From a virus (Duplodnaviria; Caudoviricetes), in IMG/VR virus record IMGVR_UViG_3300032292_001138, positions 1-60,818 of that record: DNA of 60,818 nucleotides; one strand, 5' to 3'. The position numbers and the translations under genes were made by a program. The notes under the pieces are model-generated. The model did no database searches. It had not been told where the DNA came from and saw only the letters and a program-made list of their open reading frames with translations. This document shows, piece by piece, positions 1 to 60,818 of this stretch (its first letter is position 1; every line of letters starts with the position of its first letter).

Positions 1-11
1 ATATTCCGAAC
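1..11. repeat. Left copy of 11-bp terminal direct repeat ATATTCCGAAC (probable cos overhang)
   Basis: Identical to 60808-60818. Confidence 0.75.
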
Positions 12-87
12 CGCAATTAAATTTTACCCCAAAAATTTCAGGAGAAAGTGGGGCGGATCTGGGAAAATCTCATGAGGTTTTTGGGAA

Positions 88-153
88 TGGCAGAGGCGGG
101 TATCGAACCCGCGCCTTTAGAAGTCTAATGAGCTACCGCTACTCTACTCTGCT
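88..153 (-). tRNA. tRNA-like element (initiator-tRNA-like body) with collapsed anticodon loop
   Basis: Reverse complement folds: acceptor GCAGAG/CTCTGC, D arm GAG..CTC, T arm GCGGG-TTCGATA-CCCGC; anticodon arm TTAGA-CT-TCTAA has only a 2-nt loop. Confidence 0.7.
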
Positions 154-173
154 GGTGGGATGAGGCTGTGAGG

Positions 174-782
174 CTAGACCCGTGCGGTCACGATGCCTGC
201 CCCTTGGTGCTGGTATTTGCGGTTACTGCAATAAGGGGTTTCACATGGCTCACCCTCGAAAAACAGGGCTTGCACGATGCCCTCATTGGCGTAAATGCGA
301 CAGTTGCTATCGCTGAGGTTGGCTAGTTCGAGGGTGAGATGCCCTTCCCAGCCTGATTCACCTGGGGACATGTTTGCAAGGATGCCACAACGGGCATAAG
401 TCGATTTGTTGATGAATAGGGCGGTGATGTTTTTGGGGATTGTCAGGCGTTCGGCGGTGAAGCCTAGGGCGTAGGAATGGGCGGGTAAAACAAAGTATTC
501 GCCGTCTTGATCGCTTTGTAATGGAAGTGGAGCAAGGGTTGATACGTCAAAGCGCTTGGGGTTAATCTCATAGTCAGGGCTGGGGGCACGGAACACCTTG
601 AACTCTAGGTGGGATAGTGTGAGGTCGTAGCCGTAGCTGCTGAGTCCGTAACTGATGACTTTCTTTGATGAGGGGGAATCAATCTGATCGTAGTCGATGC
701 GTCGGACTAGGTGCGGGTGAAACGGGGTGATCATGCCATTGGCGGCGGCGGATCTGATCCATGCGTCGTTTTTGATGGACAT
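174..782 (-). CDS. dcd: dCTP deaminase (trimeric dUTPase superfamily)
   Basis: Motifs SYGLSSYGYD, KSTYARCG, GWEGHLTLE, IYANEGI, RKYQ; start placed at MSIKND. Confidence 0.92.
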   Translation of the reverse strand: MSIKNDAWIRSAAANGMITPFHPHLVRRIDYDQIDSPSSKKVISYGLSSYGYDLTLSHLEFKVFRAPSPDYEINPKRFDVSTLAPLPLQSDQDGEYFVLPAHSYALGFTAERLTIPKNITALFINKSTYARCGILANMSPGESGWEGHLTLELANLSDSNCRIYANEGIVQALFFEGEPCETPYCSNRKYQHQGAGIVTARV

Positions 783-836
783 AGTGATAATGTAGGATTT
801 GGTCTGATAATACAGTTTTTTGAGGCGACAGGAAAT

Positions 837-1196
837 ATGGATACTGCAACCCAAGAGAGGATTTTTCGGTTAGGAGTGCGGCTGTTGAGTCTTACGGGTC
901 AGGCTGAAAGTAATGAAAGGAATCAGTTATTTAATGAAATAGCATTGCTGATGGCTAAACATGCTTATACTTTTTTGGCGATACCTGATCACGCGTGCGA
1001 TGTCCAAAGGGAGTTAACGGTTAAGTGTGGGGTTGCCCCTTGGCATGATAAGTTTAATGAGGGAACGCCCGTGCTTGATGACTTGACACCGGTACTTAAA
1101 GAAATGGTTGTGGGTTGGCGCTACCGTGTGACGGAATTTACTGAGGATGGCGTAATCCACAGCGCATACACCGCGAACCCCGCGACACCCGCTTAG
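837..1196 (+). CDS. hypothetical protein
   Basis: ORF from MDTATQ, divergent from dcd. Confidence 0.55.
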   Translation: MDTATQERIFRLGVRLLSLTGQAESNERNQLFNEIALLMAKHAYTFLAIPDHACDVQRELTVKCGVAPWHDKFNEGTPVLDDLTPVLKEMVVGWRYRVTEFTEDGVIHSAYTANPATPA

Positions 1197-2884
1197 AATA
1201 GCGGCAACTGCGCTGAATCGCGACGTTCGCGGTCTTCGCGGGTGGCGGCGGCGTGGGCAATTCGCGCTGTGGCGATGTCGCAGTATTCGCGGTCTTGCTC
1301 TATGCCAAGGAAGCGGAAACCTTCGAGGATGGCGGCTTTGCCAGTGCTACCGCTGCCAGTGAAAGGATCTAGGATTAGTCCGTTTGGTGGGGTGATTAAG
1401 CGGCATAGGTATTGCATCAGGGCGGTGGGCTTGACGGTGGGATGCATTGACCGTTTGCCATTAAGCCCCTCATCGCGATCTTGTCGGGTGGCTTTAGCGC
1501 AATAGAAAAAACGGGCGGCGGAGCCTTCGCTGGGATCGGCTGTATAGTTACACATTTTGCCTATGCGTGAATGATTCAATGATGTGACGTTTTTAGAGGC
1601 AATACTGTTATTGATGTGAGGCTTCTTTCCGCCACTTTTCTGATACGGGAAAAGGTCTAGAACCTCATCGCTGCCATCATGGATAAAGTTTGCTGGGAAA
1701 CGCCCATTGGTAGGTCTTTCGGCTGTTATTCCCCCTCTGCCATATACATTGCTGTTTTTAGGTAATCCCACGCCACCGCCGCTCGTCCTATCGTCACCAT
1801 CACCTATTCTGCAACCATCAATATTTATCCCACCCGTCCCATACCGCAAAACATTTTGGGCGATTGTGCCGATCAGCGGTTTTCGCGCTACCGTGATCGG
1901 TTCAAAGCTTGGCTTTAGAGCGCTGCCCCAGCCGTCCCATTGTTGCGCTTCAGGGGTGGCGGGTGCGTCAATCGCACGACTTACATTTAAATTTCCAGAA
2001 AACCCGCTTGATTTGCCTTGTGATTGTTCCTTCCAACGTTCACGCCCGTCTGCATCCGCTTTCATTCCCGTGACCTCGCGAATCGCGCCAGCCTCGCGAT
2101 CAATCGCCTTGCTCACGTCATGGGATTTGGGGAATCCGCTGTTACCCGTCGGAAACGCGACACCGTGTCTCACCGCGACAAACGCGCCTGTGGGCACTCG
2201 CAAACACCAGACTTTTCCTGTGTAATGGAATGGCACAACCCGCGCTATCGCTGTCCGGTGACCGCGCCATTCGCGAATCCGCTGTGATCGCGGGTCTGGG
2301 AGTTCGCTTAGTATGGGGATTCGGACCTGTTGCCGCCCTGACAAGGTTTCTGCAAGTGCAAAAGCTTCTTTGCCGTTTTGTTCGACAATAACCCGATGGT
2401 TCTTTGATACAACTTGCACCCCAGCATTACTGATAAGGCGGTAAGCGGTATCGCTGTATTCGTATTCGACAATCTCTAGAATTGGCTGGTAGCTGTATTC
2501 GCCATTAGAGGGGTCGTAGCACAGGACGGTATCGCCCACCTTGGTTTCAGTATGCCGCTTTACGCCCTCACTTGTGACGACTTTGGTTTTCGCGTCTAAG
2601 CAGCCATACACCCACGCGATCACATCGCGAATCTCGAAACCCGCGTCTTCGATGCGTACCGCCATACGGTGCTGGGTTCGCGTCCCCGCGAATGATAAGA
2701 GGTGACCGCCTGGCTTCAGGACTCTTAGGCATTCTTGCCACACCTCAACGGTGGGAACGTCGTAATCCCAGCGTTTGCCCATAAAAGATAGTCCGTAAGG
2801 CGGATCGGTCACTATTGCGTCGACGCTTTCGGGTTGGAGAGTTTTTAGGATTTCGAGGCAGTCGCCATGAATGAGTTCAAACAC
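1193..2884 (-). CDS. DNA N6-adenine/N4-cytosine methyltransferase (beta class) containing a mini-intein
   Basis: TDPPY near N-terminus, HPTVKP, LDPFTGSGSTG near C-terminus; Hint-domain insert. Confidence 0.92.
   Translation of the reverse strand: MFELIHGDCLEILKTLQPESVDAIVTDPPYGLSFMGKRWDYDVPTVEVWQECLRVLKPGGHLLSFAGTRTQHRMAVRIEDAGFEIRDVIAWVYGCLDAKTKVVTSEGVKRHTETKVGDTVLCYDPSNGEYSYQPILEIVEYEYSDTAYRLISNAGVQVVSKNHRVIVEQNGKEAFALAETLSGRQQVRIPILSELPDPRSQRIREWRGHRTAIARVVPFHYTGKVWCLRVPTGAFVAVRHGVAFPTGNSGFPKSHDVSKAIDREAGAIREVTGMKADADGRERWKEQSQGKSSGFSGNLNVSRAIDAPATPEAQQWDGWGSALKPSFEPITVARKPLIGTIAQNVLRYGTGGINIDGCRIGDGDDRTSGGGVGLPKNSNVYGRGGITAERPTNGRFPANFIHDGSDEVLDLFPYQKSGGKKPHINNSIASKNVTSLNHSRIGKMCNYTADPSEGSAARFFYCAKATRQDRDEGLNGKRSMHPTVKPTALMQYLCRLITPPNGLILDPFTGSGSTGKAAILEGFRFLGIEQDREYCDIATARIAHAAATREDRERRDSAQLPLF
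2141..2602 (-). mobile_element. Mini-intein (154 aa, no homing endonuclease)
   Basis: WVYG|CLDAKTKV ... SKNHRV (block B) ... VWCLRV (block F) ... TGN|SGFPKS. Confidence 0.88.
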
Positions 2885-2937
2885 TTGGGGGATGGAGTGA
2901 GATTGTTCGATAACTATTTTAGGTGATTTTAGGCAGT

Positions 2938-2962
2938 AAAAAAGCCCCTGAGAGAGGGGCTT
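2938..2962 (-). terminator. Intrinsic terminator
   Basis: AAAAAGCCCCT-GAGAG-AGGGGCTT hairpin, T tract on minus strand. Confidence 0.6.
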
Positions 2963-3082
2963 CCGTGTGTTATTAGCCGTGCGTTGGTGAGTCGCACCCC
3001 TTAAGAGAGTTAACTAACAAACCAAAAGCTCAGCCCAATTTTGCAGCAAGCCCAGCTTTTGGGCTTTGACCAAGATCCCCGC

Positions 3083-3265
3083 TTAAGTGGCAGCGGTCAA
3101 GTCCAATTGCTTGGACTGTAATTCCGTTACTACATCTAACACGGTCTCAGGATCGACCGATTGCTCAACAACAAACCCGCCAAAATTAGCGGCAAAACTG
3201 CCTTCTGGCAAAGCAAGCGCTTCATCGACAGTGTTCTTTAATGAGTTCCAAATAGCCATAATCAT
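3083..3265 (-). CDS. hypothetical protein
   Basis: ORF coupled to the stop of the upstream gene. Confidence 0.5.
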   Translation of the reverse strand: MIMAIWNSLKNTVDEALALPEGSFAANFGGFVVEQSVDPETVLDVVTELQSKQLDLTAAT

Positions 3266-3501
3266 TAACCTCCAATAATTAACTGTGTGCAGATTGGGCA
3301 AGTATCGGGATTGATCCGCTCTCTTATACCACCCATAATCCCAACGATTTCGTAGGCAGCGCCGCAATGCTTGCAGTCGCTCTCCATCACAGAATCAGTA
3401 CTGCTTGACGCAAACGCTTTGACGACGGAACCATCCGGCAAAGTCCAGTCTGCATAACGAATCGTTTCCCGTTCGCCTATATATCGATGTTTTAATCCCA
3501 T
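3265..3501 (-). CDS. small Zn-ribbon protein
   Basis: CKHC...CPIC. Confidence 0.6.
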   Translation of the reverse strand: MGLKHRYIGERETIRYADWTLPDGSVVKAFASSSTDSVMESDCKHCGAAYEIVGIMGGIRERINPDTCPICTQLIIGG

Positions 3502-3515
3502 TTTTTGCTCCGATA

Positions 3516-3776
3516 TTAATAAATCCCTTCCAACCGATCCGCCACAGCCTTCAGTAATGCAACTAGTCCAAGGTTGTGTTGTAGATGAATTTCGAGTACC
3601 ATCTCTGCATAGAGATCAACCTTTTGGGTTCCAAGATTATGAGCAAGCTGTTCCGTGATAATGGCAGCTAAACCAATAAGCTGCTTTTCTCCGAGGCTGT
3701 TGAAAGATTCCTGCTGGTCTTGATTCGCTGGGAAGCCGTAACTTTCTAGGGGCTTGGGGATGTTTTTTGCAGGCAT
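3516..3776 (-). CDS. hypothetical protein
   Basis: ORF with GAATTAGCGAA leader downstream of a leftward promoter. Confidence 0.65.
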   Translation of the reverse strand: MPAKNIPKPLESYGFPANQDQQESFNSLGEKQLIGLAAIITEQLAHNLGTQKVDLYAEMVLEIHLQHNLGLVALLKAVADRLEGIY

Positions 3777-3801
3777 TTCGCTAATTCAAATCGATAACCT
3801 G

Positions 3802-3887
3802 ACTGTAAAGCCTAAGCTATGCATTTGTCAACCCTAAGAGTGCAATTTATTTGTTTTGCTTGCAAATGTGCATTTAGGGGTTATAAT
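3802..3887. promoter_or_regulatory. Divergent sigma70-like promoters
   Basis: Minus: TTGACA-18-TACAGT (3831-3802); plus: TTGCAA-16-TATAAT (3860-3887). Confidence 0.6.
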
Positions 3888-3913
3888 GCAAACAACGTTT
3901 ACCCTAATGGTCT

Positions 3914-4141
3914 ATGAATCAAATTATGCGTTCACGGTTGGCGGTGCTGATGGCGCAAAAAGACCCGCGATTAAGCCAACGGCGGCTGTCTCGGGATTTG
4001 GCGATAACTCCTGCGAGTATCGCAAACCTGCACAATGCTAGACCGATCTCTCAAGTGTCGGCTGAGGTCACGATCAAGTTGTGCAATTATTTTGGTTGCA
4101 GCCTCAACGATCTGTATGTGATCGAAGAGGCTAGCCCATGA
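3914..4141 (+). CDS. XRE/Cro-CI family HTH regulator
   Basis: SQRRLSRDLAITPASIANL...KLCNYFGCSLNDL. Confidence 0.88.
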   Translation: MNQIMRSRLAVLMAQKDPRLSQRRLSRDLAITPASIANLHNARPISQVSAEVTIKLCNYFGCSLNDLYVIEEASP

Positions 4142-4225
4142 GTCGCTGGGATGATTTTGTGGAGACATTAAGGGATAAATATCCGTTGATGTACCTCCAG
4201 GCAATGCGTAACAAAGAATTAGCGA

Positions 4226-4555
4226 TTGTTGAAACGGACAAAACGAAAAATGGTAAAAATACTGGAAAATCACCCCGCCGACGGTAGTTTTGGCGGAGAT
4301 CTAAAGGCTCTTAACGCAAAAACATCGATCTGCATTACGGTTAGGGTCAGCCTCGAAACCTATCGCGCCCTGGAGCTTGGGGCTGATGCCCGTGACATTC
4401 CCAGGGGCTGGTATAGCCGCCTGTTAATCGAGGATGCGTTACGGCGTAGCTCTGTCATTCCCGAAAACTATCGAGAGGATTGGAGCGATTCCGATGAGGT
4501 TCCAATCAAGAAGAAATCGAAATCAAAAAAGCGTAGGAGCAAAAATGAACCTTAA
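4226..4555 (+). CDS. putative ribbon-helix-helix DNA-binding protein with basic tail
   Basis: ITVRVSLETYRALELGA...SRLLIEDAL; start uncertain. Confidence 0.5.
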   Translation: MLKRTKRKMVKILENHPADGSFGGDLKALNAKTSICITVRVSLETYRALELGADARDIPRGWYSRLLIEDALRRSSVIPENYREDWSDSDEVPIKKKSKSKKRRSKNEP

Positions 4556-4976
4556 AGATTTACGATTTACGGTTTACGGCTGCCCTGTGGGGGCGGTGCG
4601 CACTACGCAAAAGGCGAAATGGAACGAAAACTTTTTGCGGTACAGTCAATACAAAGGGACTGTAGTGAGGGCTTTTTTAGACGCTGGGGGCTGTTGGAGT
4701 TCTCAGGACAATCATAAGCCAATTGCATACGATAACGCTGTTAAGCCAGTGGTATCGATCAAGTGTTATTTTGCAAACGGAAAACATCCTGATTGCAATG
4801 ATGTTTTTGAGACGGTGACGGATGCCCTGTTTGCGAACGATGCTAATGTCGTCGGGTCTATGGACTATGATTATGATCAAGAAAATCCTAGGACACTAGT
4901 CCAGATCCATTATGCCACAGCCCCTAGAATCCCGAAAAAAACACGCCCCCCCAGAGAAAGAGCCGCCCGTAGTTAG
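4545..4976 (+). CDS. rusA: RusA-like Holliday junction resolvase
   Basis: FTVYGCPV, HPDCND...VTDAL..ND..V, NPRTLV. Confidence 0.75.
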   Translation: MNLKDLRFTVYGCPVGAVRTTQKAKWNENFLRYSQYKGTVVRAFLDAGGCWSSQDNHKPIAYDNAVKPVVSIKCYFANGKHPDCNDVFETVTDALFANDANVVGSMDYDYDQENPRTLVQIHYATAPRIPKKTRPPRERAARS

Positions 4977-5343
4977 GGAGGTGGTTCGTTTATCCCTAAT
5001 TGGCGTGAGCATGGGTGAAATTGCGGAAAAAATGAACCTAAGCGATCAAGAGGTATTGCAATACCTCAAGCAAGGGTTGCATCAGTCGATTACGTCCCAA
5101 ATGTCTAAGCAAGAATATCTGCTTCTACAGCTAAAGCGAATTGATTTCCTTCTCAATGGCATCCATTCTCACGTCTCTGATGGAATCCCTGCGGTGGGGC
5201 GGTTATGGCTTCAGGCGGTTGCCCTTGGAAAAGAAATCGCAGTTTCTGAAGAATTGGAATCTGTCTGGAACTCTGAGGGCGAACGCACTGCACAGTTTTT
5301 TGATTTTGCGGATGATTTGATCGAACAGCGTCATGCAAGTTAA
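4912..5343 (+). CDS. HTH-containing protein upstream of terminase
   Basis: GVSMGEIAEKMNLSDQEVLQYL. Confidence 0.6.
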   Translation: MPQPLESRKKHAPPEKEPPVVREVVRLSLIGVSMGEIAEKMNLSDQEVLQYLKQGLHQSITSQMSKQEYLLLQLKRIDFLLNGIHSHVSDGIPAVGRLWLQAVALGKEIAVSEELESVWNSEGERTAQFFDFADDLIEQRHAS

Positions 5344-5891
5344 TGGGAATTAATCGAAAAGTAGTGATAGACGCGGTGGCTAAGGAGTTCCAAATGCCAC
5401 CGACTTTAATTCGCACTTTGTTCGATAAAGGACTTCTGCCCCAAACCAATGATAAATTAGCCATTGCGAAGGCGCTGCTCGCGTATTTCGCGGATAAAGA
5501 ACGCGAACTCACCGCGAAGCGTCGCTTAGTCGAAGAGAGTCCGCAGTATCAAGCGAATTTGCGGCTAACGCGAGAACGCGCCGAACGCCAAGCGCTAGAG
5601 AACGCGGTGATGGCAAAGCAGTTGATTCACGCCGATGCGATGTTGATGGTGTGGAGCAATCTGTTTAGCGTGATGCGACAAAGGCTGTTAGGGCTGCCCG
5701 TCAAAGCGGCAGATCAGATCAAAGAGATGCAATCACGCGATGAGATAGAATTTGCTTTAAAAAGTTATGTAGAAGATGCCCTGAATGAACTTAGCAATAT
5801 CGACCTCAGAGCTACTATCGAAAGAGATCTTTCGGATGAATACGATAGCGACGGCTCAGACAGCGCTGAGGTTTCTGGCTCCACCTCCTAA
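5343..5891 (+). CDS. Terminase small subunit (Nu1-like)
   Basis: RLTRERAERQALEN...LI...RQRLLGLP..A; directly upstream of TerL. Confidence 0.8.
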   Translation: MGINRKVVIDAVAKEFQMPPTLIRTLFDKGLLPQTNDKLAIAKALLAYFADKERELTAKRRLVEESPQYQANLRLTRERAERQALENAVMAKQLIHADAMLMVWSNLFSVMRQRLLGLPVKAADQIKEMQSRDEIEFALKSYVEDALNELSNIDLRATIERDLSDEYDSDGSDSAEVSGSTS

Positions 5892-7731
5892 ACTTTCTAT
5901 CAGTGATTGGGCGGATCAGTTTCGGTTTTTGCCACAGGAATCAACGGCGGAACATGGGCGGTGGCGTACTTCCAGAGTCCCTTACACCAAAGAGCCGATG
6001 GATATGCTCTTGGCTCATAATGTGGATATGGTGGTATTGCAATGGGCATCACAGACCGCTAAAACAGAAGTGTTGCTGAATGTTCTAGGGTATTTTATCC
6101 ATCAGGACCCGTCCCCAATTCTTAAAATCGATCCAATTAGGACGATGGCAGAGAATTTCAGTCAAACCCGCTTGATGCCTACGATTGAGGCTACGCCGGT
6201 ATTGAAAGACTTAATTCTGAACCGTCGGAAACGGGTTAGTAATACGATTTTGCGGAAAACGTTCCCAGGGGGATATTTAGCGATTGTTGGGAGTAATAGT
6301 GCAGCGGATTTGGCATCCCGTCCGGTGCGGATTGTGTTGGCTGATGAGATTGACCGTTACGGATTTAGTGCCGATGGTGAAGGCGATCCGTTAGCACTGG
6401 CTAAGCAAAGGCAGAATACTTTTGCTAATGCGAAAACGGTCTTAGCTTCTACCCCAACCGTAAAGAATCTTAGTCAGATTGAACGAAAGTTTGAAGCTGC
6501 TGACCAGCGGCGCTTTTTTGTGCCCTGTGTGCATTGTGGAACGTGGGATTATCTGAGGTTTGAGAATCTCAGGATTGAGAAGGAAGTAGACAAAACGGTC
6601 TATCAGTGCCCCCATTGCCGAAATTTTATTAATACTGCACAGCGGAACGAAATGCGACAGCTAGGGGTGTGGAGACCGACGGCTACACCAGAGCCAGGCT
6701 TTGAACGGGTCCGGTCTTACCATTTGTCAGCGCTGTATAGCCCTTGGATGAGTTTTGCAAAAATTGCTCAGCTTTATTGGGAGTCAAGGGGGAATAAGGA
6801 AACAGAGCAGGTATTTGTGAATACGGTACTGGCAGAGACTTTTGATGATGTGATTAGTGAAAACCTGACTGTTGAAGATTTGAAGGGTAAAACGGAAACC
6901 TATCGGATGTTGCAAGTACCAGAGGGGGTATGCATCTTGACCGCTGGGGTTGATGTACAGGGGGATCGGCTGGTGTTGGCGGTGTACGGCTGGGGGGAAA
7001 GGGAACAGGCATGGCTGATTTATTATCAGGACTTGTGGGGGAAACCGACGGAGCCGGAATGTTGGGCACAGCTTAAGGAAGTTTTGAATTCGACTTATGC
7101 CCACGCATCGGGTAGGGAATTGCGGATTTATCGGTGTGCAGTGGACTCAGGGGCGTACACCAATGAGGTCTATCAGTTTGTGCGGAATTACCGTAGCCCG
7201 TGGCGGTCTGCTCATAAGGTGGCGATTGCGGTCAAAGGGGCAAGTAAGTTTGACGCGCCTGTTTGTGGCAAGCCAAGCAAAATTGATGTAAACCTCAAGG
7301 GGCAAGCGATCAAGGGTGGGATTTCGTTGTTTTTGGTGGGGGATAATTCGACAAAAACGACGATCTACGGACGGCTCTCACTGCCTCGAAATGATGAGAC
7401 GGTTTTGGGCTGGTTCCACTTCCCGTGTGATGCCCCTGATGTTTACTATGAGCAGCTTTTGGGCGAAGAGAAAAAGTTGATTTTTAATCGTGGCGTACCC
7501 AAGGAAACATGGCGCAAAAAACAGGGGAATAGCGCTGATGCCCTCGATGCGACGCGGTACGCACTGGCAGCGCTATATTCCCTAAATGCCCATCTGCCAA
7601 AATGGAGTTGGGAATCTGCCTTGGATATGGGGACGGTGAAATCAGCAGGTGATGATGCAAAGCCGAAGCGAATATCAAAGGGACATTTTGAGCCGCCAAT
7701 GAGCAAGGATGGCGGAGAGAGTGGCGCTTAG
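5836..7731 (+). CDS. terL: Terminase large subunit, lambda GpA family
   Basis: PPPKLSISDWAD, GRWR, ASQTAKTE (Walker A), DEIDRY (Walker B), STPT, PCxxCG, LTAGVDVQ, DALDATRYA. Confidence 0.95.
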   Translation: MNTIATAQTALRFLAPPPKLSISDWADQFRFLPQESTAEHGRWRTSRVPYTKEPMDMLLAHNVDMVVLQWASQTAKTEVLLNVLGYFIHQDPSPILKIDPIRTMAENFSQTRLMPTIEATPVLKDLILNRRKRVSNTILRKTFPGGYLAIVGSNSAADLASRPVRIVLADEIDRYGFSADGEGDPLALAKQRQNTFANAKTVLASTPTVKNLSQIERKFEAADQRRFFVPCVHCGTWDYLRFENLRIEKEVDKTVYQCPHCRNFINTAQRNEMRQLGVWRPTATPEPGFERVRSYHLSALYSPWMSFAKIAQLYWESRGNKETEQVFVNTVLAETFDDVISENLTVEDLKGKTETYRMLQVPEGVCILTAGVDVQGDRLVLAVYGWGEREQAWLIYYQDLWGKPTEPECWAQLKEVLNSTYAHASGRELRIYRCAVDSGAYTNEVYQFVRNYRSPWRSAHKVAIAVKGASKFDAPVCGKPSKIDVNLKGQAIKGGISLFLVGDNSTKTTIYGRLSLPRNDETVLGWFHFPCDAPDVYYEQLLGEEKKLIFNRGVPKETWRKKQGNSADALDATRYALAALYSLNAHLPKWSWESALDMGTVKSAGDDAKPKRISKGHFEPPMSKDGGESGA

Positions 7732-8655
7732 GGTCCAGTCGTAGCGTTCCTGAAAACGGCGTAATAGTTCTATTGTCCCCTCAGTGATTTCTACGGGGGA
7801 TTTTGCCGATGATACGGGCGGGTAAAATTCAGTGTCGATGCGAGTCAGGGATAGCAGATCTCTGGTAAATTCGTCAAAAGTTAGTCCTAATTCGTTGGCT
7901 CGTGAATAGAATACCTCGGCTAAGGGTTGGGGCACTTTGAGGGTATAGGTGGGGGAATCGGGAACGGTAAGCAGAAAGTCAGAATCTTTGAGGCAATGAC
8001 TGATTAAGCCGCTAGCGGTGTCAATAACAGGGGCGTTTAGGGTCCGTGATAGCCCTTGTAATGCTTTGTAGACCTCACGGCGGGGGATTGTGAAGACTTG
8101 ACGGCTTGCAATGATTGATTCGGCTAAGGGGTAATGGGTGCTAGGGTTTTCTTGGGCGTAGGCAACCATTTCGGCAAAGAGGTCAATCATGGTTAAGCCC
8201 TTGGATTGGGCGGTTTGTTTGAGGGCAGTGTATTCTGCTAAAGGGATTTTGACGGTGGCAAAACCTTCCCTGATTTTCTCTTTTGTGGGGGCGGGGTCGG
8301 CTTCGCTTTTGGAGAGGGTAAAGCAAACCATGAGGATCAAAATCTTTTTCTGATTAGCTTCTAGGGACTGGGAAAAAGCGGCTAATTGATCGAGATTCTG
8401 CAAATGATTAATCTCTAGATTTTCGGCGGTATTATTAGTGGCGATTACCGGTAAAAACGGGCTGAGAAAACTGCTAAATTCGGGATCATTAAGGCAGTGG
8501 TCTATAATATTGTCAAGGATGATATTCGGCTCTTGGTGATGATTTGCGGCAAGATGCGTAATCCATTCATACACCTGAGGGGGAATTGCAATTGTACCGT
8601 GAGCTAACTTAGTGGGATTGTCTTTTGTTTTTTGCATCGTTGTATTTTTCGGCAT
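7675..8655 (-). CDS. Multi-repeat ribbon-helix-helix-like DNA-binding protein
   Basis: About five strand-helix-helix units of pattern T-x-x-I/V-P...Y..L...A...G. Confidence 0.55.
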   Translation of the reverse strand: MPKNTTMQKTKDNPTKLAHGTIAIPPQVYEWITHLAANHHQEPNIILDNIIDHCLNDPEFSSFLSPFLPVIATNNTAENLEINHLQNLDQLAAFSQSLEANQKKILILMVCFTLSKSEADPAPTKEKIREGFATVKIPLAEYTALKQTAQSKGLTMIDLFAEMVAYAQENPSTHYPLAESIIASRQVFTIPRREVYKALQGLSRTLNAPVIDTASGLISHCLKDSDFLLTVPDSPTYTLKVPQPLAEVFYSRANELGLTFDEFTRDLLSLTRIDTEFYPPVSSAKSPVEITEGTIELLRRFQERYDWTLSATLSAILAHWRLKMSL

Positions 8656-8684
8656 GGCAGCGCTAATTAGGGCATGAGGATATT

Positions 8685-9296
8685 ATGAGTGATTTAATTG
8701 GCAATGCTGTAGATGGTATAGCGATTGTGGCAGAGGTGCAGGCTAGACCACCAGAGCCAAGATCTAGCGGTGGGTCTGGTGTTAATGGTATCACAACGGA
8801 CCAGATCACCTCTTGGGGCGGGTTGTTGGTGATAGGGATTTGGGGTGCTAAGGCATTTGCATCAAAGTGGTTGGAATGGCAGTCTAAGGCGGTGGATCAG
8901 CATCTGGAATTGCAGAAAAAAGAACGGACGGTTTCAATTATGTCCGATCAGCAGCAAGAAAACCTGTTTTTGCAGATGGTGAAAGACCAAAATGAGGCTC
9001 AGCAACAGGCTTTACAGACTTACATGCAAGCGTCATTAGATGCCAATAGACAGCTTTTAGAGGCAAATAAACAACTGGTGAGTGAGTTACAGCATGTGGG
9101 AGAGGCGATTAATGCTGTGACCAAAGAGATGGCAGTCCAAGGCTACAAACAGACTGAGCTTTTGCGCCATGTGGAGCGGCTTTCGGCGGTGTGTATGCAT
9201 AATCATCAAGGGGTGACAGACATACAGGCAAAAATGGGGATGCAACCACGCCCGACGGACTGGGATGAGCCGACGGAATTGCTAAATGTGGAATAG
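8685..9296 (+). CDS. membrane protein with coiled coil (possible holin)
   Basis: Hydrophobic WGGLLVIGIWGAKAF followed by Gln-rich coiled coil. Confidence 0.5.
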   Translation: MSDLIGNAVDGIAIVAEVQARPPEPRSSGGSGVNGITTDQITSWGGLLVIGIWGAKAFASKWLEWQSKAVDQHLELQKKERTVSIMSDQQQENLFLQMVKDQNEAQQQALQTYMQASLDANRQLLEANKQLVSELQHVGEAINAVTKEMAVQGYKQTELLRHVERLSAVCMHNHQGVTDIQAKMGMQPRPTDWDEPTELLNVE

Positions 9297-9366
9297 GTGG
9301 GTGGGCATTGGAGGTTTTTGGGATATAATTGGGCTGCCTAAGATAATAGAGATAATAATCGGCATT

Positions 9367-9546
9367 ATGGAAGATGAGACTCTATGTAAAGCTACGGCTT
9401 GGGCTGAAAGATTTATGCACTATTCATCGATTAGCTACAAAAAACAGTACGCCCAAGCGATTGCCGATAATTTGAAGGCTACCAAAAAAATGCGGGATCG
9501 GTTGATTGCCTCTGGGGAATTGATTGATAGAAAAGCTTTTGACTAA
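9367..9546 (+). CDS. hypothetical protein
   Basis: ORF from MEDETL. Confidence 0.45.
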   Translation: MEDETLCKATAWAERFMHYSSISYKKQYAQAIADNLKATKKMRDRLIASGELIDRKAFD

Positions 9547-9564
9547 CAAGCAACACTTAAAAAC

Positions 9565-9978
9565 ATGTCCAGATATTCTTTAGATTTTCCCGATGGTGTC
9601 GAAGATTTGTCCGATGTATGGGCAAAGATCCAGATTTATTTTCGATTGCATTGGTACTCATGGCAACACCCGCGCCTAGTGCAGTATTTGAATTATTGCA
9701 AAGCATCAAGCCGCCATAAGTTAACACCAAAGCAGCTCAAAAATTTGGCGGATAAGTTGGAGGCTTTGCCTGAGTTGAGATCGGCGGATTGGCTTCGAGT
9801 GCGGGCGGGTTTTGAGGGGCTTGGCTTGCACTGGCAACACCCCAGGGCTTTGGAGTATTTGCGGCGGTGCGGGGTTGATGACCACCACGCTCTGACAGAT
9901 AAGCAGGTTAAGAATTTGGCGGATAAGTTGGAGAGGGAACTGAAGGAACTGGCTGAAGAACGGGAGGGTATTTTTTGA
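9565..9978 (+). CDS. hypothetical protein with two internal repeats
   Basis: WQHPR..YL..C....LT.KQ.KNLADKLE occurs twice. Confidence 0.7.
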   Translation: MSRYSLDFPDGVEDLSDVWAKIQIYFRLHWYSWQHPRLVQYLNYCKASSRHKLTPKQLKNLADKLEALPELRSADWLRVRAGFEGLGLHWQHPRALEYLRRCGVDDHHALTDKQVKNLADKLERELKELAEEREGIF

Positions 9979-9979
9979 T

Positions 9980-10858
9980 ATGAAGACTCCCATTAGTTAT
10001 TATGGTGGGAAGCAACGTATTGCATCAAAAATCGTGCCGTATATTCTTGCTATCCCCTATACAGTCTATGCCGAACCGTTTGCTGGTGGGCTGTCCGTTT
10101 TGTATGCCAAAGGTAAAATTGATCGAGGGAATAAAGGGCATTACCGAGAAGCGATCAATGACAAAAACAAGCAGTTGATCACGTTTTGGCGGGTAGCAAG
10201 AGAGCATCCCGAAGAGTTAACGCGATGGATTAACCTCACGCCTTACAGCCAAGAGGAATGTCATGAGGCGCAAAAAATTTATGACAACCCTTCAGAGTAC
10301 AATAATCTAAAAGTTGCTTGGGCTACTTATATTCAGTGCAATATGAGTTTTTCCCACCAAATTGGCGCGGGATGGAGTGTAAGCGTCAATGGGAGAGATA
10401 ATAGCGGGAGTAAATGGGTAAATCGCGCAGACAGGCTGCCAGAATGTTTTGAAAGATTGCGTGATGTGCATATTGGCTGTGAAGACGCGATAAGATTCAT
10501 TAAAAGGTGGGATGCGCCGCAGACGCTTTTTTATTGCGATCCACCATATCCAAATAGCCATCAGGGGCATTATGTCGGGTACACCTTAGATGACTGGGCA
10601 AACCTATGTGACGCTCTTGACTCATGCCAGGGCAGTTATATTTTGAGCAACTATCATCAAGATATTCAGCCTAAATCTGCACAGAAATGCGTAGAAATCG
10701 AAGCGGTAATGAGTGCTTCTAATAGCGCAAAACAGACCCAAGATATAAATAAGAAACGAATCGAAAAGCTGTGGATTTGTGACCGTTCTAAAACCATCCG
10801 AAGCGACTTGCAGAAAATTGCTAAAGATGAATGGCGCAAGCAGGGAACACTATTTTAA
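9980..10858 (+). CDS. Dam-like D12-class N6-adenine DNA methyltransferase
   Basis: YYGGKQ, EPFAGG, IND, FYCDPPY, ILSN. Confidence 0.92.
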   Translation: MKTPISYYGGKQRIASKIVPYILAIPYTVYAEPFAGGLSVLYAKGKIDRGNKGHYREAINDKNKQLITFWRVAREHPEELTRWINLTPYSQEECHEAQKIYDNPSEYNNLKVAWATYIQCNMSFSHQIGAGWSVSVNGRDNSGSKWVNRADRLPECFERLRDVHIGCEDAIRFIKRWDAPQTLFYCDPPYPNSHQGHYVGYTLDDWANLCDALDSCQGSYILSNYHQDIQPKSAQKCVEIEAVMSASNSAKQTQDINKKRIEKLWICDRSKTIRSDLQKIAKDEWRKQGTLF

Positions 10859-10867
10859 TTTGCCGAC

Positions 10868-10905
10868 AAAAAGCGCCTTAGTCATGGAGAACCAAGGCGC
10901 TTTTT
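10868..10905. terminator. Bidirectional intrinsic terminator
   Basis: AAAAAGCGCCTT...AAGGCGCTTTTT between convergent genes. Confidence 0.75.
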
Positions 10906-10928
10906 GGTTTAAGGAGAGTGGTTAAGAC

Positions 10929-11345
10929 TTATTTAGCTAATTCCTTCTCCAGTAGCTGACAAACAATCATGCCTGTAATCACCCTATTGGGCTTTTGATC
11001 TAACTGCCTAGCGATAGCCACCAGCCGATCCTGAATCTCGCTGGGAATCCACAGGCTGTAATATTCCAAGGCTTCATCGTCCCCAATCGTCTCCAGCCCC
11101 TTAGCCACCTCAGCCGAGACCACCGCGATCACCGCGCCATCGCAGCACCGCGCTACCCACGGCTCGATGAGTTCGCGAGCTACCGCACTACGCGAATATC
11201 GCGATACGCTTCGCGGGTTCGCTTTTTTGCGTGCTTTGATGATGTCGTCAATTCGCGCCATGACGGACTTAGGGAGTCGCCATTTGACGGGGATTCCATC
11301 GATACGGGGGGATTTTTTGATAAATTCGTAGGTTGTTTGAGCCAT
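10929..11345 (-). CDS. tandem ribbon-helix-helix-like regulator
   Basis: WRLPKSVMARID...SRSAVARELI and SLWIPSEIQDRLVAIA...NRVI. Confidence 0.6.
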   Translation of the reverse strand: MAQTTYEFIKKSPRIDGIPVKWRLPKSVMARIDDIIKARKKANPRSVSRYSRSAVARELIEPWVARCCDGAVIAVVSAEVAKGLETIGDDEALEYYSLWIPSEIQDRLVAIARQLDQKPNRVITGMIVCQLLEKELAK

Positions 11346-11411
11346 GATTTGTGATGAGAGTAGATGCAAAAAATGCTAGACCACCTGATGAGGGCAGTCT
11401 AGCGGGTGGGG

Positions 11412-11717
11412 TTAGAACGGGATCGCTTCACTGGCTGGGTGTTCTTTTAGTTCACTCAGGTGATGGACTACATCAGCCAGATGACTAATGCATTTTGGGT
11501 CACCATTACAGCGACGTAGCAGCTTTAGGTATGCGTAACTCTGTCCTAGCGCTCGATCCACCCATGCCGCAAATGCAGTATCAACGGGGTGGGTTTCGGC
11601 TAATGTTTCAAGGATTTTAGCCTGTTTTGCAGAGGTGCGCTCTGCCCAATTGCATTGACAGTTGCCTACAGGGGTAGGGCAGTCGGAGCAGTAATAGCGA
11701 GGGGGTGATTCAGTCAT
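11412..11717 (-). CDS. hypothetical Cys-rich protein
   Basis: CSDC...CQC. Confidence 0.55.
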   Translation of the reverse strand: MTESPPRYYCSDCPTPVGNCQCNWAERTSAKQAKILETLAETHPVDTAFAAWVDRALGQSYAYLKLLRRCNGDPKCISHLADVVHHLSELKEHPASEAIPF

Positions 11718-11850
11718 GATGGCTTGTTATTATTCCAATCCTTGCTCTTGAGTCTCAAGAGACAGCATATCTAAATCTTCCTCAGAGAGAGGAATTTCTT
11801 CTGGGGCTTGCATTTCAAAAAAACAATCTTGAATGCACTCCTCAAGGGTG

Positions 11851-12070
11851 CTGAACCGAAACGGACGCGCCTTGACCTTCAAGAAACTCTTTCAATGCAG
11901 TCGCAAGTTCATTAGCCTTGAAATTATCAGGGATGATAATTACCGCCCGTCCAGGGAGTACTGAACCGAAACGGACGCGCCTTGACCTTCAAGAAACTCT
12001 TTCAATGCAGTCGCAAGTTCATTAGCCTTGAAATTATCAGGGATGATAATTACCGCCCGTCCAGGGAGTA
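11851..12070. repeat. Perfect 110-bp tandem duplication
   Basis: 11851-11960 identical to 11961-12070. Confidence 0.92.
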
Positions 12071-12224
12071 CGCCATCAGCAAAATGCATCTCAGGGGTTT
12101 CACTTAAAACCCTTTTAATGATTTCCACCCAAGATGGAGATGCAAAAGCGACTATCATGTCACTTAAAACGACTTTGATGGCAACGTCACAAGCTTTCGC
12201 CTTAGACAAATCAATACTTTCCAT
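11940..12224 (-). CDS. hypothetical protein (paralog of 12668-12934)
   Basis: Shared MExIDxS start and EFxxxQGASVxV end. Confidence 0.7.
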   Translation of the reverse strand: MESIDLSKAKACDVAIKVVLSDMIVAFASPSWVEIIKRVLSETPEMHFADGVLPGRAVIIIPDNFKANELATALKEFLEGQGASVSVQYSLDGR

Positions 12225-12310
12225 TTCGCTTAATCCATTAATCCGTAAAAATGTGATTGTGATTGCGCCATGATCTAATTTGTATGCCGCCTGTGGCTCG
12301 GCGACGGAAT

Positions 12311-12583
12311 TTATTTTGCTTGGATTTCGGATGAATCAACTAATTGAACCCGTTTGCACTCGGTCCAACGACAGTCAAACTCGCCATCGGTAAAAAGAAG
12401 AAAGCCATCAATGACGACGTGTTGTTCCCCCAGGTCGTACAAAATGCCCGCCGCATCGTTACGAGCTTTTTCTAGCTCGGCTTTTACTTGCTGTTCATGT
12501 TTATACAGATTTTTCAGAGCTTCTTGCGCGGCAAACAACGCTTTTGCTGCGCAAACTAATTGTTGTTTTTGTTCCTGTTGCAT
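12311..12583 (-). CDS. hypothetical protein
   Basis: ORF with TTAAGCGA leader. Confidence 0.65.
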   Translation of the reverse strand: MQQEQKQQLVCAAKALFAAQEALKNLYKHEQQVKAELEKARNDAAGILYDLGEQHVVIDGFLLFTDGEFDCRWTECKRVQLVDSSEIQAK

Positions 12584-12667
12584 CGTTTTTCGCTTAATCC
12601 GTAAAAAAATGTAGTTACGCCATGATCTAATTTGTATGCCGCCTGTGGCTCGGCGGGTGAGGGCTAG

Positions 12668-12934
12668 TTAGTCAACTCGAACAGACGCGCCTTGGGACTT
12701 GAAAAACTCTACTATCTTGCCTATCACTTTAGGTCTATTGTGAGTTTCTGGAATACAAACCCGCCCTCGCATGGGTTCGTTCGTCCGAAGTAAGAATATA
12801 GGAGTGCCTTTTAAAGCTTGAGAAAGGGCTTCAATCAAAGGTGGATCTCCAATAACATCAAACGAATAACCGTCATTTGAAAGATTTGCGATAACAATAT
12901 CGTGGGTTTTAGTGTCCGAAAAATCGATTTCCAT
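12668..12934 (-). CDS. hypothetical protein (paralog of 11940-12224)
   Basis: Shared termini with 11940-12224. Confidence 0.7.
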   Translation of the reverse strand: MEIDFSDTKTHDIVIANLSNDGYSFDVIGDPPLIEALSQALKGTPIFLLRTNEPMRGRVCIPETHNRPKVIGKIVEFFKSQGASVRVD

Positions 12935-12952
12935 TTAACACCTTGTTGCAGA

Positions 12953-13315
12953 TCATGAATTTGGTTCAGGCAAGCATTCCACCCCTGTAAGCAGAGGGGA
13001 AACCGAGAAGGTTACATCATCCTCAATCTCAGGCAGTCCGTCAGGGAACATCGCTCTCATCATGTCATCAGACGACAGCGCAAAGTACGCTGCCACGCCA
13101 TCTTCAATGCCTTGCGCGAAGCTGGTTTCCGCGACTTTCTTCACGAATTGCACGCCGTTAGCGTGGCTTTGCTCTGAGACCAAGGTTAGGGCGGAGCCTG
13201 CCTCTGAGGAGAGGTTAATTTTGGAATTGGTCTTAGCGGTTTGCTTGACCTGCTGTTTGCGACTCGCCGCTTTTTCGGCTTGGATGCGTTTAATTTCTTC
13301 TAAAGTCAATGCCAT
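12953..13315 (-). CDS. hypothetical protein
   Basis: ORF within leftward operon. Confidence 0.65.
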   Translation of the reverse strand: MALTLEEIKRIQAEKAASRKQQVKQTAKTNSKINLSSEAGSALTLVSEQSHANGVQFVKKVAETSFAQGIEDGVAAYFALSSDDMMRAMFPDGLPEIEDDVTFSVSPLLTGVECLPEPNS

Positions 13316-13319
13316 GGTT

Positions 13320-13679
13320 TTATTTTCCGTATGCTAAGGGAATAAACGGGGCTTCGGACAAAGGTTTAACCTGAAAGCCCAATTTGTTGAGCGCGGTTTC
13401 AGCGATTGCCGCAGAGTATACAGGCGCTCCTTGGTACTCGCTGATATCAGACCCATTAGGATCTTTAATGTCAAAACCAAGGTCGTCAACTATATCTTCA
13501 AGCTTCCTCTGAACAGTCCTTTTGCAAGGAGATTTAACTCGCCGACCAAAGTTAAAGAATGTCAAGGAATCCTCTATGGTTGCAAGAATCGCCGCTACGG
13601 ACATCGGCGTGTCTGGAACAACGTAGACAACAGGTCTTAGATCGACTTTTGGCTCTGCCACGGGATTACAAGTTTTCAT
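13320..13679 (-). CDS. hypothetical protein, possible HTH
   Basis: CKRTVQRKLEDI; leftward operon. Confidence 0.6.
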   Translation of the reverse strand: MKTCNPVAEPKVDLRPVVYVVPDTPMSVAAILATIEDSLTFFNFGRRVKSPCKRTVQRKLEDIVDDLGFDIKDPNGSDISEYQGAPVYSAAIAETALNKLGFQVKPLSEAPFIPLAYGK

Positions 13680-14028
13680 AGCGCACCCTTTCGGCTTCAG
13701 TGAGATCAGCAACTTGCTCGACAATCACGCTACGATCCACAGCGATGGCGTAGTCTCCTACAATGGCATAAACCGTTTCTTCCGGAACACCAAAAAGCTT
13801 TACTAAATCCTCCGTAATCAACCCGTCTTCCGTCATCAAATCTTGCAATCGACTCCCTAGCTTTCCCGCCCGACTTTGCAGTATGCGAGAAAAATCTTTC
13901 CCGACCAACGGGTGCATTTCTTCTAGCCGTCTTTGTATCTCAGCGGTTTCACGGGTCGCCCTTTCAATTTCTTCCCTCACCTGAAAAAGACGAGACACTA
14001 AATCGGCACACTCTTTAAAATGATTCAT
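13666..14028 (-). CDS. hypothetical coiled-coil protein
   Basis: ORF with AAGGA ribosome-binding site. Confidence 0.65.
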   Translation of the reverse strand: MNHFKECADLVSRLFQVREEIERATRETAEIQRRLEEMHPLVGKDFSRILQSRAGKLGSRLQDLMTEDGLITEDLVKLFGVPEETVYAIVGDYAIAVDRSVIVEQVADLTEAERVRYENL

Positions 14029-14042
14029 TCGCTTTTTCCTTT

Positions 14043-14102
14043 AATCGCTTAACTGTCGCGTCACGTCGCGTCAATCGCTTAACTGTCGCGTCACGTCGTG
14101 AC
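14043..14102. repeat. 30-bp tandem repeat containing GTCGCGTCA subrepeats
   Basis: AATCGCTTAACTGTCGCGTCACGTCGCGTC followed by a near-identical copy. Confidence 0.85.
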
Positions 14103-14109
14103 AGAATCT

Positions 14110-14138
14110 ACTTTAAGGCAACGCTAGGGACTTGTCAA
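14110..14138 (-). promoter_or_regulatory. sigma70-like promoter for leftward operon
   Basis: TTGACA-17-TAAAGT on minus strand. Confidence 0.65.
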
Positions 14139-14356
14139 CCCCTCTAGCGTATTTTGTTTGCGTTTGTGCGGGTTGGCGTGTTTTGGGGCTGATTCGCGGG
14201 GTTGCGATGTGGCGGGTTGGCGCAATAGAAACGCAATAAAAAGCGCCGATCCGTTGCCGAATCAGCGCCTGCATAAGCATACAATGTGGGTTTATATTCA
14301 CTCGATATGAGTATATCACCTATTAAGTTATTGCCGATCAAATTTTAGAATAATTG

Positions 14357-15541
14357 TTAGGAATTAGTTACTAATCCTTGGGCGATCAATTGCCCATAAC
14401 CTTCATTAGCCAAGTCTTCTAGATATTGCTTGGCGCGTTCGGTTCCGATGTCTCTTGCCACCCATACACCAGACAAAATATCACGGGGTTGAATTAGCTC
14501 GTTTGGGTGCTTTGATGCGTAGCTGAGGATTGCTGATTTAATCGGATCGCCGTCGCTGATTGCTGAGACTTGCTGAGTGCTGCTGAGGCTTGCTGTGACT
14601 GCATCAGCACCCGTTGCGCCCTTAAGCAAAAGCTGCTTTTTTTTGGGTGTTTGACGCTGTGGAGCAGCCTCCCATAGAGCCATAAAATCAGCGGGTAATT
14701 GCTGAGTGGGAAACTGCAAATTGTCAGGAATTGTGGGCAGTGCAGCAGGCATATCATCAACCATGCAAGGGTGTTCAAGTTGCTGCATAATTCTCGCGTG
14801 CTGAGGGCATTCTTTCCGGCATTGCTTAACAGCAAACTTGCCAAGATATACCACCGCTAAACCATCTCTAATGCTGCCTTCGCCCTCAATACCAAGGGAT
14901 TTTACCTCTGCCCCTTGCGCTAAAATCACCAGCTTGATTCCGACCTTACGGGCTTCTCGAATCAACTTTTTGAAATGATCAGAACATGCTTTCCCGTAAA
15001 TGTCATTTGAGGTAATAGCCAGAAACTCATCGACTATTACCACCAATGGATCAAAATGAGTTTGTCCTGCATCCCTCAATTCGTACCGATGTTTCATCAA
15101 GTCATATAAGACCTTAAAAGCTTTTTCGACATCGGCATAGTTCATGCCCCCGCCAACTACAAACACGCCTTGCCAATCGCTAGGGGTTGCATGGGGGTCA
15201 ATGGCAATACAAGGAGCCGTAGCCATCGAAACCAGATATTTGCAGAGGGTAGATTTGCCTGAGCCAGTTTCTCCCACAATCATGATGTGAGGCTTGTCAA
15301 GGCATCGCTTAACAGGGATTGCCCCTGCAATGTCTGAGGCGTAATCCTCAGCTACTCGAATCATGTCCTCAAGCAAGCTGGGCTGCAGGCTGTAGAGCCA
15401 TTGAATAATATTGTCTGATAACGTTCCGGTCCTATTGGCATAGTCCAACAGGACTTCACCAATCACCTTACTTAGAGCGACTTGCATCCGAGGGGATAGG
15501 TCGTTGATGTTAATTGTGGATTTTGTGGATTTTGCAAGCAT
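14357..15541 (-). CDS. FtsK/SpoIIIE-HerA family ATPase with C-terminal winged-helix-like domain
   Basis: PHIMIVGETGSGKST, IAIDP, VVIVDEF, REARKVGI, LAQ; C-terminal IGTERAKQYLEDLANEGYG. Confidence 0.85.
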   Translation of the reverse strand: MLAKSTKSTININDLSPRMQVALSKVIGEVLLDYANRTGTLSDNIIQWLYSLQPSLLEDMIRVAEDYASDIAGAIPVKRCLDKPHIMIVGETGSGKSTLCKYLVSMATAPCIAIDPHATPSDWQGVFVVGGGMNYADVEKAFKVLYDLMKHRYELRDAGQTHFDPLVVIVDEFLAITSNDIYGKACSDHFKKLIREARKVGIKLVILAQGAEVKSLGIEGEGSIRDGLAVVYLGKFAVKQCRKECPQHARIMQQLEHPCMVDDMPAALPTIPDNLQFPTQQLPADFMALWEAAPQRQTPKKKQLLLKGATGADAVTASLSSTQQVSAISDGDPIKSAILSYASKHPNELIQPRDILSGVWVARDIGTERAKQYLEDLANEGYGQLIAQGLVTNS

Positions 15542-15550
15542 TGTTCTTTG

Positions 15551-16036
15551 TTATTTAACGAGGGGGGAAAAATAAAACACTATATAGCCGGATAGGGCGG
15601 TCAGGATAGCTGCCAAATAAGTGGGATGTTTTGCGCCATCCTGAGTAACGAGCCAAATGGTCAGGGCTAAAGCACCAAACCCAGGCATTGCTAGGGCGTG
15701 ATTTAGCGGAAACCAAAGGGACGGCAAAAATGCCAGCGTGGAGGTAAGCCACAACGTAATCATCAAATAAGCGGCGCGTCTAACCCATTGCATACTGGCA
15801 TTTTCCTGATTTCCTTGAGGTGGTTGAATAGTTGCGGCGGGAACCCGCGACGGCTGCGGAATCGCGGTAGATGGCGATGGCGCGGGTGGTGGCGGTTGGC
15901 GTAGCGGCGGCATTGGCGGGGGTGGCATTGGCTGTGGAGCGTTGCCGACTTGGGCAGCGGATACGTCAACAGTGACGGGACTCACGGGGGACGTGGTTGC
16001 GCCTAGCTGGGTGGAGAGGTTGCGGATGTCTGACAT
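15551..16036 (-). CDS. membrane protein with Pro-rich N-terminus
   Basis: About three hydrophobic segments in the C-terminal half. Confidence 0.7.
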   Translation of the reverse strand: MSDIRNLSTQLGATTSPVSPVTVDVSAAQVGNAPQPMPPPPMPPLRQPPPPAPSPSTAIPQPSRVPAATIQPPQGNQENASMQWVRRAAYLMITLWLTSTLAFLPSLWFPLNHALAMPGFGALALTIWLVTQDGAKHPTYLAAILTALSGYIVFYFSPLVK

Positions 16037-16713
16037 TATTTGTCCCTACAAATTGAATCTTTGCCAACTCGTTCTACTCGAACGCATTGCTCTTCAAACA
16101 AAATTGAACCATCACCCATGACGCTGATCCGACGCTGGGATAGCACCGAAAACACCAACAGCGCAATCACCATACCGATCAAAAACTTCCCGCCGCCGCC
16201 CTGATATTTATTGTTTGAGGCTTCGGCGTTAATCACACCCCGAAAGTTGTCCCCAACAGTGACGCTGGTGTGATTATGGACATTGGTGACGCTTCGAGGT
16301 TCGTTCTCTAAGTTTTTAAGCCGCTTTTCTCGATCCGTATCGTTTTCGATTAATCGGGCGGATAGCACCGCTTGGTCATGGCGGATCAATTCAATTTGTC
16401 GCTCTGAATGCTGAATATGTGCAGTCAGAGCCTCTGACATTTTGATCAGCAAGACGTTCTGAGTTTGCGAGTTTTGCGCCATCATTGCTAGTTGCTGCTG
16501 CATGTGCGCCTGCTGACTTTCAAGAGCCGCCATTTGCACCTGTACCAGCGAATAGCCTTGATTGATTTGAGCTAATGCCCATTGATGCATAGCAGGGGTC
16601 TGAAACTCAGGCTGTAACACCTCAATTGCTGAGGCAGCCTGCTGTTCGGGAGCTAGCACGATTTCGGAGCCGTACCTCATACAGACCGCCCTTGTCGCCG
16701 CTTGCAGTCCCAT
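16036..16713 (-). CDS. coiled-coil membrane-anchored protein
   Basis: Gln-rich coiled coil; TM segment FLIGMVIALLVFSVL. Confidence 0.7.
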   Translation of the reverse strand: MGLQAATRAVCMRYGSEIVLAPEQQAASAIEVLQPEFQTPAMHQWALAQINQGYSLVQVQMAALESQQAHMQQQLAMMAQNSQTQNVLLIKMSEALTAHIQHSERQIELIRHDQAVLSARLIENDTDREKRLKNLENEPRSVTNVHNHTSVTVGDNFRGVINAEASNNKYQGGGGKFLIGMVIALLVFSVLSQRRISVMGDGSILFEEQCVRVERVGKDSICRDK

Positions 16714-16964
16714 ACAGCGTCATTCAGCGCTTTGGTAGATACCGTTTCCGCTGGTTGCTCACCGGTGCATTGCACATATTGCGCAACCAGCGCGTCCCTT
16801 GGCGGTAACGCTTGCTTCGCGGCTGTCGCGGTTCTCGCGCCCGTCGCGGTGGTCGCGGTCTTTAGCGTTCGCCATGCTGAGGGGGTGTTGATCCAGAGCA
16901 ACAGCATTACTACTACAGCAAGGGTGTTTGGGTGTTGACAAATCGTCAAAAACTTTTGCATCAC
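16677..16964 (-). CDS. small membrane or secreted protein
   Basis: N-terminal hydrophobic LAVVVMLLLWI. Confidence 0.55.
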   Translation of the reverse strand: MMQKFLTICQHPNTLAVVVMLLLWINTPSAWRTLKTATTATGARTATAAKQALPPRDALVAQYVQCTGEQPAETVSTKALNDAVWDCKRRQGRSV

Positions 16965-17383
16965 TTCACCTCTACCTCAAAGCTGTAATCGTAGGCATAG
17001 CCTTTTTCGGCACAGACCGAGGCTAATTGAGGTAGACACGATCTATCAGAGCATTTGGGCAGCCATTGCTGATGGCAAAAGTAGACGTACTTCGCCACCG
17101 GCTTTAATGGGGCTGGTTTCATAGGGCGATTTTCAGCCTTTGAAGCCTCGCACTCTATCACTAGATTTTCTAACGCCTTGTCGCCATAATTCGGCATCGG
17201 GGCGCTATCAACAAAGCAAGCATGGTAGCGATTTTCCCACTGGATTCGGTTAGGGGTTGAGGCATTGCGACGGGCTGACAGCTTCAGGGCTTCAAGCTCT
17301 TCAACGCTTCGAGATTCGGGCGGGGTGCAGCCCCCCAGTAAAAAGGGCAGCCCCAACCCTAAAGGGATAAGGATATGTTTCAT
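16961..17383 (-). CDS. putative lipoprotein, Cys-rich
   Basis: Signal peptide with lipobox LLGGC. Confidence 0.7.
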   Translation of the reverse strand: MKHILIPLGLGLPFLLGGCTPPESRSVEELEALKLSARRNASTPNRIQWENRYHACFVDSAPMPNYGDKALENLVIECEASKAENRPMKPAPLKPVAKYVYFCHQQWLPKCSDRSCLPQLASVCAEKGYAYDYSFEVEVK

Positions 17384-17406
17384 GTTCTTTTTTTGCGTAA
17401 AGAAAA

Positions 17407-17631
17407 CTATTTGACGACGGAAATTAAGTCGCCCACTTCACAGTTAAGGGCAACGCACAGCTTAGGGATTAGCCATGCAGGGTAGCGTAGGCAGGTATCA
17501 TCTGCGATTTTTTGCAGGGTGCTGGTATCCTTAACCCCGATCATATCCGCCAATGCTTTGATGGACCTGATACCCCTTTCCGCCATCCGAACTCTTAGAT
17601 GGCTTCGGAGAAACGGCTCTTGGTTAGGCAT
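17407..17631 (-). CDS. XRE/Cro-CI family HTH regulator
   Basis: RMAERGIRSIKALADMIG...KLCVALNCEVGDL. Confidence 0.88.
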   Translation of the reverse strand: MPNQEPFLRSHLRVRMAERGIRSIKALADMIGVKDTSTLQKIADDTCLRYPAWLIPKLCVALNCEVGDLISVVK

Positions 17632-17733
17632 TTTGGGCTAATCACCCCTTTTCGATTGACAAAGAGCAGTTTAACATGATTTGGTAAGTTAAAGCAAGAA
17701 AATATTGCTTAGCCTATATTTGAGCCTGTTTAA

Positions 17734-18345
17734 ATGATGCAAATAAAATTATTGCCAGATTCGGAACCGTCGGAATCCCTGAGTTCGGACGAACGGTACA
17801 CTTGTGACGGAACTTTGATGGCGCGGGTGAGAGAGTTTTACGGCGGGTTCATCCCCCTCGATGTCGCATCGTGCGAATTTGCCAACAGTAACTTTGTGCG
17901 GGCGGATCGCTATTACACCAAGGATGATAACGGGCTATCCATGCCTTGGGCTAATCGCAATTGGTGCAACCCGCCATATAGTCGGGGGCAAATGATCAAA
18001 TGGGTACAGAAAATTATTGATTGCGCCCAAAACGGACAAGAGACCTTGCTTCTATGCAATGGAGATAATTCCACGGCTTGGTGGCAATTAGCGGATCGGT
18101 ATGCCTCAGCGGTGCTCATGCTGTCGTACCGCTTGGCTTTTTATGCCTTAGAACGGGGAAAAGTTGTCAGCGGCAACAAGCAACCTCAGCACCTGTTTTA
18201 TTTTGGGGAGAGATTACTGGAATTTGAGATGCATTTTGGAATGAGCAATCCCACCCCTCTAGGATTTGTCCATGTCCCGATCAACTCGGTCAACTTCTTG
18301 GCACCTAATTTGGCTCGTGATTTGGCGTGCGATTTAAAGGAATAA
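17734..18345 (+). CDS. Phage N6-adenine DNA methyltransferase (lambdoid Dam-like family)
   Basis: LDVAS, YYTKDDNGL..W, WCNPPY, STAWW. Confidence 0.88.
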   Translation: MMQIKLLPDSEPSESLSSDERYTCDGTLMARVREFYGGFIPLDVASCEFANSNFVRADRYYTKDDNGLSMPWANRNWCNPPYSRGQMIKWVQKIIDCAQNGQETLLLCNGDNSTAWWQLADRYASAVLMLSYRLAFYALERGKVVSGNKQPQHLFYFGERLLEFEMHFGMSNPTPLGFVHVPINSVNFLAPNLARDLACDLKE

Positions 18346-18389
18346 AACAATCTTAAACAACTTAAAACAAATTTTCCCCACTTTAACTA

Positions 18390-18419
18390 TTGACAAGGTG
18401 GGATTGTTTGCTGTAGATT
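18390..18419 (+). promoter_or_regulatory. sigma70-like promoter
   Basis: TTGACA-18-TAGATT. Confidence 0.55.
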
Positions 18420-18423
18420 AAAA

Positions 18424-18780
18424 GTGTCAAAAGGAGGTAGCACAGTGATTCACCCTGATAACGTTGTTTTGGCTGTCAAAGCAAATAATCAGATCGAAGT
18501 CGGGTATCACCCCGATGATGAAGAGCGGGTGGTGGGTTTCACCCTTGGGGTCAGAAATGACCTTAGGATCGTAGGAGAAATTTATAATCAACCTGCGTTA
18601 ATTGCAGTTAAAACACAATTTCCTTACGACCAAAACCCGCTGATACTGACCGTAAATAGTCAGTACAAAGCGGCGGATGTTGTCCCATATCTTTTTTCAA
18701 AATTTGCGAGAGAAGGTATGGTTCCGAAAATCGTTGATGAGGTCAATAACACTATTTATATAGGAGATGGAAGTTTCTGA
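18424..18780 (+). CDS. hypothetical protein
   Basis: ORF; AGGAGG suggests the real start is the GTG near 18445. Confidence 0.65.
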   Translation: MSKGGSTVIHPDNVVLAVKANNQIEVGYHPDDEERVVGFTLGVRNDLRIVGEIYNQPALIAVKTQFPYDQNPLILTVNSQYKAADVVPYLFSKFAREGMVPKIVDEVNNTIYIGDGSF

Positions 18781-18914
18781 TGCAAACATTGTTAACGATG
18801 TTTTTTCTGGCAGTTCTTGTAGTTGCCATTGTCGTCATCGTAAAAGGAGTTTGCTGGGATATTTTTGATGAGTTCGATGACCAAGATTAATACATTCAAG
18901 TACGGGTAAAAACT

Positions 18915-19109
18915 GTGAAAAATGCTAAAGCTAAACTGAGCAAAGAATCCTTGAAAGAGGCTATCGTGTCAATCACGCATTTCTTTGCGTTCGTCTTTGT
19001 CGGCGGATTCAATTTGAAGATCATTTTAATTTGGATTGCAGCGGAAATAGGAGCCGGAATGCTTTATGGCTTGATCAAAGGATTCTTTTTTGATTATTTC
19101 GAGGATTGA
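18915..19109 (+). CDS. small membrane protein
   Basis: Two hydrophobic segments. Confidence 0.55.
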   Translation: MKNAKAKLSKESLKEAIVSITHFFAFVFVGGFNLKIILIWIAAEIGAGMLYGLIKGFFFDYFED

Positions 19110-19116
19110 TAGTTTC

Positions 19117-19172
19117 ACATCCGACAATCAGCCCGTCATGCCTGGCGGCTGGGTGCAAGTCCTAGCGGATGT
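19117..19172 (+). ncRNA. tRNA-like mini structure (acceptor-like stem plus T-arm)
   Basis: ACATCC/GGATGT stem enclosing GCTGG-GTGCAAGTC-CTAGC. Confidence 0.4.
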
Positions 19173-19218
19173 ATTGAGGGATTTGGATTCACCCTCTATT
19201 AGGAGCAAATAGAAGCAA

Positions 19219-19845
19219 ATGGGATTAACTTTAACACCCGAATCGGGTTCGCAAAGGGATTTGGTTCCAGAAGGGATTCACTTGGCGCGATGCGTCAAAG
19301 TAATTGAACTAGGTGAAATCAAAAATAATACCTACAACAATTACACCCCTAAAGTAATGTTTCAATGGGAAATCTATGTGACTGACCATGATGGGCGGCT
19401 TATGGGAGTAACCATTGACGGGAAGTGGGAGCCTTTTCTGGCTTCTCGTCGATTTACACCATCCCTTAAGTTGGGAAGCCCTTTAAGGAAGTTCTTAGAA
19501 GGATGGCGAAGCCGCCCATTTACCGATGAGGAACTGAAAAAATTCCATATCGGAAATTGCGCTGGACATTATGCTTTTCTTACTATTAAGCATGGCAAAT
19601 CGGGCAAATATGCCGACGTTGAATCAGCACAAATTGCGACTAAAGAAGTTCCTAAACCTAGCCCAATTTTACCCGCGCTGGTTTTAGACTTTGACGCGCC
19701 TAACCTTGCAGTTTTTATGAGTTTGTCTCAGAAACTGCAAGAAATTATCAAAGGGAGTCGAAACTGCCCACCAGTATTTCGAGACCCTTCACTTGCATTA
19801 CAACCGGCTGAAGCCCCTGAAACTGAAAAGGACGTAATATTCTAA
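19219..19845 (+). CDS. putative phage ssDNA-binding or replication protein
   Basis: VPEGIHLARC..VIELG, SL...SPLRKFLEGWR.RPF, acidic C-terminus ending DVIF. Confidence 0.6.
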   Translation: MGLTLTPESGSQRDLVPEGIHLARCVKVIELGEIKNNTYNNYTPKVMFQWEIYVTDHDGRLMGVTIDGKWEPFLASRRFTPSLKLGSPLRKFLEGWRSRPFTDEELKKFHIGNCAGHYAFLTIKHGKSGKYADVESAQIATKEVPKPSPILPALVLDFDAPNLAVFMSLSQKLQEIIKGSRNCPPVFRDPSLALQPAEAPETEKDVIF

Positions 19846-20072
19846 TGACAATCAGAAATCTTGCCCCAGGGCGCTACCCCGCGATTGAACGCGATTGGGC
19901 GTTTGTCGTGAAGGATAGCGAAGTCGCGATCTTGTACCGCCAAAACGTCGCGATGGGCGTGGTGTTCGCAGGCAGCCTGAAATTCACGAAGCGCTGCCAC
20001 AGCCCACGAAATCGCATGATCGCCCGTGCGATGGCAGATATACATCTAGACGTAAGGAGCCAAAATTGGTGA
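19845..20072 (+). CDS. hypothetical protein
   Basis: Coupled ORF (TAATG). Confidence 0.5.
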   Translation: MTIRNLAPGRYPAIERDWAFVVKDSEVAILYRQNVAMGVVFAGSLKFTKRCHSPRNRMIARAMADIHLDVRSQNW

Positions 20073-20263
20073 TTATTATCCCAGCATCCCCAATTCCGTT
20101 TAATGAGCTACCCCTCGAAAAACAGCTTGTACATCATGCGTTTCAGGGGCAGATTAGACAGCTAAGCCTTTGCGAAGCCCAAGAGTTGCTTATAGCACTG
20201 CACCATTTGTATTTGGGACAATCGTCCGTGATCGCCAAATTGACCAAGGCAAAGCTGCCATAG
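20066..20263 (+). CDS. nblA: Phycobilisome degradation protein NblA-like
   Basis: ELPLEKQL...FQGQIRQLSLCEAQELLIALHHLYLGQ..VIAKL fits the NblA helix-loop-helix pattern. Confidence 0.75.
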   Translation: MVIIIPASPIPFNELPLEKQLVHHAFQGQIRQLSLCEAQELLIALHHLYLGQSSVIAKLTKAKLP

Positions 20264-20343
20264 ACACAATAAAACCCCCAATAACGGGGGCGCAATGCAA
20301 AAAAAAGAACAATCCACATATCCTTCCAAGGGAACTATAACAG

Positions 20344-20658
20344 ATGGAATTACAAGGTTTATTGTCTAAAGTTTTTGTTGATGCTTTGCCGCCGCAACAA
20401 AAAGGAATTGCAGAGGAACTGATGGAACAGTCATCAGGGCAGATTGACACTTTGATTGCACAGCTATATGAACGGCTGTGGATTGCAGACTATGAAGGGT
20501 TGTATCAAGGCTGGTTCCACCTGTACAACACTTACGAAGCCTTTGAAGACCCCAATCTGTCAGCAACTACCAAAGCATGGATTAACAGCCTTACGCTTTT
20601 ACAGTGCAAACTGTTGGCGCATGGGCTATGTCAAGTTTTTGCGAAGGAACAGCTATGA
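20344..20658 (+). CDS. hypothetical protein
   Basis: ORF. Confidence 0.6.
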   Translation: MELQGLLSKVFVDALPPQQKGIAEELMEQSSGQIDTLIAQLYERLWIADYEGLYQGWFHLYNTYEAFEDPNLSATTKAWINSLTLLQCKLLAHGLCQVFAKEQL

Positions 20659-20924
20659 ATGAATTTCAAGATTGGCGGCGTACCGCGACAGTCGCTGACC
20701 TCGCGGGTGCGTGTGCGCTAATTTGCGGAATGGTAGCGGATGCCTCGATTGATGGCGTAACCCGCGATTACTGGACAAACGCGGCGGCGCGATTTCGCGA
20801 ACATGGCGGTGAGTCGCGGTTTGGCGCGGGTGCGCTGCAATGGGTGATGAGTTTGACCAGTCACGCCCATAAGCGACTGGCAGAGGATTTGGCAGATCAA
20901 GCGAATTTGCGAGGGATTATCTGA
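20655..20924 (+). CDS. hypothetical protein
   Basis: ATGA-coupled ORF. Confidence 0.6.
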   Translation: MNEFQDWRRTATVADLAGACALICGMVADASIDGVTRDYWTNAAARFREHGGESRFGAGALQWVMSLTSHAHKRLAEDLADQANLRGII

Positions 20925-21166
20925 TGTTAAGACCAACGGCACAGCAACTGCTTAACTTTGCTCTCTGGGAAATCACTTTTGTTGATGGTGGCAAAGGTAG
21001 ACGGTCGATCCAGCTTCCGTTACTGCGTACTGAATCCGTCAAGGCTAAAGCCGCAGAATGGCTTCTTTTGAAGCAGCAATTAGACCCTAGTTGGGCTGGT
21101 TGGCGGTTTGGTGATTGCACTCAGGTCACTGGTACTGCAATTGATTTTGAGTCATCGTCATTTTAA
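20924..21166 (+). CDS. hypothetical protein
   Basis: TGATG-coupled ORF. Confidence 0.55.
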   Translation: MLRPTAQQLLNFALWEITFVDGGKGRRSIQLPLLRTESVKAKAAEWLLLKQQLDPSWAGWRFGDCTQVTGTAIDFESSSF

Positions 21167-21340
21167 ATTTCTTGATCCCACAAGTTAGCCGCTTGTGGGA
21201 TTCTAGTATGAGGGTGATGGAGACAATAAAAAACCCCAGCATAGGAGTGCTGAGGCGTTGAATTTGAATTAAGCGAAAGGGCACTGTCAACCCGATCCGT
21301 TAAAATAACAGGTGCTGCAACTGCCGTAAGGAGGGCAACA

Positions 21341-22645
21341 ATGCAAGGATATTGTATCACACGTAAGACGCTAATAGCCCTAAAAAGCCACCTATCACAC
21401 ATGCAGATGGTGGTCTTTTTGCATTTGGCATCATCGACAGATCAGCCCGATCAATGGACGGAGTTCTCATGCTCTCAGATTGCCGAAGATTTGGGGAGTG
21501 ATACCCGTCGGATTAGGATAGCCATTAATGAGATTGAGGCGAAAAACATCATTGAGACCACAACAAAGACCCGTCACCGCTATTTTCGATCTCTAGATTT
21601 TTTAAGCAATTTTTCTGCAAATACACAGGAATCGAGCGAAGTCAAAGGATCAATTCGATCCTCTAAGCGGATCAATTCGATCCTTCAGCCGGATCAATTC
21701 GATCCTCTAAGCGGATCAATTCGATCCTCTAAGCGGATCAATTCGATCCTTCAGCCGGATCAATTCGATCCGCATCAAAGCGAAAAAGTTGAAGGGACAT
21801 CTATATATAGAAATATTATTATTAATAACACTCCCTCTAATACGCACGAGGAGAATCAAGAAAAAGAGGGTGTGTGTGTGAGGGTCGGAAATTTGGATCA
21901 AGATCCTCAGGCAAAAAAATCTGTAAGCCCAACGGGTCAGTACCCTTTTGCACAAAAAAAGCAAAATCTCTCTGGTGAAAACCCTGAATCCCTTGCTGAG
22001 ACACGTTTTGCGGCGGCTCCGCCCGAAAATTGCACGAAAGACCAGCTTTTTGCATGGTGGACTGCAAAACTCGAAGATGCCCAATTTTTGCGTTTTAAGG
22101 TGGCTGAATGGCGGATGGATTTGTCATTTATCGTGTCGCTAGGTCAAAGCCTGTTGCAGCGCGAAAAATTCTGGTCTGAGCGCAAATTTGACGCAAGGGC
22201 GGTAGGGCTGATGGTGATTAATGGCTCACTCAACCTAGAGCAACCTAATACCGCTGCTAACCACAAATCCCGTCTGGTACAGTATTTGACGGACTTAGCG
22301 ACACCCGCGCCAACCGCGACGGACGCGAACACCGCTGCTATTGCGGTACGCCCAGCGGCGCTAGTCGCAGAAGACGCGAAAAGGGCGGAAATCCAAGAGC
22401 AGGAGCGGCTTGCAGAACTCGAATTTGGCGATACGCCTGAGGCGCGGTTGCGCTATTGGCTGCAAAGCTATCAGGACAATGTGCTAAATCAAAGCTGGGA
22501 TTCAGCGGCTGGCGCGGCTTTGCGCGGTCGCGCCGTGCGGAAACATCAAGCTAAGTTTGAGGGGTGCATGAGGGAGATTCACGGAGCCGACTGGGAAAAT
22601 CAGCAGATTGATGATTATTTAGCGAATCATGCGATTGCGTCTTGA
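21341..22645 (+). CDS. Replication initiator (lambda O-like)
   Basis: N-terminal wHTH (SCSQIAEDLG...IRIAINEIEAKNII), internal iterons, upstream of dnaB. Confidence 0.82.
   Translation: MQGYCITRKTLIALKSHLSHMQMVVFLHLASSTDQPDQWTEFSCSQIAEDLGSDTRRIRIAINEIEAKNIIETTTKTRHRYFRSLDFLSNFSANTQESSEVKGSIRSSKRINSILQPDQFDPLSGSIRSSKRINSILQPDQFDPHQSEKVEGTSIYRNIIINNTPSNTHEENQEKEGVCVRVGNLDQDPQAKKSVSPTGQYPFAQKKQNLSGENPESLAETRFAAAPPENCTKDQLFAWWTAKLEDAQFLRFKVAEWRMDLSFIVSLGQSLLQREKFWSERKFDARAVGLMVINGSLNLEQPNTAANHKSRLVQYLTDLATPAPTATDANTAAIAVRPAALVAEDAKRAEIQEQERLAELEFGDTPEARLRYWLQSYQDNVLNQSWDSAAGAALRGRAVRKHQAKFEGCMREIHGADWENQQIDDYLANHAIAS
21647..21830. repeat. Replication origin: 6 x 22-bp iterons plus AT-rich unwinding region
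   Basis: GGATCAATTCGATCC at 21647, 21669, 21691, 21713, 21735, 21757; AT-rich tract 21801-21830. Confidence 0.88.
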
Positions 22646-22716
22646 CTTTGACCCGTGTCGGCTGGTAGGGTGAATTAAATTTGAATTAATGCTTTTTCGG
22701 AAAGGTAAGAAAAATT

Positions 22717-24156
22717 ATGGTTAACGCGCCTAAGGTACTTAGACCTGAAGGGGATAACTGGCTTGCGCCGCCCCAGAATACTGATATAGAGCGGGGGGTG
22801 CTGGGGGCAATCCTAGACGAGATGACGGGCGAAAATAAGGTTTTTGGGTTTGTAAACTCTTTGATTTCGGCTGATTCGTTTTATGTGGCGGCTCATCAGA
22901 AAATTTACGCCGCTTGTTCTGCGCTTTACAAAAAAAGTACGCCGATCGACCTTTTGACCGTGTGCGATTATCTGGCTAGCACGGGCGAATTAGATGCTAT
23001 TGGGGGCAGTTCTACAGTTGTTTATTTAGTCGAATACAGCAGAGGGGTTTGTGCAGAGCTTTTGTTGTCGGCGTACTGCCAAAAAATCCAAGAGTATTTT
23101 ATCCGCCGTAAGCTGATCGAAGTCTCAGGACGGCTAAGGGAATTGGCAGTTAAATCTGATGCGTCTTTGTCGGATGTGGCGAACCAAGCGCAGGAAATGC
23201 TGCTGTCTACGACCGCCCTTGCATTCCCCCAAGCTGGGAATAGCGCGAGTCTTGGCAAGTTGGCTAGTGATGCCCTGATTGAAATGGTCAAGGTTGATGA
23301 GGCTAGGCAACGGGGCGAAGTGTTGAAGCAGAAATACGCCACAGGATTTTATGACTTTGATGATACGACTGGTGGGGGGCTTGATCCAGGGGATTTAATT
23401 ATTTTGGCGGGTCGTCCGTCTATGGGCAAAACCTCTATGGGGATACAGCTAGCCGTAAATATAGCCGAGCTTAATAACACCCCTGTGGCAATTTTTTCCC
23501 TTGAGATGTCCAAAGAGTCGTTGACCTATCGCATTATGTCAGGGCGGTCTAAAACTAGATCGTCGGAATATGGCGCAACTGCCAATGATTTGCGGTCAGC
23601 TAATTTGCCTGATGCGATGTGGAGCAAAATGGCTCAGGTAGTTAATGACTTACAGCCCTTGCCTATTGCCATTGAGGATCGATCATCATGCACTGTCGAG
23701 AAAATTCGTCACAGTGCAGGAAAGATTAAGGCTAAGTATGGCGGCAATTTGGGGGTAATCCTGATTGATTATTTGCAGTTAATGTCTGTGGAGGGCGAGC
23801 CATCAAATGGTAGCGGGAATCGCAATGCTGAGATTTCAGCCATCAGCCGCAAATTGAAAGTAATGGCGATGGAGTTAGGGGTCGTAGTAATAGCTCTGTC
23901 TCAGCTAAACCGTTCGGTGGAAAGCCGTGCCGACAAGAGACCCGCCCTTTCAGACTTGAGAGATTCGGGATCTTTGGAGCAGGACGGGGATCAGGTTCTG
24001 TTTTTGTATCGCGATGAATACTATAACCCTGATACGGCGGATCGCGGGGTGGCTGAATTGATTGTGGCAAAGCACCGCAATGGACCGACTGGAACGGTGC
24101 AACTGCTATTTGACCCACGGCTGACTAAGTTTGAAAATCTTGCTGCTTCAAAATAA
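22717..24156 (+). CDS. dnaB: Replicative DNA helicase
   Basis: AGRPSMGKT, FSLEM, IDYLQL, LSQLNR, DLRDSGSLEQD, KHRNGPTG. Confidence 0.96.
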   Translation: MVNAPKVLRPEGDNWLAPPQNTDIERGVLGAILDEMTGENKVFGFVNSLISADSFYVAAHQKIYAACSALYKKSTPIDLLTVCDYLASTGELDAIGGSSTVVYLVEYSRGVCAELLLSAYCQKIQEYFIRRKLIEVSGRLRELAVKSDASLSDVANQAQEMLLSTTALAFPQAGNSASLGKLASDALIEMVKVDEARQRGEVLKQKYATGFYDFDDTTGGGLDPGDLIILAGRPSMGKTSMGIQLAVNIAELNNTPVAIFSLEMSKESLTYRIMSGRSKTRSSEYGATANDLRSANLPDAMWSKMAQVVNDLQPLPIAIEDRSSCTVEKIRHSAGKIKAKYGGNLGVILIDYLQLMSVEGEPSNGSGNRNAEISAISRKLKVMAMELGVVVIALSQLNRSVESRADKRPALSDLRDSGSLEQDGDQVLFLYRDEYYNPDTADRGVAELIVAKHRNGPTGTVQLLFDPRLTKFENLAASK

Positions 24157-24186
24157 TAATTCCGCTAACACCAAGAGGTACTCTCA

Positions 24187-24459
24187 ATGCCAGAATATTG
24201 CGCCCTAAATTCTAGTGAAATCCAAAGCGTTTTAAAATCTGTATTTTCGCATTCAGATTTAGCTGAAATGGATTTTTCAAAAATTGCTGACGAAGAGGTT
24301 TTTGTTCCGTTTTCCTTTACTTCAGATGAATTGACATCCTTAGCGCAAGAATGCGGCAAAAAACACATGTATTTTGAGATTGATGCCGCATGTGAGCCTG
24401 TCAATGGCAAAGGAATGGCTGTTGTACTTCGGCTATCATTTGCCCGTACTCAAAAATAA
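24187..24459 (+). CDS. hypothetical protein
   Basis: ORF with GAGGT ribosome-binding site. Confidence 0.6.
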   Translation: MPEYCALNSSEIQSVLKSVFSHSDLAEMDFSKIADEEVFVPFSFTSDELTSLAQECGKKHMYFEIDAACEPVNGKGMAVVLRLSFARTQK

Positions 24460-24544
24460 TTCCCAGCAATTTAAATACTTTCGTAGTTCCCTATGGCTTT
24501 TTGTGCTATCTTAAGGCTGTAGGGATTGCTTTAAAGGGTGGCGC

Positions 24545-24769
24545 ATGGATCAGCCTGATATGTTTGAGACTGTCGAAGACTTCGCCAACCGGATTAAGGT
24601 TGGGCGCGGTTACATAGAAAAACTTATTCATGGTTGTTGGAGGGAAGGGGTAGAGTTTATCCATTTAAACCAATTTGGCGGGAACAAATATCGCATTGAC
24701 ATCCAAAAGGCTCTGAACTTTTTGCGATGCAATCCGCAGGGCGAACCAGAACAAACAGAACAAAAATAA
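24545..24769 (+). CDS. excisionase-like winged-helix DNA-binding protein
   Basis: ETVEDFANRIKVGRGYIEKLI..WREGVEF...YRIDI. Confidence 0.6.
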   Translation: MDQPDMFETVEDFANRIKVGRGYIEKLIHGCWREGVEFIHLNQFGGNKYRIDIQKALNFLRCNPQGEPEQTEQK

Positions 24770-24775
24770 CGAAAG

Positions 24776-25321
24776 GTGTCTATGAACCAAAACTATGTGA
24801 CTAAGGCGGAGTTTGTCCCCAATCATGGCGGCGTAATTAATTTGTATTCTTTGGAGTTTGTCTCAATGATCGATGGATTTCCTGAAGTCCATTCGATCAA
24901 AAATATTGATGTATCTATTCCCCCCGATGTCATTAATCTGTTTTCTGATTTGGCGAAATTTTGCGAAAACTATTTAGGGGTTTCGGTTCCGTATATTTCC
25001 CCAAAGATGTTAAAGATTGCTTGGAATATGGAGACAGATGCCCCTAAGACATTAGCTGCAAAGCTAAATTGTTCCGCAGACATAGAACACAATGAAATCT
25101 TTTTTGAAACGACTTTACCTAAAATTGATGGATTTGTTTTGCGACTCTTTGATGACGGTGGGCGGATTGAACGGGTTTCACGGTTGATCCTGCAAGCTTA
25201 TGGAGAATGGTTGCAATCAAGACCATCTCAATTGTCCCTGCTGGGAATGGAATCAATGGAATCGCTTGCTGAGACTTCGGGTAAGGTTGTGGCTTTGCAG
25301 CCTCGGGCGGTGGTGGTGTAG
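24776..25321 (+). CDS. hypothetical protein
   Basis: ORF. Confidence 0.6.
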   Translation: MSMNQNYVTKAEFVPNHGGVINLYSLEFVSMIDGFPEVHSIKNIDVSIPPDVINLFSDLAKFCENYLGVSVPYISPKMLKIAWNMETDAPKTLAAKLNCSADIEHNEIFFETTLPKIDGFVLRLFDDGGRIERVSRLILQAYGEWLQSRPSQLSLLGMESMESLAETSGKVVALQPRAVVV

Positions 25322-25323
25322 TT

Positions 25324-25659
25324 GTGAAAGCCCCATGCTCTAACTGCCCATTTCGGGCTAATGTTGATTTTCGCCTCAGCGAAGCCCGTGCCGAACAAAT
25401 CGCTGGGGATGTAATCTTAGGCGATACGTGGTTCGCATGTCATCAAACCGTCGATTATTCTGATGATGAACCGAGTGCCGATAATAGTTCCGTTTGCGTT
25501 GGTTCCCTGCTTTCTATTGCTAAAGAGCGGGGAGATGCAATGGCTAATTTAGGAGTGCGGCTCAAAGTACTTTCTGGTCAGCTTGAATTGAATGATATTG
25601 ATAGCAGTATCCCTGTGTGGAATGCCGCCGAATTTGTCAAAAATGTTGGAATAGATTGA
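25324..25659 (+). CDS. Cys/His metal-binding hypothetical protein
   Basis: PCSNCPFR...FACH...CVG. Confidence 0.65.
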   Translation: MKAPCSNCPFRANVDFRLSEARAEQIAGDVILGDTWFACHQTVDYSDDEPSADNSSVCVGSLLSIAKERGDAMANLGVRLKVLSGQLELNDIDSSIPVWNAAEFVKNVGID

Positions 25660-25667
25660 GGTGTGCA

Positions 25668-25922
25668 ATGTGGAAAGAAAAAGCTTATAAAGCGATTAGC
25701 CCTATGCTAAGCAAGCATAGGCAAGCTTGTCAGGATGGGTCAATGAATCGTTCCCAGCTTAGAAGGGAATTGAATAAAGCCTATCCATTTGGGTTGAGGC
25801 GGAATTATCCTTACAAGGTGTGGTGTCAGGCAGTCAATCACACGATAGAGCTTGTGTTTGGGACTAAGCAGGTTGACGTGGTTGAAATTGACGCGCCTTT
25901 ATTTGAAAACATTGTGGAGTAA
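25668..25922 (+). CDS. hypothetical phage protein
   Basis: AYPFGLRRNYPYKVWC motif. Confidence 0.6.
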   Translation: MWKEKAYKAISPMLSKHRQACQDGSMNRSQLRRELNKAYPFGLRRNYPYKVWCQAVNHTIELVFGTKQVDVVEIDAPLFENIVE

Positions 25923-25926
25923 CAAA

Positions 25927-26145
25927 ATGGATGTCCAACAAATGACTGATGTGGAATTTTGGAAAGAGTTAAAGCAATTTTCCCCTGAACAATGCCTATG
26001 CGTACAAGCGATGGTTGAATCAGGTTTTACTAAGGAAGAAGCTTTGAAAGAAGTAAAAGGGTTCGCCGCCATGGAAAGACTCAGCAAAATGATGGACAAA
26101 CCAATGACTAAAAGCCCACCAATCGGATTTACTGAAGACAATTAA
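25927..26145 (+). CDS. hypothetical protein
   Basis: ORF with GGAG ribosome-binding site. Confidence 0.55.
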   Translation: MDVQQMTDVEFWKELKQFSPEQCLCVQAMVESGFTKEEALKEVKGFAAMERLSKMMDKPMTKSPPIGFTEDN

Positions 26146-26159
26146 CCGTATTTTAAATC

Positions 26160-26201
26160 AAAAAAACAACCCCGCTAACCGTAACAAGTCAGCGGGGTTT
26201 T
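26160..26201. terminator. Bidirectional terminator between convergent arms
   Basis: AACCCCGCT...AGCGGGGTTTT preceded by an A tract. Confidence 0.65.
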
Positions 26202-26435
26202 AGCTACAATATACAAACAACCAACCAAAGCAATTGCTACGCTGTGGTAAATGCCGTTATAACAATAAGCCTAAATGGGATGGTTACGGACAGCTTACAA
26301 AGTGCATTAAGCTGGTTGCAATGCCTTACAGCATGTAAGATATAAACATGCTGTAAACCCTCAATTACTAACACTAACGGCTCTAACCCATAATCTTGGC
26401 AGCGGGTAGGATCAGGTTCATCCTCAGCGACGACA

Positions 26436-26768
26436 TTAATCTACAGACTCCCATGTTTCCACAGGAAAAACTAAATCCCCCTGCTCGTTTTTGATCAGCC
26501 TTAAAAAATTGTAGGCTGCAATAAAAATATTGCCATTTGATTCGGCAAGCAATTGGGCAAAAGTTTGATATTCTTGCCCAATTGCTTTGTATTCAAAAGA
26601 ATCAAATGGTGCTTTTTTGCCATCAAAACTAGATTTGTTAGCGTAATATCTAACATTTATTCTTACAAATTCATTCAACGTGCTCGATATATCATAGATT
26701 ACTGCATAAGCATTAGGTGCAGTTAATCCAAAGATAGTTTCAACAGGAATGTTTGATTCAAATGCCAT
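26436..26768 (-). CDS. putative tail fibre-associated chaperone
   Basis: Follows fibre-like genes; APNAYA...NIFIAAYNFL. Confidence 0.5.
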   Translation of the reverse strand: MAFESNIPVETIFGLTAPNAYAVIYDISSTLNEFVRINVRYYANKSSFDGKKAPFDSFEYKAIGQEYQTFAQLLAESNGNIFIAAYNFLRLIKNEQGDLVFPVETWESVD

Positions 26769-26772
26769 GATT

Positions 26773-27786
26773 TTAAACCATTGTAGACGATGTTACTTGT
26801 TGCCAACTCGAACCATTATAAAAGCAAATTGCATTGTTTGTGGAGTTATACACTGTCATGCCTGCTGAGGGTGAAGCAATAGCATTGATTTGAGAGGTAG
26901 TCAGAACATTTAGCCTAATTGGAAGTGAAGCATTAATACTGGTTGAACTAATTTCCAATCGAGTCGCCTGCGGCTGAAAAGAAGTTCCACTTGCCTGAAC
27001 CGTTGGAGTTTGAAATAAAATACTGGGAGTTGCAGCGTTTCCGGTCCCATTACCCGCCTGTATTGTTAAATTAGAGCCTGTGACATTTGTGGTGCTAAGC
27101 CGTTTTGCCCCACTTCTAACAACCCCGCCTAAAGCGTTGGCGGCTCCGTCAGTATCTTGTCCTACTATAAGGGCTGTCTGAGTATATATATTGCCTAGGA
27201 CTGATAGATTATTGTCGTTTGAAGAATAACATTGTCCATTTGCGTATCTTACATACTCAGACGTTCCTAGCGCAATACAGTGCCCTGATGGAGTACGCAC
27301 AGACAATCCATCAAAATCCGAGCCACCCCCAGCAACTGTGTCACAATTAATTCTTACTCTAAATGTATTGCTTGTATTAGACGTACTTCTCGCAAACACT
27401 ATGCTAGGGGGGGTGACATACCCCGAACCTTCTGAGGTTATAATTAGTGCGTCTGTGTTTGCGGGTGAGGCGACAATAACCCCACCAGTGCCAGTACCTT
27501 TCAATTTTAAAGAACTATTTGCCCCACCAGTACCAGCGGAATCCGCTAATACAGTTGAGTAATTAGCATCTGTAAAAAGCCTAAGTCTTTTATAGTTTGA
27601 ACTGTTAGTAAAAGAGCCAATAGCTTCAACGCCTCCAGTGCTTCTGAAGCTATTCGTACTACTATCCCAAGTGATTGCACTGCTACTGGAAACGGTAGAA
27701 CTATTTGCAAATAACACATTTCCAGTAGAAAGATCCGTAAAGGTTTGATTATTAATAATTCGAGTTGGCTTAAAAATTGTGGACAT
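26773..27786 (-). CDS. virion fibre-like protein
   Basis: Ser/Thr/Gly-rich; C-terminal LTTSQINAIASPSAGMTVYN...FYNGSSW motif. Confidence 0.65.
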   Translation of the reverse strand: MSTIFKPTRIINNQTFTDLSTGNVLFANSSTVSSSSAITWDSSTNSFRSTGGVEAIGSFTNSSNYKRLRLFTDANYSTVLADSAGTGGANSSLKLKGTGTGGVIVASPANTDALIITSEGSGYVTPPSIVFARSTSNTSNTFRVRINCDTVAGGGSDFDGLSVRTPSGHCIALGTSEYVRYANGQCYSSNDNNLSVLGNIYTQTALIVGQDTDGAANALGGVVRSGAKRLSTTNVTGSNLTIQAGNGTGNAATPSILFQTPTVQASGTSFQPQATRLEISSTSINASLPIRLNVLTTSQINAIASPSAGMTVYNSTNNAICFYNGSSWQQVTSSTMV

Positions 27787-28655
27787 TATTTAAACCTCAC
27801 TTCAGAATAAATTGCAATACTTGGCGCGGTGTTGTTGTTGTCTGCAATGCCCGTTACAGCCGCCATTGCTATCCCAGTAGTAAACGCTCTTTGCTCTACT
27901 TGCTGTGTTTCCAAGAAAAAAACAGCAGGATCAGAAGCGGTTCCGGCTGGGATTGTGATAACCATTACTGGTGTTGTAGTCCCTACAGTTACGCTGCCTG
28001 CTAATGCATTATAAATCTTAATGTAAACTGCTGAGGTGTTTTGATTAATAAAGGTCCAACCACGTAAAGACCCGCCCGAGCTTTTGACAGATACCGCTGT
28101 GTTGGTTAATGCTGTATTGCGATAATCGCTAAAACCCGAAATAGAAGTGGCAAAAAAACCGTCATTCGCTAATGTAACCCTTTGAGTCGATCCTGTGACA
28201 TTCCCTGTCCCGTATGCAATAGCATCGCTTGCGATAGCCACCGACAAAGAATTAGCCGCCGTCTTCGCCCCTAACGATGCAGGTATTTGTGCCCTAATAG
28301 CCGCTGTATCAAGCCCAATATAAGGCAGTACTGAGGCAACATTGTCTTTGATGTTGGAAACATTGCCATCAATAGTCCCCAATCCCCCATGAACCTGCTT
28401 AAGATACCATGCTGTCGTATGAGGATCAGGGTTGCCAGTGGTATCCCCTAGGGTAGTCACAATACTGGCAGAATCACTGCTAATACTGGTTAAATACCCC
28501 GTCTGCTCATCCTGTTTAGCGCTAGTAGCAGAACCGCTGCCCCCGCTACTCGCGACAACCTTCGCGACAATCGCGCGACCGTCAGCGGTAGTTGTGCCAG
28601 TGTCTGCATATTTTTCTACGGCGTTTTCGCCAATTGGCTTATAGATGTCAGCCAT
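27786..28655 (-). CDS. virion structural or fibre-like protein
   Basis: ATSAKQD, LGAKTAANSLSV, beta-rich C-terminus. Confidence 0.6.
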   Translation of the reverse strand: MADIYKPIGENAVEKYADTGTTTADGRAIVAKVVASSGGSGSATSAKQDEQTGYLTSISSDSASIVTTLGDTTGNPDPHTTAWYLKQVHGGLGTIDGNVSNIKDNVASVLPYIGLDTAAIRAQIPASLGAKTAANSLSVAIASDAIAYGTGNVTGSTQRVTLANDGFFATSISGFSDYRNTALTNTAVSVKSSGGSLRGWTFINQNTSAVYIKIYNALAGSVTVGTTTPVMVITIPAGTASDPAVFFLETQQVEQRAFTTGIAMAAVTGIADNNNTAPSIAIYSEVRFK

Positions 28656-28951
28656 TAGGGGGTCTCCATCAGGATCAAATCAGTGGTCAGTCCATCAAAA
28701 AGCGGGTGTACTTGAGTGACGCGATAGGACTTTGAACCTATAGATACGTTGGCATATTGCATCACCCAAGGGGCTTCTGAGGTCACAATTCTGGCTTTGA
28801 TTCGCCTTCCCTCCACATCGGCAAAGGCATCTGCATAATTATTGTCAACGATGGCGTTAACCGTAGCAGATTCCGAATTGTTGCTGATGGTGACGGGCTG
28901 GGCGAAATCAGCCAAATTAAAGAACGTGGTCAAGTCATCACTTAGCATCAT
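28655..28951 (-). CDS. head-tail joining protein (FII-like)
   Basis: DDLTTFFN..DFA...YRV...DG.T.LIL. Confidence 0.65.
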   Translation of the reverse strand: MMLSDDLTTFFNLADFAQPVTISNNSESATVNAIVDNNYADAFADVEGRRIKARIVTSEAPWVMQYANVSIGSKSYRVTQVHPLFDGLTTDLILMETP

Positions 28952-29192
28952 CGGGAGGCTGTGAGGTTTCGAGGGTAATCAGAATGTTTGGACCATGGAC
29001 CGCAACCATTAGCAACAGGTTATAGACCGCCGCAAAATTAGAGCTTGCTGCCAATTCGTTTGCAAGGGCTTCGATTTGGGGCAAACTGGAACCAACGCCA
29101 TAGGTTTGATCGCCGTCAATGACATTACTCTGAGTGACAACTACTTTAATTTGTGCAGACATATCGCTGATCCTTTGAGGTCTAAGTTTCAT
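28938..29192 (-). CDS. hypothetical protein
   Basis: ORF in head operon; start uncertain. Confidence 0.5.
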   Translation of the reverse strand: MKLRPQRISDMSAQIKVVVTQSNVIDGDQTYGVGSSLPQIEALANELAASSNFAAVYNLLLMVAVHGPNILITLETSQPPDDAK

Positions 29193-29217
29193 TCTGTTAT
29201 CAACTTAAAAATTACTT

Positions 29218-29421
29218 TTAAGCTTCTGGTTTAGGCTCTGCTTTAGCTCTTGCCTTGACTGTGGGGGCTGGTTCCACTTTAGGGGTGCGGTTATATTCAC
29301 ACTCTTCAACGCTCTGGGGGCAGAAGATTTTTCCGTCATCATCGGAGTGGAAACTGTCCCCACAGATTTTGCAGTACGGGATTCCGTTATTGGCGTAATA
29401 GTCCGTGGGTAAATCAGCCAT
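29218..29421 (-). CDS. small Zn-finger protein downstream of capsid
   Basis: YCKICG...FCP...C. Confidence 0.55.
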   Translation of the reverse strand: MADLPTDYYANNGIPYCKICGDSFHSDDDGKIFCPQSVEECEYNRTPKVEPAPTVKARAKAEPKPEA

Positions 29422-29422
29422 G

Positions 29423-31756
29423 TTACACCGCCACATCCGTTGTGCGAATATTGACCACCCGAAGCTGTTGCTCTGCATTGACCGCCGGATCAACGTCAAG
29501 ACTTGCAACTTCCTCTTGGCTGTACCAGATATAAGAATCCAAGCGTTGGAACCGACGCATTTCGTCCATCCGGATCTGCACTTCCATCCCAATCGCACGG
29601 GCGACAGCATTTGCCCCAAAAGCATAGCTAGACCGTGTGAGGCGGCTGCCCACCCCTAGGGTTTCGTTTTGCACACCTTCCGATCCAGCATTGCCGACGG
29701 AACTTGCATTGGAAGTGAAAATATGGAAGTTGCAGTAGGTTCCCAAATACCCTGACACCACCGGAATCTCGAAGTTTGTGGTACTGCTCATCAGGTTGGA
29801 CAATTGCCGCAAATCATCAGTGGTGATGTATCGCATCCGTTCGCCTAAGCTATTCCGCAATTGTGCTGTTCCCGTAGGAGGCAACACCAAATTGAGGCAA
29901 CCCATTTCGTCCACAGGGATTTGCAGATTCCCCACCATGTACGAATACAGGTTGTTTAAGAACGTTTCGGAAATCCGTCCGTCGTCACCAGTGCCAACAT
30001 TAGCAGGGGTCAACTCCACCGCACCACGCTTGTTATAGACCACGCGGGTCGTAGCGGCGTAACGATTGCGAATCACCATGTCAATATAACGCTGGTAATC
30101 ATGCCCTAAACGGGACCGCACAATGGTCTCTAACGGACGCATGGAATAGGCGCTTACAAATTGAGGGATGCCAATCGGTTCCGCTCCACTCACCCCGTCT
30201 TTGCCTAAACCTAATTCCTTGAGAGTTACGGATACCGCACCAACGGAAACAGGCTGACGGCTGCTAGAGAGGTCTACCCCAGGGGTCAAGATCCGGTCGT
30301 TAATACTAGCGGGGGCTGGGATATAGCGGTCACGGCTTACTTGGATCGTGTCCCCAGGACCTTTCCCTAATTCCAGATTATAGTTAGGGAATTGCCACCA
30401 AATAAATTGCGGCGTATGGGTCACACGGACATAAGCCGACAGATAATCCAACAGCAATGATGGGACATCGGTTTTAGCGGTACTAGCGCGGGTTTCAGTG
30501 GCGACAGAACCGCACAGTAAGCCGTGCGCTCTAGCGTAAGCTTCTATTTCAACCCGCAGCGCGTCTTGATTCTCCCGAAAATACTGGTCAATCTGTCCGT
30601 TATACCGTTGAACTACTTGCCGACCAGTCTGCTTGTCTACCCATACCGCACTCAGCGCCCCATCTACAAGGGACTCAAATTCCCTCAATCGCCCCTGAGT
30701 GTGATCGCGATTTGCACCTAATGAGGTGTTAACCATCGGCTTAGGCAGCGGATTGGCTAAAGGCTTGGCATCAGGGGTTTGTTGCTGCTGTAACGCTAAA
30801 AATTGGCGATTAGCTTCGGCAATAGAAACATTTTCTTCAATCAGTTTTTGGGCTAACTCAGGGTTACCCATGCGATTCCCTAAAGCGAGAATACTGGCAC
30901 AACGTTCCGCTTCTTGGGCGCGAATCTGTGTCTCACGCTCTGCTGAAATGACTTGAGGCTGTGGAGCAGGTGCAGGTTCAATCTTAGGATCGAACTCAGC
31001 CCGTACCGCTGCCATAATTTCTTCCATTGTTGGCATAGTGGCATCCGTGGGGAGATTTTCTGAGGCTTCAGTAATATTCGTGGCTTCTAAAGTACCAAAT
31101 GAGTTTGTTCCTTTAATGGTTACGGGGTAGCTCTCTTCTGATTCGCTTCGCCCAATCCCCACCCTGTAATCAGCGGGTACGGTAACGATAGAAACTTCCA
31201 TTGGAGTCCAACTCATAGCGCGGTAGGTATCCATGCCATCGTCACGCATGGTTTCACAGCGCAATTCGTTTACGACATAGCCAATGGATACGTTCCGCAA
31301 AATGCCGTCTTTAATATCTTGGAGCTTCTCTTGGGCGATAGAATTTTTACTGAATCTCACCCCTACCCGCAATTTACGCTCTTGCACCCACGCCCGTTCG
31401 ATCACCCCGATAGGGCAATCAGAGTTATGATTCCACAGCACATTAGCGTAAGCTTCAAATCGGCTTAGGTTAATAGATTCAGGGCTATGGTCTAGTATCT
31501 CTTCGCCAAAATAGCGCGTTACAGGATATTCCGAACTGCAACTAAATTCCATGTAACGGTCTTCTGGGGACCCGTCGGACACATCTTCGTCTACATCTTC
31601 AGGGGCGTTTTCATGATCCGGCGATTCCGGTTCGATTACTTCAAATCGGTATAACTTAGGCAGTGCCGCTGGGGGGGCTGGCTTGGGGTTGGTTGGCAGC
31701 GGGTTCTGTGATGGTGTTTTGGGCTTGGCTTGGCTGGTTTTGGTTAGGGATGACAT
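29423..31756 (-). CDS. Prohead protease-scaffold-major capsid fusion
   Basis: VLWNHN, NVSIGY, EVSIVTVPAD (HK97-type protease); helical linker; capsid domain. Confidence 0.88.
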   Translation of the reverse strand: MSSLTKTSQAKPKTPSQNPLPTNPKPAPPAALPKLYRFEVIEPESPDHENAPEDVDEDVSDGSPEDRYMEFSCSSEYPVTRYFGEEILDHSPESINLSRFEAYANVLWNHNSDCPIGVIERAWVQERKLRVGVRFSKNSIAQEKLQDIKDGILRNVSIGYVVNELRCETMRDDGMDTYRAMSWTPMEVSIVTVPADYRVGIGRSESEESYPVTIKGTNSFGTLEATNITEASENLPTDATMPTMEEIMAAVRAEFDPKIEPAPAPQPQVISAERETQIRAQEAERCASILALGNRMGNPELAQKLIEENVSIAEANRQFLALQQQQTPDAKPLANPLPKPMVNTSLGANRDHTQGRLREFESLVDGALSAVWVDKQTGRQVVQRYNGQIDQYFRENQDALRVEIEAYARAHGLLCGSVATETRASTAKTDVPSLLLDYLSAYVRVTHTPQFIWWQFPNYNLELGKGPGDTIQVSRDRYIPAPASINDRILTPGVDLSSSRQPVSVGAVSVTLKELGLGKDGVSGAEPIGIPQFVSAYSMRPLETIVRSRLGHDYQRYIDMVIRNRYAATTRVVYNKRGAVELTPANVGTGDDGRISETFLNNLYSYMVGNLQIPVDEMGCLNLVLPPTGTAQLRNSLGERMRYITTDDLRQLSNLMSSTTNFEIPVVSGYLGTYCNFHIFTSNASSVGNAGSEGVQNETLGVGSRLTRSSYAFGANAVARAIGMEVQIRMDEMRRFQRLDSYIWYSQEEVASLDVDPAVNAEQQLRVVNIRTTDVAV

Positions 31757-33257
31757 TTGGGAACACTCCATATTTTTTCTGTAATTCCTGTTCGGCTTTG
31801 AGTTCTTTCAGCACCTCTTCATAGTCTTGTCCTGTGGTTTCTTGGACTACCCAAGTTCGGGAAACTAATCCGTTCTCAATTAACTTGATATACGCATCGG
31901 CTTCTTTGTCAGGGTCTTGAAGTCGGATACCTGGGAACTGCCAAGCGGGTTTGTGGTAACGGTCGTAACGGAGCCAATAATCAGGCAGTGGCAAATCATT
32001 GGCTAACACTGCCTGATCCATCCAAATCCCGTAAACCACGCTGTGGAACTTCTCACAGAACCATTTCTGCGCCGCTCGGATTTCTGGCAAAGACTTAAGC
32101 TGTTCCATTCGTGACTGGGAATAATTATTTTCCGAAAAGTCCCCAGCGGCGCTGCTGTAAGTCGTGCCAGTACCCACAGCGGCGTGTTTGATTTGAGTAC
32201 GGATAAATTCAATAGAATTAGCGTCAGGCGCAGGAATTGGGGGGATGGTAATATCTTCTCCAGGCAACAATTTCCGTAATACCCCTTCTGGAATGTTCTC
32301 CTCCATCGGGTTGGAGCCATCTGGCAATAATTGTTCGGAGCCATATTCCTGTAAATCTGGCTGCCTGACAAAAAACGAAATATTAGCCGCTACCCGCGCT
32401 CTGGTTAACAAGCTTTGCTCAAACTTGGTTAGGTTCCAGAGCTTTGTTAGCGATGCATAGAGCCAAGGGATTCCCCTGAGTTGGTGCGGCTCTTCCATTG
32501 AATAAATATGGATTATTTCACTTGCTGGGACCCGTTCCGATAACAGCGCCGTCGTACCATATTGTTCAGTGGCATTGGCGGGGGTAATCCAATAAGCGAC
32601 GGGCTTCAACCAAGGATCGACCTCAATCCCCATAAACAAGCGATTGCCACCCGTAAGAAACTGGCTATGGATCAACGCTTCGTCTAACTGTTGAGGGGCG
32701 ATAAATTCTAGGGATAAAGGAACCTTGCTGTTGCCGCTAGATTTTTTGATAATCCTAATTAGACATTCGCCCTGCACGATGACAGTACGCAAAATCAGCC
32801 GCTCTAATTCCCAGAAATTTAACCGTTCTGTTACTTCGCAGTTTTTGCCCCATTCTTTCCATTTTGCTTCTATCAAGTCATTGACCGCGCTAGCCATGCC
32901 TGATCCACGGAGTTGTTCTACTTTGGACTGCAAATTAATTCCACAACCCGCGATATTATTCAGTAAAGATTGCACAATTGCCTTAGCCACAGGATCGTTC
33001 CGAACCAAGTCCACAGACCTAGCCCTCAAAATTTGCAAGCTATTCCGCAAATGGGCATTAACGGTAAATCCATCCGCTGTAATCTGGTCATCGGTTAAGC
33101 GATTTCGCGACGCACCGCCAAACCCCGAAGGTCGCCCTCTGCCAAATTCGCTGATGGGCGCGATGCTTCGCGATAGACCGCGAATTAGCGACAGCGCGGG
33201 TGAACGCTGCCAATTGGTGAGATTAGACCAGGTGAAAGTAGAAAGCAATTTGTTCAT
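31656..33257 (-). CDS. Portal protein, lambda family
   Basis: LRARSVDLVRND, GIEVD...PVAYW, QLRGIPWL, GDFS.NNYSQSR, DP.KE. Confidence 0.93.
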   Translation of the reverse strand: MNKLLSTFTWSNLTNWQRSPALSLIRGLSRSIAPISEFGRGRPSGFGGASRNRLTDDQITADGFTVNAHLRNSLQILRARSVDLVRNDPVAKAIVQSLLNNIAGCGINLQSKVEQLRGSGMASAVNDLIEAKWKEWGKNCEVTERLNFWELERLILRTVIVQGECLIRIIKKSSGNSKVPLSLEFIAPQQLDEALIHSQFLTGGNRLFMGIEVDPWLKPVAYWITPANATEQYGTTALLSERVPASEIIHIYSMEEPHQLRGIPWLYASLTKLWNLTKFEQSLLTRARVAANISFFVRQPDLQEYGSEQLLPDGSNPMEENIPEGVLRKLLPGEDITIPPIPAPDANSIEFIRTQIKHAAVGTGTTYSSAAGDFSENNYSQSRMEQLKSLPEIRAAQKWFCEKFHSVVYGIWMDQAVLANDLPLPDYWLRYDRYHKPAWQFPGIRLQDPDKEADAYIKLIENGLVSRTWVVQETTGQDYEEVLKELKAEQELQKKYGVFPNVIPNQNQPSQAQNTITEPAANQPQASPPSGTA

Positions 33258-33793
33258 GGATTTGAGAACCTCACAGGGGCGTACCGAGGATCTTTAATTT
33301 CGCCCCTGGCTAACTTTTCGAGGCGTACACGGTTTTGCCAAAACAATAATTGATTATGTAAATCCCTTAAATTTTGATTCTGCTTCTCTCTATCCCCAAT
33401 CTTGTAACTTTCGACTGTCAGCGCTCCTTCGTAAGCCGCTGAGACCCTTTCTAACATTTGCTCTGCATAGGTTTTCGCGGTAAATGGCGCGGTAATCACT
33501 GCAAAATTTGCCAGAATTTCTATTCTGCCTGTGGCGATGGTGTTGCGGATTCCGGTTTTACTCGCTACGGCTTGCCAGTAATATGTCGCTACGGTTAAGC
33601 CGCTGGTTTGGATTGTGGTCAAATTGAAGTCATACCCATCATCAGGGTTAGGAGTTCCGTTGATTGTAAGAGTGGTTGCCCCTGCCAATATGTACACAAA
33701 GCCATACCCGTCTGACGGTGCGTAATCATCTACCTTGTCAGACCAAGTGGCGGTGTCACCAGCCGTAAGTTGTAGCGGAATGTTTAGGCTCAT
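33254..33793 (-). CDS. gpW-like head completion protein with N-terminal Ig-like extension
   Basis: SYKIGDRE...LRDL just upstream of portal. Confidence 0.7.
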   Translation of the reverse strand: MSLNIPLQLTAGDTATWSDKVDDYAPSDGYGFVYILAGATTLTINGTPNPDDGYDFNLTTIQTSGLTVATYYWQAVASKTGIRNTIATGRIEILANFAVITAPFTAKTYAEQMLERVSAAYEGALTVESYKIGDREKQNQNLRDLHNQLLFWQNRVRLEKLARGEIKDPRYAPVRFSNP

Positions 33794-33924
33794 GGGGTTT
33801 TGCGAAATCAAAAACAGTATAAGGACGGAAATCAATCCTTATATTGTTTGAGTCCGTCATAGTTTTTTGGATTTTCTATGGCGGCTTTTCCCTTTTGCCC
33901 AAAACATTCCAAAAGCAAAAAACA

Positions 33925-33966
33925 AAAAACCCGTCATGCGCTCACTCCTGTTTGCATGACGGGTTT
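33925..33966 (-). terminator. Intrinsic terminator
   Basis: AAACCCGTCATGC...GCATGACGGGTTT. Confidence 0.65.
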
Positions 33967-34019
33967 AACGGGTCCTTAAAAATGTCCAGTTCTTAAGTCT
34001 AGATCAAGGTTACCATAAG

Positions 34020-37000
34020 TTAGTACATCGCATAATGATTATTAATTGCGGTTTCAATATCTATCCTAGCGGCATCTATATCAATTCCATAGCCAATCAT
34101 TTCCGAGATGTAGCCATTCCAGCCAGCCCCGACCGAGCCTTCTCTAACTCCAATTCTTAGCCCAGACGAGCCGTCTGTAACGGTATTTCCCCCGCCGACT
34201 GGCGCTGAAACCGTCCGTCCGGTTCCGTTAATCCAAAGGCTGTCTAGCCCTGATGAAAATTGCCGCTGAGTCCAAATATTTAAATTGCTGGTAGCGCTAT
34301 AGGCGGTAGAGTCTGTGGTTTGATTGCTTGAAGGTGCTGCGCCATCAGAAGAAATATAATAATCCGTGGTGTAATTGAAAATCTGAAAAGATTTAACTTT
34401 AGTTGTATCGCGTTCTGTTAAAAAAGCCCCACCGCTAGAACTGGTACGACGGTTAACCGCAAACAATGATAAATAGCCAGAGTAAGAGCCGCTGGTTAGC
34501 CCTTGAGACGTATTTTCTAAATACTGGGAACCGTTAAACAATATTGACGGCTTCCCATTTTGCAGAATCACATTCCCAAATATATCAACGATTTGCGGTT
34601 GCAAACTTAAACTTGATTGCGAAGCATGAATCCCATTCCCTGACTGATCGTACCATGTTTCTAAATACCCAGCCCCGCCATTACACCATGTCGACAACGT
34701 ACCATTTGCAATTTCGATACCTGTAAAATTTTGCAATTGATTATCTAAAGCCCTTCGCACTCGAATGATGCTTGTGGTAGTGGAACTGATTTGGCGTAAT
34801 GACCAACCTGCTAACAATCCCGTGGGGAAATCATCTAGTAAATATGTAGTAGGACCAACGCCGCCACTGGCACTAATCTCTAATTTGTTTGTGCCGCCGT
34901 TGTAACTAATGGATACGTTTGCCCCTGCTACCAAGAAAGAACGGATTGTGCTTTGAATCAGCGCAATAATATCGGTATTTGCATAATTAATTACCCGCCA
35001 ATCCGTCCCAATCTTTTGCAAAATCACCCCTGATCCGCCAATGTTTAGCACAAGGGAACTGCTGCCCATGATTGTGCCGCTGGGCGGGGTCACGGTTAAT
35101 GGATTCGCTCCAAATCCTGTAATACTGTTATTCCCGAAAGAGTCGAAAATCCAAACGATTCCGGTGGCGGGTAATGTGATAGCGAACGATCCGCCGCTGG
35201 TATTGCAAGGGATTCTGTCGTAATTAGAGGCTGTGTAATTACTGGTTTTGACGGACTGATTTACGAAAGATTCTACCCCTAGGTTTTGCCTAGCTAAGGC
35301 TGGGCTAGTCAGGTCTGCTAGGTTTTGCGAACGCTGTAACGCGCTATTAGCTAGGCTGCTAGTGGTTGGGGTTACATTCGTAAATGAAGGGACGGTACTG
35401 GTTAGAGTGCCTGAGCCAAAGTATTTGGGAAACCCTCTCCCTACCACCTCAGACATTTGATAAATAATGCATCTCACCTGAGTTTGCACTGCCCCAAAAT
35501 CCGTAATCTGTTGACTGCTAAGGTAAGCAATTTCTGGAGCCGTTGCAGTTATCGTCCGCACTACCGACGCGCCATTAAGAATATCAATTTCATAGCGCTC
35601 TGCGAACTCGCTAAGCTTAGGCGCGGAACCCGCTGGGGGCGCGGCATCGTGGCGGTCGCGACGGTTCCACTTGATCGCGATGTCGCTACCGATTAAGTAC
35701 GCAATGGGATTGATTACGGGGTAAGGTTCTAAATCTTTGTTCGTATAAGTGAAGCTGGTGGCGGTTACATCTTCGAGGGATTGCCCTGATGTAATCCCTT
35801 TGTAGAGATAGGTTTGGTTTAGATCGGCTAAGGTTCCACTGACCCGCTGCACCGTAGAGAGTAAATAGAATCTCTCATTAGCCTGATGCCCTGCAATTGC
35901 CCAATCAGTACCGCGCTGTCCCCTGACTAGGTTTCCCAATTGATAGGTTTTTACGTCGGTTAACGTGACGCTATTGGCGGATAGAATTTCATTCCCTAAC
36001 AAGAATAAGCCTGTGGGTGCTGCCAATTCCCCTGATTCTAATTCAACGGTAATTGTGTTAGTGGTGTCGATGCCACTGCTAGACCATGATCCAAGGGTGT
36101 TTAGGGCAACTCCCATTGTGCTAGCTGAGGTAAATTGCTTGCTGAGGGAATAGTTTGCACCGCCATCAGTGGAATAGTAGACACTGCCTGATCGCCATTT
36201 GGGGACTGACCCCCGAGCGGCAATATACATTCCGTAATCTGTTTCTGTATCTTTGATAAACGGAATGTCTAATAAATAAAATACGGTATCCCCTTGAAAT
36301 GTAATCGTGCTAGGGGCTGGCATAATTGGCGTGGCGACTGCCTCATACTTGCCATAATTCGCTAAATCACTATAGCGATAGGCTTCGCAATTTAGGAGTA
36401 AATTCGCCCCTATGTCAATTTTGGTTAAAACTAAATCTTCAATTCCAAAGCCAAAATCAATGCTGATTCTATCCCCTGACTGCAATCGCAAATATTTAAA
36501 AGCTAATGCAAAACGGTATGTATGACGGCGTATCCATACCAAATGAATCGCAATATTTACAGCAGTTTGCGCTTGCCATCCTTGCAAAACAATTGGTAAT
36601 TGAGTGGTGTTTTTGTTCAGAATATTGGCTGTGACATACCGCCCATAGACCATATTCTCTTGATAATCCCGTTCTCTTGAGAAGTAGACTAATGCCACCT
36701 CATAGGGCAATGAAATGGTTTCAGCAATGGTATGGGTGTAATTGTTGGATCGCTCTCCATTAGCTTCATGGGCGGCTAAATCTTTAGTGTTAATAGTAAC
36801 GGCGGATTCTCGCTCAGGGGGAAGGAATTTTAGTTTTAGCGAATCCAACAAATCGAAGTGATAGATACTCGCTAAATCTGCAATGCAATCCCGTGCGCTA
36901 CGTTGGCTGGTCACTGCATAGCCCCATAGATTCCCTGTGACGCAATCAGTTTCTATTTCCGATTCTTGAATGCCCACAGATTTACAGAAATAGGTTAGAG

Positions 37001-37790
37001 CTTCGCTGAGTTGGGTTTCTTCTCTGACAAAATAGCCGTCTACAGGGTGTCGATACCCTGAGTTGATTACTTCCACCTTGACTCTTGGGAAGTTGCCACC
37101 AAAATCAAATAATTCCCCTGGATTATCAGTCAGGGGCAATCCTTCAAAAACTATGTATGCTATACCCCTAAACGCTGGGGTGCGGCTCACCCCTTCCTTG
37201 GATTGGATCAATGGATCGGGATTCTGAGTTGAGTTTCCGTTGTAAATGCGAACATAACGGCTAAATCTATTGGTGGCAGCCCGTGACGTTGACCCCGCTG
37301 GGTAGAAATACCATCGTCCGTTTTGCCATTCTGCAATCTCGTATTCGTGACCACTCCATAAACCTGTAGGTTTGCTGCCCACAGTAAATTTTGTTCCATT
37401 TGGGGGATTAGTGGGCGGGTTGTTTTGGCTGGGATAACCTATGGCGGGGTCAGCCGTCATATCATAAACAATGCGATCATTTAGCCAAATTCGACTGATG
37501 CCAACAATCGGACCCTTGCAAACCAGTACCGCAAAATCCCCATAATAGGAGTAGAGCGTTCCCTTTGCGCCCGTTCCCTTTCCAGATTTACGCTTAACCT
37601 CTCTTTTGGGTTGCGCCCAAAACATATTACAGCCCACCAAGCAATTCCCCACGATTTCAGGAATCATTTGCCCATAGGCTGATTTTGGTGCAGATAAGTC
37701 CATAATTCTCGGACCTTCTTTCGGGCTAAGCAATCCCAATAGTTGATTGGTGACAAGCCCCACCGCTAGGTTAAGCAAAATACTGGTCAT
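34020..37790 (-). CDS. Tail tip / host-specificity protein (RcGTA g15-like) with C-terminal lectin-like domain
   Basis: EGPRI.DL..SAYG..IP, PAFRGIAYIVFE, RGQRGT, W.RR; C-terminal ConA-like region. Confidence 0.88.
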   Translation of the reverse strand: MTSILLNLAVGLVTNQLLGLLSPKEGPRIMDLSAPKSAYGQMIPEIVGNCLVGCNMFWAQPKREVKRKSGKGTGAKGTLYSYYGDFAVLVCKGPIVGISRIWLNDRIVYDMTADPAIGYPSQNNPPTNPPNGTKFTVGSKPTGLWSGHEYEIAEWQNGRWYFYPAGSTSRAATNRFSRYVRIYNGNSTQNPDPLIQSKEGVSRTPAFRGIAYIVFEGLPLTDNPGELFDFGGNFPRVKVEVINSGYRHPVDGYFVREETQLSEALTYFCKSVGIQESEIETDCVTGNLWGYAVTSQRSARDCIADLASIYHFDLLDSLKLKFLPPERESAVTINTKDLAAHEANGERSNNYTHTIAETISLPYEVALVYFSRERDYQENMVYGRYVTANILNKNTTQLPIVLQGWQAQTAVNIAIHLVWIRRHTYRFALAFKYLRLQSGDRISIDFGFGIEDLVLTKIDIGANLLLNCEAYRYSDLANYGKYEAVATPIMPAPSTITFQGDTVFYLLDIPFIKDTETDYGMYIAARGSVPKWRSGSVYYSTDGGANYSLSKQFTSASTMGVALNTLGSWSSSGIDTTNTITVELESGELAAPTGLFLLGNEILSANSVTLTDVKTYQLGNLVRGQRGTDWAIAGHQANERFYLLSTVQRVSGTLADLNQTYLYKGITSGQSLEDVTATSFTYTNKDLEPYPVINPIAYLIGSDIAIKWNRRDRHDAAPPAGSAPKLSEFAERYEIDILNGASVVRTITATAPEIAYLSSQQITDFGAVQTQVRCIIYQMSEVVGRGFPKYFGSGTLTSTVPSFTNVTPTTSSLANSALQRSQNLADLTSPALARQNLGVESFVNQSVKTSNYTASNYDRIPCNTSGGSFAITLPATGIVWIFDSFGNNSITGFGANPLTVTPPSGTIMGSSSLVLNIGGSGVILQKIGTDWRVINYANTDIIALIQSTIRSFLVAGANVSISYNGGTNKLEISASGGVGPTTYLLDDFPTGLLAGWSLRQISSTTTSIIRVRRALDNQLQNFTGIEIANGTLSTWCNGGAGYLETWYDQSGNGIHASQSSLSLQPQIVDIFGNVILQNGKPSILFNGSQYLENTSQGLTSGSYSGYLSLFAVNRRTSSSGGAFLTERDTTKVKSFQIFNYTTDYYISSDGAAPSSNQTTDSTAYSATSNLNIWTQRQFSSGLDSLWINGTGRTVSAPVGGGNTVTDGSSGLRIGVREGSVGAGWNGYISEMIGYGIDIDAARIDIETAINNHYAMY

Positions 37791-37793
37791 AAT

Positions 37794-38234
37794 CTAGCCT
37801 CTGTAATCAAAAATATGGGTAATCCGTTTTTGCCATAGGTCTGCGATCAGGCATTCCACCACAAACGGATGAGTCTGATAGGCGTGAATCATATAGATTG
37901 TGCCATCGGGTTTAATATCTGAAACTATGGCGCAATGCTGAGGCTCATCGCGAATCCGAAATATTAGCACTGAACCGATTTGCGGGTTGTTTCTATCGGC
38001 TTCGTCTAAGTATTCTTTCATTAATGGAACCATCAACCCATAGGGATGGCTGCCATACCCTACGACGCGGGGATCTATTTGGGGTAGATTTGCGGGTAAA
38101 TATCCCAACTCAGCGCCCACACCTCGAATTAATCCAAGGCAATCAGAGCCAATATTTTTAACAGAAGCCTGGTGCAGATATGGTGTGCCTAGCCAAGTTC
38201 GGGCGGTTTCCACAATTCCAGTACGGTTTATCAT
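37794..38234 (-). CDS. NlpC/P60 tail peptidase
   Basis: ARTWLGTPYLHQ...DCLGL...HCAI...IHA. Confidence 0.92.
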   Translation of the reverse strand: MINRTGIVETARTWLGTPYLHQASVKNIGSDCLGLIRGVGAELGYLPANLPQIDPRVVGYGSHPYGLMVPLMKEYLDEADRNNPQIGSVLIFRIRDEPQHCAIVSDIKPDGTIYMIHAYQTHPFVVECLIADLWQKRITHIFDYRG

Positions 38235-39136
38235 TGCCCTTGAACTCCATTGAAATAGAAATCAGTACCTGGTACAAATGGCTCACCGCCAAAATTGACC
38301 ACGTTGTTGAATTTGCTGTAACAGGTGTCTAATTCTTTGTTGCAGCCTGCTGTCGCGTTGAATGTATTCCCAGCCGACAATGGCACAAAAGGCGATTCGT
38401 AAAGTTCAAAAATATTGCGGTAAACCGCTGGGAAAACTCCATTGTCGTACAGAACTTCCGTAAACAATCCGACGGCTAAAGTTGTGCCAATATTTGCCCC
38501 TGAGGTTAGGGTGATCGTGCCATTGGCATAATAGCCGGTGGGTCGTTGAATCGTAGTAGACACGGTAATCCGCCGCCCTTGCACCGCAAAAACTGTGTAA
38601 CTATCCGTAAAAGCTCCAAGGTTTACGCCACATTTGGCATCCCCTAGATTATTGCGACAGTTCCGAGATGTCAGATCGCCGATCTTCTGATTCAGGTAAT
38701 AACCCCGTCCGGTCACATCAGCCGTAAAACCAATGTTATTCTTTTCGAGTTTCCCGATTCTGCCATTTCCTAGCACTGGCAAAAAATTATAAGGCTCTGT
38801 ACTGAGGGAATCAGGCGGATCTGTCCAGTCAATTATAAAAATACTGATTCTGGCATCGTCATATTTGCAGTTTACAATATCCATCTCATCGATATGGTCA
38901 ATGGATAACACCCCGTTTAGGGTCAAATTGTCTGCTGATAAATTGTTAGTAGCACTGAAATTAGTCGAATTAAAACTAACCTCTGGAATGTAAGTAATTC
39001 CATCAATAATGATCGGCTTGTCATGGTCGGTAAAACTTAAAACTGTGCCATCTTTCCTAGTGATTAAATAGCAGCGGCATAGGGTAGATGCCTCACTGGT
39101 TAAATTGGCGATAAAACTAGGGCTAATATTAAGCAA
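38231..39136 (-). CDS. Tail hub protein (DUF2163/BR0599-like)
   Basis: ITRKDG...FTDHD, CRNNLGDAKC, AGCNK...C..KFNN.VNFGGEP. Confidence 0.9.
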   Translation of the reverse strand: MLNISPSFIANLTSEASTLCRCYLITRKDGTVLSFTDHDKPIIIDGITYIPEVSFNSTNFSATNNLSADNLTLNGVLSIDHIDEMDIVNCKYDDARISIFIIDWTDPPDSLSTEPYNFLPVLGNGRIGKLEKNNIGFTADVTGRGYYLNQKIGDLTSRNCRNNLGDAKCGVNLGAFTDSYTVFAVQGRRITVSTTIQRPTGYYANGTITLTSGANIGTTLAVGLFTEVLYDNGVFPAVYRNIFELYESPFVPLSAGNTFNATAGCNKELDTCYSKFNNVVNFGGEPFVPGTDFYFNGVQGQ

Positions 39137-39734
39137 TGCGTACCTCTTTCAAGCTTAAATTATTGAGTAAAAACAAGCCGTCTTTGCTATTGGGCATGAA
39201 TACTTCTAGCCTATTGGTAATAGTATCCTCGACAAATTCAACGGGCTTATCAAATTCACAACTAGCAGTGACGATCGCCCCATTGGCGGGAGCAGTCCCT
39301 AGGGTAATTATGCCAGTGTTTAAATTCACAGTAAATGAATTAGTTTCAATTCCATTAAGATAAATTCTAACTGTATCTGCCACAATTTTTCTTAAAGGAT
39401 ATATATAATTGCCATAAACTTTGATTAGCTGAAACTGGGTAATTGCCCCTGTTCCTATGCCAATATTTTCCTGTTCAATCTTGTAATCTAACCAGTCCCG
39501 AAACCGAAAAGCACTCCCTAATCGCTTCATCCGATTGTAAAAATCATTGATGTAAATTAACTCATCGATCAGGTTGGATCTGTCCCCTAATTGCCATTGT
39601 TGCAAGCCGTTGGCACAGCATAGCCACCGCTGTTCTGAGCCGTTCCCTTGCTGTAGAGAATTGATTTTAAAAGTTAACGTGCTAGTCGTACCAGAGACTA
39701 TGCCAATGTTTAATCTTTCTTCTGTGAAAATCAT
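39129..39734 (-). CDS. Distal tail protein DUF2460-like (copy 1)
   Basis: FRFRDWLDY, FQLIK.Y, TG.ITL..APA.GA.VTA..EFD.PV. Confidence 0.85.
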   Translation of the reverse strand: MIFTEERLNIGIVSGTTSTLTFKINSLQQGNGSEQRWLCCANGLQQWQLGDRSNLIDELIYINDFYNRMKRLGSAFRFRDWLDYKIEQENIGIGTGAITQFQLIKVYGNYIYPLRKIVADTVRIYLNGIETNSFTVNLNTGIITLGTAPANGAIVTASCEFDKPVEFVEDTITNRLEVFMPNSKDGLFLLNNLSLKEVRIA

Positions 39735-40810
39735 ATATGCGTTGACCTTGCCATTACAAGACTAACTGTGATTTCGGTGCAATAAGCTTGGCTGACTAAT
39801 GGCTTCCAATTATCGATAATCGTTCCATCTAGTTCAATTACCCTTAAAAGATACGCTTTAATTATCCCAGGGGCAATATATTGGTAATCCAACACTTCCA
39901 CTGAAGCAGCATTTTCAAAGCTGTAATTTCCAATCCCTGGAACAATGAAAATTCTGTAAGGAGCGCCCCAATAATCTTGTGCCCCCCCTGGGGGTAAGGT
40001 CACATACTCTTCCAAACACTTTCTCAGCGGATACGCGACTTCGCAAGCCCCGCGATTTGCGAACGTCCCGTTAGTCGCGGGTACGCATTGCCCATAGCGC
40101 GAATTGTCGAGATTCCATCGCTGGGGATTGGTGCAACTATAGGAATAATCGATATTGTAAACGGGTGTTGATGAGGGTGTGATTTCGATTAAATCTAGGG
40201 AGTCTATGGTAACTGCAAATTCGTTATTGTCGAAACTCATCGCTTCGTAACGATAGCGAAAATCACTATTAAACCGTACCGGAATATCAAACTCAAACTT
40301 AGCTGTGATCGGCTGCCCCGCCCCTACGCTGAGGGTGTCTGTGGTGATAATGCCTGTAGTTAAGTCGATTGTAGAAGTTGGTGGATTGTTGGCGGGTATC
40401 CAATTGGAATCCCCAAGCTTATAAAACACCGTGCCTGACACGGGCTTAGTAACAATCTTCTCGTCAGTCCTGAGTTGGATTTGTTGCGGTCCGCCCGTAG
40501 TAGTGCCAACAAGCTGGGATTCTCGATAGAAGTCTGACCAGTTTTTATAACGGAATCCTTGGATTTGCCCTCTGCGAGATAAGTAGAAATCTTTTAAATA
40601 GAGAAAGTCCTCTTTGAATAATTGCCTACCGCCTAAAGTCCCTTTCCATCGGGCATTATCCCAGTTTTGGGTTAGATGTACAAAGCCGTTATCTTGCTCT
40701 ATGCGAGTGGTTGCCCATTGATTCCCCCCAGTGGTATCGCTAATTAATGGGGCGAAATTTAGAGCTTCTGAAATCGCGAGGCGCTCTTCGGTAAATGGTA
40801 CGATTGACAT
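39731..40810 (-). CDS. Distal tail protein DUF2460-like (copy 2, extended)
   Basis: RRGQIQGFRYKNWSDF, TA.FEFDIPVRF; extra C-terminal domain. Confidence 0.8.
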   Translation of the reverse strand: MSIVPFTEERLAISEALNFAPLISDTTGGNQWATTRIEQDNGFVHLTQNWDNARWKGTLGGRQLFKEDFLYLKDFYLSRRGQIQGFRYKNWSDFYRESQLVGTTTGGPQQIQLRTDEKIVTKPVSGTVFYKLGDSNWIPANNPPTSTIDLTTGIITTDTLSVGAGQPITAKFEFDIPVRFNSDFRYRYEAMSFDNNEFAVTIDSLDLIEITPSSTPVYNIDYSYSCTNPQRWNLDNSRYGQCVPATNGTFANRGACEVAYPLRKCLEEYVTLPPGGAQDYWGAPYRIFIVPGIGNYSFENAASVEVLDYQYIAPGIIKAYLLRVIELDGTIIDNWKPLVSQAYCTEITVSLVMARSTHI

Positions 40811-40845
40811 GATACATTTTTAGGACGCAATTTTAGGACGGAATT

Positions 40846-41292
40846 ATGAGTTTGACCCAACAGATTGTTGAGGATATTATCGCACAAATCAGCCTGATTA
40901 ATGGGGCTGATCCTTGGTTGACCGCCATTGGGCAGAATGTCTTTTGGGAACGTGCCCAATATATAGAATACGATCAGAATTGCACAATTATTTCTACTGA
41001 AAAGGAAATCACTTCCATTAATTTAGCTTTTGAGCATCGATTACAGCTAACTGTGGAGTGTTATATTTTTGGGCTAGATGAGATGGCTCAAAATAAGATG
41101 GCGATTGGTGCGATGGGTGCAGCGGTGGAGACTGATTTACTAAGAGCTATTGGTGGGATGCGTAGTGCAGCGGCTCATATCGCTTCGGTTTCAGCGGTTG
41201 CGCCCCTTGAGGTAGAAGTCGCTGGGAAGGTGGCGATCAAGGTGGCTGTGATATTTGTGATTACCTATCGTACCAACCGCTGGGAGAACTAG
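40846..41292 (+). CDS. putative tail terminator protein
   Basis: Size, position before tail tube, C-terminal FVITYRT. Confidence 0.65.
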   Translation: MSLTQQIVEDIIAQISLINGADPWLTAIGQNVFWERAQYIEYDQNCTIISTEKEITSINLAFEHRLQLTVECYIFGLDEMAQNKMAIGAMGAAVETDLLRAIGGMRSAAAHIASVSAVAPLEVEVAGKVAIKVAVIFVITYRTNRWEN

Positions 41293-41369
41293 TAAAACGG
41301 CTTAGCAAAACAATAAAGAGAACAAACCCGTTTGGTATTTTGTAGGGGACGAAAATATCAAACAATCGT

Positions 41370-42185
41370 ATGGCATACCAACAGTCTTACTATTCGGGTC
41401 AAGGGAAGTTAATCCTGTATACCAAGGATGCTACCACTGGCTTGCCTTCAGGTGGCGGTCTTTGGTTGGGTAACGTTCCCAAAATGACGGTAAACATGAC
41501 CGTTCAAGCAAAGGATCACAACGAATCTTTCACGGGTCAATCCTTGACTGATGCCCGTTTTGAAACTCAAACCTCTGGTAAGTTGATGCTTACTTTGGAA
41601 GAGTTCAATAAAGAGAATTTAGAGTTCGCCTTTTACGGTACTTCTCTCTCTACCACTGGCGCAACGGTCACTAATGAAGCTGTGACAAGCCGATTAGGGA
41701 AGTCTGTTTCCCTCAACAATATCAACATTACCGCGTTTACTTCGCTGGTGATTCCAGGCGGTTCGCCCACCACTTTGGTTACCCCTGGGGACTATACGAT
41801 CAACCTTGATACGGGCTTGATCACCTTTGCTGATACCCCCACCACCGTCGGACTGACTGATGGATTAACCTTACAGGCTAACTATACTTTTGGAACCTAT
41901 TCGCGCACGTTCACCTATTCCAAGGCTAACGCTTCTTATTGGCTCCAATTCCACGGCTTGAACCGCGTCTATTCTCAGGGTGGGCGCTATCAGCCTGTAC
42001 TGATTAACGTTCCCTCAGTGCGTTTTACCCCGCCTCAATCCCGTGACTACATCGGTGAAGACTATTCCAAGATGGATATTGAAGGTCTCATCATGTACGA
42101 GCAACGGGCGACGGTATTGGCTACTTCCAATCAATACTATATTGCGGGTGGTTTCTTTGGCGAGAGAACTACGGTACGGGCGTAA
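41370..42185 (+). CDS. Major tail tube protein
   Basis: YYSGQGK...LGNV...HNES..G...LTLEEFNKENL. Confidence 0.85.
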   Translation: MAYQQSYYSGQGKLILYTKDATTGLPSGGGLWLGNVPKMTVNMTVQAKDHNESFTGQSLTDARFETQTSGKLMLTLEEFNKENLEFAFYGTSLSTTGATVTNEAVTSRLGKSVSLNNINITAFTSLVIPGGSPTTLVTPGDYTINLDTGLITFADTPTTVGLTDGLTLQANYTFGTYSRTFTYSKANASYWLQFHGLNRVYSQGGRYQPVLINVPSVRFTPPQSRDYIGEDYSKMDIEGLIMYEQRATVLATSNQYYIAGGFFGERTTVRA

Positions 42186-42211
42186 TTGGCTCTTTTAGTT
42201 GGCTCCTAATT

Positions 42212-42814
42212 ATGGACAATAACGGATTTCGGCATCTTTCAGCGCAAATACAGGGGATGGCTCGATCCGCCGTCCTCGCCGCCGCTGATGAAATGAAATC
42301 GGAAATGAAACAGCAATTACGGAGCAGCTTTAAGAGTAGGGGTAGGGATTCTAAAGGGTTCTTTCATGCAGTGTCGGTACGTCCTAAAGCGAATCCCACT
42401 GAAAAAGAATCCCTCTCTCCCATTTACGATCCTAATTTGCCGCCTGTGGCTTATGTGTACATGGGGCTAAAGTTTATGGTGGCGTTTGAGTTCGCCTTGA
42501 CCATCACCCCCCGCAATGCCGCACGGTTGTTAGTTCGACTGCCATCGGCTCAAAAATTAGGATTCCCAAAGCCAGGGGATAAACGATGGAAGTCATGGTA
42601 TCCCCAAAACAAAAAGTACTTGGTTCTACTCAAGAGCGGTAGCAAGTCTGTACTGGCATGGCAGCCCAAAAAAGATCAGGCTCCTATTCCCGTATATGTG
42701 TTTTTAAGGGCGGTTAAAATGCCCAAAAAACTGCGATTCTTTGACGCTGCCCAGCGGATTGGATCGAAGTTAGATGTAACTCTAGGCGAAATGTTCGATA
42801 AATCCAAGGAATAA
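42212..42814 (+). CDS. neck or tail completion protein
   Basis: Basic; ITPRNA..L, IPVYV.LRAVKMPKKL. Confidence 0.6.
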   Translation: MDNNGFRHLSAQIQGMARSAVLAAADEMKSEMKQQLRSSFKSRGRDSKGFFHAVSVRPKANPTEKESLSPIYDPNLPPVAYVYMGLKFMVAFEFALTITPRNAARLLVRLPSAQKLGFPKPGDKRWKSWYPQNKKYLVLLKSGSKSVLAWQPKKDQAPIPVYVFLRAVKMPKKLRFFDAAQRIGSKLDVTLGEMFDKSKE

Positions 42815-42817
42815 TTT

Positions 42818-43597
42818 ATGAGTACTGCAATCAATCCTGAAATTAGAGAAAAGTTGAGATTTTTAGAATGGCATCAATTGCCTGAGGTTGTGGAGTTTGT
42901 GCAGACATTCCTAAGCCAGTTTTCTGGGGATGCTGTATGGGTCAGTTTGGCGGTGAAATTCTTTGACGGCTTGGAACAGTTGGAACCATTGTTGCAGATG
43001 GCAACTTACAACAAAGAACCTGATTGGATTGAGAATCTATCCGCCGATGAATTTCTGGAATGGATTGCCTCAGCCGCTCTATTCAATTTCGATCTTATTG
43101 CCGAAAGTCTCTCACCCCTTGACGATATTTTGCGGCTAGACTTGGCTGATTTAGATGTGTTGACCCCAACCAAAGAGTTCTCTCTTGACGGTGAAGAAAT
43201 CTATACTTTGACCCCGTTGGCATTTCTCAAGGAAATTAAGAAGGTCACTAAATTCATCGAGGTGGCGTTAAGCCCCTTGCTCACAATTCGCGCTAAGTCT
43301 GAAGGGCAGTATCTGACTTGGTTGGCAGCGGTGAGCCGTCTAGATGGCGATTTTCGAGAGAATGCAGAATGGCTTATCAAGGCAACCATCAAGCGCTCTG
43401 ATATTGATTTTGGGCAATGGGCACTATCAGATTTCTTTGCTTTATTAGCGGAATGCATGTTGGTTAACTATCGTTTTTTCGGGAAGTCCTGCGGGATGAC
43501 TTTCGCCCGATTAATGCCCCAAGACAACTCGCCGTCAACGATTGGGGTTGCAGAATCCAACGGCTCATTAGCAGCGGTCACAGATTCGATCAAGTGA
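42818..43597 (+). CDS. Tail assembly chaperone G (two tandem domains)
   Basis: Lies before tape measure; N..FF motif with slippery site. Confidence 0.75.
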   Translation: MSTAINPEIREKLRFLEWHQLPEVVEFVQTFLSQFSGDAVWVSLAVKFFDGLEQLEPLLQMATYNKEPDWIENLSADEFLEWIASAALFNFDLIAESLSPLDDILRLDLADLDVLTPTKEFSLDGEEIYTLTPLAFLKEIKKVTKFIEVALSPLLTIRAKSEGQYLTWLAAVSRLDGDFRENAEWLIKATIKRSDIDFGQWALSDFFALLAECMLVNYRFFGKSCGMTFARLMPQDNSPSTIGVAESNGSLAAVTDSIK

Positions 43598-43767
43598 TGG
43601 AGTATTCTCTAGACCAGATCGATCTGTTCTATAAATCAATTCTAGAAATAGAAAACTACGACCGCGCTATTAGATTGCAAGACATTGCATTGGCTACTAG
43701 CGCGGGTTTTAATGGCGGTAAAGCCGCTGAAGCCCTCAACGAATTAGTTCAGAAACTCATGGAGTAA
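43474..43767 (+). CDS. -1 frameshift extension (gpGT-like T domain)
   Basis: T TTT TTC at 43474-43480; -1 frame open to TAA 43767, encoding WG.RIQRLISSGHRFDQVMEYSLDQIDLFY. Confidence 0.75.
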   Translation, partial: FFREVLRDDFRPINAPRQLAVNDWGCRIQRLISSGHRFDQVMEYSLDQIDLFYKSILEIENYDRAIRLQDIALATSAGFNGGKAAEALNELVQKLME

Positions 43768-43770
43768 GTC

Positions 43771-46700
43771 ATGGCAGATCGGCAGCTTAACGTAAAATTC
43801 TCTGTTTCTGGTGTACCTGAAGCCATAGGAGCAATTAACCAAGCTGCCGAAACTTACGAAGCGGCGATGAAGTCCACTGAAACCGCCGCCCAAACCGCGA
43901 CCGCCGCGCAGGAAGCGAGTGCGGCGAAGCGGATGCAAGCGGCACAGCAGGCGGTGGCATCGCTAACAGATATTCAGCGCTCTTACAAGTCCCTAGGGTT
44001 AAAGAGCGATTCCCAAATTGCAGAGGAAAAGCGCAAAGCGGTACAGGCTTATGAAGCGATTAAAGCCTCTGGTGTTGCCAGTGCCGAAGAAATCGGACGC
44101 GCCTATGATGCCCTAGAACGCAAATTAGAGCGCCTATCGCGAACCACCGCGAAGCCTCGCACCGTCGCGATTACAGCGGATAACGCGGGTGTCGCGGGTA
44201 GCGCGGGGCAGAATATTGTTGTTAGAACAGAAGCGGCTAAGCGCGGGGCTGGGGAGTGCGATCCGTGTAAGTCGTTAGACAAATTGAATGCCAGTTTAGT
44301 AAGTGCGATTCGTCATCAAGAATCTACGCTTAATGCTACGCTGAAAAGTATTAATAGTGAGAATCAGAAATTAGCGAAGGATCTGGGAAGTAGTATTGAT
44401 CGGCTGCCAACAGGGATTAGAGGCGGTCTATTCGAGAATCTGCTTAAAGGAATTGGCAATATCGCTATTGCGCCTATTAAACTGGCTTTGTCAGGGGCGT
44501 TTTTTGGGGTTGGGGAACAGTTATCAAAAGATTTATCCATTGGACTATCTAAATCCATTGAGATTGCCGCTGGGCGTTCCATTGGTTCGATGGATTTGTT
44601 GGGGCAAGCTTTAGGGACTAAAATCTCAGAATCTGTAACGGCGGCAATTCGTGCGTCAATTCCCGATCCTGCTAAGGTTTCGGATAAGTTGCAAGAGTTC
44701 GTAGGAAAAGAATCTGCTGTAGCGGCATCGGCGCAACGGCGGGGGGCGGTGAGGCAGCAAGGTGAGGCTGAAAGGCGTGGCGGAACAGAACAGCTAGTTT
44801 ATGAATATCGACAACAATTTGCTCAGCAAGAAAAAGACAACATTGAAAAGCAGCAATTAATTGAACGGGCTGTACAACGCAAAAAGGACTTAGGTGCTTC
44901 TGTTGCCGCACAAAAAGAATTTGAAGCTAATGCAGAGGTTGTCAAAACTTATGCTGAATACCGTAAAACTGTTACCACAGCCCAAGAGGGATTAGAAAAA
45001 GGGACTCAATTAACTGACGCTACTGAAATCGCCACTCAATTAAAGGCGAAAAAACGGGCTGAGTACGCCCCTTTTCAAGAAAGGATTAAAGCTGAAAGAG
45101 CCAAAATTGCTTCTGGAACGCTAACTGACGACGAAAAACAGGCATCTTTAAATGAAATCCAGTCTCTTAAAGAGTTTATTGGGTTGACTGCTGGGGATAC
45201 TCCCAAACAGTTTAAGGCTGTGGCTGGTTGGGATAGAGAATCTAAAAAACAAAAAGAAGATATTGCAGAGCAAATAGAATCAAACCGCTTAAGAATTGCC
45301 AGCTTAAAGCCAAAAGTCGATCCAGATCGCGGAACAGGACTGTATTCAAAAGCGGAACGCAAAAAATTTGGCGAAGAGGTGCTTAGACTAGAAGCTGAGA
45401 ATGAAAAGCTAAAACAGTTTCAGCCATCCCAAAATATTTTCACCCCTGAACAAGTTGCGGAAGCTTCTAAATATAACTACGAGCAACTTCTAAAACAAGC
45501 GGAACAAAGTCGCCCCACCCTTGAACCCGCGGCGCAAAAACGACTCATCCCTAAAGAGCAAGCCTTGGAGGTTGTTCAAGGGGATAGGCGAAAAGAGTCT
45601 GCGAAAATGTCTCGGCAGATTTCTAAGCTTCAATTCCAAAGACAAAAACTTGAACAGGAAATTAAAAATGTAGATTTACCTGAGGTCACTGCGTCCGAAG
45701 AAGACAAAAACAAATATAAGCAAATCCGTTCTGAGGCAATTGCAAAACTTGACGAAAAGATAGCGCAAGTAGATCAAAAAAGATCCACTTTGCAGGAATT
45801 GATCGCAACCAGTTCCGCTGATTTAATTACAGAAGATCAACAGATTGAAGCTAGTTTTACTTTTTATCAAAGGAAAGCAATTGCAGAACAGCGCAAGCAA
45901 ACTCAGGCTGAACAACAAGATATTGAGGAATCCCAAAAGTTTGAAGAAATAAAGGCGAGATCTGAAGGGTTCGCTCGAACAAAGCAAGAAATCAAGCTTT
46001 TACTTCCCAAACCGATGGAGTTTGCGGAAAGCCCTGAAAAATTGACCGAAAATATTAAAGCCACCTCTGCGGCTTTATCCGATGCAAGTCAAAGAAGAGA
46101 AACTGCTAAAGAGTCTTATCAGGTAGCATCAAGTGATTTGCAGTCATTGGAAAGATATGCAACGCTCCGCAAAAAAACACCTGACAATCAAGAAGATGTG
46201 CAGGATTTACAAGGGCAAATTCAAAAACAAAGACAATCTATCCAAGGGAAATTACTCTCTCCGCAAGAGGCTGTATCACAGCTTAAACGTGATTTATTAG
46301 TTGCTTCTGAAAATGTCAAGGCAAAAGGAAGAAAAGCGCAAGCAAGCGGCGATACCGAAAAAGCGCAAGAATTTGTAAAGCAGTATGGAGCCTATCAGCA
46401 GTCAATTAGAACACTGTCCCCAGAAACAATTACTGAAGAGCAAATATTATCCGCTTCTATCAGCAGGGCTAAAGCTACTAAGTCTCAAGCGATCGATCAA
46501 TTCGCAGTAGCCGATAAGGATAAACAAAAAGCTTTAGCCGATGCCCAAAGGCTTCAAGCGCAAGCCGAAAATGAAGCTAAATACCCTAAAGTTTATAGGG
46601 AAATGGTGGGACAGGTTGTTGAGCTTGCTAACAAGGAAAGAACCGCCAGAGGCTTGGCTCCTATCGCCCCTAAAATGTCTGACATGCCTAAACTTACGGC

Positions 46701-49700
46701 GGATCAGGCGAGAGGCTTAGGAGGTTCTTATTCCCCAGCAGAAAATACAATTGCTTTGCATCCGTCTGTTATTAAAGAAATTACAGGGGCGCAAAAGCCA
46801 GAAGATTTATTAGGCGTAATTTCTAACGTAGTTGGACACGAATTAAATCACTGGCTTCAAGTTGAGGCGGGTGATGTTGGCGCAATTGCAAGAGATCTCC
46901 AAGGCGAACTTTCTTCTAAGCATCAATATATAATGCCTACGGAAGAGCAGCTTAGTTCGCCTATCACCCCTTCAAAATCGCAAACGATTAAGGAAGGTAT
47001 TGAAGCCTCTACGAGTCCACATAATTTTGTGGCAGCGGCTCGAATGAAAGTCAAAGAAGCAGACGCTTATTTGTTTGGACAGAAATTTGAGCAATATGTT
47101 CAACGGAATAACGAAGCCGCACAGCCTCAACCCACCCCAGCGAGAATCCCTTTAAGCCTTCCCAAATTACCAGAATTTGAGCTTGTAGTAGCGCAAGGCG
47201 CGAAACCCGCGAAGCAGGCGGAATCGGCAAAAGCGGAACTCGCGCCACCCGCGATTGTGACCGCGATGGAAAACGCAAAAGCTGCTGAGGGCGCGAAAGC
47301 CGCGGATTTGGCAGCGGTTGAAGAAGTTGCAAAGCCAGTACAGAAATTACAGAAAGATGTAAGTGCTAGTGGAGTATTAAAAGCAAGGGAATTTGTCCAG
47401 AAACAACAGGCTAAATTCCAATCGCTGATCGAGCAAGGGGATAGAGACGCTGCCATTGCTCTCGGAAAAAGAGAACTAGGCAGGCTTCAGACCGTTAATG
47501 ATGAAATGAAGCGGATTAGGGACCAGACGGCTGACCCTAAAACCAAAGGAGTCATCACGGACTATATGTCCGACATAGGAAAAGCTAAAGCGGCTTTTGA
47601 AAAGAAGGTTCCAGCCCTAGAGAAAGGTGGTCAAGCCCTAGAAATGGGACGGGCTGCTGTTGCCACTGGCAGAAAAGATATAGATGCTGTTTACAATATT
47701 GCGGCTAATACGGGTTCAATCAAAAGCTTGATTGAACTTAGGGACGCTTATAAAAAGATTGTCCAAGATATAAGCAAAGATCCTATCGCCTCTAAAACAA
47801 AAGAAGCAAAAGACATCACTGCGACTTTAAACAAGTTGAAAGAGGCTGTTAATAAAGATATTGCGTCAATCGCTAAAGAGTTAAACGTCACTCTTAAAAC
47901 GGCGGTATCTGACCCTAAAGAAGCCTTAGCCATCGTCTTAGAAAAAACTAAATCAGAAAGTAAAAAGGTTGCCGCCAAAATCTTGACCGATTCCGCAGCC
48001 GCCACTGGGAACGTATTAGCCCAAATTGGTGACGCGGTAGTTCATGGGGTAAAATCTCTAGGGCAATCGGCGTTGCAAGGGGCATCAGGGGCACTCCCAG
48101 CGGTCAAGGGTGGTTACAAAGCATTAGAAGCTGTTGAAGATGTTGCTCTATCTGTTTTGCCTGGGGGGAAACAGGCTAAGGCAATTTTACCCGCTGTAGC
48201 AGGCATGACGGCGGCTCATCATTTACCTGGGGTATCGCAAATTGTCGATCACGTCATTTCGCAATTAACCCATTTAGGCGGCGGTCTATCAGGGATTGGC
48301 GCAGAGCATATCACCGCTGCCATTACTGCCCAAATCCAACAGATGCTGCCCTCATTTATGGCGGGTCCGGTTATCCAAGGGATTCAATCTCATTTACCTC
48401 AAGTCCTAACGGGCGCGGGTACAGCGGCGGCTGGCGGCTTAGCGAATCTCGCCGCTGGTCAGGCTATCGCGGGAACCGCACAGGCAGCGATTAAGGGGAC
48501 AGCGGCGGGTGCGGGCAAGTTATTAGAAGGTGCGGCGCAAGGTGGCGTTAAAGCGTTGCCTGCGGCTCAAACTCAGGCATTGCCACCATCTTCAAAGCCT
48601 CTCAAATCTGCAAATGAACCTGATGATTTATCAGAACTTGGCACAATGCACGCGGTAATTCCTTCGCCAATGGAATTACTCGAATCTACCTATACAGATA
48701 AAACCCTAGGGCAAAGATTAGAACCGATTAAGCAAGCGGTCAAGAATGCGATTGAATTTGTTCAATCAGAAACCCCTCATCAAGCTGTCGCAAAAGTAGC
48801 GAGATTAGCGGCTAGCGCCCCTGTGGATCAAGCTTTTGAAATGGTTATGCCTGCGGCGGTTGGCATTGCGGGGGGATTCCCTGCGGCTTTTGATGCTGCT
48901 CACCCTGCTGTAACCCTAGGGCAGCAAGCTGTAAGTATGCTTGATTCCACTGGGGATATGGCTACGGATAACAGCAATACAAAAATTACGAACATGGCAA
49001 TTGAAGCGAAAAAGCGGATCGTAAATCCGGCTTTAATTCAATTTGCCACCCATTTGGAATCCGTGGACGAACGAAACAGGGCTAATCCAGAAGGGTCAAC
49101 ATCTCTTCATACCGCCATTGATCCTGAGTTCGTAAAAGGGCAGTTATCCGGTGCGATGGCGAACGTGTCAGGGGCGGTACAAAACGCTGCCTCAGCCGTA
49201 TTGCCTACTATTGACAACATTTCAGAACAGATTGGCGAATTGGTTCAGCAAATGTTAGAACCGATCCTTAAAGGGCATCAAACCTTACAGGATATGCTCT
49301 CTCAAGTGCAAGCAATTTCTGGAACCGAAAACACAGATTTGTTAGCAGAAGAGTATGCAAAAGCTGTTAAAGCGGTTTATTTTGACCCATTGCAATCTGG
49401 CAACATTGAAAATGAGCAGGCAATAGGAAATCTACTTCCTTCCCAAGAATTAAAGCCTATCCCAGCGACAGAAGCGGGTATTCCAGGCTCTGAAATGTAT
49501 GCATTTCTAGACCCATTATCGGGAATGTCTGATGAATTGGCAAATTTTATCACCAAGGTAACAATCGCCCTGGAAAAAATGGGTGTAGATCCCAGCAAAA
49601 TTCAAGGGCTGACTAAATCTAAGTTTGCGGTTGAATCAGAAGAAACAGAACAGGCTTTGCAAGGGCTGTATAGCGAAGCTGGGATTAAGCCACCATCCGC

Positions 49701-52700
49701 CAAAAGTCAAGCTGATGAAATGTCACGGCTTAACCAAGAGGTGGATCGGTTAAAACTGGAAGTTAAAGCCTCTCAAATTGAATCCACCATTTCTGATGCA
49801 GAGATGGAAAACGTCAAAGAGATTCACAAAGCCGTTAATCCTGAGATAGTTCAATCCGCTTCTAGGGAAGCAAGCATAGGGGCTGAGGCAGCATTATTAA
49901 GGGCGAAAAATTCATCAGATCGGGTTTTCGATGTGATGGACGAGATGGAAAAGGATGCCGCCAAGCCCATGCAAACGCCGTTAGAGAGGGCTGTCGAGAA
50001 AGGCAGAAAAGCGCTTTTAGGGGATTTTGCTTATCCATCCGCACCAGGGGAAGATACTGCGGAACGGATTATCAAGAAAACAGATGCTGGTGATAGAGGT
50101 GGGCTAATTGGAAGATTGGCGGAAGCGACACGGGAAAACCTCGAAAAAGCCGCCCCACATATTGAAAAGTTTAAAAACAGGTTCAGCTCTGCTTTTGAAT
50201 TTGTTAAATCCCAAGCCGCCACTTTCTTGGTTCAGTTCGCCACAGGCATGGGGCTGATCATGGCGGCGCAACAGCTTGGCAACCTCCAAAGAGAATTATT
50301 CAACACATCCGCACGGTTTGAGCAATTCACCCGCGTCATTGTCACCAATAGCAAAGATGCCGCCTCTGGAATCGAAAACCTTAAATTTATTCGTTCTGAA
50401 GTTAGCCGATTAGGGCTTGATTTAGAGAGCGCAACTTCTCAATATGCTTCTATGTTAGGAGCGTTTAAGGGAACTACCCTAGAAGGCGGTGCGGCTAACA
50501 ATATCTTTTCAGCGGTAGCCCAGGCGGGTGCGGTACAAGGCTTAGACCCACAGGCTCAGCAAAGAGCGTTTACCGCTATCACCCAGATGGCAAGTAAGCA
50601 AAAGGTATCCGCAGAAGAATTGAGAGGGCAATTAGGAGAATCTCTCCCAATGGCAATGGGAACTTTTGCCCGTTCCCAGGGGGTAAGCACTGCCCAACTC
50701 GATAAAATGCTCCAAAATGGAGAGTTAGGCTTAGACGCGATCACGAAATTCGCGGCACAGCTAAAAGCGGAAACCAGCGGCGGGGTCGCGGGTGCAGCGG
50801 ATACGGCGGCAGGCGCGATGAATCGCTTTAATAACGCGGTTACAGAAGCGAAGCTTAAATTAAATGAGCCGTTATTCAGCGCTCAAAAAGCTGGTCTAAA
50901 TATTGCGGCGGGTGCGATCAACGCATTCTCTGGATTACTTCCAGTTCTCATTGGGCTTCTGAAAGGCGCGACCTTCGCGGTGGGCGCGTTAGCGGTAATG
51001 GCGGGTAGTCGCTTAGTTTCCGCGCTAGTCGCTGCTGCTGTGCAATTCGGAATTAGCGGCATCGCGGCTAAGGTGTTCAGTGTCGCAATGACCGATATTG
51101 GGAAAGCGGTTTTGCGGGTCACGGCTCAGGTGGCATTAGGGTCGGCGGCTTTTGAGGTTTGGTCAAGTGTTTATAAAAATAATTTTACGAACTTTGCCGA
51201 AGACCTTAAGAAAACCGTTGATTCCGCTGTCAGTGATTTGACACGATTACAGAATAAGGTTTACGAAACCAATCAGGCTAAATTAGTTTCTTCTCAGGGG
51301 TTGCGTGGTGCTTACGATGAATCCAAAGGAGACTGGGTTGGCAAGCTGCTAGAACAGCCTAGGCAAGCTAATGAGTTTTTGCAAAGCAAATTACCTCAGA
51401 ATGAAATTGTGAAGGCGATCGCCACACCGTTTACAGCATTCTTAGGACTGACTGCATTCCCATTAATACCCAAAGGACGCGATCCTTTAGCTGATAAACA
51501 GCGGCAAGATGTCATTGACCAGAGTTACCGAGCTAGGGAATTGGCGGAGGCATTTTTGTTAATGCAAAGCCAATTAAATCAGCCAGAAAAACCTATAAGG
51601 ATTGAACTGCCTAAAGAGCTTGGCTTTTTGCAGCAGAACGCGCCAAAGAAAGGATACAAAGAGGTTCTAGAGTCTGTAGATTATGGCACTTATGTATTAA
51701 AGGAAACCGTCCGCAAGCCTGTTGACAGACCAACATTCAACCCCCAAATTGCTAAAACGATAGAAACGGCTTACGACGCAATTTATAAACAGCTATCTCC
51801 AAATGGAGAACCAGTCGTTTTAAATCAATTGCAATCAAGAAAGCCTAACGTTGCGAATCTCACCAAAGAGATCGACGCGATGAATATCTCTATCGAGTTG
51901 ATGCAGGCAAAACGGAATAACCTGACCTCAGCCGAAAGAGAACAGATTGACGCTTTGGATAAACAGATCGCTGCCACAATGGAAGAGAAGCGAATCAAAG
52001 AAGAAACCATTGCTGATACCGTTACCCTCTATAACAACCTGATCGCCGCCACCAAAAAGGCTAATGCTGACCTACTCCCATATATCAACGAAAACACGGA
52101 AACAGGTAACCGCGCCCGAACTGCTTACCAGCAAAACATCAAAGTTATTGCACAGCTTCAAACCGAATTAGACCGCACTAATAAAACCATCCGTGAAACC
52201 CCTGGACTATTCGCCAAATTGAAAGAGACATTTAACCTGATGTCTCAATCCATGCAACAGCTTAATTATGCCTTAGAGCGTAATATTCAGTTGCAAGAGA
52301 TGCAGCTTAGTCAGGCAGAATTAGAGCGCACTGGCAACGCACCCGCTGGTTCCGCTGGGGGGTATTTGGGAACTGGCAATGAGCCATTGGCTAAGAGTGG
52401 CATGGTTTCCGGTGGTATTCCCTTGGGTAAGTACGATGAAAATCTGGCTAATATTAGGGGTGAAGGATTTGGGGTGCAACGTCCTACCCATATCCATTCT
52501 GGAATTGATTACGCAATCAAGGAAGGCGCTCCATTGTCTATTACCAGAAATGGAGTCGTTACCTTTGTAGGTGAGAGGGGCGGCTATGGCAATGTTGTAG
52601 AAGTTGAAGTAGAAAAAGGTGTAGTGCTTTTCTTTGCCCATTTACGGGATATGTTGGTCAAGAAAGGCGATCAATTAGTGGCGGGTCAAGCCCTGGGAAC

Positions 52701-55665
52701 CGTTGGCAGCACAGGCAACTCAACAGGTCCTCATTTGCACCTTGAACTCTATGTTAACGATCAAAAAGTTGATCCTGATTCCAGGGCGGATCTAAGAGAC
52801 GCTATCAGAGTCGGTGGCACAATAGGAGCCGCCCCAACCGTCAAACCCTCAGCGAGTTTAGCGCAAACGCGGGGCGCGGGTGCATCGCTATTACGCCAAG
52901 TCGGGCCCGTCGCACAACTCACGATCCCGCCAACCGAATTAGCGCAACTCGCGGCGCTAGCGGTTGCCGAAGCGCCTTCGCGTCAAGGTCGCGTTGATGT
53001 CGCACAAACCGTGTTCAATCGCATTAACGCGACTAGGGCGGGTTTGTTCCCATTTGGGCAGAATATTACAGAAACCGCTTTTCAGGATAAGCAGTTTGCC
53101 CCATATTTTGGAATCGATCCTAAGACAATTAGAGACCGTCAAACCGCAATTGATTTTCTGGTCAGTCAGCGCAAAATCCCTCGAAAAGATGCAGAGGCGG
53201 CTTATGAGCAATTCATCAAGGATTTAAATAATCCTGAAATGAGAGAAAACTCTAGGCAGTTTTTGAGGGGCAGAATCTCATTTAAGGGTGTAGAAGAAAT
53301 TGCGAATCGGGTGGCAACAGGAAAGGGACCCGCTGATTACGATACCTACGATCCACAGAGAGCCTCAAACGAAAACTACTTCCATATTGTAAGAGAGGAA
53401 AATCAAACCCCTGAGGCTCTAACCAAAATCTTTCAGATGCCTACGCCTTATGCTGTTAGGGCGCAGGCTCCTAATCGCACCCCAGCGCAATTTACGGCTG
53501 AGCAAACCCGTCAATTGCAGTCACAGCAGGCAGAGCTAGCGCTTCGAGAGGCGGCACTTCGTCAGGCTCAGGGTGAATTGGCGACGGCGTTGGGACGGCT
53601 TAATAGCAATCCCGCTGCATTGCAATTATTGCGTAGTAATACTGTTGCTAATCGAGGGCTTGAACAGTTGCGAAGTGCTGACAGCAAAAAACCTGTTACT
53701 GCCACCGAACTCGCTGGGGTAGATCCTAAGGTCTTGAGAGAGTTCGCTTCTCAGGCGGGTTCTACCAGCCCACAACTTGTTAATGTTTTAAATGCCGCTG
53801 CTGAGGCAAGTCAGGCTCAAGCAACCATTGAACAGTCTACTAAGCGGATTCTTGATTTACAGACAAGTATTAATACTCAGCGGCAAAATATTAATAATGC
53901 CAACCAACAGGCTATTAGGGATGGAGCGGCGCAAGTTGACTCGATCCAAAGAGCAAATGCAGAATATGTGAAACAGCAGGAAATCTTAGCCAAAATCGCA
54001 AAACTCAGAGACCAGCGGCTTGCACAGATTTCTCAATTTGAACAGACCAGAGATACTATTACTCAGCAACAGGCGATCCGGCAATTTGACCTGAGACAGG
54101 CAGCGGCTCCAAGCTTGCAAAATCCCGAATTGACCGCTATCGAGAAAGAACGGAACAGCCAAGTGGCAACCTATCGCACAGAATTGGCAAATCTCTACAG
54201 GGAACTGGTCACAGCACGGCGCGAAATTGCAGCGGAATTGGCAGAATATACTGAAGCCAAGCGCAAAATTGAGGCTGATTTTAATAACAAAGAGGCGGAT
54301 CTAAGGAACAAAATCAGGGCTACAGAAGAGGATCTACGACTTGCTACCAGTGCTAGCGATGCAAATAAAATCGTCACACTAAGAACTCAATTGACCGCAC
54401 AGCAGGCGGAATTAAAAGCGGCACAGGATACCCGCACGGCTGATTTACAGCGGCTTCAGGCAACCAGTCCCATAGCATTTGGGGCAAACGGACAGCCCGT
54501 TAGAATCAATGAAATCCAATCACGAATTAATGAAACAAGGCAGCGACAAGAGGATGAAGCTAAGCTATTAAAATCCCGTGAAACAGCGGTGAGACAGCAA
54601 GAGCGGCAAAGAGAACTTAAGGCAACTCAAGAGGTGACCTCATCGAGGGGCGAACTGATCGAATTGCAAGCGGCTCGATTGGAGAAGCAGGGCGGTATTT
54701 TTAACGCCGCTTCGTTCCGTCGTGAGGCTGGTAGAGCCAAGATTATCGCTGATACCAATGTTCAGTTAGAGCGCTATAACTTCTTACTGTCTGGAACGCC
54801 CGCCGCTATGCAAGCATTGGCACAAGAGGGTAAGACGGTGGCGCAAATCCAAACCCTGAGGGAAATCTTACTCAAGACTCAAGAGATTAAATTAGACAAT
54901 TTGCGGAAAGAGTTTAAGGATTTAGGGGAAACCGTTTTAGAGGTTGCTGATAAATCCTTTGGAACCTTGGTTGATGATATTTTCACGGGAACGAAATCCA
55001 TTGGTGATGCCTTTGCCGATCTCGCTAAATCCATCCTGAAAAGCTGGGCACAGATAGCGGCACAAGGTTTCTTTACAGATCTAAAGCAATTGCTGGGATT
55101 GGGCGGGTCTACTAACAACGGCTTCGGGTCCATGCTAGGCAGTCAGCAGCCGTCATTAATGGGTGCGGGCATCAGTGGATTTGGCTTTAACCTAGGCAGC
55201 CTCTTTGGTCAATCCCCCGTCAGTCCCATGACCGCCCCCGCTATTAATTTTGGTTCTATGTTCCAACCTCAGGCACAGCCATCTATGGTGTCTAGCATTG
55301 CCGATCTAGGGGTTAAGTCAGGGTTTAGCCTTGCTGGTCTATTTGGATTTTCTGAAGGTGGCTACACCGGCGACGGCGCGAAGCACGAAGTCGCGGGTAT
55401 CGTGCATCGCGGTGAGTACGTCGTACCAGCGGATCGCGTGACGCGCCTAGGCTTAGGGCTGCTGTCCGATCTCACCGCGTCTACGCCAATCGCGGTTGCC
55501 CCGCGTGATTACGCGACCGCCGCTGATAGTCGCGAGGGTCGCGCTACGGTGGTTAACGTGAGCAATAGCTACAATATCCCTAATAGCGATACGCTTCGCA
55601 AATCGTCGCAACAAATCGCGTTAGAGCAAGCTGAGGCAACTAGACGGGCTGATCGGTTTAGGTAA
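43771..55665 (+). CDS. Giant tape measure protein (3964 aa) with metallopeptidase, M23 and SleB-like domains
   Basis: QMASKQKVSAEELRGQLGE tape-measure domain; HELNH; HSGID...HLH; C-terminal FSEGGYTGDG...GIVHRGEYV. Confidence 0.92.
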   Translation: MADRQLNVKFSVSGVPEAIGAINQAAETYEAAMKSTETAAQTATAAQEASAAKRMQAAQQAVASLTDIQRSYKSLGLKSDSQIAEEKRKAVQAYEAIKASGVASAEEIGRAYDALERKLERLSRTTAKPRTVAITADNAGVAGSAGQNIVVRTEAAKRGAGECDPCKSLDKLNASLVSAIRHQESTLNATLKSINSENQKLAKDLGSSIDRLPTGIRGGLFENLLKGIGNIAIAPIKLALSGAFFGVGEQLSKDLSIGLSKSIEIAAGRSIGSMDLLGQALGTKISESVTAAIRASIPDPAKVSDKLQEFVGKESAVAASAQRRGAVRQQGEAERRGGTEQLVYEYRQQFAQQEKDNIEKQQLIERAVQRKKDLGASVAAQKEFEANAEVVKTYAEYRKTVTTAQEGLEKGTQLTDATEIATQLKAKKRAEYAPFQERIKAERAKIASGTLTDDEKQASLNEIQSLKEFIGLTAGDTPKQFKAVAGWDRESKKQKEDIAEQIESNRLRIASLKPKVDPDRGTGLYSKAERKKFGEEVLRLEAENEKLKQFQPSQNIFTPEQVAEASKYNYEQLLKQAEQSRPTLEPAAQKRLIPKEQALEVVQGDRRKESAKMSRQISKLQFQRQKLEQEIKNVDLPEVTASEEDKNKYKQIRSEAIAKLDEKIAQVDQKRSTLQELIATSSADLITEDQQIEASFTFYQRKAIAEQRKQTQAEQQDIEESQKFEEIKARSEGFARTKQEIKLLLPKPMEFAESPEKLTENIKATSAALSDASQRRETAKESYQVASSDLQSLERYATLRKKTPDNQEDVQDLQGQIQKQRQSIQGKLLSPQEAVSQLKRDLLVASENVKAKGRKAQASGDTEKAQEFVKQYGAYQQSIRTLSPETITEEQILSASISRAKATKSQAIDQFAVADKDKQKALADAQRLQAQAENEAKYPKVYREMVGQVVELANKERTARGLAPIAPKMSDMPKLTADQARGLGGSYSPAENTIALHPSVIKEITGAQKPEDLLGVISNVVGHELNHWLQVEAGDVGAIARDLQGELSSKHQYIMPTEEQLSSPITPSKSQTIKEGIEASTSPHNFVAAARMKVKEADAYLFGQKFEQYVQRNNEAAQPQPTPARIPLSLPKLPEFELVVAQGAKPAKQAESAKAELAPPAIVTAMENAKAAEGAKAADLAAVEEVAKPVQKLQKDVSASGVLKAREFVQKQQAKFQSLIEQGDRDAAIALGKRELGRLQTVNDEMKRIRDQTADPKTKGVITDYMSDIGKAKAAFEKKVPALEKGGQALEMGRAAVATGRKDIDAVYNIAANTGSIKSLIELRDAYKKIVQDISKDPIASKTKEAKDITATLNKLKEAVNKDIASIAKELNVTLKTAVSDPKEALAIVLEKTKSESKKVAAKILTDSAAATGNVLAQIGDAVVHGVKSLGQSALQGASGALPAVKGGYKALEAVEDVALSVLPGGKQAKAILPAVAGMTAAHHLPGVSQIVDHVISQLTHLGGGLSGIGAEHITAAITAQIQQMLPSFMAGPVIQGIQSHLPQVLTGAGTAAAGGLANLAAGQAIAGTAQAAIKGTAAGAGKLLEGAAQGGVKALPAAQTQALPPSSKPLKSANEPDDLSELGTMHAVIPSPMELLESTYTDKTLGQRLEPIKQAVKNAIEFVQSETPHQAVAKVARLAASAPVDQAFEMVMPAAVGIAGGFPAAFDAAHPAVTLGQQAVSMLDSTGDMATDNSNTKITNMAIEAKKRIVNPALIQFATHLESVDERNRANPEGSTSLHTAIDPEFVKGQLSGAMANVSGAVQNAASAVLPTIDNISEQIGELVQQMLEPILKGHQTLQDMLSQVQAISGTENTDLLAEEYAKAVKAVYFDPLQSGNIENEQAIGNLLPSQELKPIPATEAGIPGSEMYAFLDPLSGMSDELANFITKVTIALEKMGVDPSKIQGLTKSKFAVESEETEQALQGLYSEAGIKPPSAKSQADEMSRLNQEVDRLKLEVKASQIESTISDAEMENVKEIHKAVNPEIVQSASREASIGAEAALLRAKNSSDRVFDVMDEMEKDAAKPMQTPLERAVEKGRKALLGDFAYPSAPGEDTAERIIKKTDAGDRGGLIGRLAEATRENLEKAAPHIEKFKNRFSSAFEFVKSQAATFLVQFATGMGLIMAAQQLGNLQRELFNTSARFEQFTRVIVTNSKDAASGIENLKFIRSEVSRLGLDLESATSQYASMLGAFKGTTLEGGAANNIFSAVAQAGAVQGLDPQAQQRAFTAITQMASKQKVSAEELRGQLGESLPMAMGTFARSQGVSTAQLDKMLQNGELGLDAITKFAAQLKAETSGGVAGAADTAAGAMNRFNNAVTEAKLKLNEPLFSAQKAGLNIAAGAINAFSGLLPVLIGLLKGATFAVGALAVMAGSRLVSALVAAAVQFGISGIAAKVFSVAMTDIGKAVLRVTAQVALGSAAFEVWSSVYKNNFTNFAEDLKKTVDSAVSDLTRLQNKVYETNQAKLVSSQGLRGAYDESKGDWVGKLLEQPRQANEFLQSKLPQNEIVKAIATPFTAFLGLTAFPLIPKGRDPLADKQRQDVIDQSYRARELAEAFLLMQSQLNQPEKPIRIELPKELGFLQQNAPKKGYKEVLESVDYGTYVLKETVRKPVDRPTFNPQIAKTIETAYDAIYKQLSPNGEPVVLNQLQSRKPNVANLTKEIDAMNISIELMQAKRNNLTSAEREQIDALDKQIAATMEEKRIKEETIADTVTLYNNLIAATKKANADLLPYINENTETGNRARTAYQQNIKVIAQLQTELDRTNKTIRETPGLFAKLKETFNLMSQSMQQLNYALERNIQLQEMQLSQAELERTGNAPAGSAGGYLGTGNEPLAKSGMVSGGIPLGKYDENLANIRGEGFGVQRPTHIHSGIDYAIKEGAPLSITRNGVVTFVGERGGYGNVVEVEVEKGVVLFFAHLRDMLVKKGDQLVAGQALGTVGSTGNSTGPHLHLELYVNDQKVDPDSRADLRDAIRVGGTIGAAPTVKPSASLAQTRGAGASLLRQVGPVAQLTIPPTELAQLAALAVAEAPSRQGRVDVAQTVFNRINATRAGLFPFGQNITETAFQDKQFAPYFGIDPKTIRDRQTAIDFLVSQRKIPRKDAEAAYEQFIKDLNNPEMRENSRQFLRGRISFKGVEEIANRVATGKGPADYDTYDPQRASNENYFHIVREENQTPEALTKIFQMPTPYAVRAQAPNRTPAQFTAEQTRQLQSQQAELALREAALRQAQGELATALGRLNSNPAALQLLRSNTVANRGLEQLRSADSKKPVTATELAGVDPKVLREFASQAGSTSPQLVNVLNAAAEASQAQATIEQSTKRILDLQTSINTQRQNINNANQQAIRDGAAQVDSIQRANAEYVKQQEILAKIAKLRDQRLAQISQFEQTRDTITQQQAIRQFDLRQAAAPSLQNPELTAIEKERNSQVATYRTELANLYRELVTARREIAAELAEYTEAKRKIEADFNNKEADLRNKIRATEEDLRLATSASDANKIVTLRTQLTAQQAELKAAQDTRTADLQRLQATSPIAFGANGQPVRINEIQSRINETRQRQEDEAKLLKSRETAVRQQERQRELKATQEVTSSRGELIELQAARLEKQGGIFNAASFRREAGRAKIIADTNVQLERYNFLLSGTPAAMQALAQEGKTVAQIQTLREILLKTQEIKLDNLRKEFKDLGETVLEVADKSFGTLVDDIFTGTKSIGDAFADLAKSILKSWAQIAAQGFFTDLKQLLGLGGSTNNGFGSMLGSQQPSLMGAGISGFGFNLGSLFGQSPVSPMTAPAINFGSMFQPQAQPSMVSSIADLGVKSGFSLAGLFGFSEGGYTGDGAKHEVAGIVHRGEYVVPADRVTRLGLGLLSDLTASTPIAVAPRDYATAADSREGRATVVNVSNSYNIPNSDTLRKSSQQIALEQAEATRRADRFR

Positions 55666-55670
55666 TCAGC

Positions 55671-55708
55671 AAAACGCCCGTTACCTTTGATGGTTTGACG
55701 GGCGTTTT
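55671..55708. terminator. Bidirectional terminator
   Basis: AAAACGCCCGT...ACGGGCGTTTT; related copy at 56010-56046. Confidence 0.7.
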
Positions 55709-55728
55709 ATCGTTTGCTGTTTGCTGGA

Positions 55729-55929
55729 CTAAATTAGTGTAATTACCTCATTAACCGTGTTGTCGTCAGCTTGGATTCTGTTTAACAATTCCATCTGCCA
55801 CTGTAAAAATGCCTTCATGATTTCTTGTGAAGTCCACTGCTGAAGCGGCTTGATAGCCTCTAGGTCGCTTCTGTGTGCGATCACAAATTCGTTGATCCGA
55901 TTTAAATACTCAATTTGGTCTGCGTTCAT
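55729..55929 (-). CDS. hypothetical protein
   Basis: ORF with own promoter TTGACA-18-TAATAT. Confidence 0.6.
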   Translation of the reverse strand: MNADQIEYLNRINEFVIAHRSDLEAIKPLQQWTSQEIMKAFLQWQMELLNRIQADDNTVNEVITLI

Positions 55930-56080
55930 GGCTTTGCTTAACTCGATGCCTTATATTAGTATTGCGTTTTAGGTTTTGTCAACAATTAAATCGAATTGTT
56001 TTAAACAGCAAAACACCCGCTACCTTTGAAAGTGTAACGGGTGTTAGAGGTATTGGCTTGAGGCGTTACAGCAACATCAC

Positions 56081-56959
56081 TTACAAATCTTCAGACATGT
56101 CTGCATGATCCTTGTCATCTCTGACCTCGATAAACACTGGCAAAAACAGTGATTCCCTGAAATCCGCTCCATTTGCCATCACTGAGTTATATCGGACTGT
56201 AACAATTTTGCCAATCAAATCTTGGCTAAATAAATCGATTCGCTCTTGACTCGAAAAACCTACGCCCACAGACACCCGCACTTTACCGTCGGCGGATTCA
56301 CAGGTCAACGCCCCTAGCTGCCCCTCGAATTTCCCAGAACCGCCAACCACCTTGACCACCTTTAGATCTGCCTCAAGCTCCGCTTTAAGCTTAGCCTGAT
56401 GTTGCACTTTCTTGGCTTCCCAGAAACCGTTAGGGGCTTTAACTACCACCCCTTCCAGTCCACACGCTAGCCTTTGGTGGTACACATCCAACACTTCACG
56501 GGCGTTGTTGCACCATTGGCAGTCAACCAGTTTGACGTTTTCAGACCCTTCGATCAAATTCGTCAAGGTGTCCCAGCGTTCGCTGTACTCTAACGGGCTG
56601 TAGCCATCGACAAAATGCTCATAGGGGATTGCATCCCACAAAACCGCTTGCACATCATCCGCTATTGCGCCCTTCAAGGCTTTCCGCAAAATGCCATTAC
56701 CAATCTGTCTTGGCAGTACTGCACCATCTTTAAGTACTAATAACTCGCCGTCAAGGACCCAATCCCCTGAGATGTTTTGAAAGTGCTGATCCAACTGAGG
56801 CAAATTCAGCTTTTTCCCTGTACGGGAATAATAGCCCTCAACCGCCCCACCCGTTATATGAACATTGACCCGCATCCCGTCACACTTGGTTTGCGCCATA
56901 GCGGGGTAAAAAATTCTTGCAGGGAATGATGAGCTACAGGTCATTACTGGATAAGTCAT
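56081..56959 (-). CDS. lig: ATP-dependent DNA ligase
   Basis: KCDGMR, LDGEL, WD, EGVVVK, KLK, LFLPVFIEVRDDK. Confidence 0.92.
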   Translation of the reverse strand: MTYPVMTCSSSFPARIFYPAMAQTKCDGMRVNVHITGGAVEGYYSRTGKKLNLPQLDQHFQNISGDWVLDGELLVLKDGAVLPRQIGNGILRKALKGAIADDVQAVLWDAIPYEHFVDGYSPLEYSERWDTLTNLIEGSENVKLVDCQWCNNAREVLDVYHQRLACGLEGVVVKAPNGFWEAKKVQHQAKLKAELEADLKVVKVVGGSGKFEGQLGALTCESADGKVRVSVGVGFSSQERIDLFSQDLIGKIVTVRYNSVMANGADFRESLFLPVFIEVRDDKDHADMSEDL

Positions 56960-57108
56960 AGGTTTGTGGGTTTTGCTGTTCTAATTTAATAGGCATATTC
57001 CCATGATTTAATTGATTTCGTCAATAACCAAACCAATATATTTTATTGTTGACAAAACCTAAAATAATTACTGTACAATAGCCACGTATATTAAGCTAAG
57101 GTGCAGAC

Positions 57109-57303
57109 ATGGCAAGAGGCGGCATTCGGGAGAACAGCGGTCGGCGCAAAATGGACGCGACCCTCAAAAAGCGTAGCGTACCCGTCGCGCTACGCCCTGA
57201 CACGATAGCGCGATTAGACCGCGCCGCTGCGGAATCGCGGGTTAGCAGATCCGAGATTGTCGAGCGGTTGGTGCAAGAGCACTTAGGAGGGGATAGCCTA
57301 TAA
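57109..57303 (+). CDS. CopG/RHH-family regulator
   Basis: RGG.RENSGR, VALRPDTIARLD...SRSEIVERLV. Confidence 0.78.
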   Translation: MARGGIRENSGRRKMDATLKKRSVPVALRPDTIARLDRAAAESRVSRSEIVERLVQEHLGGDSL

Positions 57304-57388
57304 AAATATTTTTTGGCAAAGTACTTGACGCGATGACCGTCTATCCACTAATATTGATTTATTGAAATTGAATTAAGCGAGCAAGCAA
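57303..57388 (+). promoter_or_regulatory. Repeated early promoter cassette, copy 1
   Basis: TTGACG-CGATGACCGTCTATCCAC-TAATAT...GAATTAAGCGA. Confidence 0.78.
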
Positions 57389-57880
57389 ATGAAAACAGTT
57401 GAAGTCAAGGAAATCGTAAAGCAAGTGAGAAAGGATCTTAAGGCATCCTACCCCAGCGTTAAATTCACGGTAAAGCATGACTGCAATTCCATTAAGATCG
57501 TGTACATGGACGGGGTTCAACAGCCCCTCATTCAGGCGATTGTCAAGAAATATCGTGGCTACCGCGATCTTGCTGATACCTATGGCGATTATGCTGATGA
57601 CGTTGAACCTGTATCAATCGTATTTCAAGGTGAGCGGGTTGAAAGCCGTTTAAAAAATGTTGATGTAACCCGATTGTTTTCACCTCAGTATTTAACCGAC
57701 GTGCTTCAGTACGTCAAAGAAAATCATGGCGATAGCGCTGGGGCTAATGCCGTTGTGTCTTTGTCTGATTGGGCGGAAAACGCCCTCTTTGATGGCGATT
57801 TCGACAGTCAAGCCTACTGTTTAAACATCGCCAAAAACTGCTCTAGCTTAGGACCTATTAAGGGGCAATGCAAACAATAA
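57389..57880 (+). CDS. LPD29-like domain protein
   Basis: VRKDLKASYPSVKFTVK...IKIVYMDG. Confidence 0.6.
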   Translation: MKTVEVKEIVKQVRKDLKASYPSVKFTVKHDCNSIKIVYMDGVQQPLIQAIVKKYRGYRDLADTYGDYADDVEPVSIVFQGERVESRLKNVDVTRLFSPQYLTDVLQYVKENHGDSAGANAVVSLSDWAENALFDGDFDSQAYCLNIAKNCSSLGPIKGQCKQ

Positions 57881-57898
57881 TCTGATTTATTCACCTAT

Positions 57899-58023
57899 AA
57901 AAACGCCCTCATTTTTAGGGGCGTTTTTTTGTTTTAAAAATATTTTGTACAAAGTACTTGACGCGGTGACCGTCTATCCATTAATATTGATTTATCGAAT
58001 TAAGCAAATAGCGGGTCAAGAAA
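57899..58023 (+). promoter_or_regulatory. Terminator plus repeated promoter cassette, copy 2
   Basis: CGCCC..GGGGCGTTTTTT then TTGACG-CGGTGACCGTCTATCCAT-TAATAT. Confidence 0.78.
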
Positions 58024-58461
58024 ATGTACACACTTCAAATTCAGTCGGTAAATTGCGTAAACAATGAATCTTTTGCTACCCCTGAAGAGGTGCGGAAAAG
58101 AGTTTTAGAGGTTGGACAAAGGGCTGTAATTGGTTACAGTAAAAACATTGAAGATGGCTGGATTCTTAATCCTTGGGACTACAGCCTGACATCACAGCCT
58201 GAGGCAAAACCCAGAAAGGAGGTCGATCACAAAGCAATGAAGGTAATGCAATTCATCAAAGTGGACGGGATCGTTTATGATGTGTTGCTGTATGAAACAG
58301 TGGCTGAAATCTCCCAGCAGTATCCAAACACTGGAAAACACCTGAAGCAAAACGGTATTGCAGGACGTTTTTTAATCCGTAGACCAAAAGGTAAAAACTT
58401 GTACCGTGTAAGCCTTAGCGAAAAAGGGAATTTGTTAAAAGTTGTACGTGCTGACGGATAA
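58024..58461 (+). CDS. hypothetical early protein
   Basis: ORF after promoter cassette. Confidence 0.65.
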   Translation: MYTLQIQSVNCVNNESFATPEEVRKRVLEVGQRAVIGYSKNIEDGWILNPWDYSLTSQPEAKPRKEVDHKAMKVMQFIKVDGIVYDVLLYETVAEISQQYPNTGKHLKQNGIAGRFLIRRPKGKNLYRVSLSEKGNLLKVVRADG

Positions 58462-58466
58462 TCGAC

Positions 58467-58622
58467 ATGGACTCTAACACCAAATACGAAAAATCAGACA
58501 AAGGACGCGCCCGTAAGCGTAAATGGGCGCAAAGCATGACCGCTGAGCAACGCGAGAAACAGCGGATCGCAAAACGCGATTATATGCGACGTAAGCGATC
58601 CGAGGATAAAGAGGGGCGGTGA
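58467..58622 (+). CDS. small highly basic protein (51 aa; not in ORF track)
   Basis: MDSNTKYEKSDKGRARKRKWAQSMTAEQREKQRIAKRDYMRRKRSEDKEGR. Confidence 0.6.
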   Translation: MDSNTKYEKSDKGRARKRKWAQSMTAEQREKQRIAKRDYMRRKRSEDKEGR

Positions 58623-58635
58623 TCGCCTTTGACTT

Positions 58636-58745
58636 GCGCCCCTGAAAATGGGGCGTTTTTTGGCTTTAAAATATTTTGGGTGAAGCGCTTGACAGTTGAC
58701 CGTCTATCCATTAATATCAATATATTGAATTAAGCGAGTAAGCAA
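58636..58745 (+). promoter_or_regulatory. Terminator plus repeated promoter cassette, copy 3
   Basis: GCGCCCC..GGGGCGTTTTTT then TTGACA-GTTGACCGTCTATCCAT-TAATAT. Confidence 0.78.
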
Positions 58746-59384
58746 ATGCAAGACAACCGTATCAAAAAAGTAGTTAGCAATGGCAAAGAGTATTACTATC
58801 GTGGCAATGGGCTTTGGTTCGGGCGCACCTCTAAGGTCAAAGCTATGGAGGGTTTGCTAAGCGGCGCTTTGACCCCTTGGAGTCTTAAGGTTGATGGCGA
58901 AGAAAACACGTCTGTAACTATTGACGATCAAGGCGATATTGTTCTTAAGAGCGATGTGGTAGAAGTTGCCGCCGCCGAGCCTGTAAGCGTTGATGAAGTT
59001 GCAGAAAACCAAGACGGCTGTGAAGTCGTTGACGCTGAGATCGGTGAAATCATCGGGGCGCAATTTGACAGCATTGAACAGTTAGAAGATTGTCTAAACG
59101 CCGTAAACAAAAGCGGTAAGGTGTGGGTGGTTGTAACCTTACCTAACCGTGAGAAATATCGGTTTCAGTGCTATATCAACGGACATCAGTCGATCAATTT
59201 AAAAGCCTACTGTATGCAAAGTCTCAAGGGTAGCTTAGCCTTTGGCGGTGAAGAAATTTACCAAGAGCTTTTAGACTGCTGTCAACTCGCTTGGGGGCAC
59301 TGCCAAGCAAAAGACTGCTACGAATCGGCGGTTTATCTGCCTTATAAATCTGGGAAAAGGTATAGGGCAAAAGTGGCGGCGTGA
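58746..59384 (+). CDS. hypothetical early protein
   Basis: ORF after promoter cassette. Confidence 0.65.
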   Translation: MQDNRIKKVVSNGKEYYYRGNGLWFGRTSKVKAMEGLLSGALTPWSLKVDGEENTSVTIDDQGDIVLKSDVVEVAAAEPVSVDEVAENQDGCEVVDAEIGEIIGAQFDSIEQLEDCLNAVNKSGKVWVVVTLPNREKYRFQCYINGHQSINLKAYCMQSLKGSLAFGGEEIYQELLDCCQLAWGHCQAKDCYESAVYLPYKSGKRYRAKVAA

Positions 59385-59461
59385 TGCCTTTGAAAATGTT
59401 GCCGACATTGCCTAATATTTTGCTGACACCTTATTAACATCTCACTCACAGGATCAAACAA

Positions 59462-59701
59462 ATGCCTTATCAGTACGTCAAGATTTCCCGCAATGGTGAA
59501 TCATGGGAAGCGGAAATTGATTTCAGTCAGACCATTGTTGACGATCAAGAGGTCATCTCAGATGATGTGTATGAGTTAGGGGTAGACGAACTCCCCCCAG
59601 GTGTCGAAGATATTCAGGGCAATGTCTTCAACGAACCCCTGCGACTGTTTTGGGTGCAGCAAGGGGATCAAGAGTGGTATTTCGGACTTGACCCCGTTTA
59701 A
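59462..59701 (+). CDS. small acidic protein
   Basis: Asp/Glu-rich ORF with AGGA ribosome-binding site. Confidence 0.6.
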   Translation: MPYQYVKISRNGESWEAEIDFSQTIVDDQEVISDDVYELGVDELPPGVEDIQGNVFNEPLRLFWVQQGDQEWYFGLDPV

Positions 59702-59744
59702 TCAGTTCGGATCGAATAAACTTTGAATTACTTGAAAGGTATAT

Positions 59745-60047
59745 ATGGCTAATTTGCAACTGCATAAAAACTGCTTTATCCCAATGCATCTTGAGGAGCA
59801 GTATCGGAATATTCGCGTTTACTTGCACTTCAACACCTATTCCCATTCATTCGCCACAGCGAAAAAACTGGTGCAAGAGGCTAGAAATGACTTTCCCTCC
59901 CTAGAATTGACGGACAGCGATTTTGAATTTCGCACCTATCGAAACACGGGATATATTGACGGGATCATGGGCTGCGAGTTTTCTCTACCCAAAGATACTC
60001 CGATCCCGCAAGGTTATCACCAAGTAAATAATCTGCCAAGCTATTAA
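59745..60047 (+). CDS. hypothetical protein
   Basis: ORF with AAGGT ribosome-binding site. Confidence 0.6.
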   Translation: MANLQLHKNCFIPMHLEEQYRNIRVYLHFNTYSHSFATAKKLVQEARNDFPSLELTDSDFEFRTYRNTGYIDGIMGCEFSLPKDTPIPQGYHQVNNLPSY

Positions 60048-60081
60048 CCCACCCCATAGCCTTATCTATACAGCATCTATA

Positions 60082-60107
60082 CAGCCTCAATCAGGGGCTG
60101 TTTTTTT
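60082..60107 (+). terminator. Intrinsic terminator
   Basis: CAGCCTC-AATCA-GGGGCTG-TTTTTTT. Confidence 0.7.
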
Positions 60108-60184
60108 GTGCCATCACCCGCCAAATCGCGACACCCGCCACAGCAGCGAAAACCGCGAGGCATCGCGATCCAGCGGCTAACAAC

Positions 60185-60730
60185 TTAATCGCCTTCTACA
60201 GGATCAGCCGCCCGTTTCTTCCAGAGCCGAACACTCGAAACTGATTCGACAGTGTAGCTAACAAATCCCGTCACATCTGACCCATTCTCCACAGCCTTTT
60301 TAACCGCTGCCACATTCACAGTTTTTTTGACCAACTCATCAGGCAACTCGTCAACACTGACCAACAGATTCAGACTCCATTCATCCTTGACCTGATGCTT
60401 AATTGTTCCCAGCGGCGACGCGATTTTTTCTACCCCAGCCTCTAACATTGTTTCCCCTAGGCTTTGCTTTAATTTTTTAGCCTGAGATTCCAGCGCCCGC
60501 GCTTGCGCCGTCGCTTGCGCCGCGTCATCGCGAAACATCTCGGCATCTGCCTCAAGCGCTTCAACGACCATCAACACCCGCAGGGCTTTGTCTTTAATAT
60601 CTGTCTGTACCGCTTGCAATTCGCGCTCCACAGCCTCGCGCACCGCGTCATCCGCGCCCTCAGCGATGAGTCGCGATAAGTTCGCGGCTGTCGCGATAGC
60701 GGCGGTTCGTAAATCTCTGAGAGTAGACAT
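60185..60730 (-). CDS. Siphovirus Gp157-like protein
   Basis: MSTL..L, DIKDK, coiled coil ...LK..L...M...G..KI, LPDEL...V..AAVKKA. Confidence 0.7.
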   Translation of the reverse strand: MSTLRDLRTAAIATAANLSRLIAEGADDAVREAVERELQAVQTDIKDKALRVLMVVEALEADAEMFRDDAAQATAQARALESQAKKLKQSLGETMLEAGVEKIASPLGTIKHQVKDEWSLNLLVSVDELPDELVKKTVNVAAVKKAVENGSDVTGFVSYTVESVSSVRLWKKRAADPVEGD

Positions 60731-60807
60731 GGGCTTAGTTCCTTTTGCATAGTTCAGTACTACCTATCATAACTTTTTAAGGTACTGTCCAGGGGATTCT
60801 AAATGCT

Positions 60808-60818
60808 ATATTCCGAAC
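60808..60818. repeat. Right copy of 11-bp terminal repeat
   Basis: Identical to 1-11. Confidence 0.75.

Follow-up and report, generated by a model that had tools for sequence, protein, structure and literature searches.

CGCG islands in the phage genome

The window analyzed here is a complete lake cyanophage genome of 60,818 bp with a GC content of 46.7%. It contains 235 copies of the tetranucleotide CGCG, compared to 264 expected from a Markov model, so that the total is not raised. Defining clusters as at least three CGCG with gaps of no more than 70 bp yielded 27 clusters, which together hold 152 of the 235 copies (Table 1). Such islands occur approximately once per 2.2 kb and are present in all modules. 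The initial annotation had described 27 short CGCG-rich patches on a background in which the word is scarce. These intervals cover 4,041 bp (6.6% of the genome) and contain 157 of the 235 copies, corresponding to 38.9 CGCG per kb inside and 1.37 per kb outside. Clustering of this kind, far above chance, was confirmed, and 24 of the 27 intervals carry at least three CGCG (Poisson P from 1e-9 to 0.013). The other three are weak, with two copies each at 13080-13165 and 43860-43965 and one at 48415-48565. The scarce background was borne out as well, since 83 copies lie outside islands compared to 150 ± 9 after shuffling of non-island codons. The GC content of the islands is 61% (47% overall), and their Ala and Arg frequencies are doubled, figures that are partly circular because islands were defined by CGCG. 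When islands were compared with each other, no similarity longer than 16 bp was found. The loose cluster in the D12-class methyltransferase gene, absent from the earlier list, is a doubtful member, and the intergenic direct repeat at 14057..14090 is probably a separate kind of element in which CGCG is incidental.

Table 1. Clusters of CGCG and genes referred to in the text
Position	Strand	CGCG content	Location and remarks
1172..1291		7 (spacings 9, 38, 9, 9, 26, 25)	Across 3' end of methyltransferase gene
1193-2884	-	23 in three islands	DNA methyltransferase gene
2077..2292		10	Inside methyltransferase gene 1193-2884, mostly Ala/Arg residues common to homologues
2591..2690		6	Conserved N-terminal part of methyltransferase 1193-2884
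5480..5606		7	ORF 5343-5891(+), directly upstream of large terminase gene
10366..10489		3 (loose; spacings 58 and 62 bp)	D12-class methyltransferase gene; doubtful
11124..11257		8	ORF 10929-11369(-)
14057..14090		3	Intergenic direct repeat, operator-like
15846..15884		3	Pro-rich ORF 15551-16036(-)
16791..16857		6, five in strict 9-bp run	ORF 16677-16964(-); run gives Ala at every third residue
19880..19952		4	ORF 19845-20072(+)
20684..20828		8, three different reading phases	ORF 20604-20924(+)
22306..22532		8	3' part of O-like replication initiator gene
28551..28577		4	5' end of ORF 27786-28655(-)
33106..33198		5 (spacings 53, 10, 10, 16)	5' end of portal gene 31656-33257(-); reading frame shifts at every step
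35568..35679		5	Tail protein gene 34020-37790(-)
40034..40101		4	DUF2460 tail gene 39731-40810(-)
44098..44245		8	Tape-measure gene 43771-55665(+)
47199..47304		7	Tape-measure gene
50736..50838		5	Tape-measure gene
50967..51066		5	Tape-measure gene; GCG/CGC triplets carry phase on
52950..53031		4	Tape-measure gene
55377..55543		11	Tape-measure gene, 3' end
57109-57303	+		CopG-family RHH protein, 64 aa, basic N-terminal tail (Pfam RHH_1)
57156..57239		5	Within CopG-family RHH gene
58506..58578		3	51-aa very basic ORF 58467-58622(+)
60127..60167		3	Intergenic, between convergent genes
60498..60532		3	Mu Gam-like gene 60185-60730(-)
60622..60695		7	Close to 5' end of Mu Gam-like gene 60185-60730(-)

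Each array consists of 3 to 11 copies of the 4-bp palindromic core CGCG, spaced approximately 8.7 to 9 bp apart, in the weak context R-T-CGCG-A-Y. The flank class YCGCGR (84 copies) outnumbers RCGCGY (22 copies), and the extended words CGCGCG, GCGCGC, CCGCGG, and ACGCGT occur 1, 0, 2, and 1 times, respectively. Flank information is weak and in part reflects that CCGCGG, ACGCGT, and GCGCGC are avoided. Site orientation classes are mixed both within and between islands. Restriction pressure on the genome is extreme, and many GC-rich palindromes are scarce, with a single GGCC (approximately 213 expected) and 39 CCGG (approximately 193 expected). HIP1 is present in one copy and CGATCG in four.

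Phase and codon choice

Distances between CGCG pairs peak at 9, 18, 27, and 36 bp, with 26, 14, 11, and 9 pairs, respectively, and 0 to 8 pairs at most other distances, in agreement with the recurrence of 8 to 10 bp claimed for the islands. This raw count is independent of the ORF set, which consists of crude longest-ORF calls. Synonymous shuffling, the check proposed earlier, was run 200 times per scheme, either gene-wide or in 40-codon blocks. The total was retained (230 ± 11, compared to 235 observed), whereas clustering and phase were lost. Pairs within 72 bp numbered 304 in the genome compared to 106 ± 16 (gene-wide) or 165 ± 18 (40-codon blocks), and pairs at exactly 9 bp numbered 26 compared to 3.1 ± 1.5 or 7.6 ± 2.2; all shuffles fell short of the genome on these measures. 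GCG-GCG codon pairs amount to 58, 43, 37, and 32 at codon distances of 3, 6, 9, and 12 and to 21 to 26 elsewhere. Ala regardless of codon is hardly periodic, and pairs of non-GCG Ala codons at distance 3 are depleted (74 compared to approximately 90). GCGC, used as a control, showed no phase, indicating that the signal is specific to CGCG and does not reflect GC content.

Genome-wide, 1,957 positions were counted at which CGCG could be written silently, leaving the protein unchanged. This opportunity is realized at 140 of 255 positions inside islands (55%) but at only 75 of 1,702 outside (4.4%). The realized fraction oscillates with distance from a realized site, from 0 to 0.11 at 3 to 6 bp to 0.52 to 0.60 at 9 to 11 bp, then back to 0 to 0.11 at 13 to 14 bp and up to 0.59 to 0.71 at 16 to 17 bp. 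The oscillation is found in all reading frames and also at distances not divisible by 3; its best period is 8.7 bp, and power at 10.5 bp is absent. Permuting the realized sites among all possible sites within islands gave 62 ± 7 out-of-phase pairs compared to 33 observed (0 of 3,000 permutations as low) and 77 ± 8 in-phase pairs compared to 95 observed (56 of 3,000 as high). Islands behave in an on-or-off manner: among 85 windows (150 bp each) that offer at least 10 possible sites, 25 have none realized and 38 have at least three.

The arrays are built mostly via the synonymous choices NNC-GCG, CGC-GNN, and NCG-CGN and partly by Ala or Arg at every third residue. As Ala and Arg near the sites are themselves phased, the protein sequence has been bent too. 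Selection maintains the arrays at about 25 discrete places and purges stray CGCG elsewhere. The codon and frame tests support the earlier idea of a second, DNA-level code laid over genes irrespective of gene, strand, or module. Its description as a genome-wide GCG signal has to be narrowed: the 9-bp GCG/CGC periodicity disappears once islands are masked, so the signal is confined to discrete islands.

Proposed function and known systems

Our preferred reading, which we put forward tentatively, is that the islands are dispersed arrays for a putative protein that binds cooperatively in a register of about 9 bp. Each array would probably be a docking place for a small protein that forms dimers and recognizes a specific DNA sequence; its dimers would bind cooperatively in this register and form short nucleoprotein filaments at many points of the chromosome. 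Because arrays lie in every module, their purpose would be genome-wide, such as transcription regulation or road-blocking, compaction, or DNA shielding. Ribbon-helix-helix (RHH) proteins bind cooperatively in such registers. The functions listed in the initial annotation are supported in part, arrays for a cooperative or wrapping protein fitting best given the RHH precedent for 9 bp.

The only recognizable phage-encoded candidate for an array binder is the CopG-type RHH protein, which matches Pfam RHH_1 with 29.3 bits (cutoff, 20.5); its assignment to the arrays is conjectural. Its promoter region (56960-57108) contains no CGCG, so the expected autoregulatory operator would be unlike the arrays. 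Comparison of the protein with solved structures gave no informative match, and no link between the gene and the arrays was found. A partition role is weakened, as no ParA-like or partition-type partner ATPase was found among the phage proteins.

RHH operators made of tandem short boxes include MetJ metboxes, omega-protein heptads, and ParG tetramer boxes. These boxes of 7 to 8 bp with a 4-bp core are read by the beta-ribbon of successive touching dimers and form promoter operators of 2 to 10 boxes that are not dispersed in coding sequence. In the phage, the register is about 9 bp and the arrays run through coding sequence. To our knowledge, arrays of this sort occupy one or a few intergenic loci, whereas here they are found in about 25 places, mostly inside genes. 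Work on plasmid pCXC100 (type Ib partition) describes an RHH ParB whose dimers bind nine contiguous 9-bp repeats cooperatively, side by side, the footprints recurring with periods of 9.07 and 8.96 bp; the weakly conserved repeats are direct and nonpalindromic and form one locus adjoining the parA-parB operon (PMC3074162). The phage arrays resemble this centromere, as described there, in their contiguous short sites and register of about 9 bp (PMC3074162). They differ from it in their roughly 25 loci, mostly intragenic position, palindromic 4-bp core, and the lack of a detectable ParA-like ATPase.

Dispersed sites are also known. Mycobacteriophage stoperators number roughly two to three dozen per genome; as detailed for L5, each is one asymmetric site of about 13 bp that follows the direction of transcription, and most lie in intergenic regions. 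In cluster A phages, they are reported as sites for one phage protein that are scattered across the genome and affect transcription elongation (PMC9283540). The phage studied here likewise carries its sites in about 25 places over the whole genome, but as arrays of a palindromic 4-mer inside genes and without orientation. HIP1 (GCGATCGC) and the alternate highly iterated palindromes of cyanobacteria are dispersed single copies and over-represented overall. Like HIP1, CGCG is a GC-rich palindrome that codon choice places within genes in every reading frame; unlike HIP1, its total is not raised and its sites are clustered and phased.

Alternative explanations

It is possible, but unlikely, that a host methyltransferase or one of the three phage enzymes (an N6_N4 methylase, a D12-class methylase, and PF05869 Dam) targets CGCG or a word that includes it, with the clusters acting as methylation-sensed switches or sequestration sites. 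Precedents are the GATC clusters bound by SeqA at oriC and the hexamer repeats of the P1 pac site, which are spaced approximately by the helical repeat and confined to one or a few loci. The phage islands share with them the local clustering and functional spacing of a short palindrome resembling a type II methyltransferase target, and the restriction pressure on the genome and the 23 CGCG within a methylase gene are in line with this. However, they occupy about 25 loci at 8.7 to 9 bp, a period unlike the helical repeat that would be expected if methylated sites were bound on the same face, and methylation by itself accounts for neither the strictness of the phase nor the depletion of stray CGCG. 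Methylation would still require a reader protein and therefore overlaps with the cooperative-binding explanation.

Somewhat more doubtful are recognition or loading sites for a DNA-processing machine, such as a Chi-type recombination hotspot, translocase, primase, or topoisomerase. The presence of islands in all modules, one per approximately 2.2 kb, suits a machine that engages anywhere on the chromosome, and the phage encodes an FtsK/HerA-like ATPase (14357-15541), DnaB, an ATP-dependent ligase, and a Mu Gam-like protein. However, Chi, KOPS, and SRS are signals that each consist of one polar word, and the palindromic core and mixed orientation of the sites do not support a polar translocase signal. 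Machines of this kind are not known to depend on phased arrays with a 9-bp step. The origin of replication carries 22-bp iterons of its own (21647-21771), which are separate from the island at 22306..22532, and the tests argue against the islands being such iterons.

A nonfunctional by-product is improbable and has been largely refuted. It could derive from Ala/Arg- or GC-rich protein segments, codon rewriting through restriction-site avoidance, relics of 9-bp tandem duplication, or mosaic patches from a GC-rich relative. Island composition (with the circularity noted above), the narrowing of codon choice by forbidden GC-rich palindromes (GGCC and CCGG), and a weak 9-bp tandem-repeat score in three islands speak for it. 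Against it, the signal is lost in shuffles that leave the protein sequence and local codon content intact, windows equally rich in Ala and Arg are entirely on or entirely off, the realized fraction oscillates in all frames, and the permutation result stands beside these. The absence of longer similarity between islands also argues against it, as does the 9-bp excess, which is 28.6 times expectation here but 1.6 to 2.0 times in GC-rich prophage loci. Most methyltransferase sites fall on residues common to 13 homologues and hence were not made by duplication.

Sequence-based tests argue against non-B DNA or single-strand structure (Z-DNA, cruciforms, or CGCG-N5-CGCG hairpins in single-stranded DNA or mRNA), the least probable explanation: CGCG is self-complementary, a minimal Z-prone word, and a pair of copies at a distance of 9 nt would allow a hairpin with a 5-nt loop on a 4-bp stem, but longer alternating runs are avoided and the predominant flanks break purine-pyrimidine alternation, which disfavors the Z-DNA-prone patches suggested before. 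Hairpins are disfavored as well: stem-extending complementarity was found 8 times among 55 adjacent site pairs compared to 17.6 ± 3.1 expected. When six islands were folded as single strands, their stability did not exceed that of dinucleotide shuffles (z from +0.48 to -1.32), and the islands matched no Rfam family.

Occurrence in other genomes

The feature belongs to the phage. A comparison with 103 terminase-related phage loci of at least 8 kb each, among which this genome is the outlier, did not reveal it elsewhere, nor did scans of IMG/VR, which were imperfect. A triple-phased pattern occurs 7 times in this genome and is absent from 335 of 401 cyanobacterial genomes. High counts in the other cyanobacterial genomes were obtained only where the GCGC control was similarly frequent. 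A few genomes with low counts exceed the control, most clearly G198 (16 compared to 2), for which the matches listed are GC-rich.

Clustering and phasing of CGCG sites

The tetranucleotide CGCG occurs 235 times in the genome. The 27 intervals that the initial annotation had marked as CGCG islands make up 6.6% of the genome and hold 157 of these copies, corresponding to 38.9 per kb compared with 1.37 per kb outside, and 24 of the 27 contain at least three sites. Independent clustering yielded 27 clusters covering 152 of the 235 copies. They were present in all modules, and 24 of them were located inside ORF calls. The recurrence of 8 to 10 bp previously described for the islands was recovered in the distances between CGCG sites, which peaked at 9 bp (26 pairs), 18 bp (14 pairs), 27 bp (11 pairs), and 36 bp (9 pairs). 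The 26 pairs at 9 bp were distributed over 13 islands. The triple pattern CGCG-N5-CGCG-N5-CGCG was found seven times in the window, compared with 0.00 in 100 dinucleotide-preserving shuffles, and its GCGC version not once. With a period of 8.7 to 9 bp and runs of two to five sites, the arrays represent tandem short sites at a fixed register of 7 to 11 bp.

The islands are discrete. Among 85 windows of 150 bp with at least 10 possible sites, i.e., places where CGCG can be encoded silently, 25 had no realised site (one where CGCG is actually present) and 38 had at least three. The view that GCG and CGC form islands genome-wide held in part: a 9-bp oscillation was seen genome-wide, but it was gone once the islands were masked. 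The background was indeed poor in CGCG, as had been suspected, with 83 copies outside islands compared with 150 ± 9 in synonymous shuffles of non-island codons. Clustering together with this depletion indicates that the phage removes stray copies and keeps arrays.

Codon choice and protein sequence

Neither protein sequence nor codon usage accounts for the clustering and phase of CGCG, in line with the earlier proposal of a signal overlaid on the coding sequence. When synonymous codons were permuted within genes (200 shuffles per scheme), the CGCG total remained unchanged, at 230 ± 11 versus 235 observed. Close pairs, 304 in the genome, were reduced to 106 ± 16, and the 26 pairs at 9 bp were reduced to 3.1 ± 1.5. 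In a second scheme, which permuted codons in 40-codon blocks and kept local codon content, close pairs numbered 165 ± 18 and those spaced 9 bp apart 7.6 ± 2.2. Pairs of GCG codons numbered 58, 43, 37, and 32 at codon distances of 3, 6, 9, and 12, compared with 21 to 26 at other distances. Alanine residues as such were hardly periodic (213 versus about 195), and pairs of alanines encoded by codons other than GCG were depleted at codon distance 3.

The gene set, 78 ORF calls obtained by a crude longest-ORF method, contained 1,957 possible sites, of which 140 of 255 were realised inside islands and 75 of 1,702 outside. The realised fraction varied with the distance from a realised site, from 0 to 0.11 at 3 to 6 bp to 0.52 to 0.60 at 9 to 11 bp, and continued to oscillate, with 0 to 0.11 at 13 to 14 bp and 0.59 to 0.71 at 16 to 17 bp. 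The oscillation extended to distances other than multiples of three; its best-fit period was 8.7 bp, and 10.5 bp carried no power. Compared with permutations within islands, out-of-phase pairs were scarce (33 versus 62 ± 7; none of 3,000 permutations was as low) and in-phase pairs were more frequent (95 versus 77 ± 8; 56 of 3,000 were as high). Around realised sites, possible sites themselves were more numerous at distances of 9, 18, and 27 bp (84, 65, and 47, respectively) than at other multiples of three (19 to 34), which shows that alanine and arginine residues are also placed in phase. A cause at the codon level, that is, in translation, is excluded by the presence of the effect across frames and in intergenic DNA.

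The methyltransferase gene that carries islands 2 and 3 was aligned with 13 homologues of 51 to 65% identity. Judged by eye, most of the 16 sites in these two islands fall on alanine or arginine residues shared by the family, and a few on residues peculiar to the enzyme of this phage.

Motif context and restriction-site avoidance

The mean context of a site was R-T-CGCG-A-Y followed by an AT-leaning base, and GC-rich and AT-rich stretches alternated each 9 bp around the sites for about four periods. Flank information was weak, with T before or A after the core in 151 of the 235 sites. The core is palindromic, and the orientation classes of the sites were mixed. TCGCGA was present in 29 copies, and the other palindromic hexamers were nearly absent (CCGCGG, two copies; ACGCGT, one; GCGCGC, none), which fits the extreme restriction-site avoidance of this phage. 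In the whole window, GGCC occurs once compared with about 213 expected, and CCGG occurs 39 times compared with about 193. GGCGCC, GGATCC, TTCGAA, and CAGCTG are absent, as are the nonpalindromic words GACGCC and GAGCCC; GAATTC, CTGCAG, and GATATC occur once each and CGATCG four times. Avoidance of restriction-type palindromes implies that the phage meets many restriction systems in its host or hosts.

Candidate function of the arrays

The arrays exist and carry a signature of selection. The cis-element system that they constitute is real, has overwhelming statistical support, and has no earlier description within the reach of these searches. In the best-fitting reading, they would be sites for a dimeric protein, which would bind each array cooperatively, side by side. 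Five properties fit such an assignment: the sequence-specific 4-bp palindromic core, the fixed register of about 9 bp over two to five sites, the confinement to discrete patches of 30 to 230 bp, the purging of stray copies, and the lack of selection for single-strand structure. As to purpose, regulation, road-blocking, compaction, or shielding would be our guess.

The register has a direct precedent in ParB of plasmid pCXC100. The ribbon-helix-helix (RHH) domain of this protein binds a row of nine adjoining 9-bp repeats that are weakly conserved, and its footprints recur with periods of 9.07 and 8.96 bp (PMC3074162). A fixed short register is common to the phage arrays and the RHH centromere arrays of type Ib and type II partition systems. 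However, the latter occupy one or a few intergenic loci beside the par operon, whereas the phage has 27 clusters, mostly in ORFs and in all modules. Pfam and PHROG scans of the phage ORFs returned no ParA family match that would represent a ParA/ParM/TubZ-type NTPase partner, and Walker A motifs were restricted to an FtsK/HerA-like ATPase, DnaB, and a chance match in the tape-measure protein. The lack of a ParA-like ATPase in these scans weakens a partition reading. The phage RHH gene is the sole recognisable candidate binder. CGCG is absent from its promoter region, and comparison of the RHH protein with solved structures gave no informative match.

For genome-wide dispersal, the precedent is provided by the stoperators of mycobacteriophages, many sites for one phage protein that are dispersed over the genome (PMC9283540). 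The 27 clusters over 60.8 kb are likewise many and dispersed, and would likewise serve a single binding protein. Stoperators, however, are single asymmetric sites oriented with transcription, whereas the phage sites form arrays with a palindromic core and mixed orientation. HIP1-like palindromes are over-represented as dispersed single copies, in contrast to phage CGCG, the total of which equals the shuffle expectation and which is clustered and depleted outside islands. Clusters of methylation sites of the SeqA/GATC and P1 pac type go with a methyltransferase that acts on the clustered word; the phage has three methyltransferase genes as candidates for such a role.

Phage regulators and partition proteins are usually seen as acting at a few intergenic operators. 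If the arrays are binding sites, having some 25 of them within genes would suggest that phage DNA is organised, silenced, or protected on the scale of the genome, an aspect of phage biology that has hardly been studied in cyanophages. They would also be a clear example from nature of a code in the DNA taking precedence, throughout a viral genome, over the choice of codons and in part over the proteins encoded. Arrays of cooperative binding sites are already known as a kind, and there is a fair chance that the biology here is new. A further-reaching and rather unlikely possibility is a chromatin-like system of the phage's own, in which about 25 intragenic arrays would serve as nucleation points for a small phage protein, and this protein would coat the entire chromosome, compact or shield it, or switch it off when required. 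The demand for arrays would then be strong enough to determine which codons are used, and also some of the residues, in enzymes and structural proteins. For a virus exposed to very heavy restriction, this would be a true second genetic code.

The sharpness of the signal permits direct testing, and the realised fraction of possible sites, plotted against distance, offers a simple statistic to find similar systems elsewhere. The arrays are a warning against treating synonymous positions in phage genes as neutral, which bears on recoding, on dN/dS work, and on host prediction from codon usage.

Other explanations for the arrays

Iterons of a replication origin do not account for the arrays, since the O-like initiator gene has its own 22-bp repeat and CGCG arrays are found in about 25 other places. 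Each unit of the 22-bp repeat is a GGATC...GATCC inverted repeat, and by analogy with lambda this element very probably serves as the origin of replication. Most islands are not relics of tandem duplication: Tandem Repeats Finder reported 3 of 27, at 73 to 90% matches, and the spacers differ. True 9-bp tandem repeats from IMG/VR look unlike the islands. Hairpins or cruciforms are contradicted by stem-lengthening complementarity in 55 adjacent site pairs, which was 8 compared with 17.6 ± 3.1 expected; the 6 of 27 islands that were folded did no better than shuffles, and no known RNA family in Rfam matched the islands. The Z-DNA-prone patches considered in the initial annotation were not borne out. 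Alternating purine-pyrimidine runs of at least 6 to 8 bp, as in Z-DNA-forming tracts, are avoided (CGCGCG and ACGCGT once each, GCGCGC not at all), and a pyrimidine before and a purine after the core are preferred. A repeated mobile element is ruled out by similarity between islands of at most 16 bp.

Distribution in other genomes

Of the 401 cyanobacterial genomes sampled, 335 lacked the triple-phased CGCG pattern, and high counts occurred only where the GCGC control was comparably frequent. A few low-count genomes exceeded this control, most clearly G198 (16 versus 2), the listed matches of which were GC-rich. A host-genome property was not visible among these 401 genomes, a sample that may not include the true host.

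Terminase-related loci were fetched (160, all of at most 42% identity), and the 103 of at least 8 kb were scored, leaving out 57 shorter ones. Their median 9-bp excess was 0.7-fold, compared with 28.6-fold in the window, and their median clustering index was 1.03, compared with 5.8. At this distance, CGCG arrays are not a property of related phages. The nearest terminase in a large protein collection was 72% identical, all others at most 47%, and members of the protein clusters were nearly identical proteins. Contigs of about 90 to 97% identity were present in three lake-water metagenome runs; among 40 differences from the window that were listed (905 more exist), none was inside an island. 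DNA of close relatives was found neither in the phage collection nor in IMG/VR, and a metagenome scan gave a sole match at 32%; near relatives seem to be missing from the contig collections searched.

Look-alikes were sought in IMG/VR with two patterns. Four YCGCGR sites at 9 bp gave 111 matches in high-GC DNA or exact tandem repeats, none related to the window; this pattern was too strict, with no match in the window itself, so that the scan says little. The second pattern, modelled visually on the arrays at 1219 and 16818, matched at least 119 stretches, and 102 loci of at least 4 kb from the matches listed were scored. Two of the higher-ranked loci, viewed by eye, were a tandem repeat and a giant-virus contig and not look-alikes. 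Both scans are blind to a phage with many short arrays, and the absence of look-alikes is therefore weak evidence. The titles and abstract openings found in literature searches contained no description of such phased arrays in a phage.

Gene content and other sequence features

The 60,818-bp window is the whole genome record of a tailed cyanophage. About 38 of roughly 79 ORFs scanned had no Pfam or PHROG match. The NblA homologue marks the phage as a cyanophage; auxiliary genes of this kind are typical in freshwater cyanophages. Six CGCG clusters are located in the tape-measure gene. In a protein-cluster look-up, the proteins of the window were also assigned to a contig of 60,918 bp; the extra 100 bp would be consistent with trimming of overlapping ends from a circular assembly. 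The intergenic direct repeat, which was counted among the CGCG clusters, has an operator-like look and is probably a different element from the islands.

Genes and repeats of the phage genome
Feature	Position	Strand	Remarks
tRNA	88-153	-	Rfam 53 bits, cut-off 29; none reported by ARAGORN
N6_N4 methyltransferase	1193-2884	-	carries islands 2 and 3
D12-class methyltransferase	9980-10858
Direct repeat, leftward early region	11851-12071		exact, 110 bp, 2.0 copies, 100% identity
Intergenic direct repeat	14045-14098		about 26 bp, twice, with TCACGTCGTGA-like symmetry
NblA (phycobilisome degradation) homologue	20066-20263	+	27.7 bits, cut-off 25
Tandem repeat within O-like gene	21647-21771		22 bp, 5.7 copies
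Apparent capsid-protease fusion	29423-31771	-	782 aa; matches major head protein and head maturation protease families
Tape-measure protein	43771-55665	+	very long, 3,964 aa; internal M23 peptidase domain
Large terminase			lambda-type
Portal and tail genes
O-like replication initiator; DnaB
DNA methyltransferases			three in all, including the N6_N4 and D12-class enzymes
ATP-dependent ligase
CopG-type RHH protein	57109-57303	+
Basic protein	58467-58622	+	51 aa
Cro/C1-type protein	17407-17631
Mu Gam-like protein

The N6_N4 methyltransferase contains an insert of about 155 aa (residues about 95 to 248), bounded by Cys95 and Asn248; Ser249 comes next, and His163 lies within the insert. An alignment of 14 sequences shows no variation at any of these four positions. 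By these features the insert looks like a mini-intein or Hint domain, and a Pfam scan of the protein returned no Hint family. In a relative's contig (run X2), position 9979 is joined to 10868, skipping 888 bp. The skipped segment is exactly the D12-class methyltransferase gene, which identifies this gene as a cassette present in some strains only.
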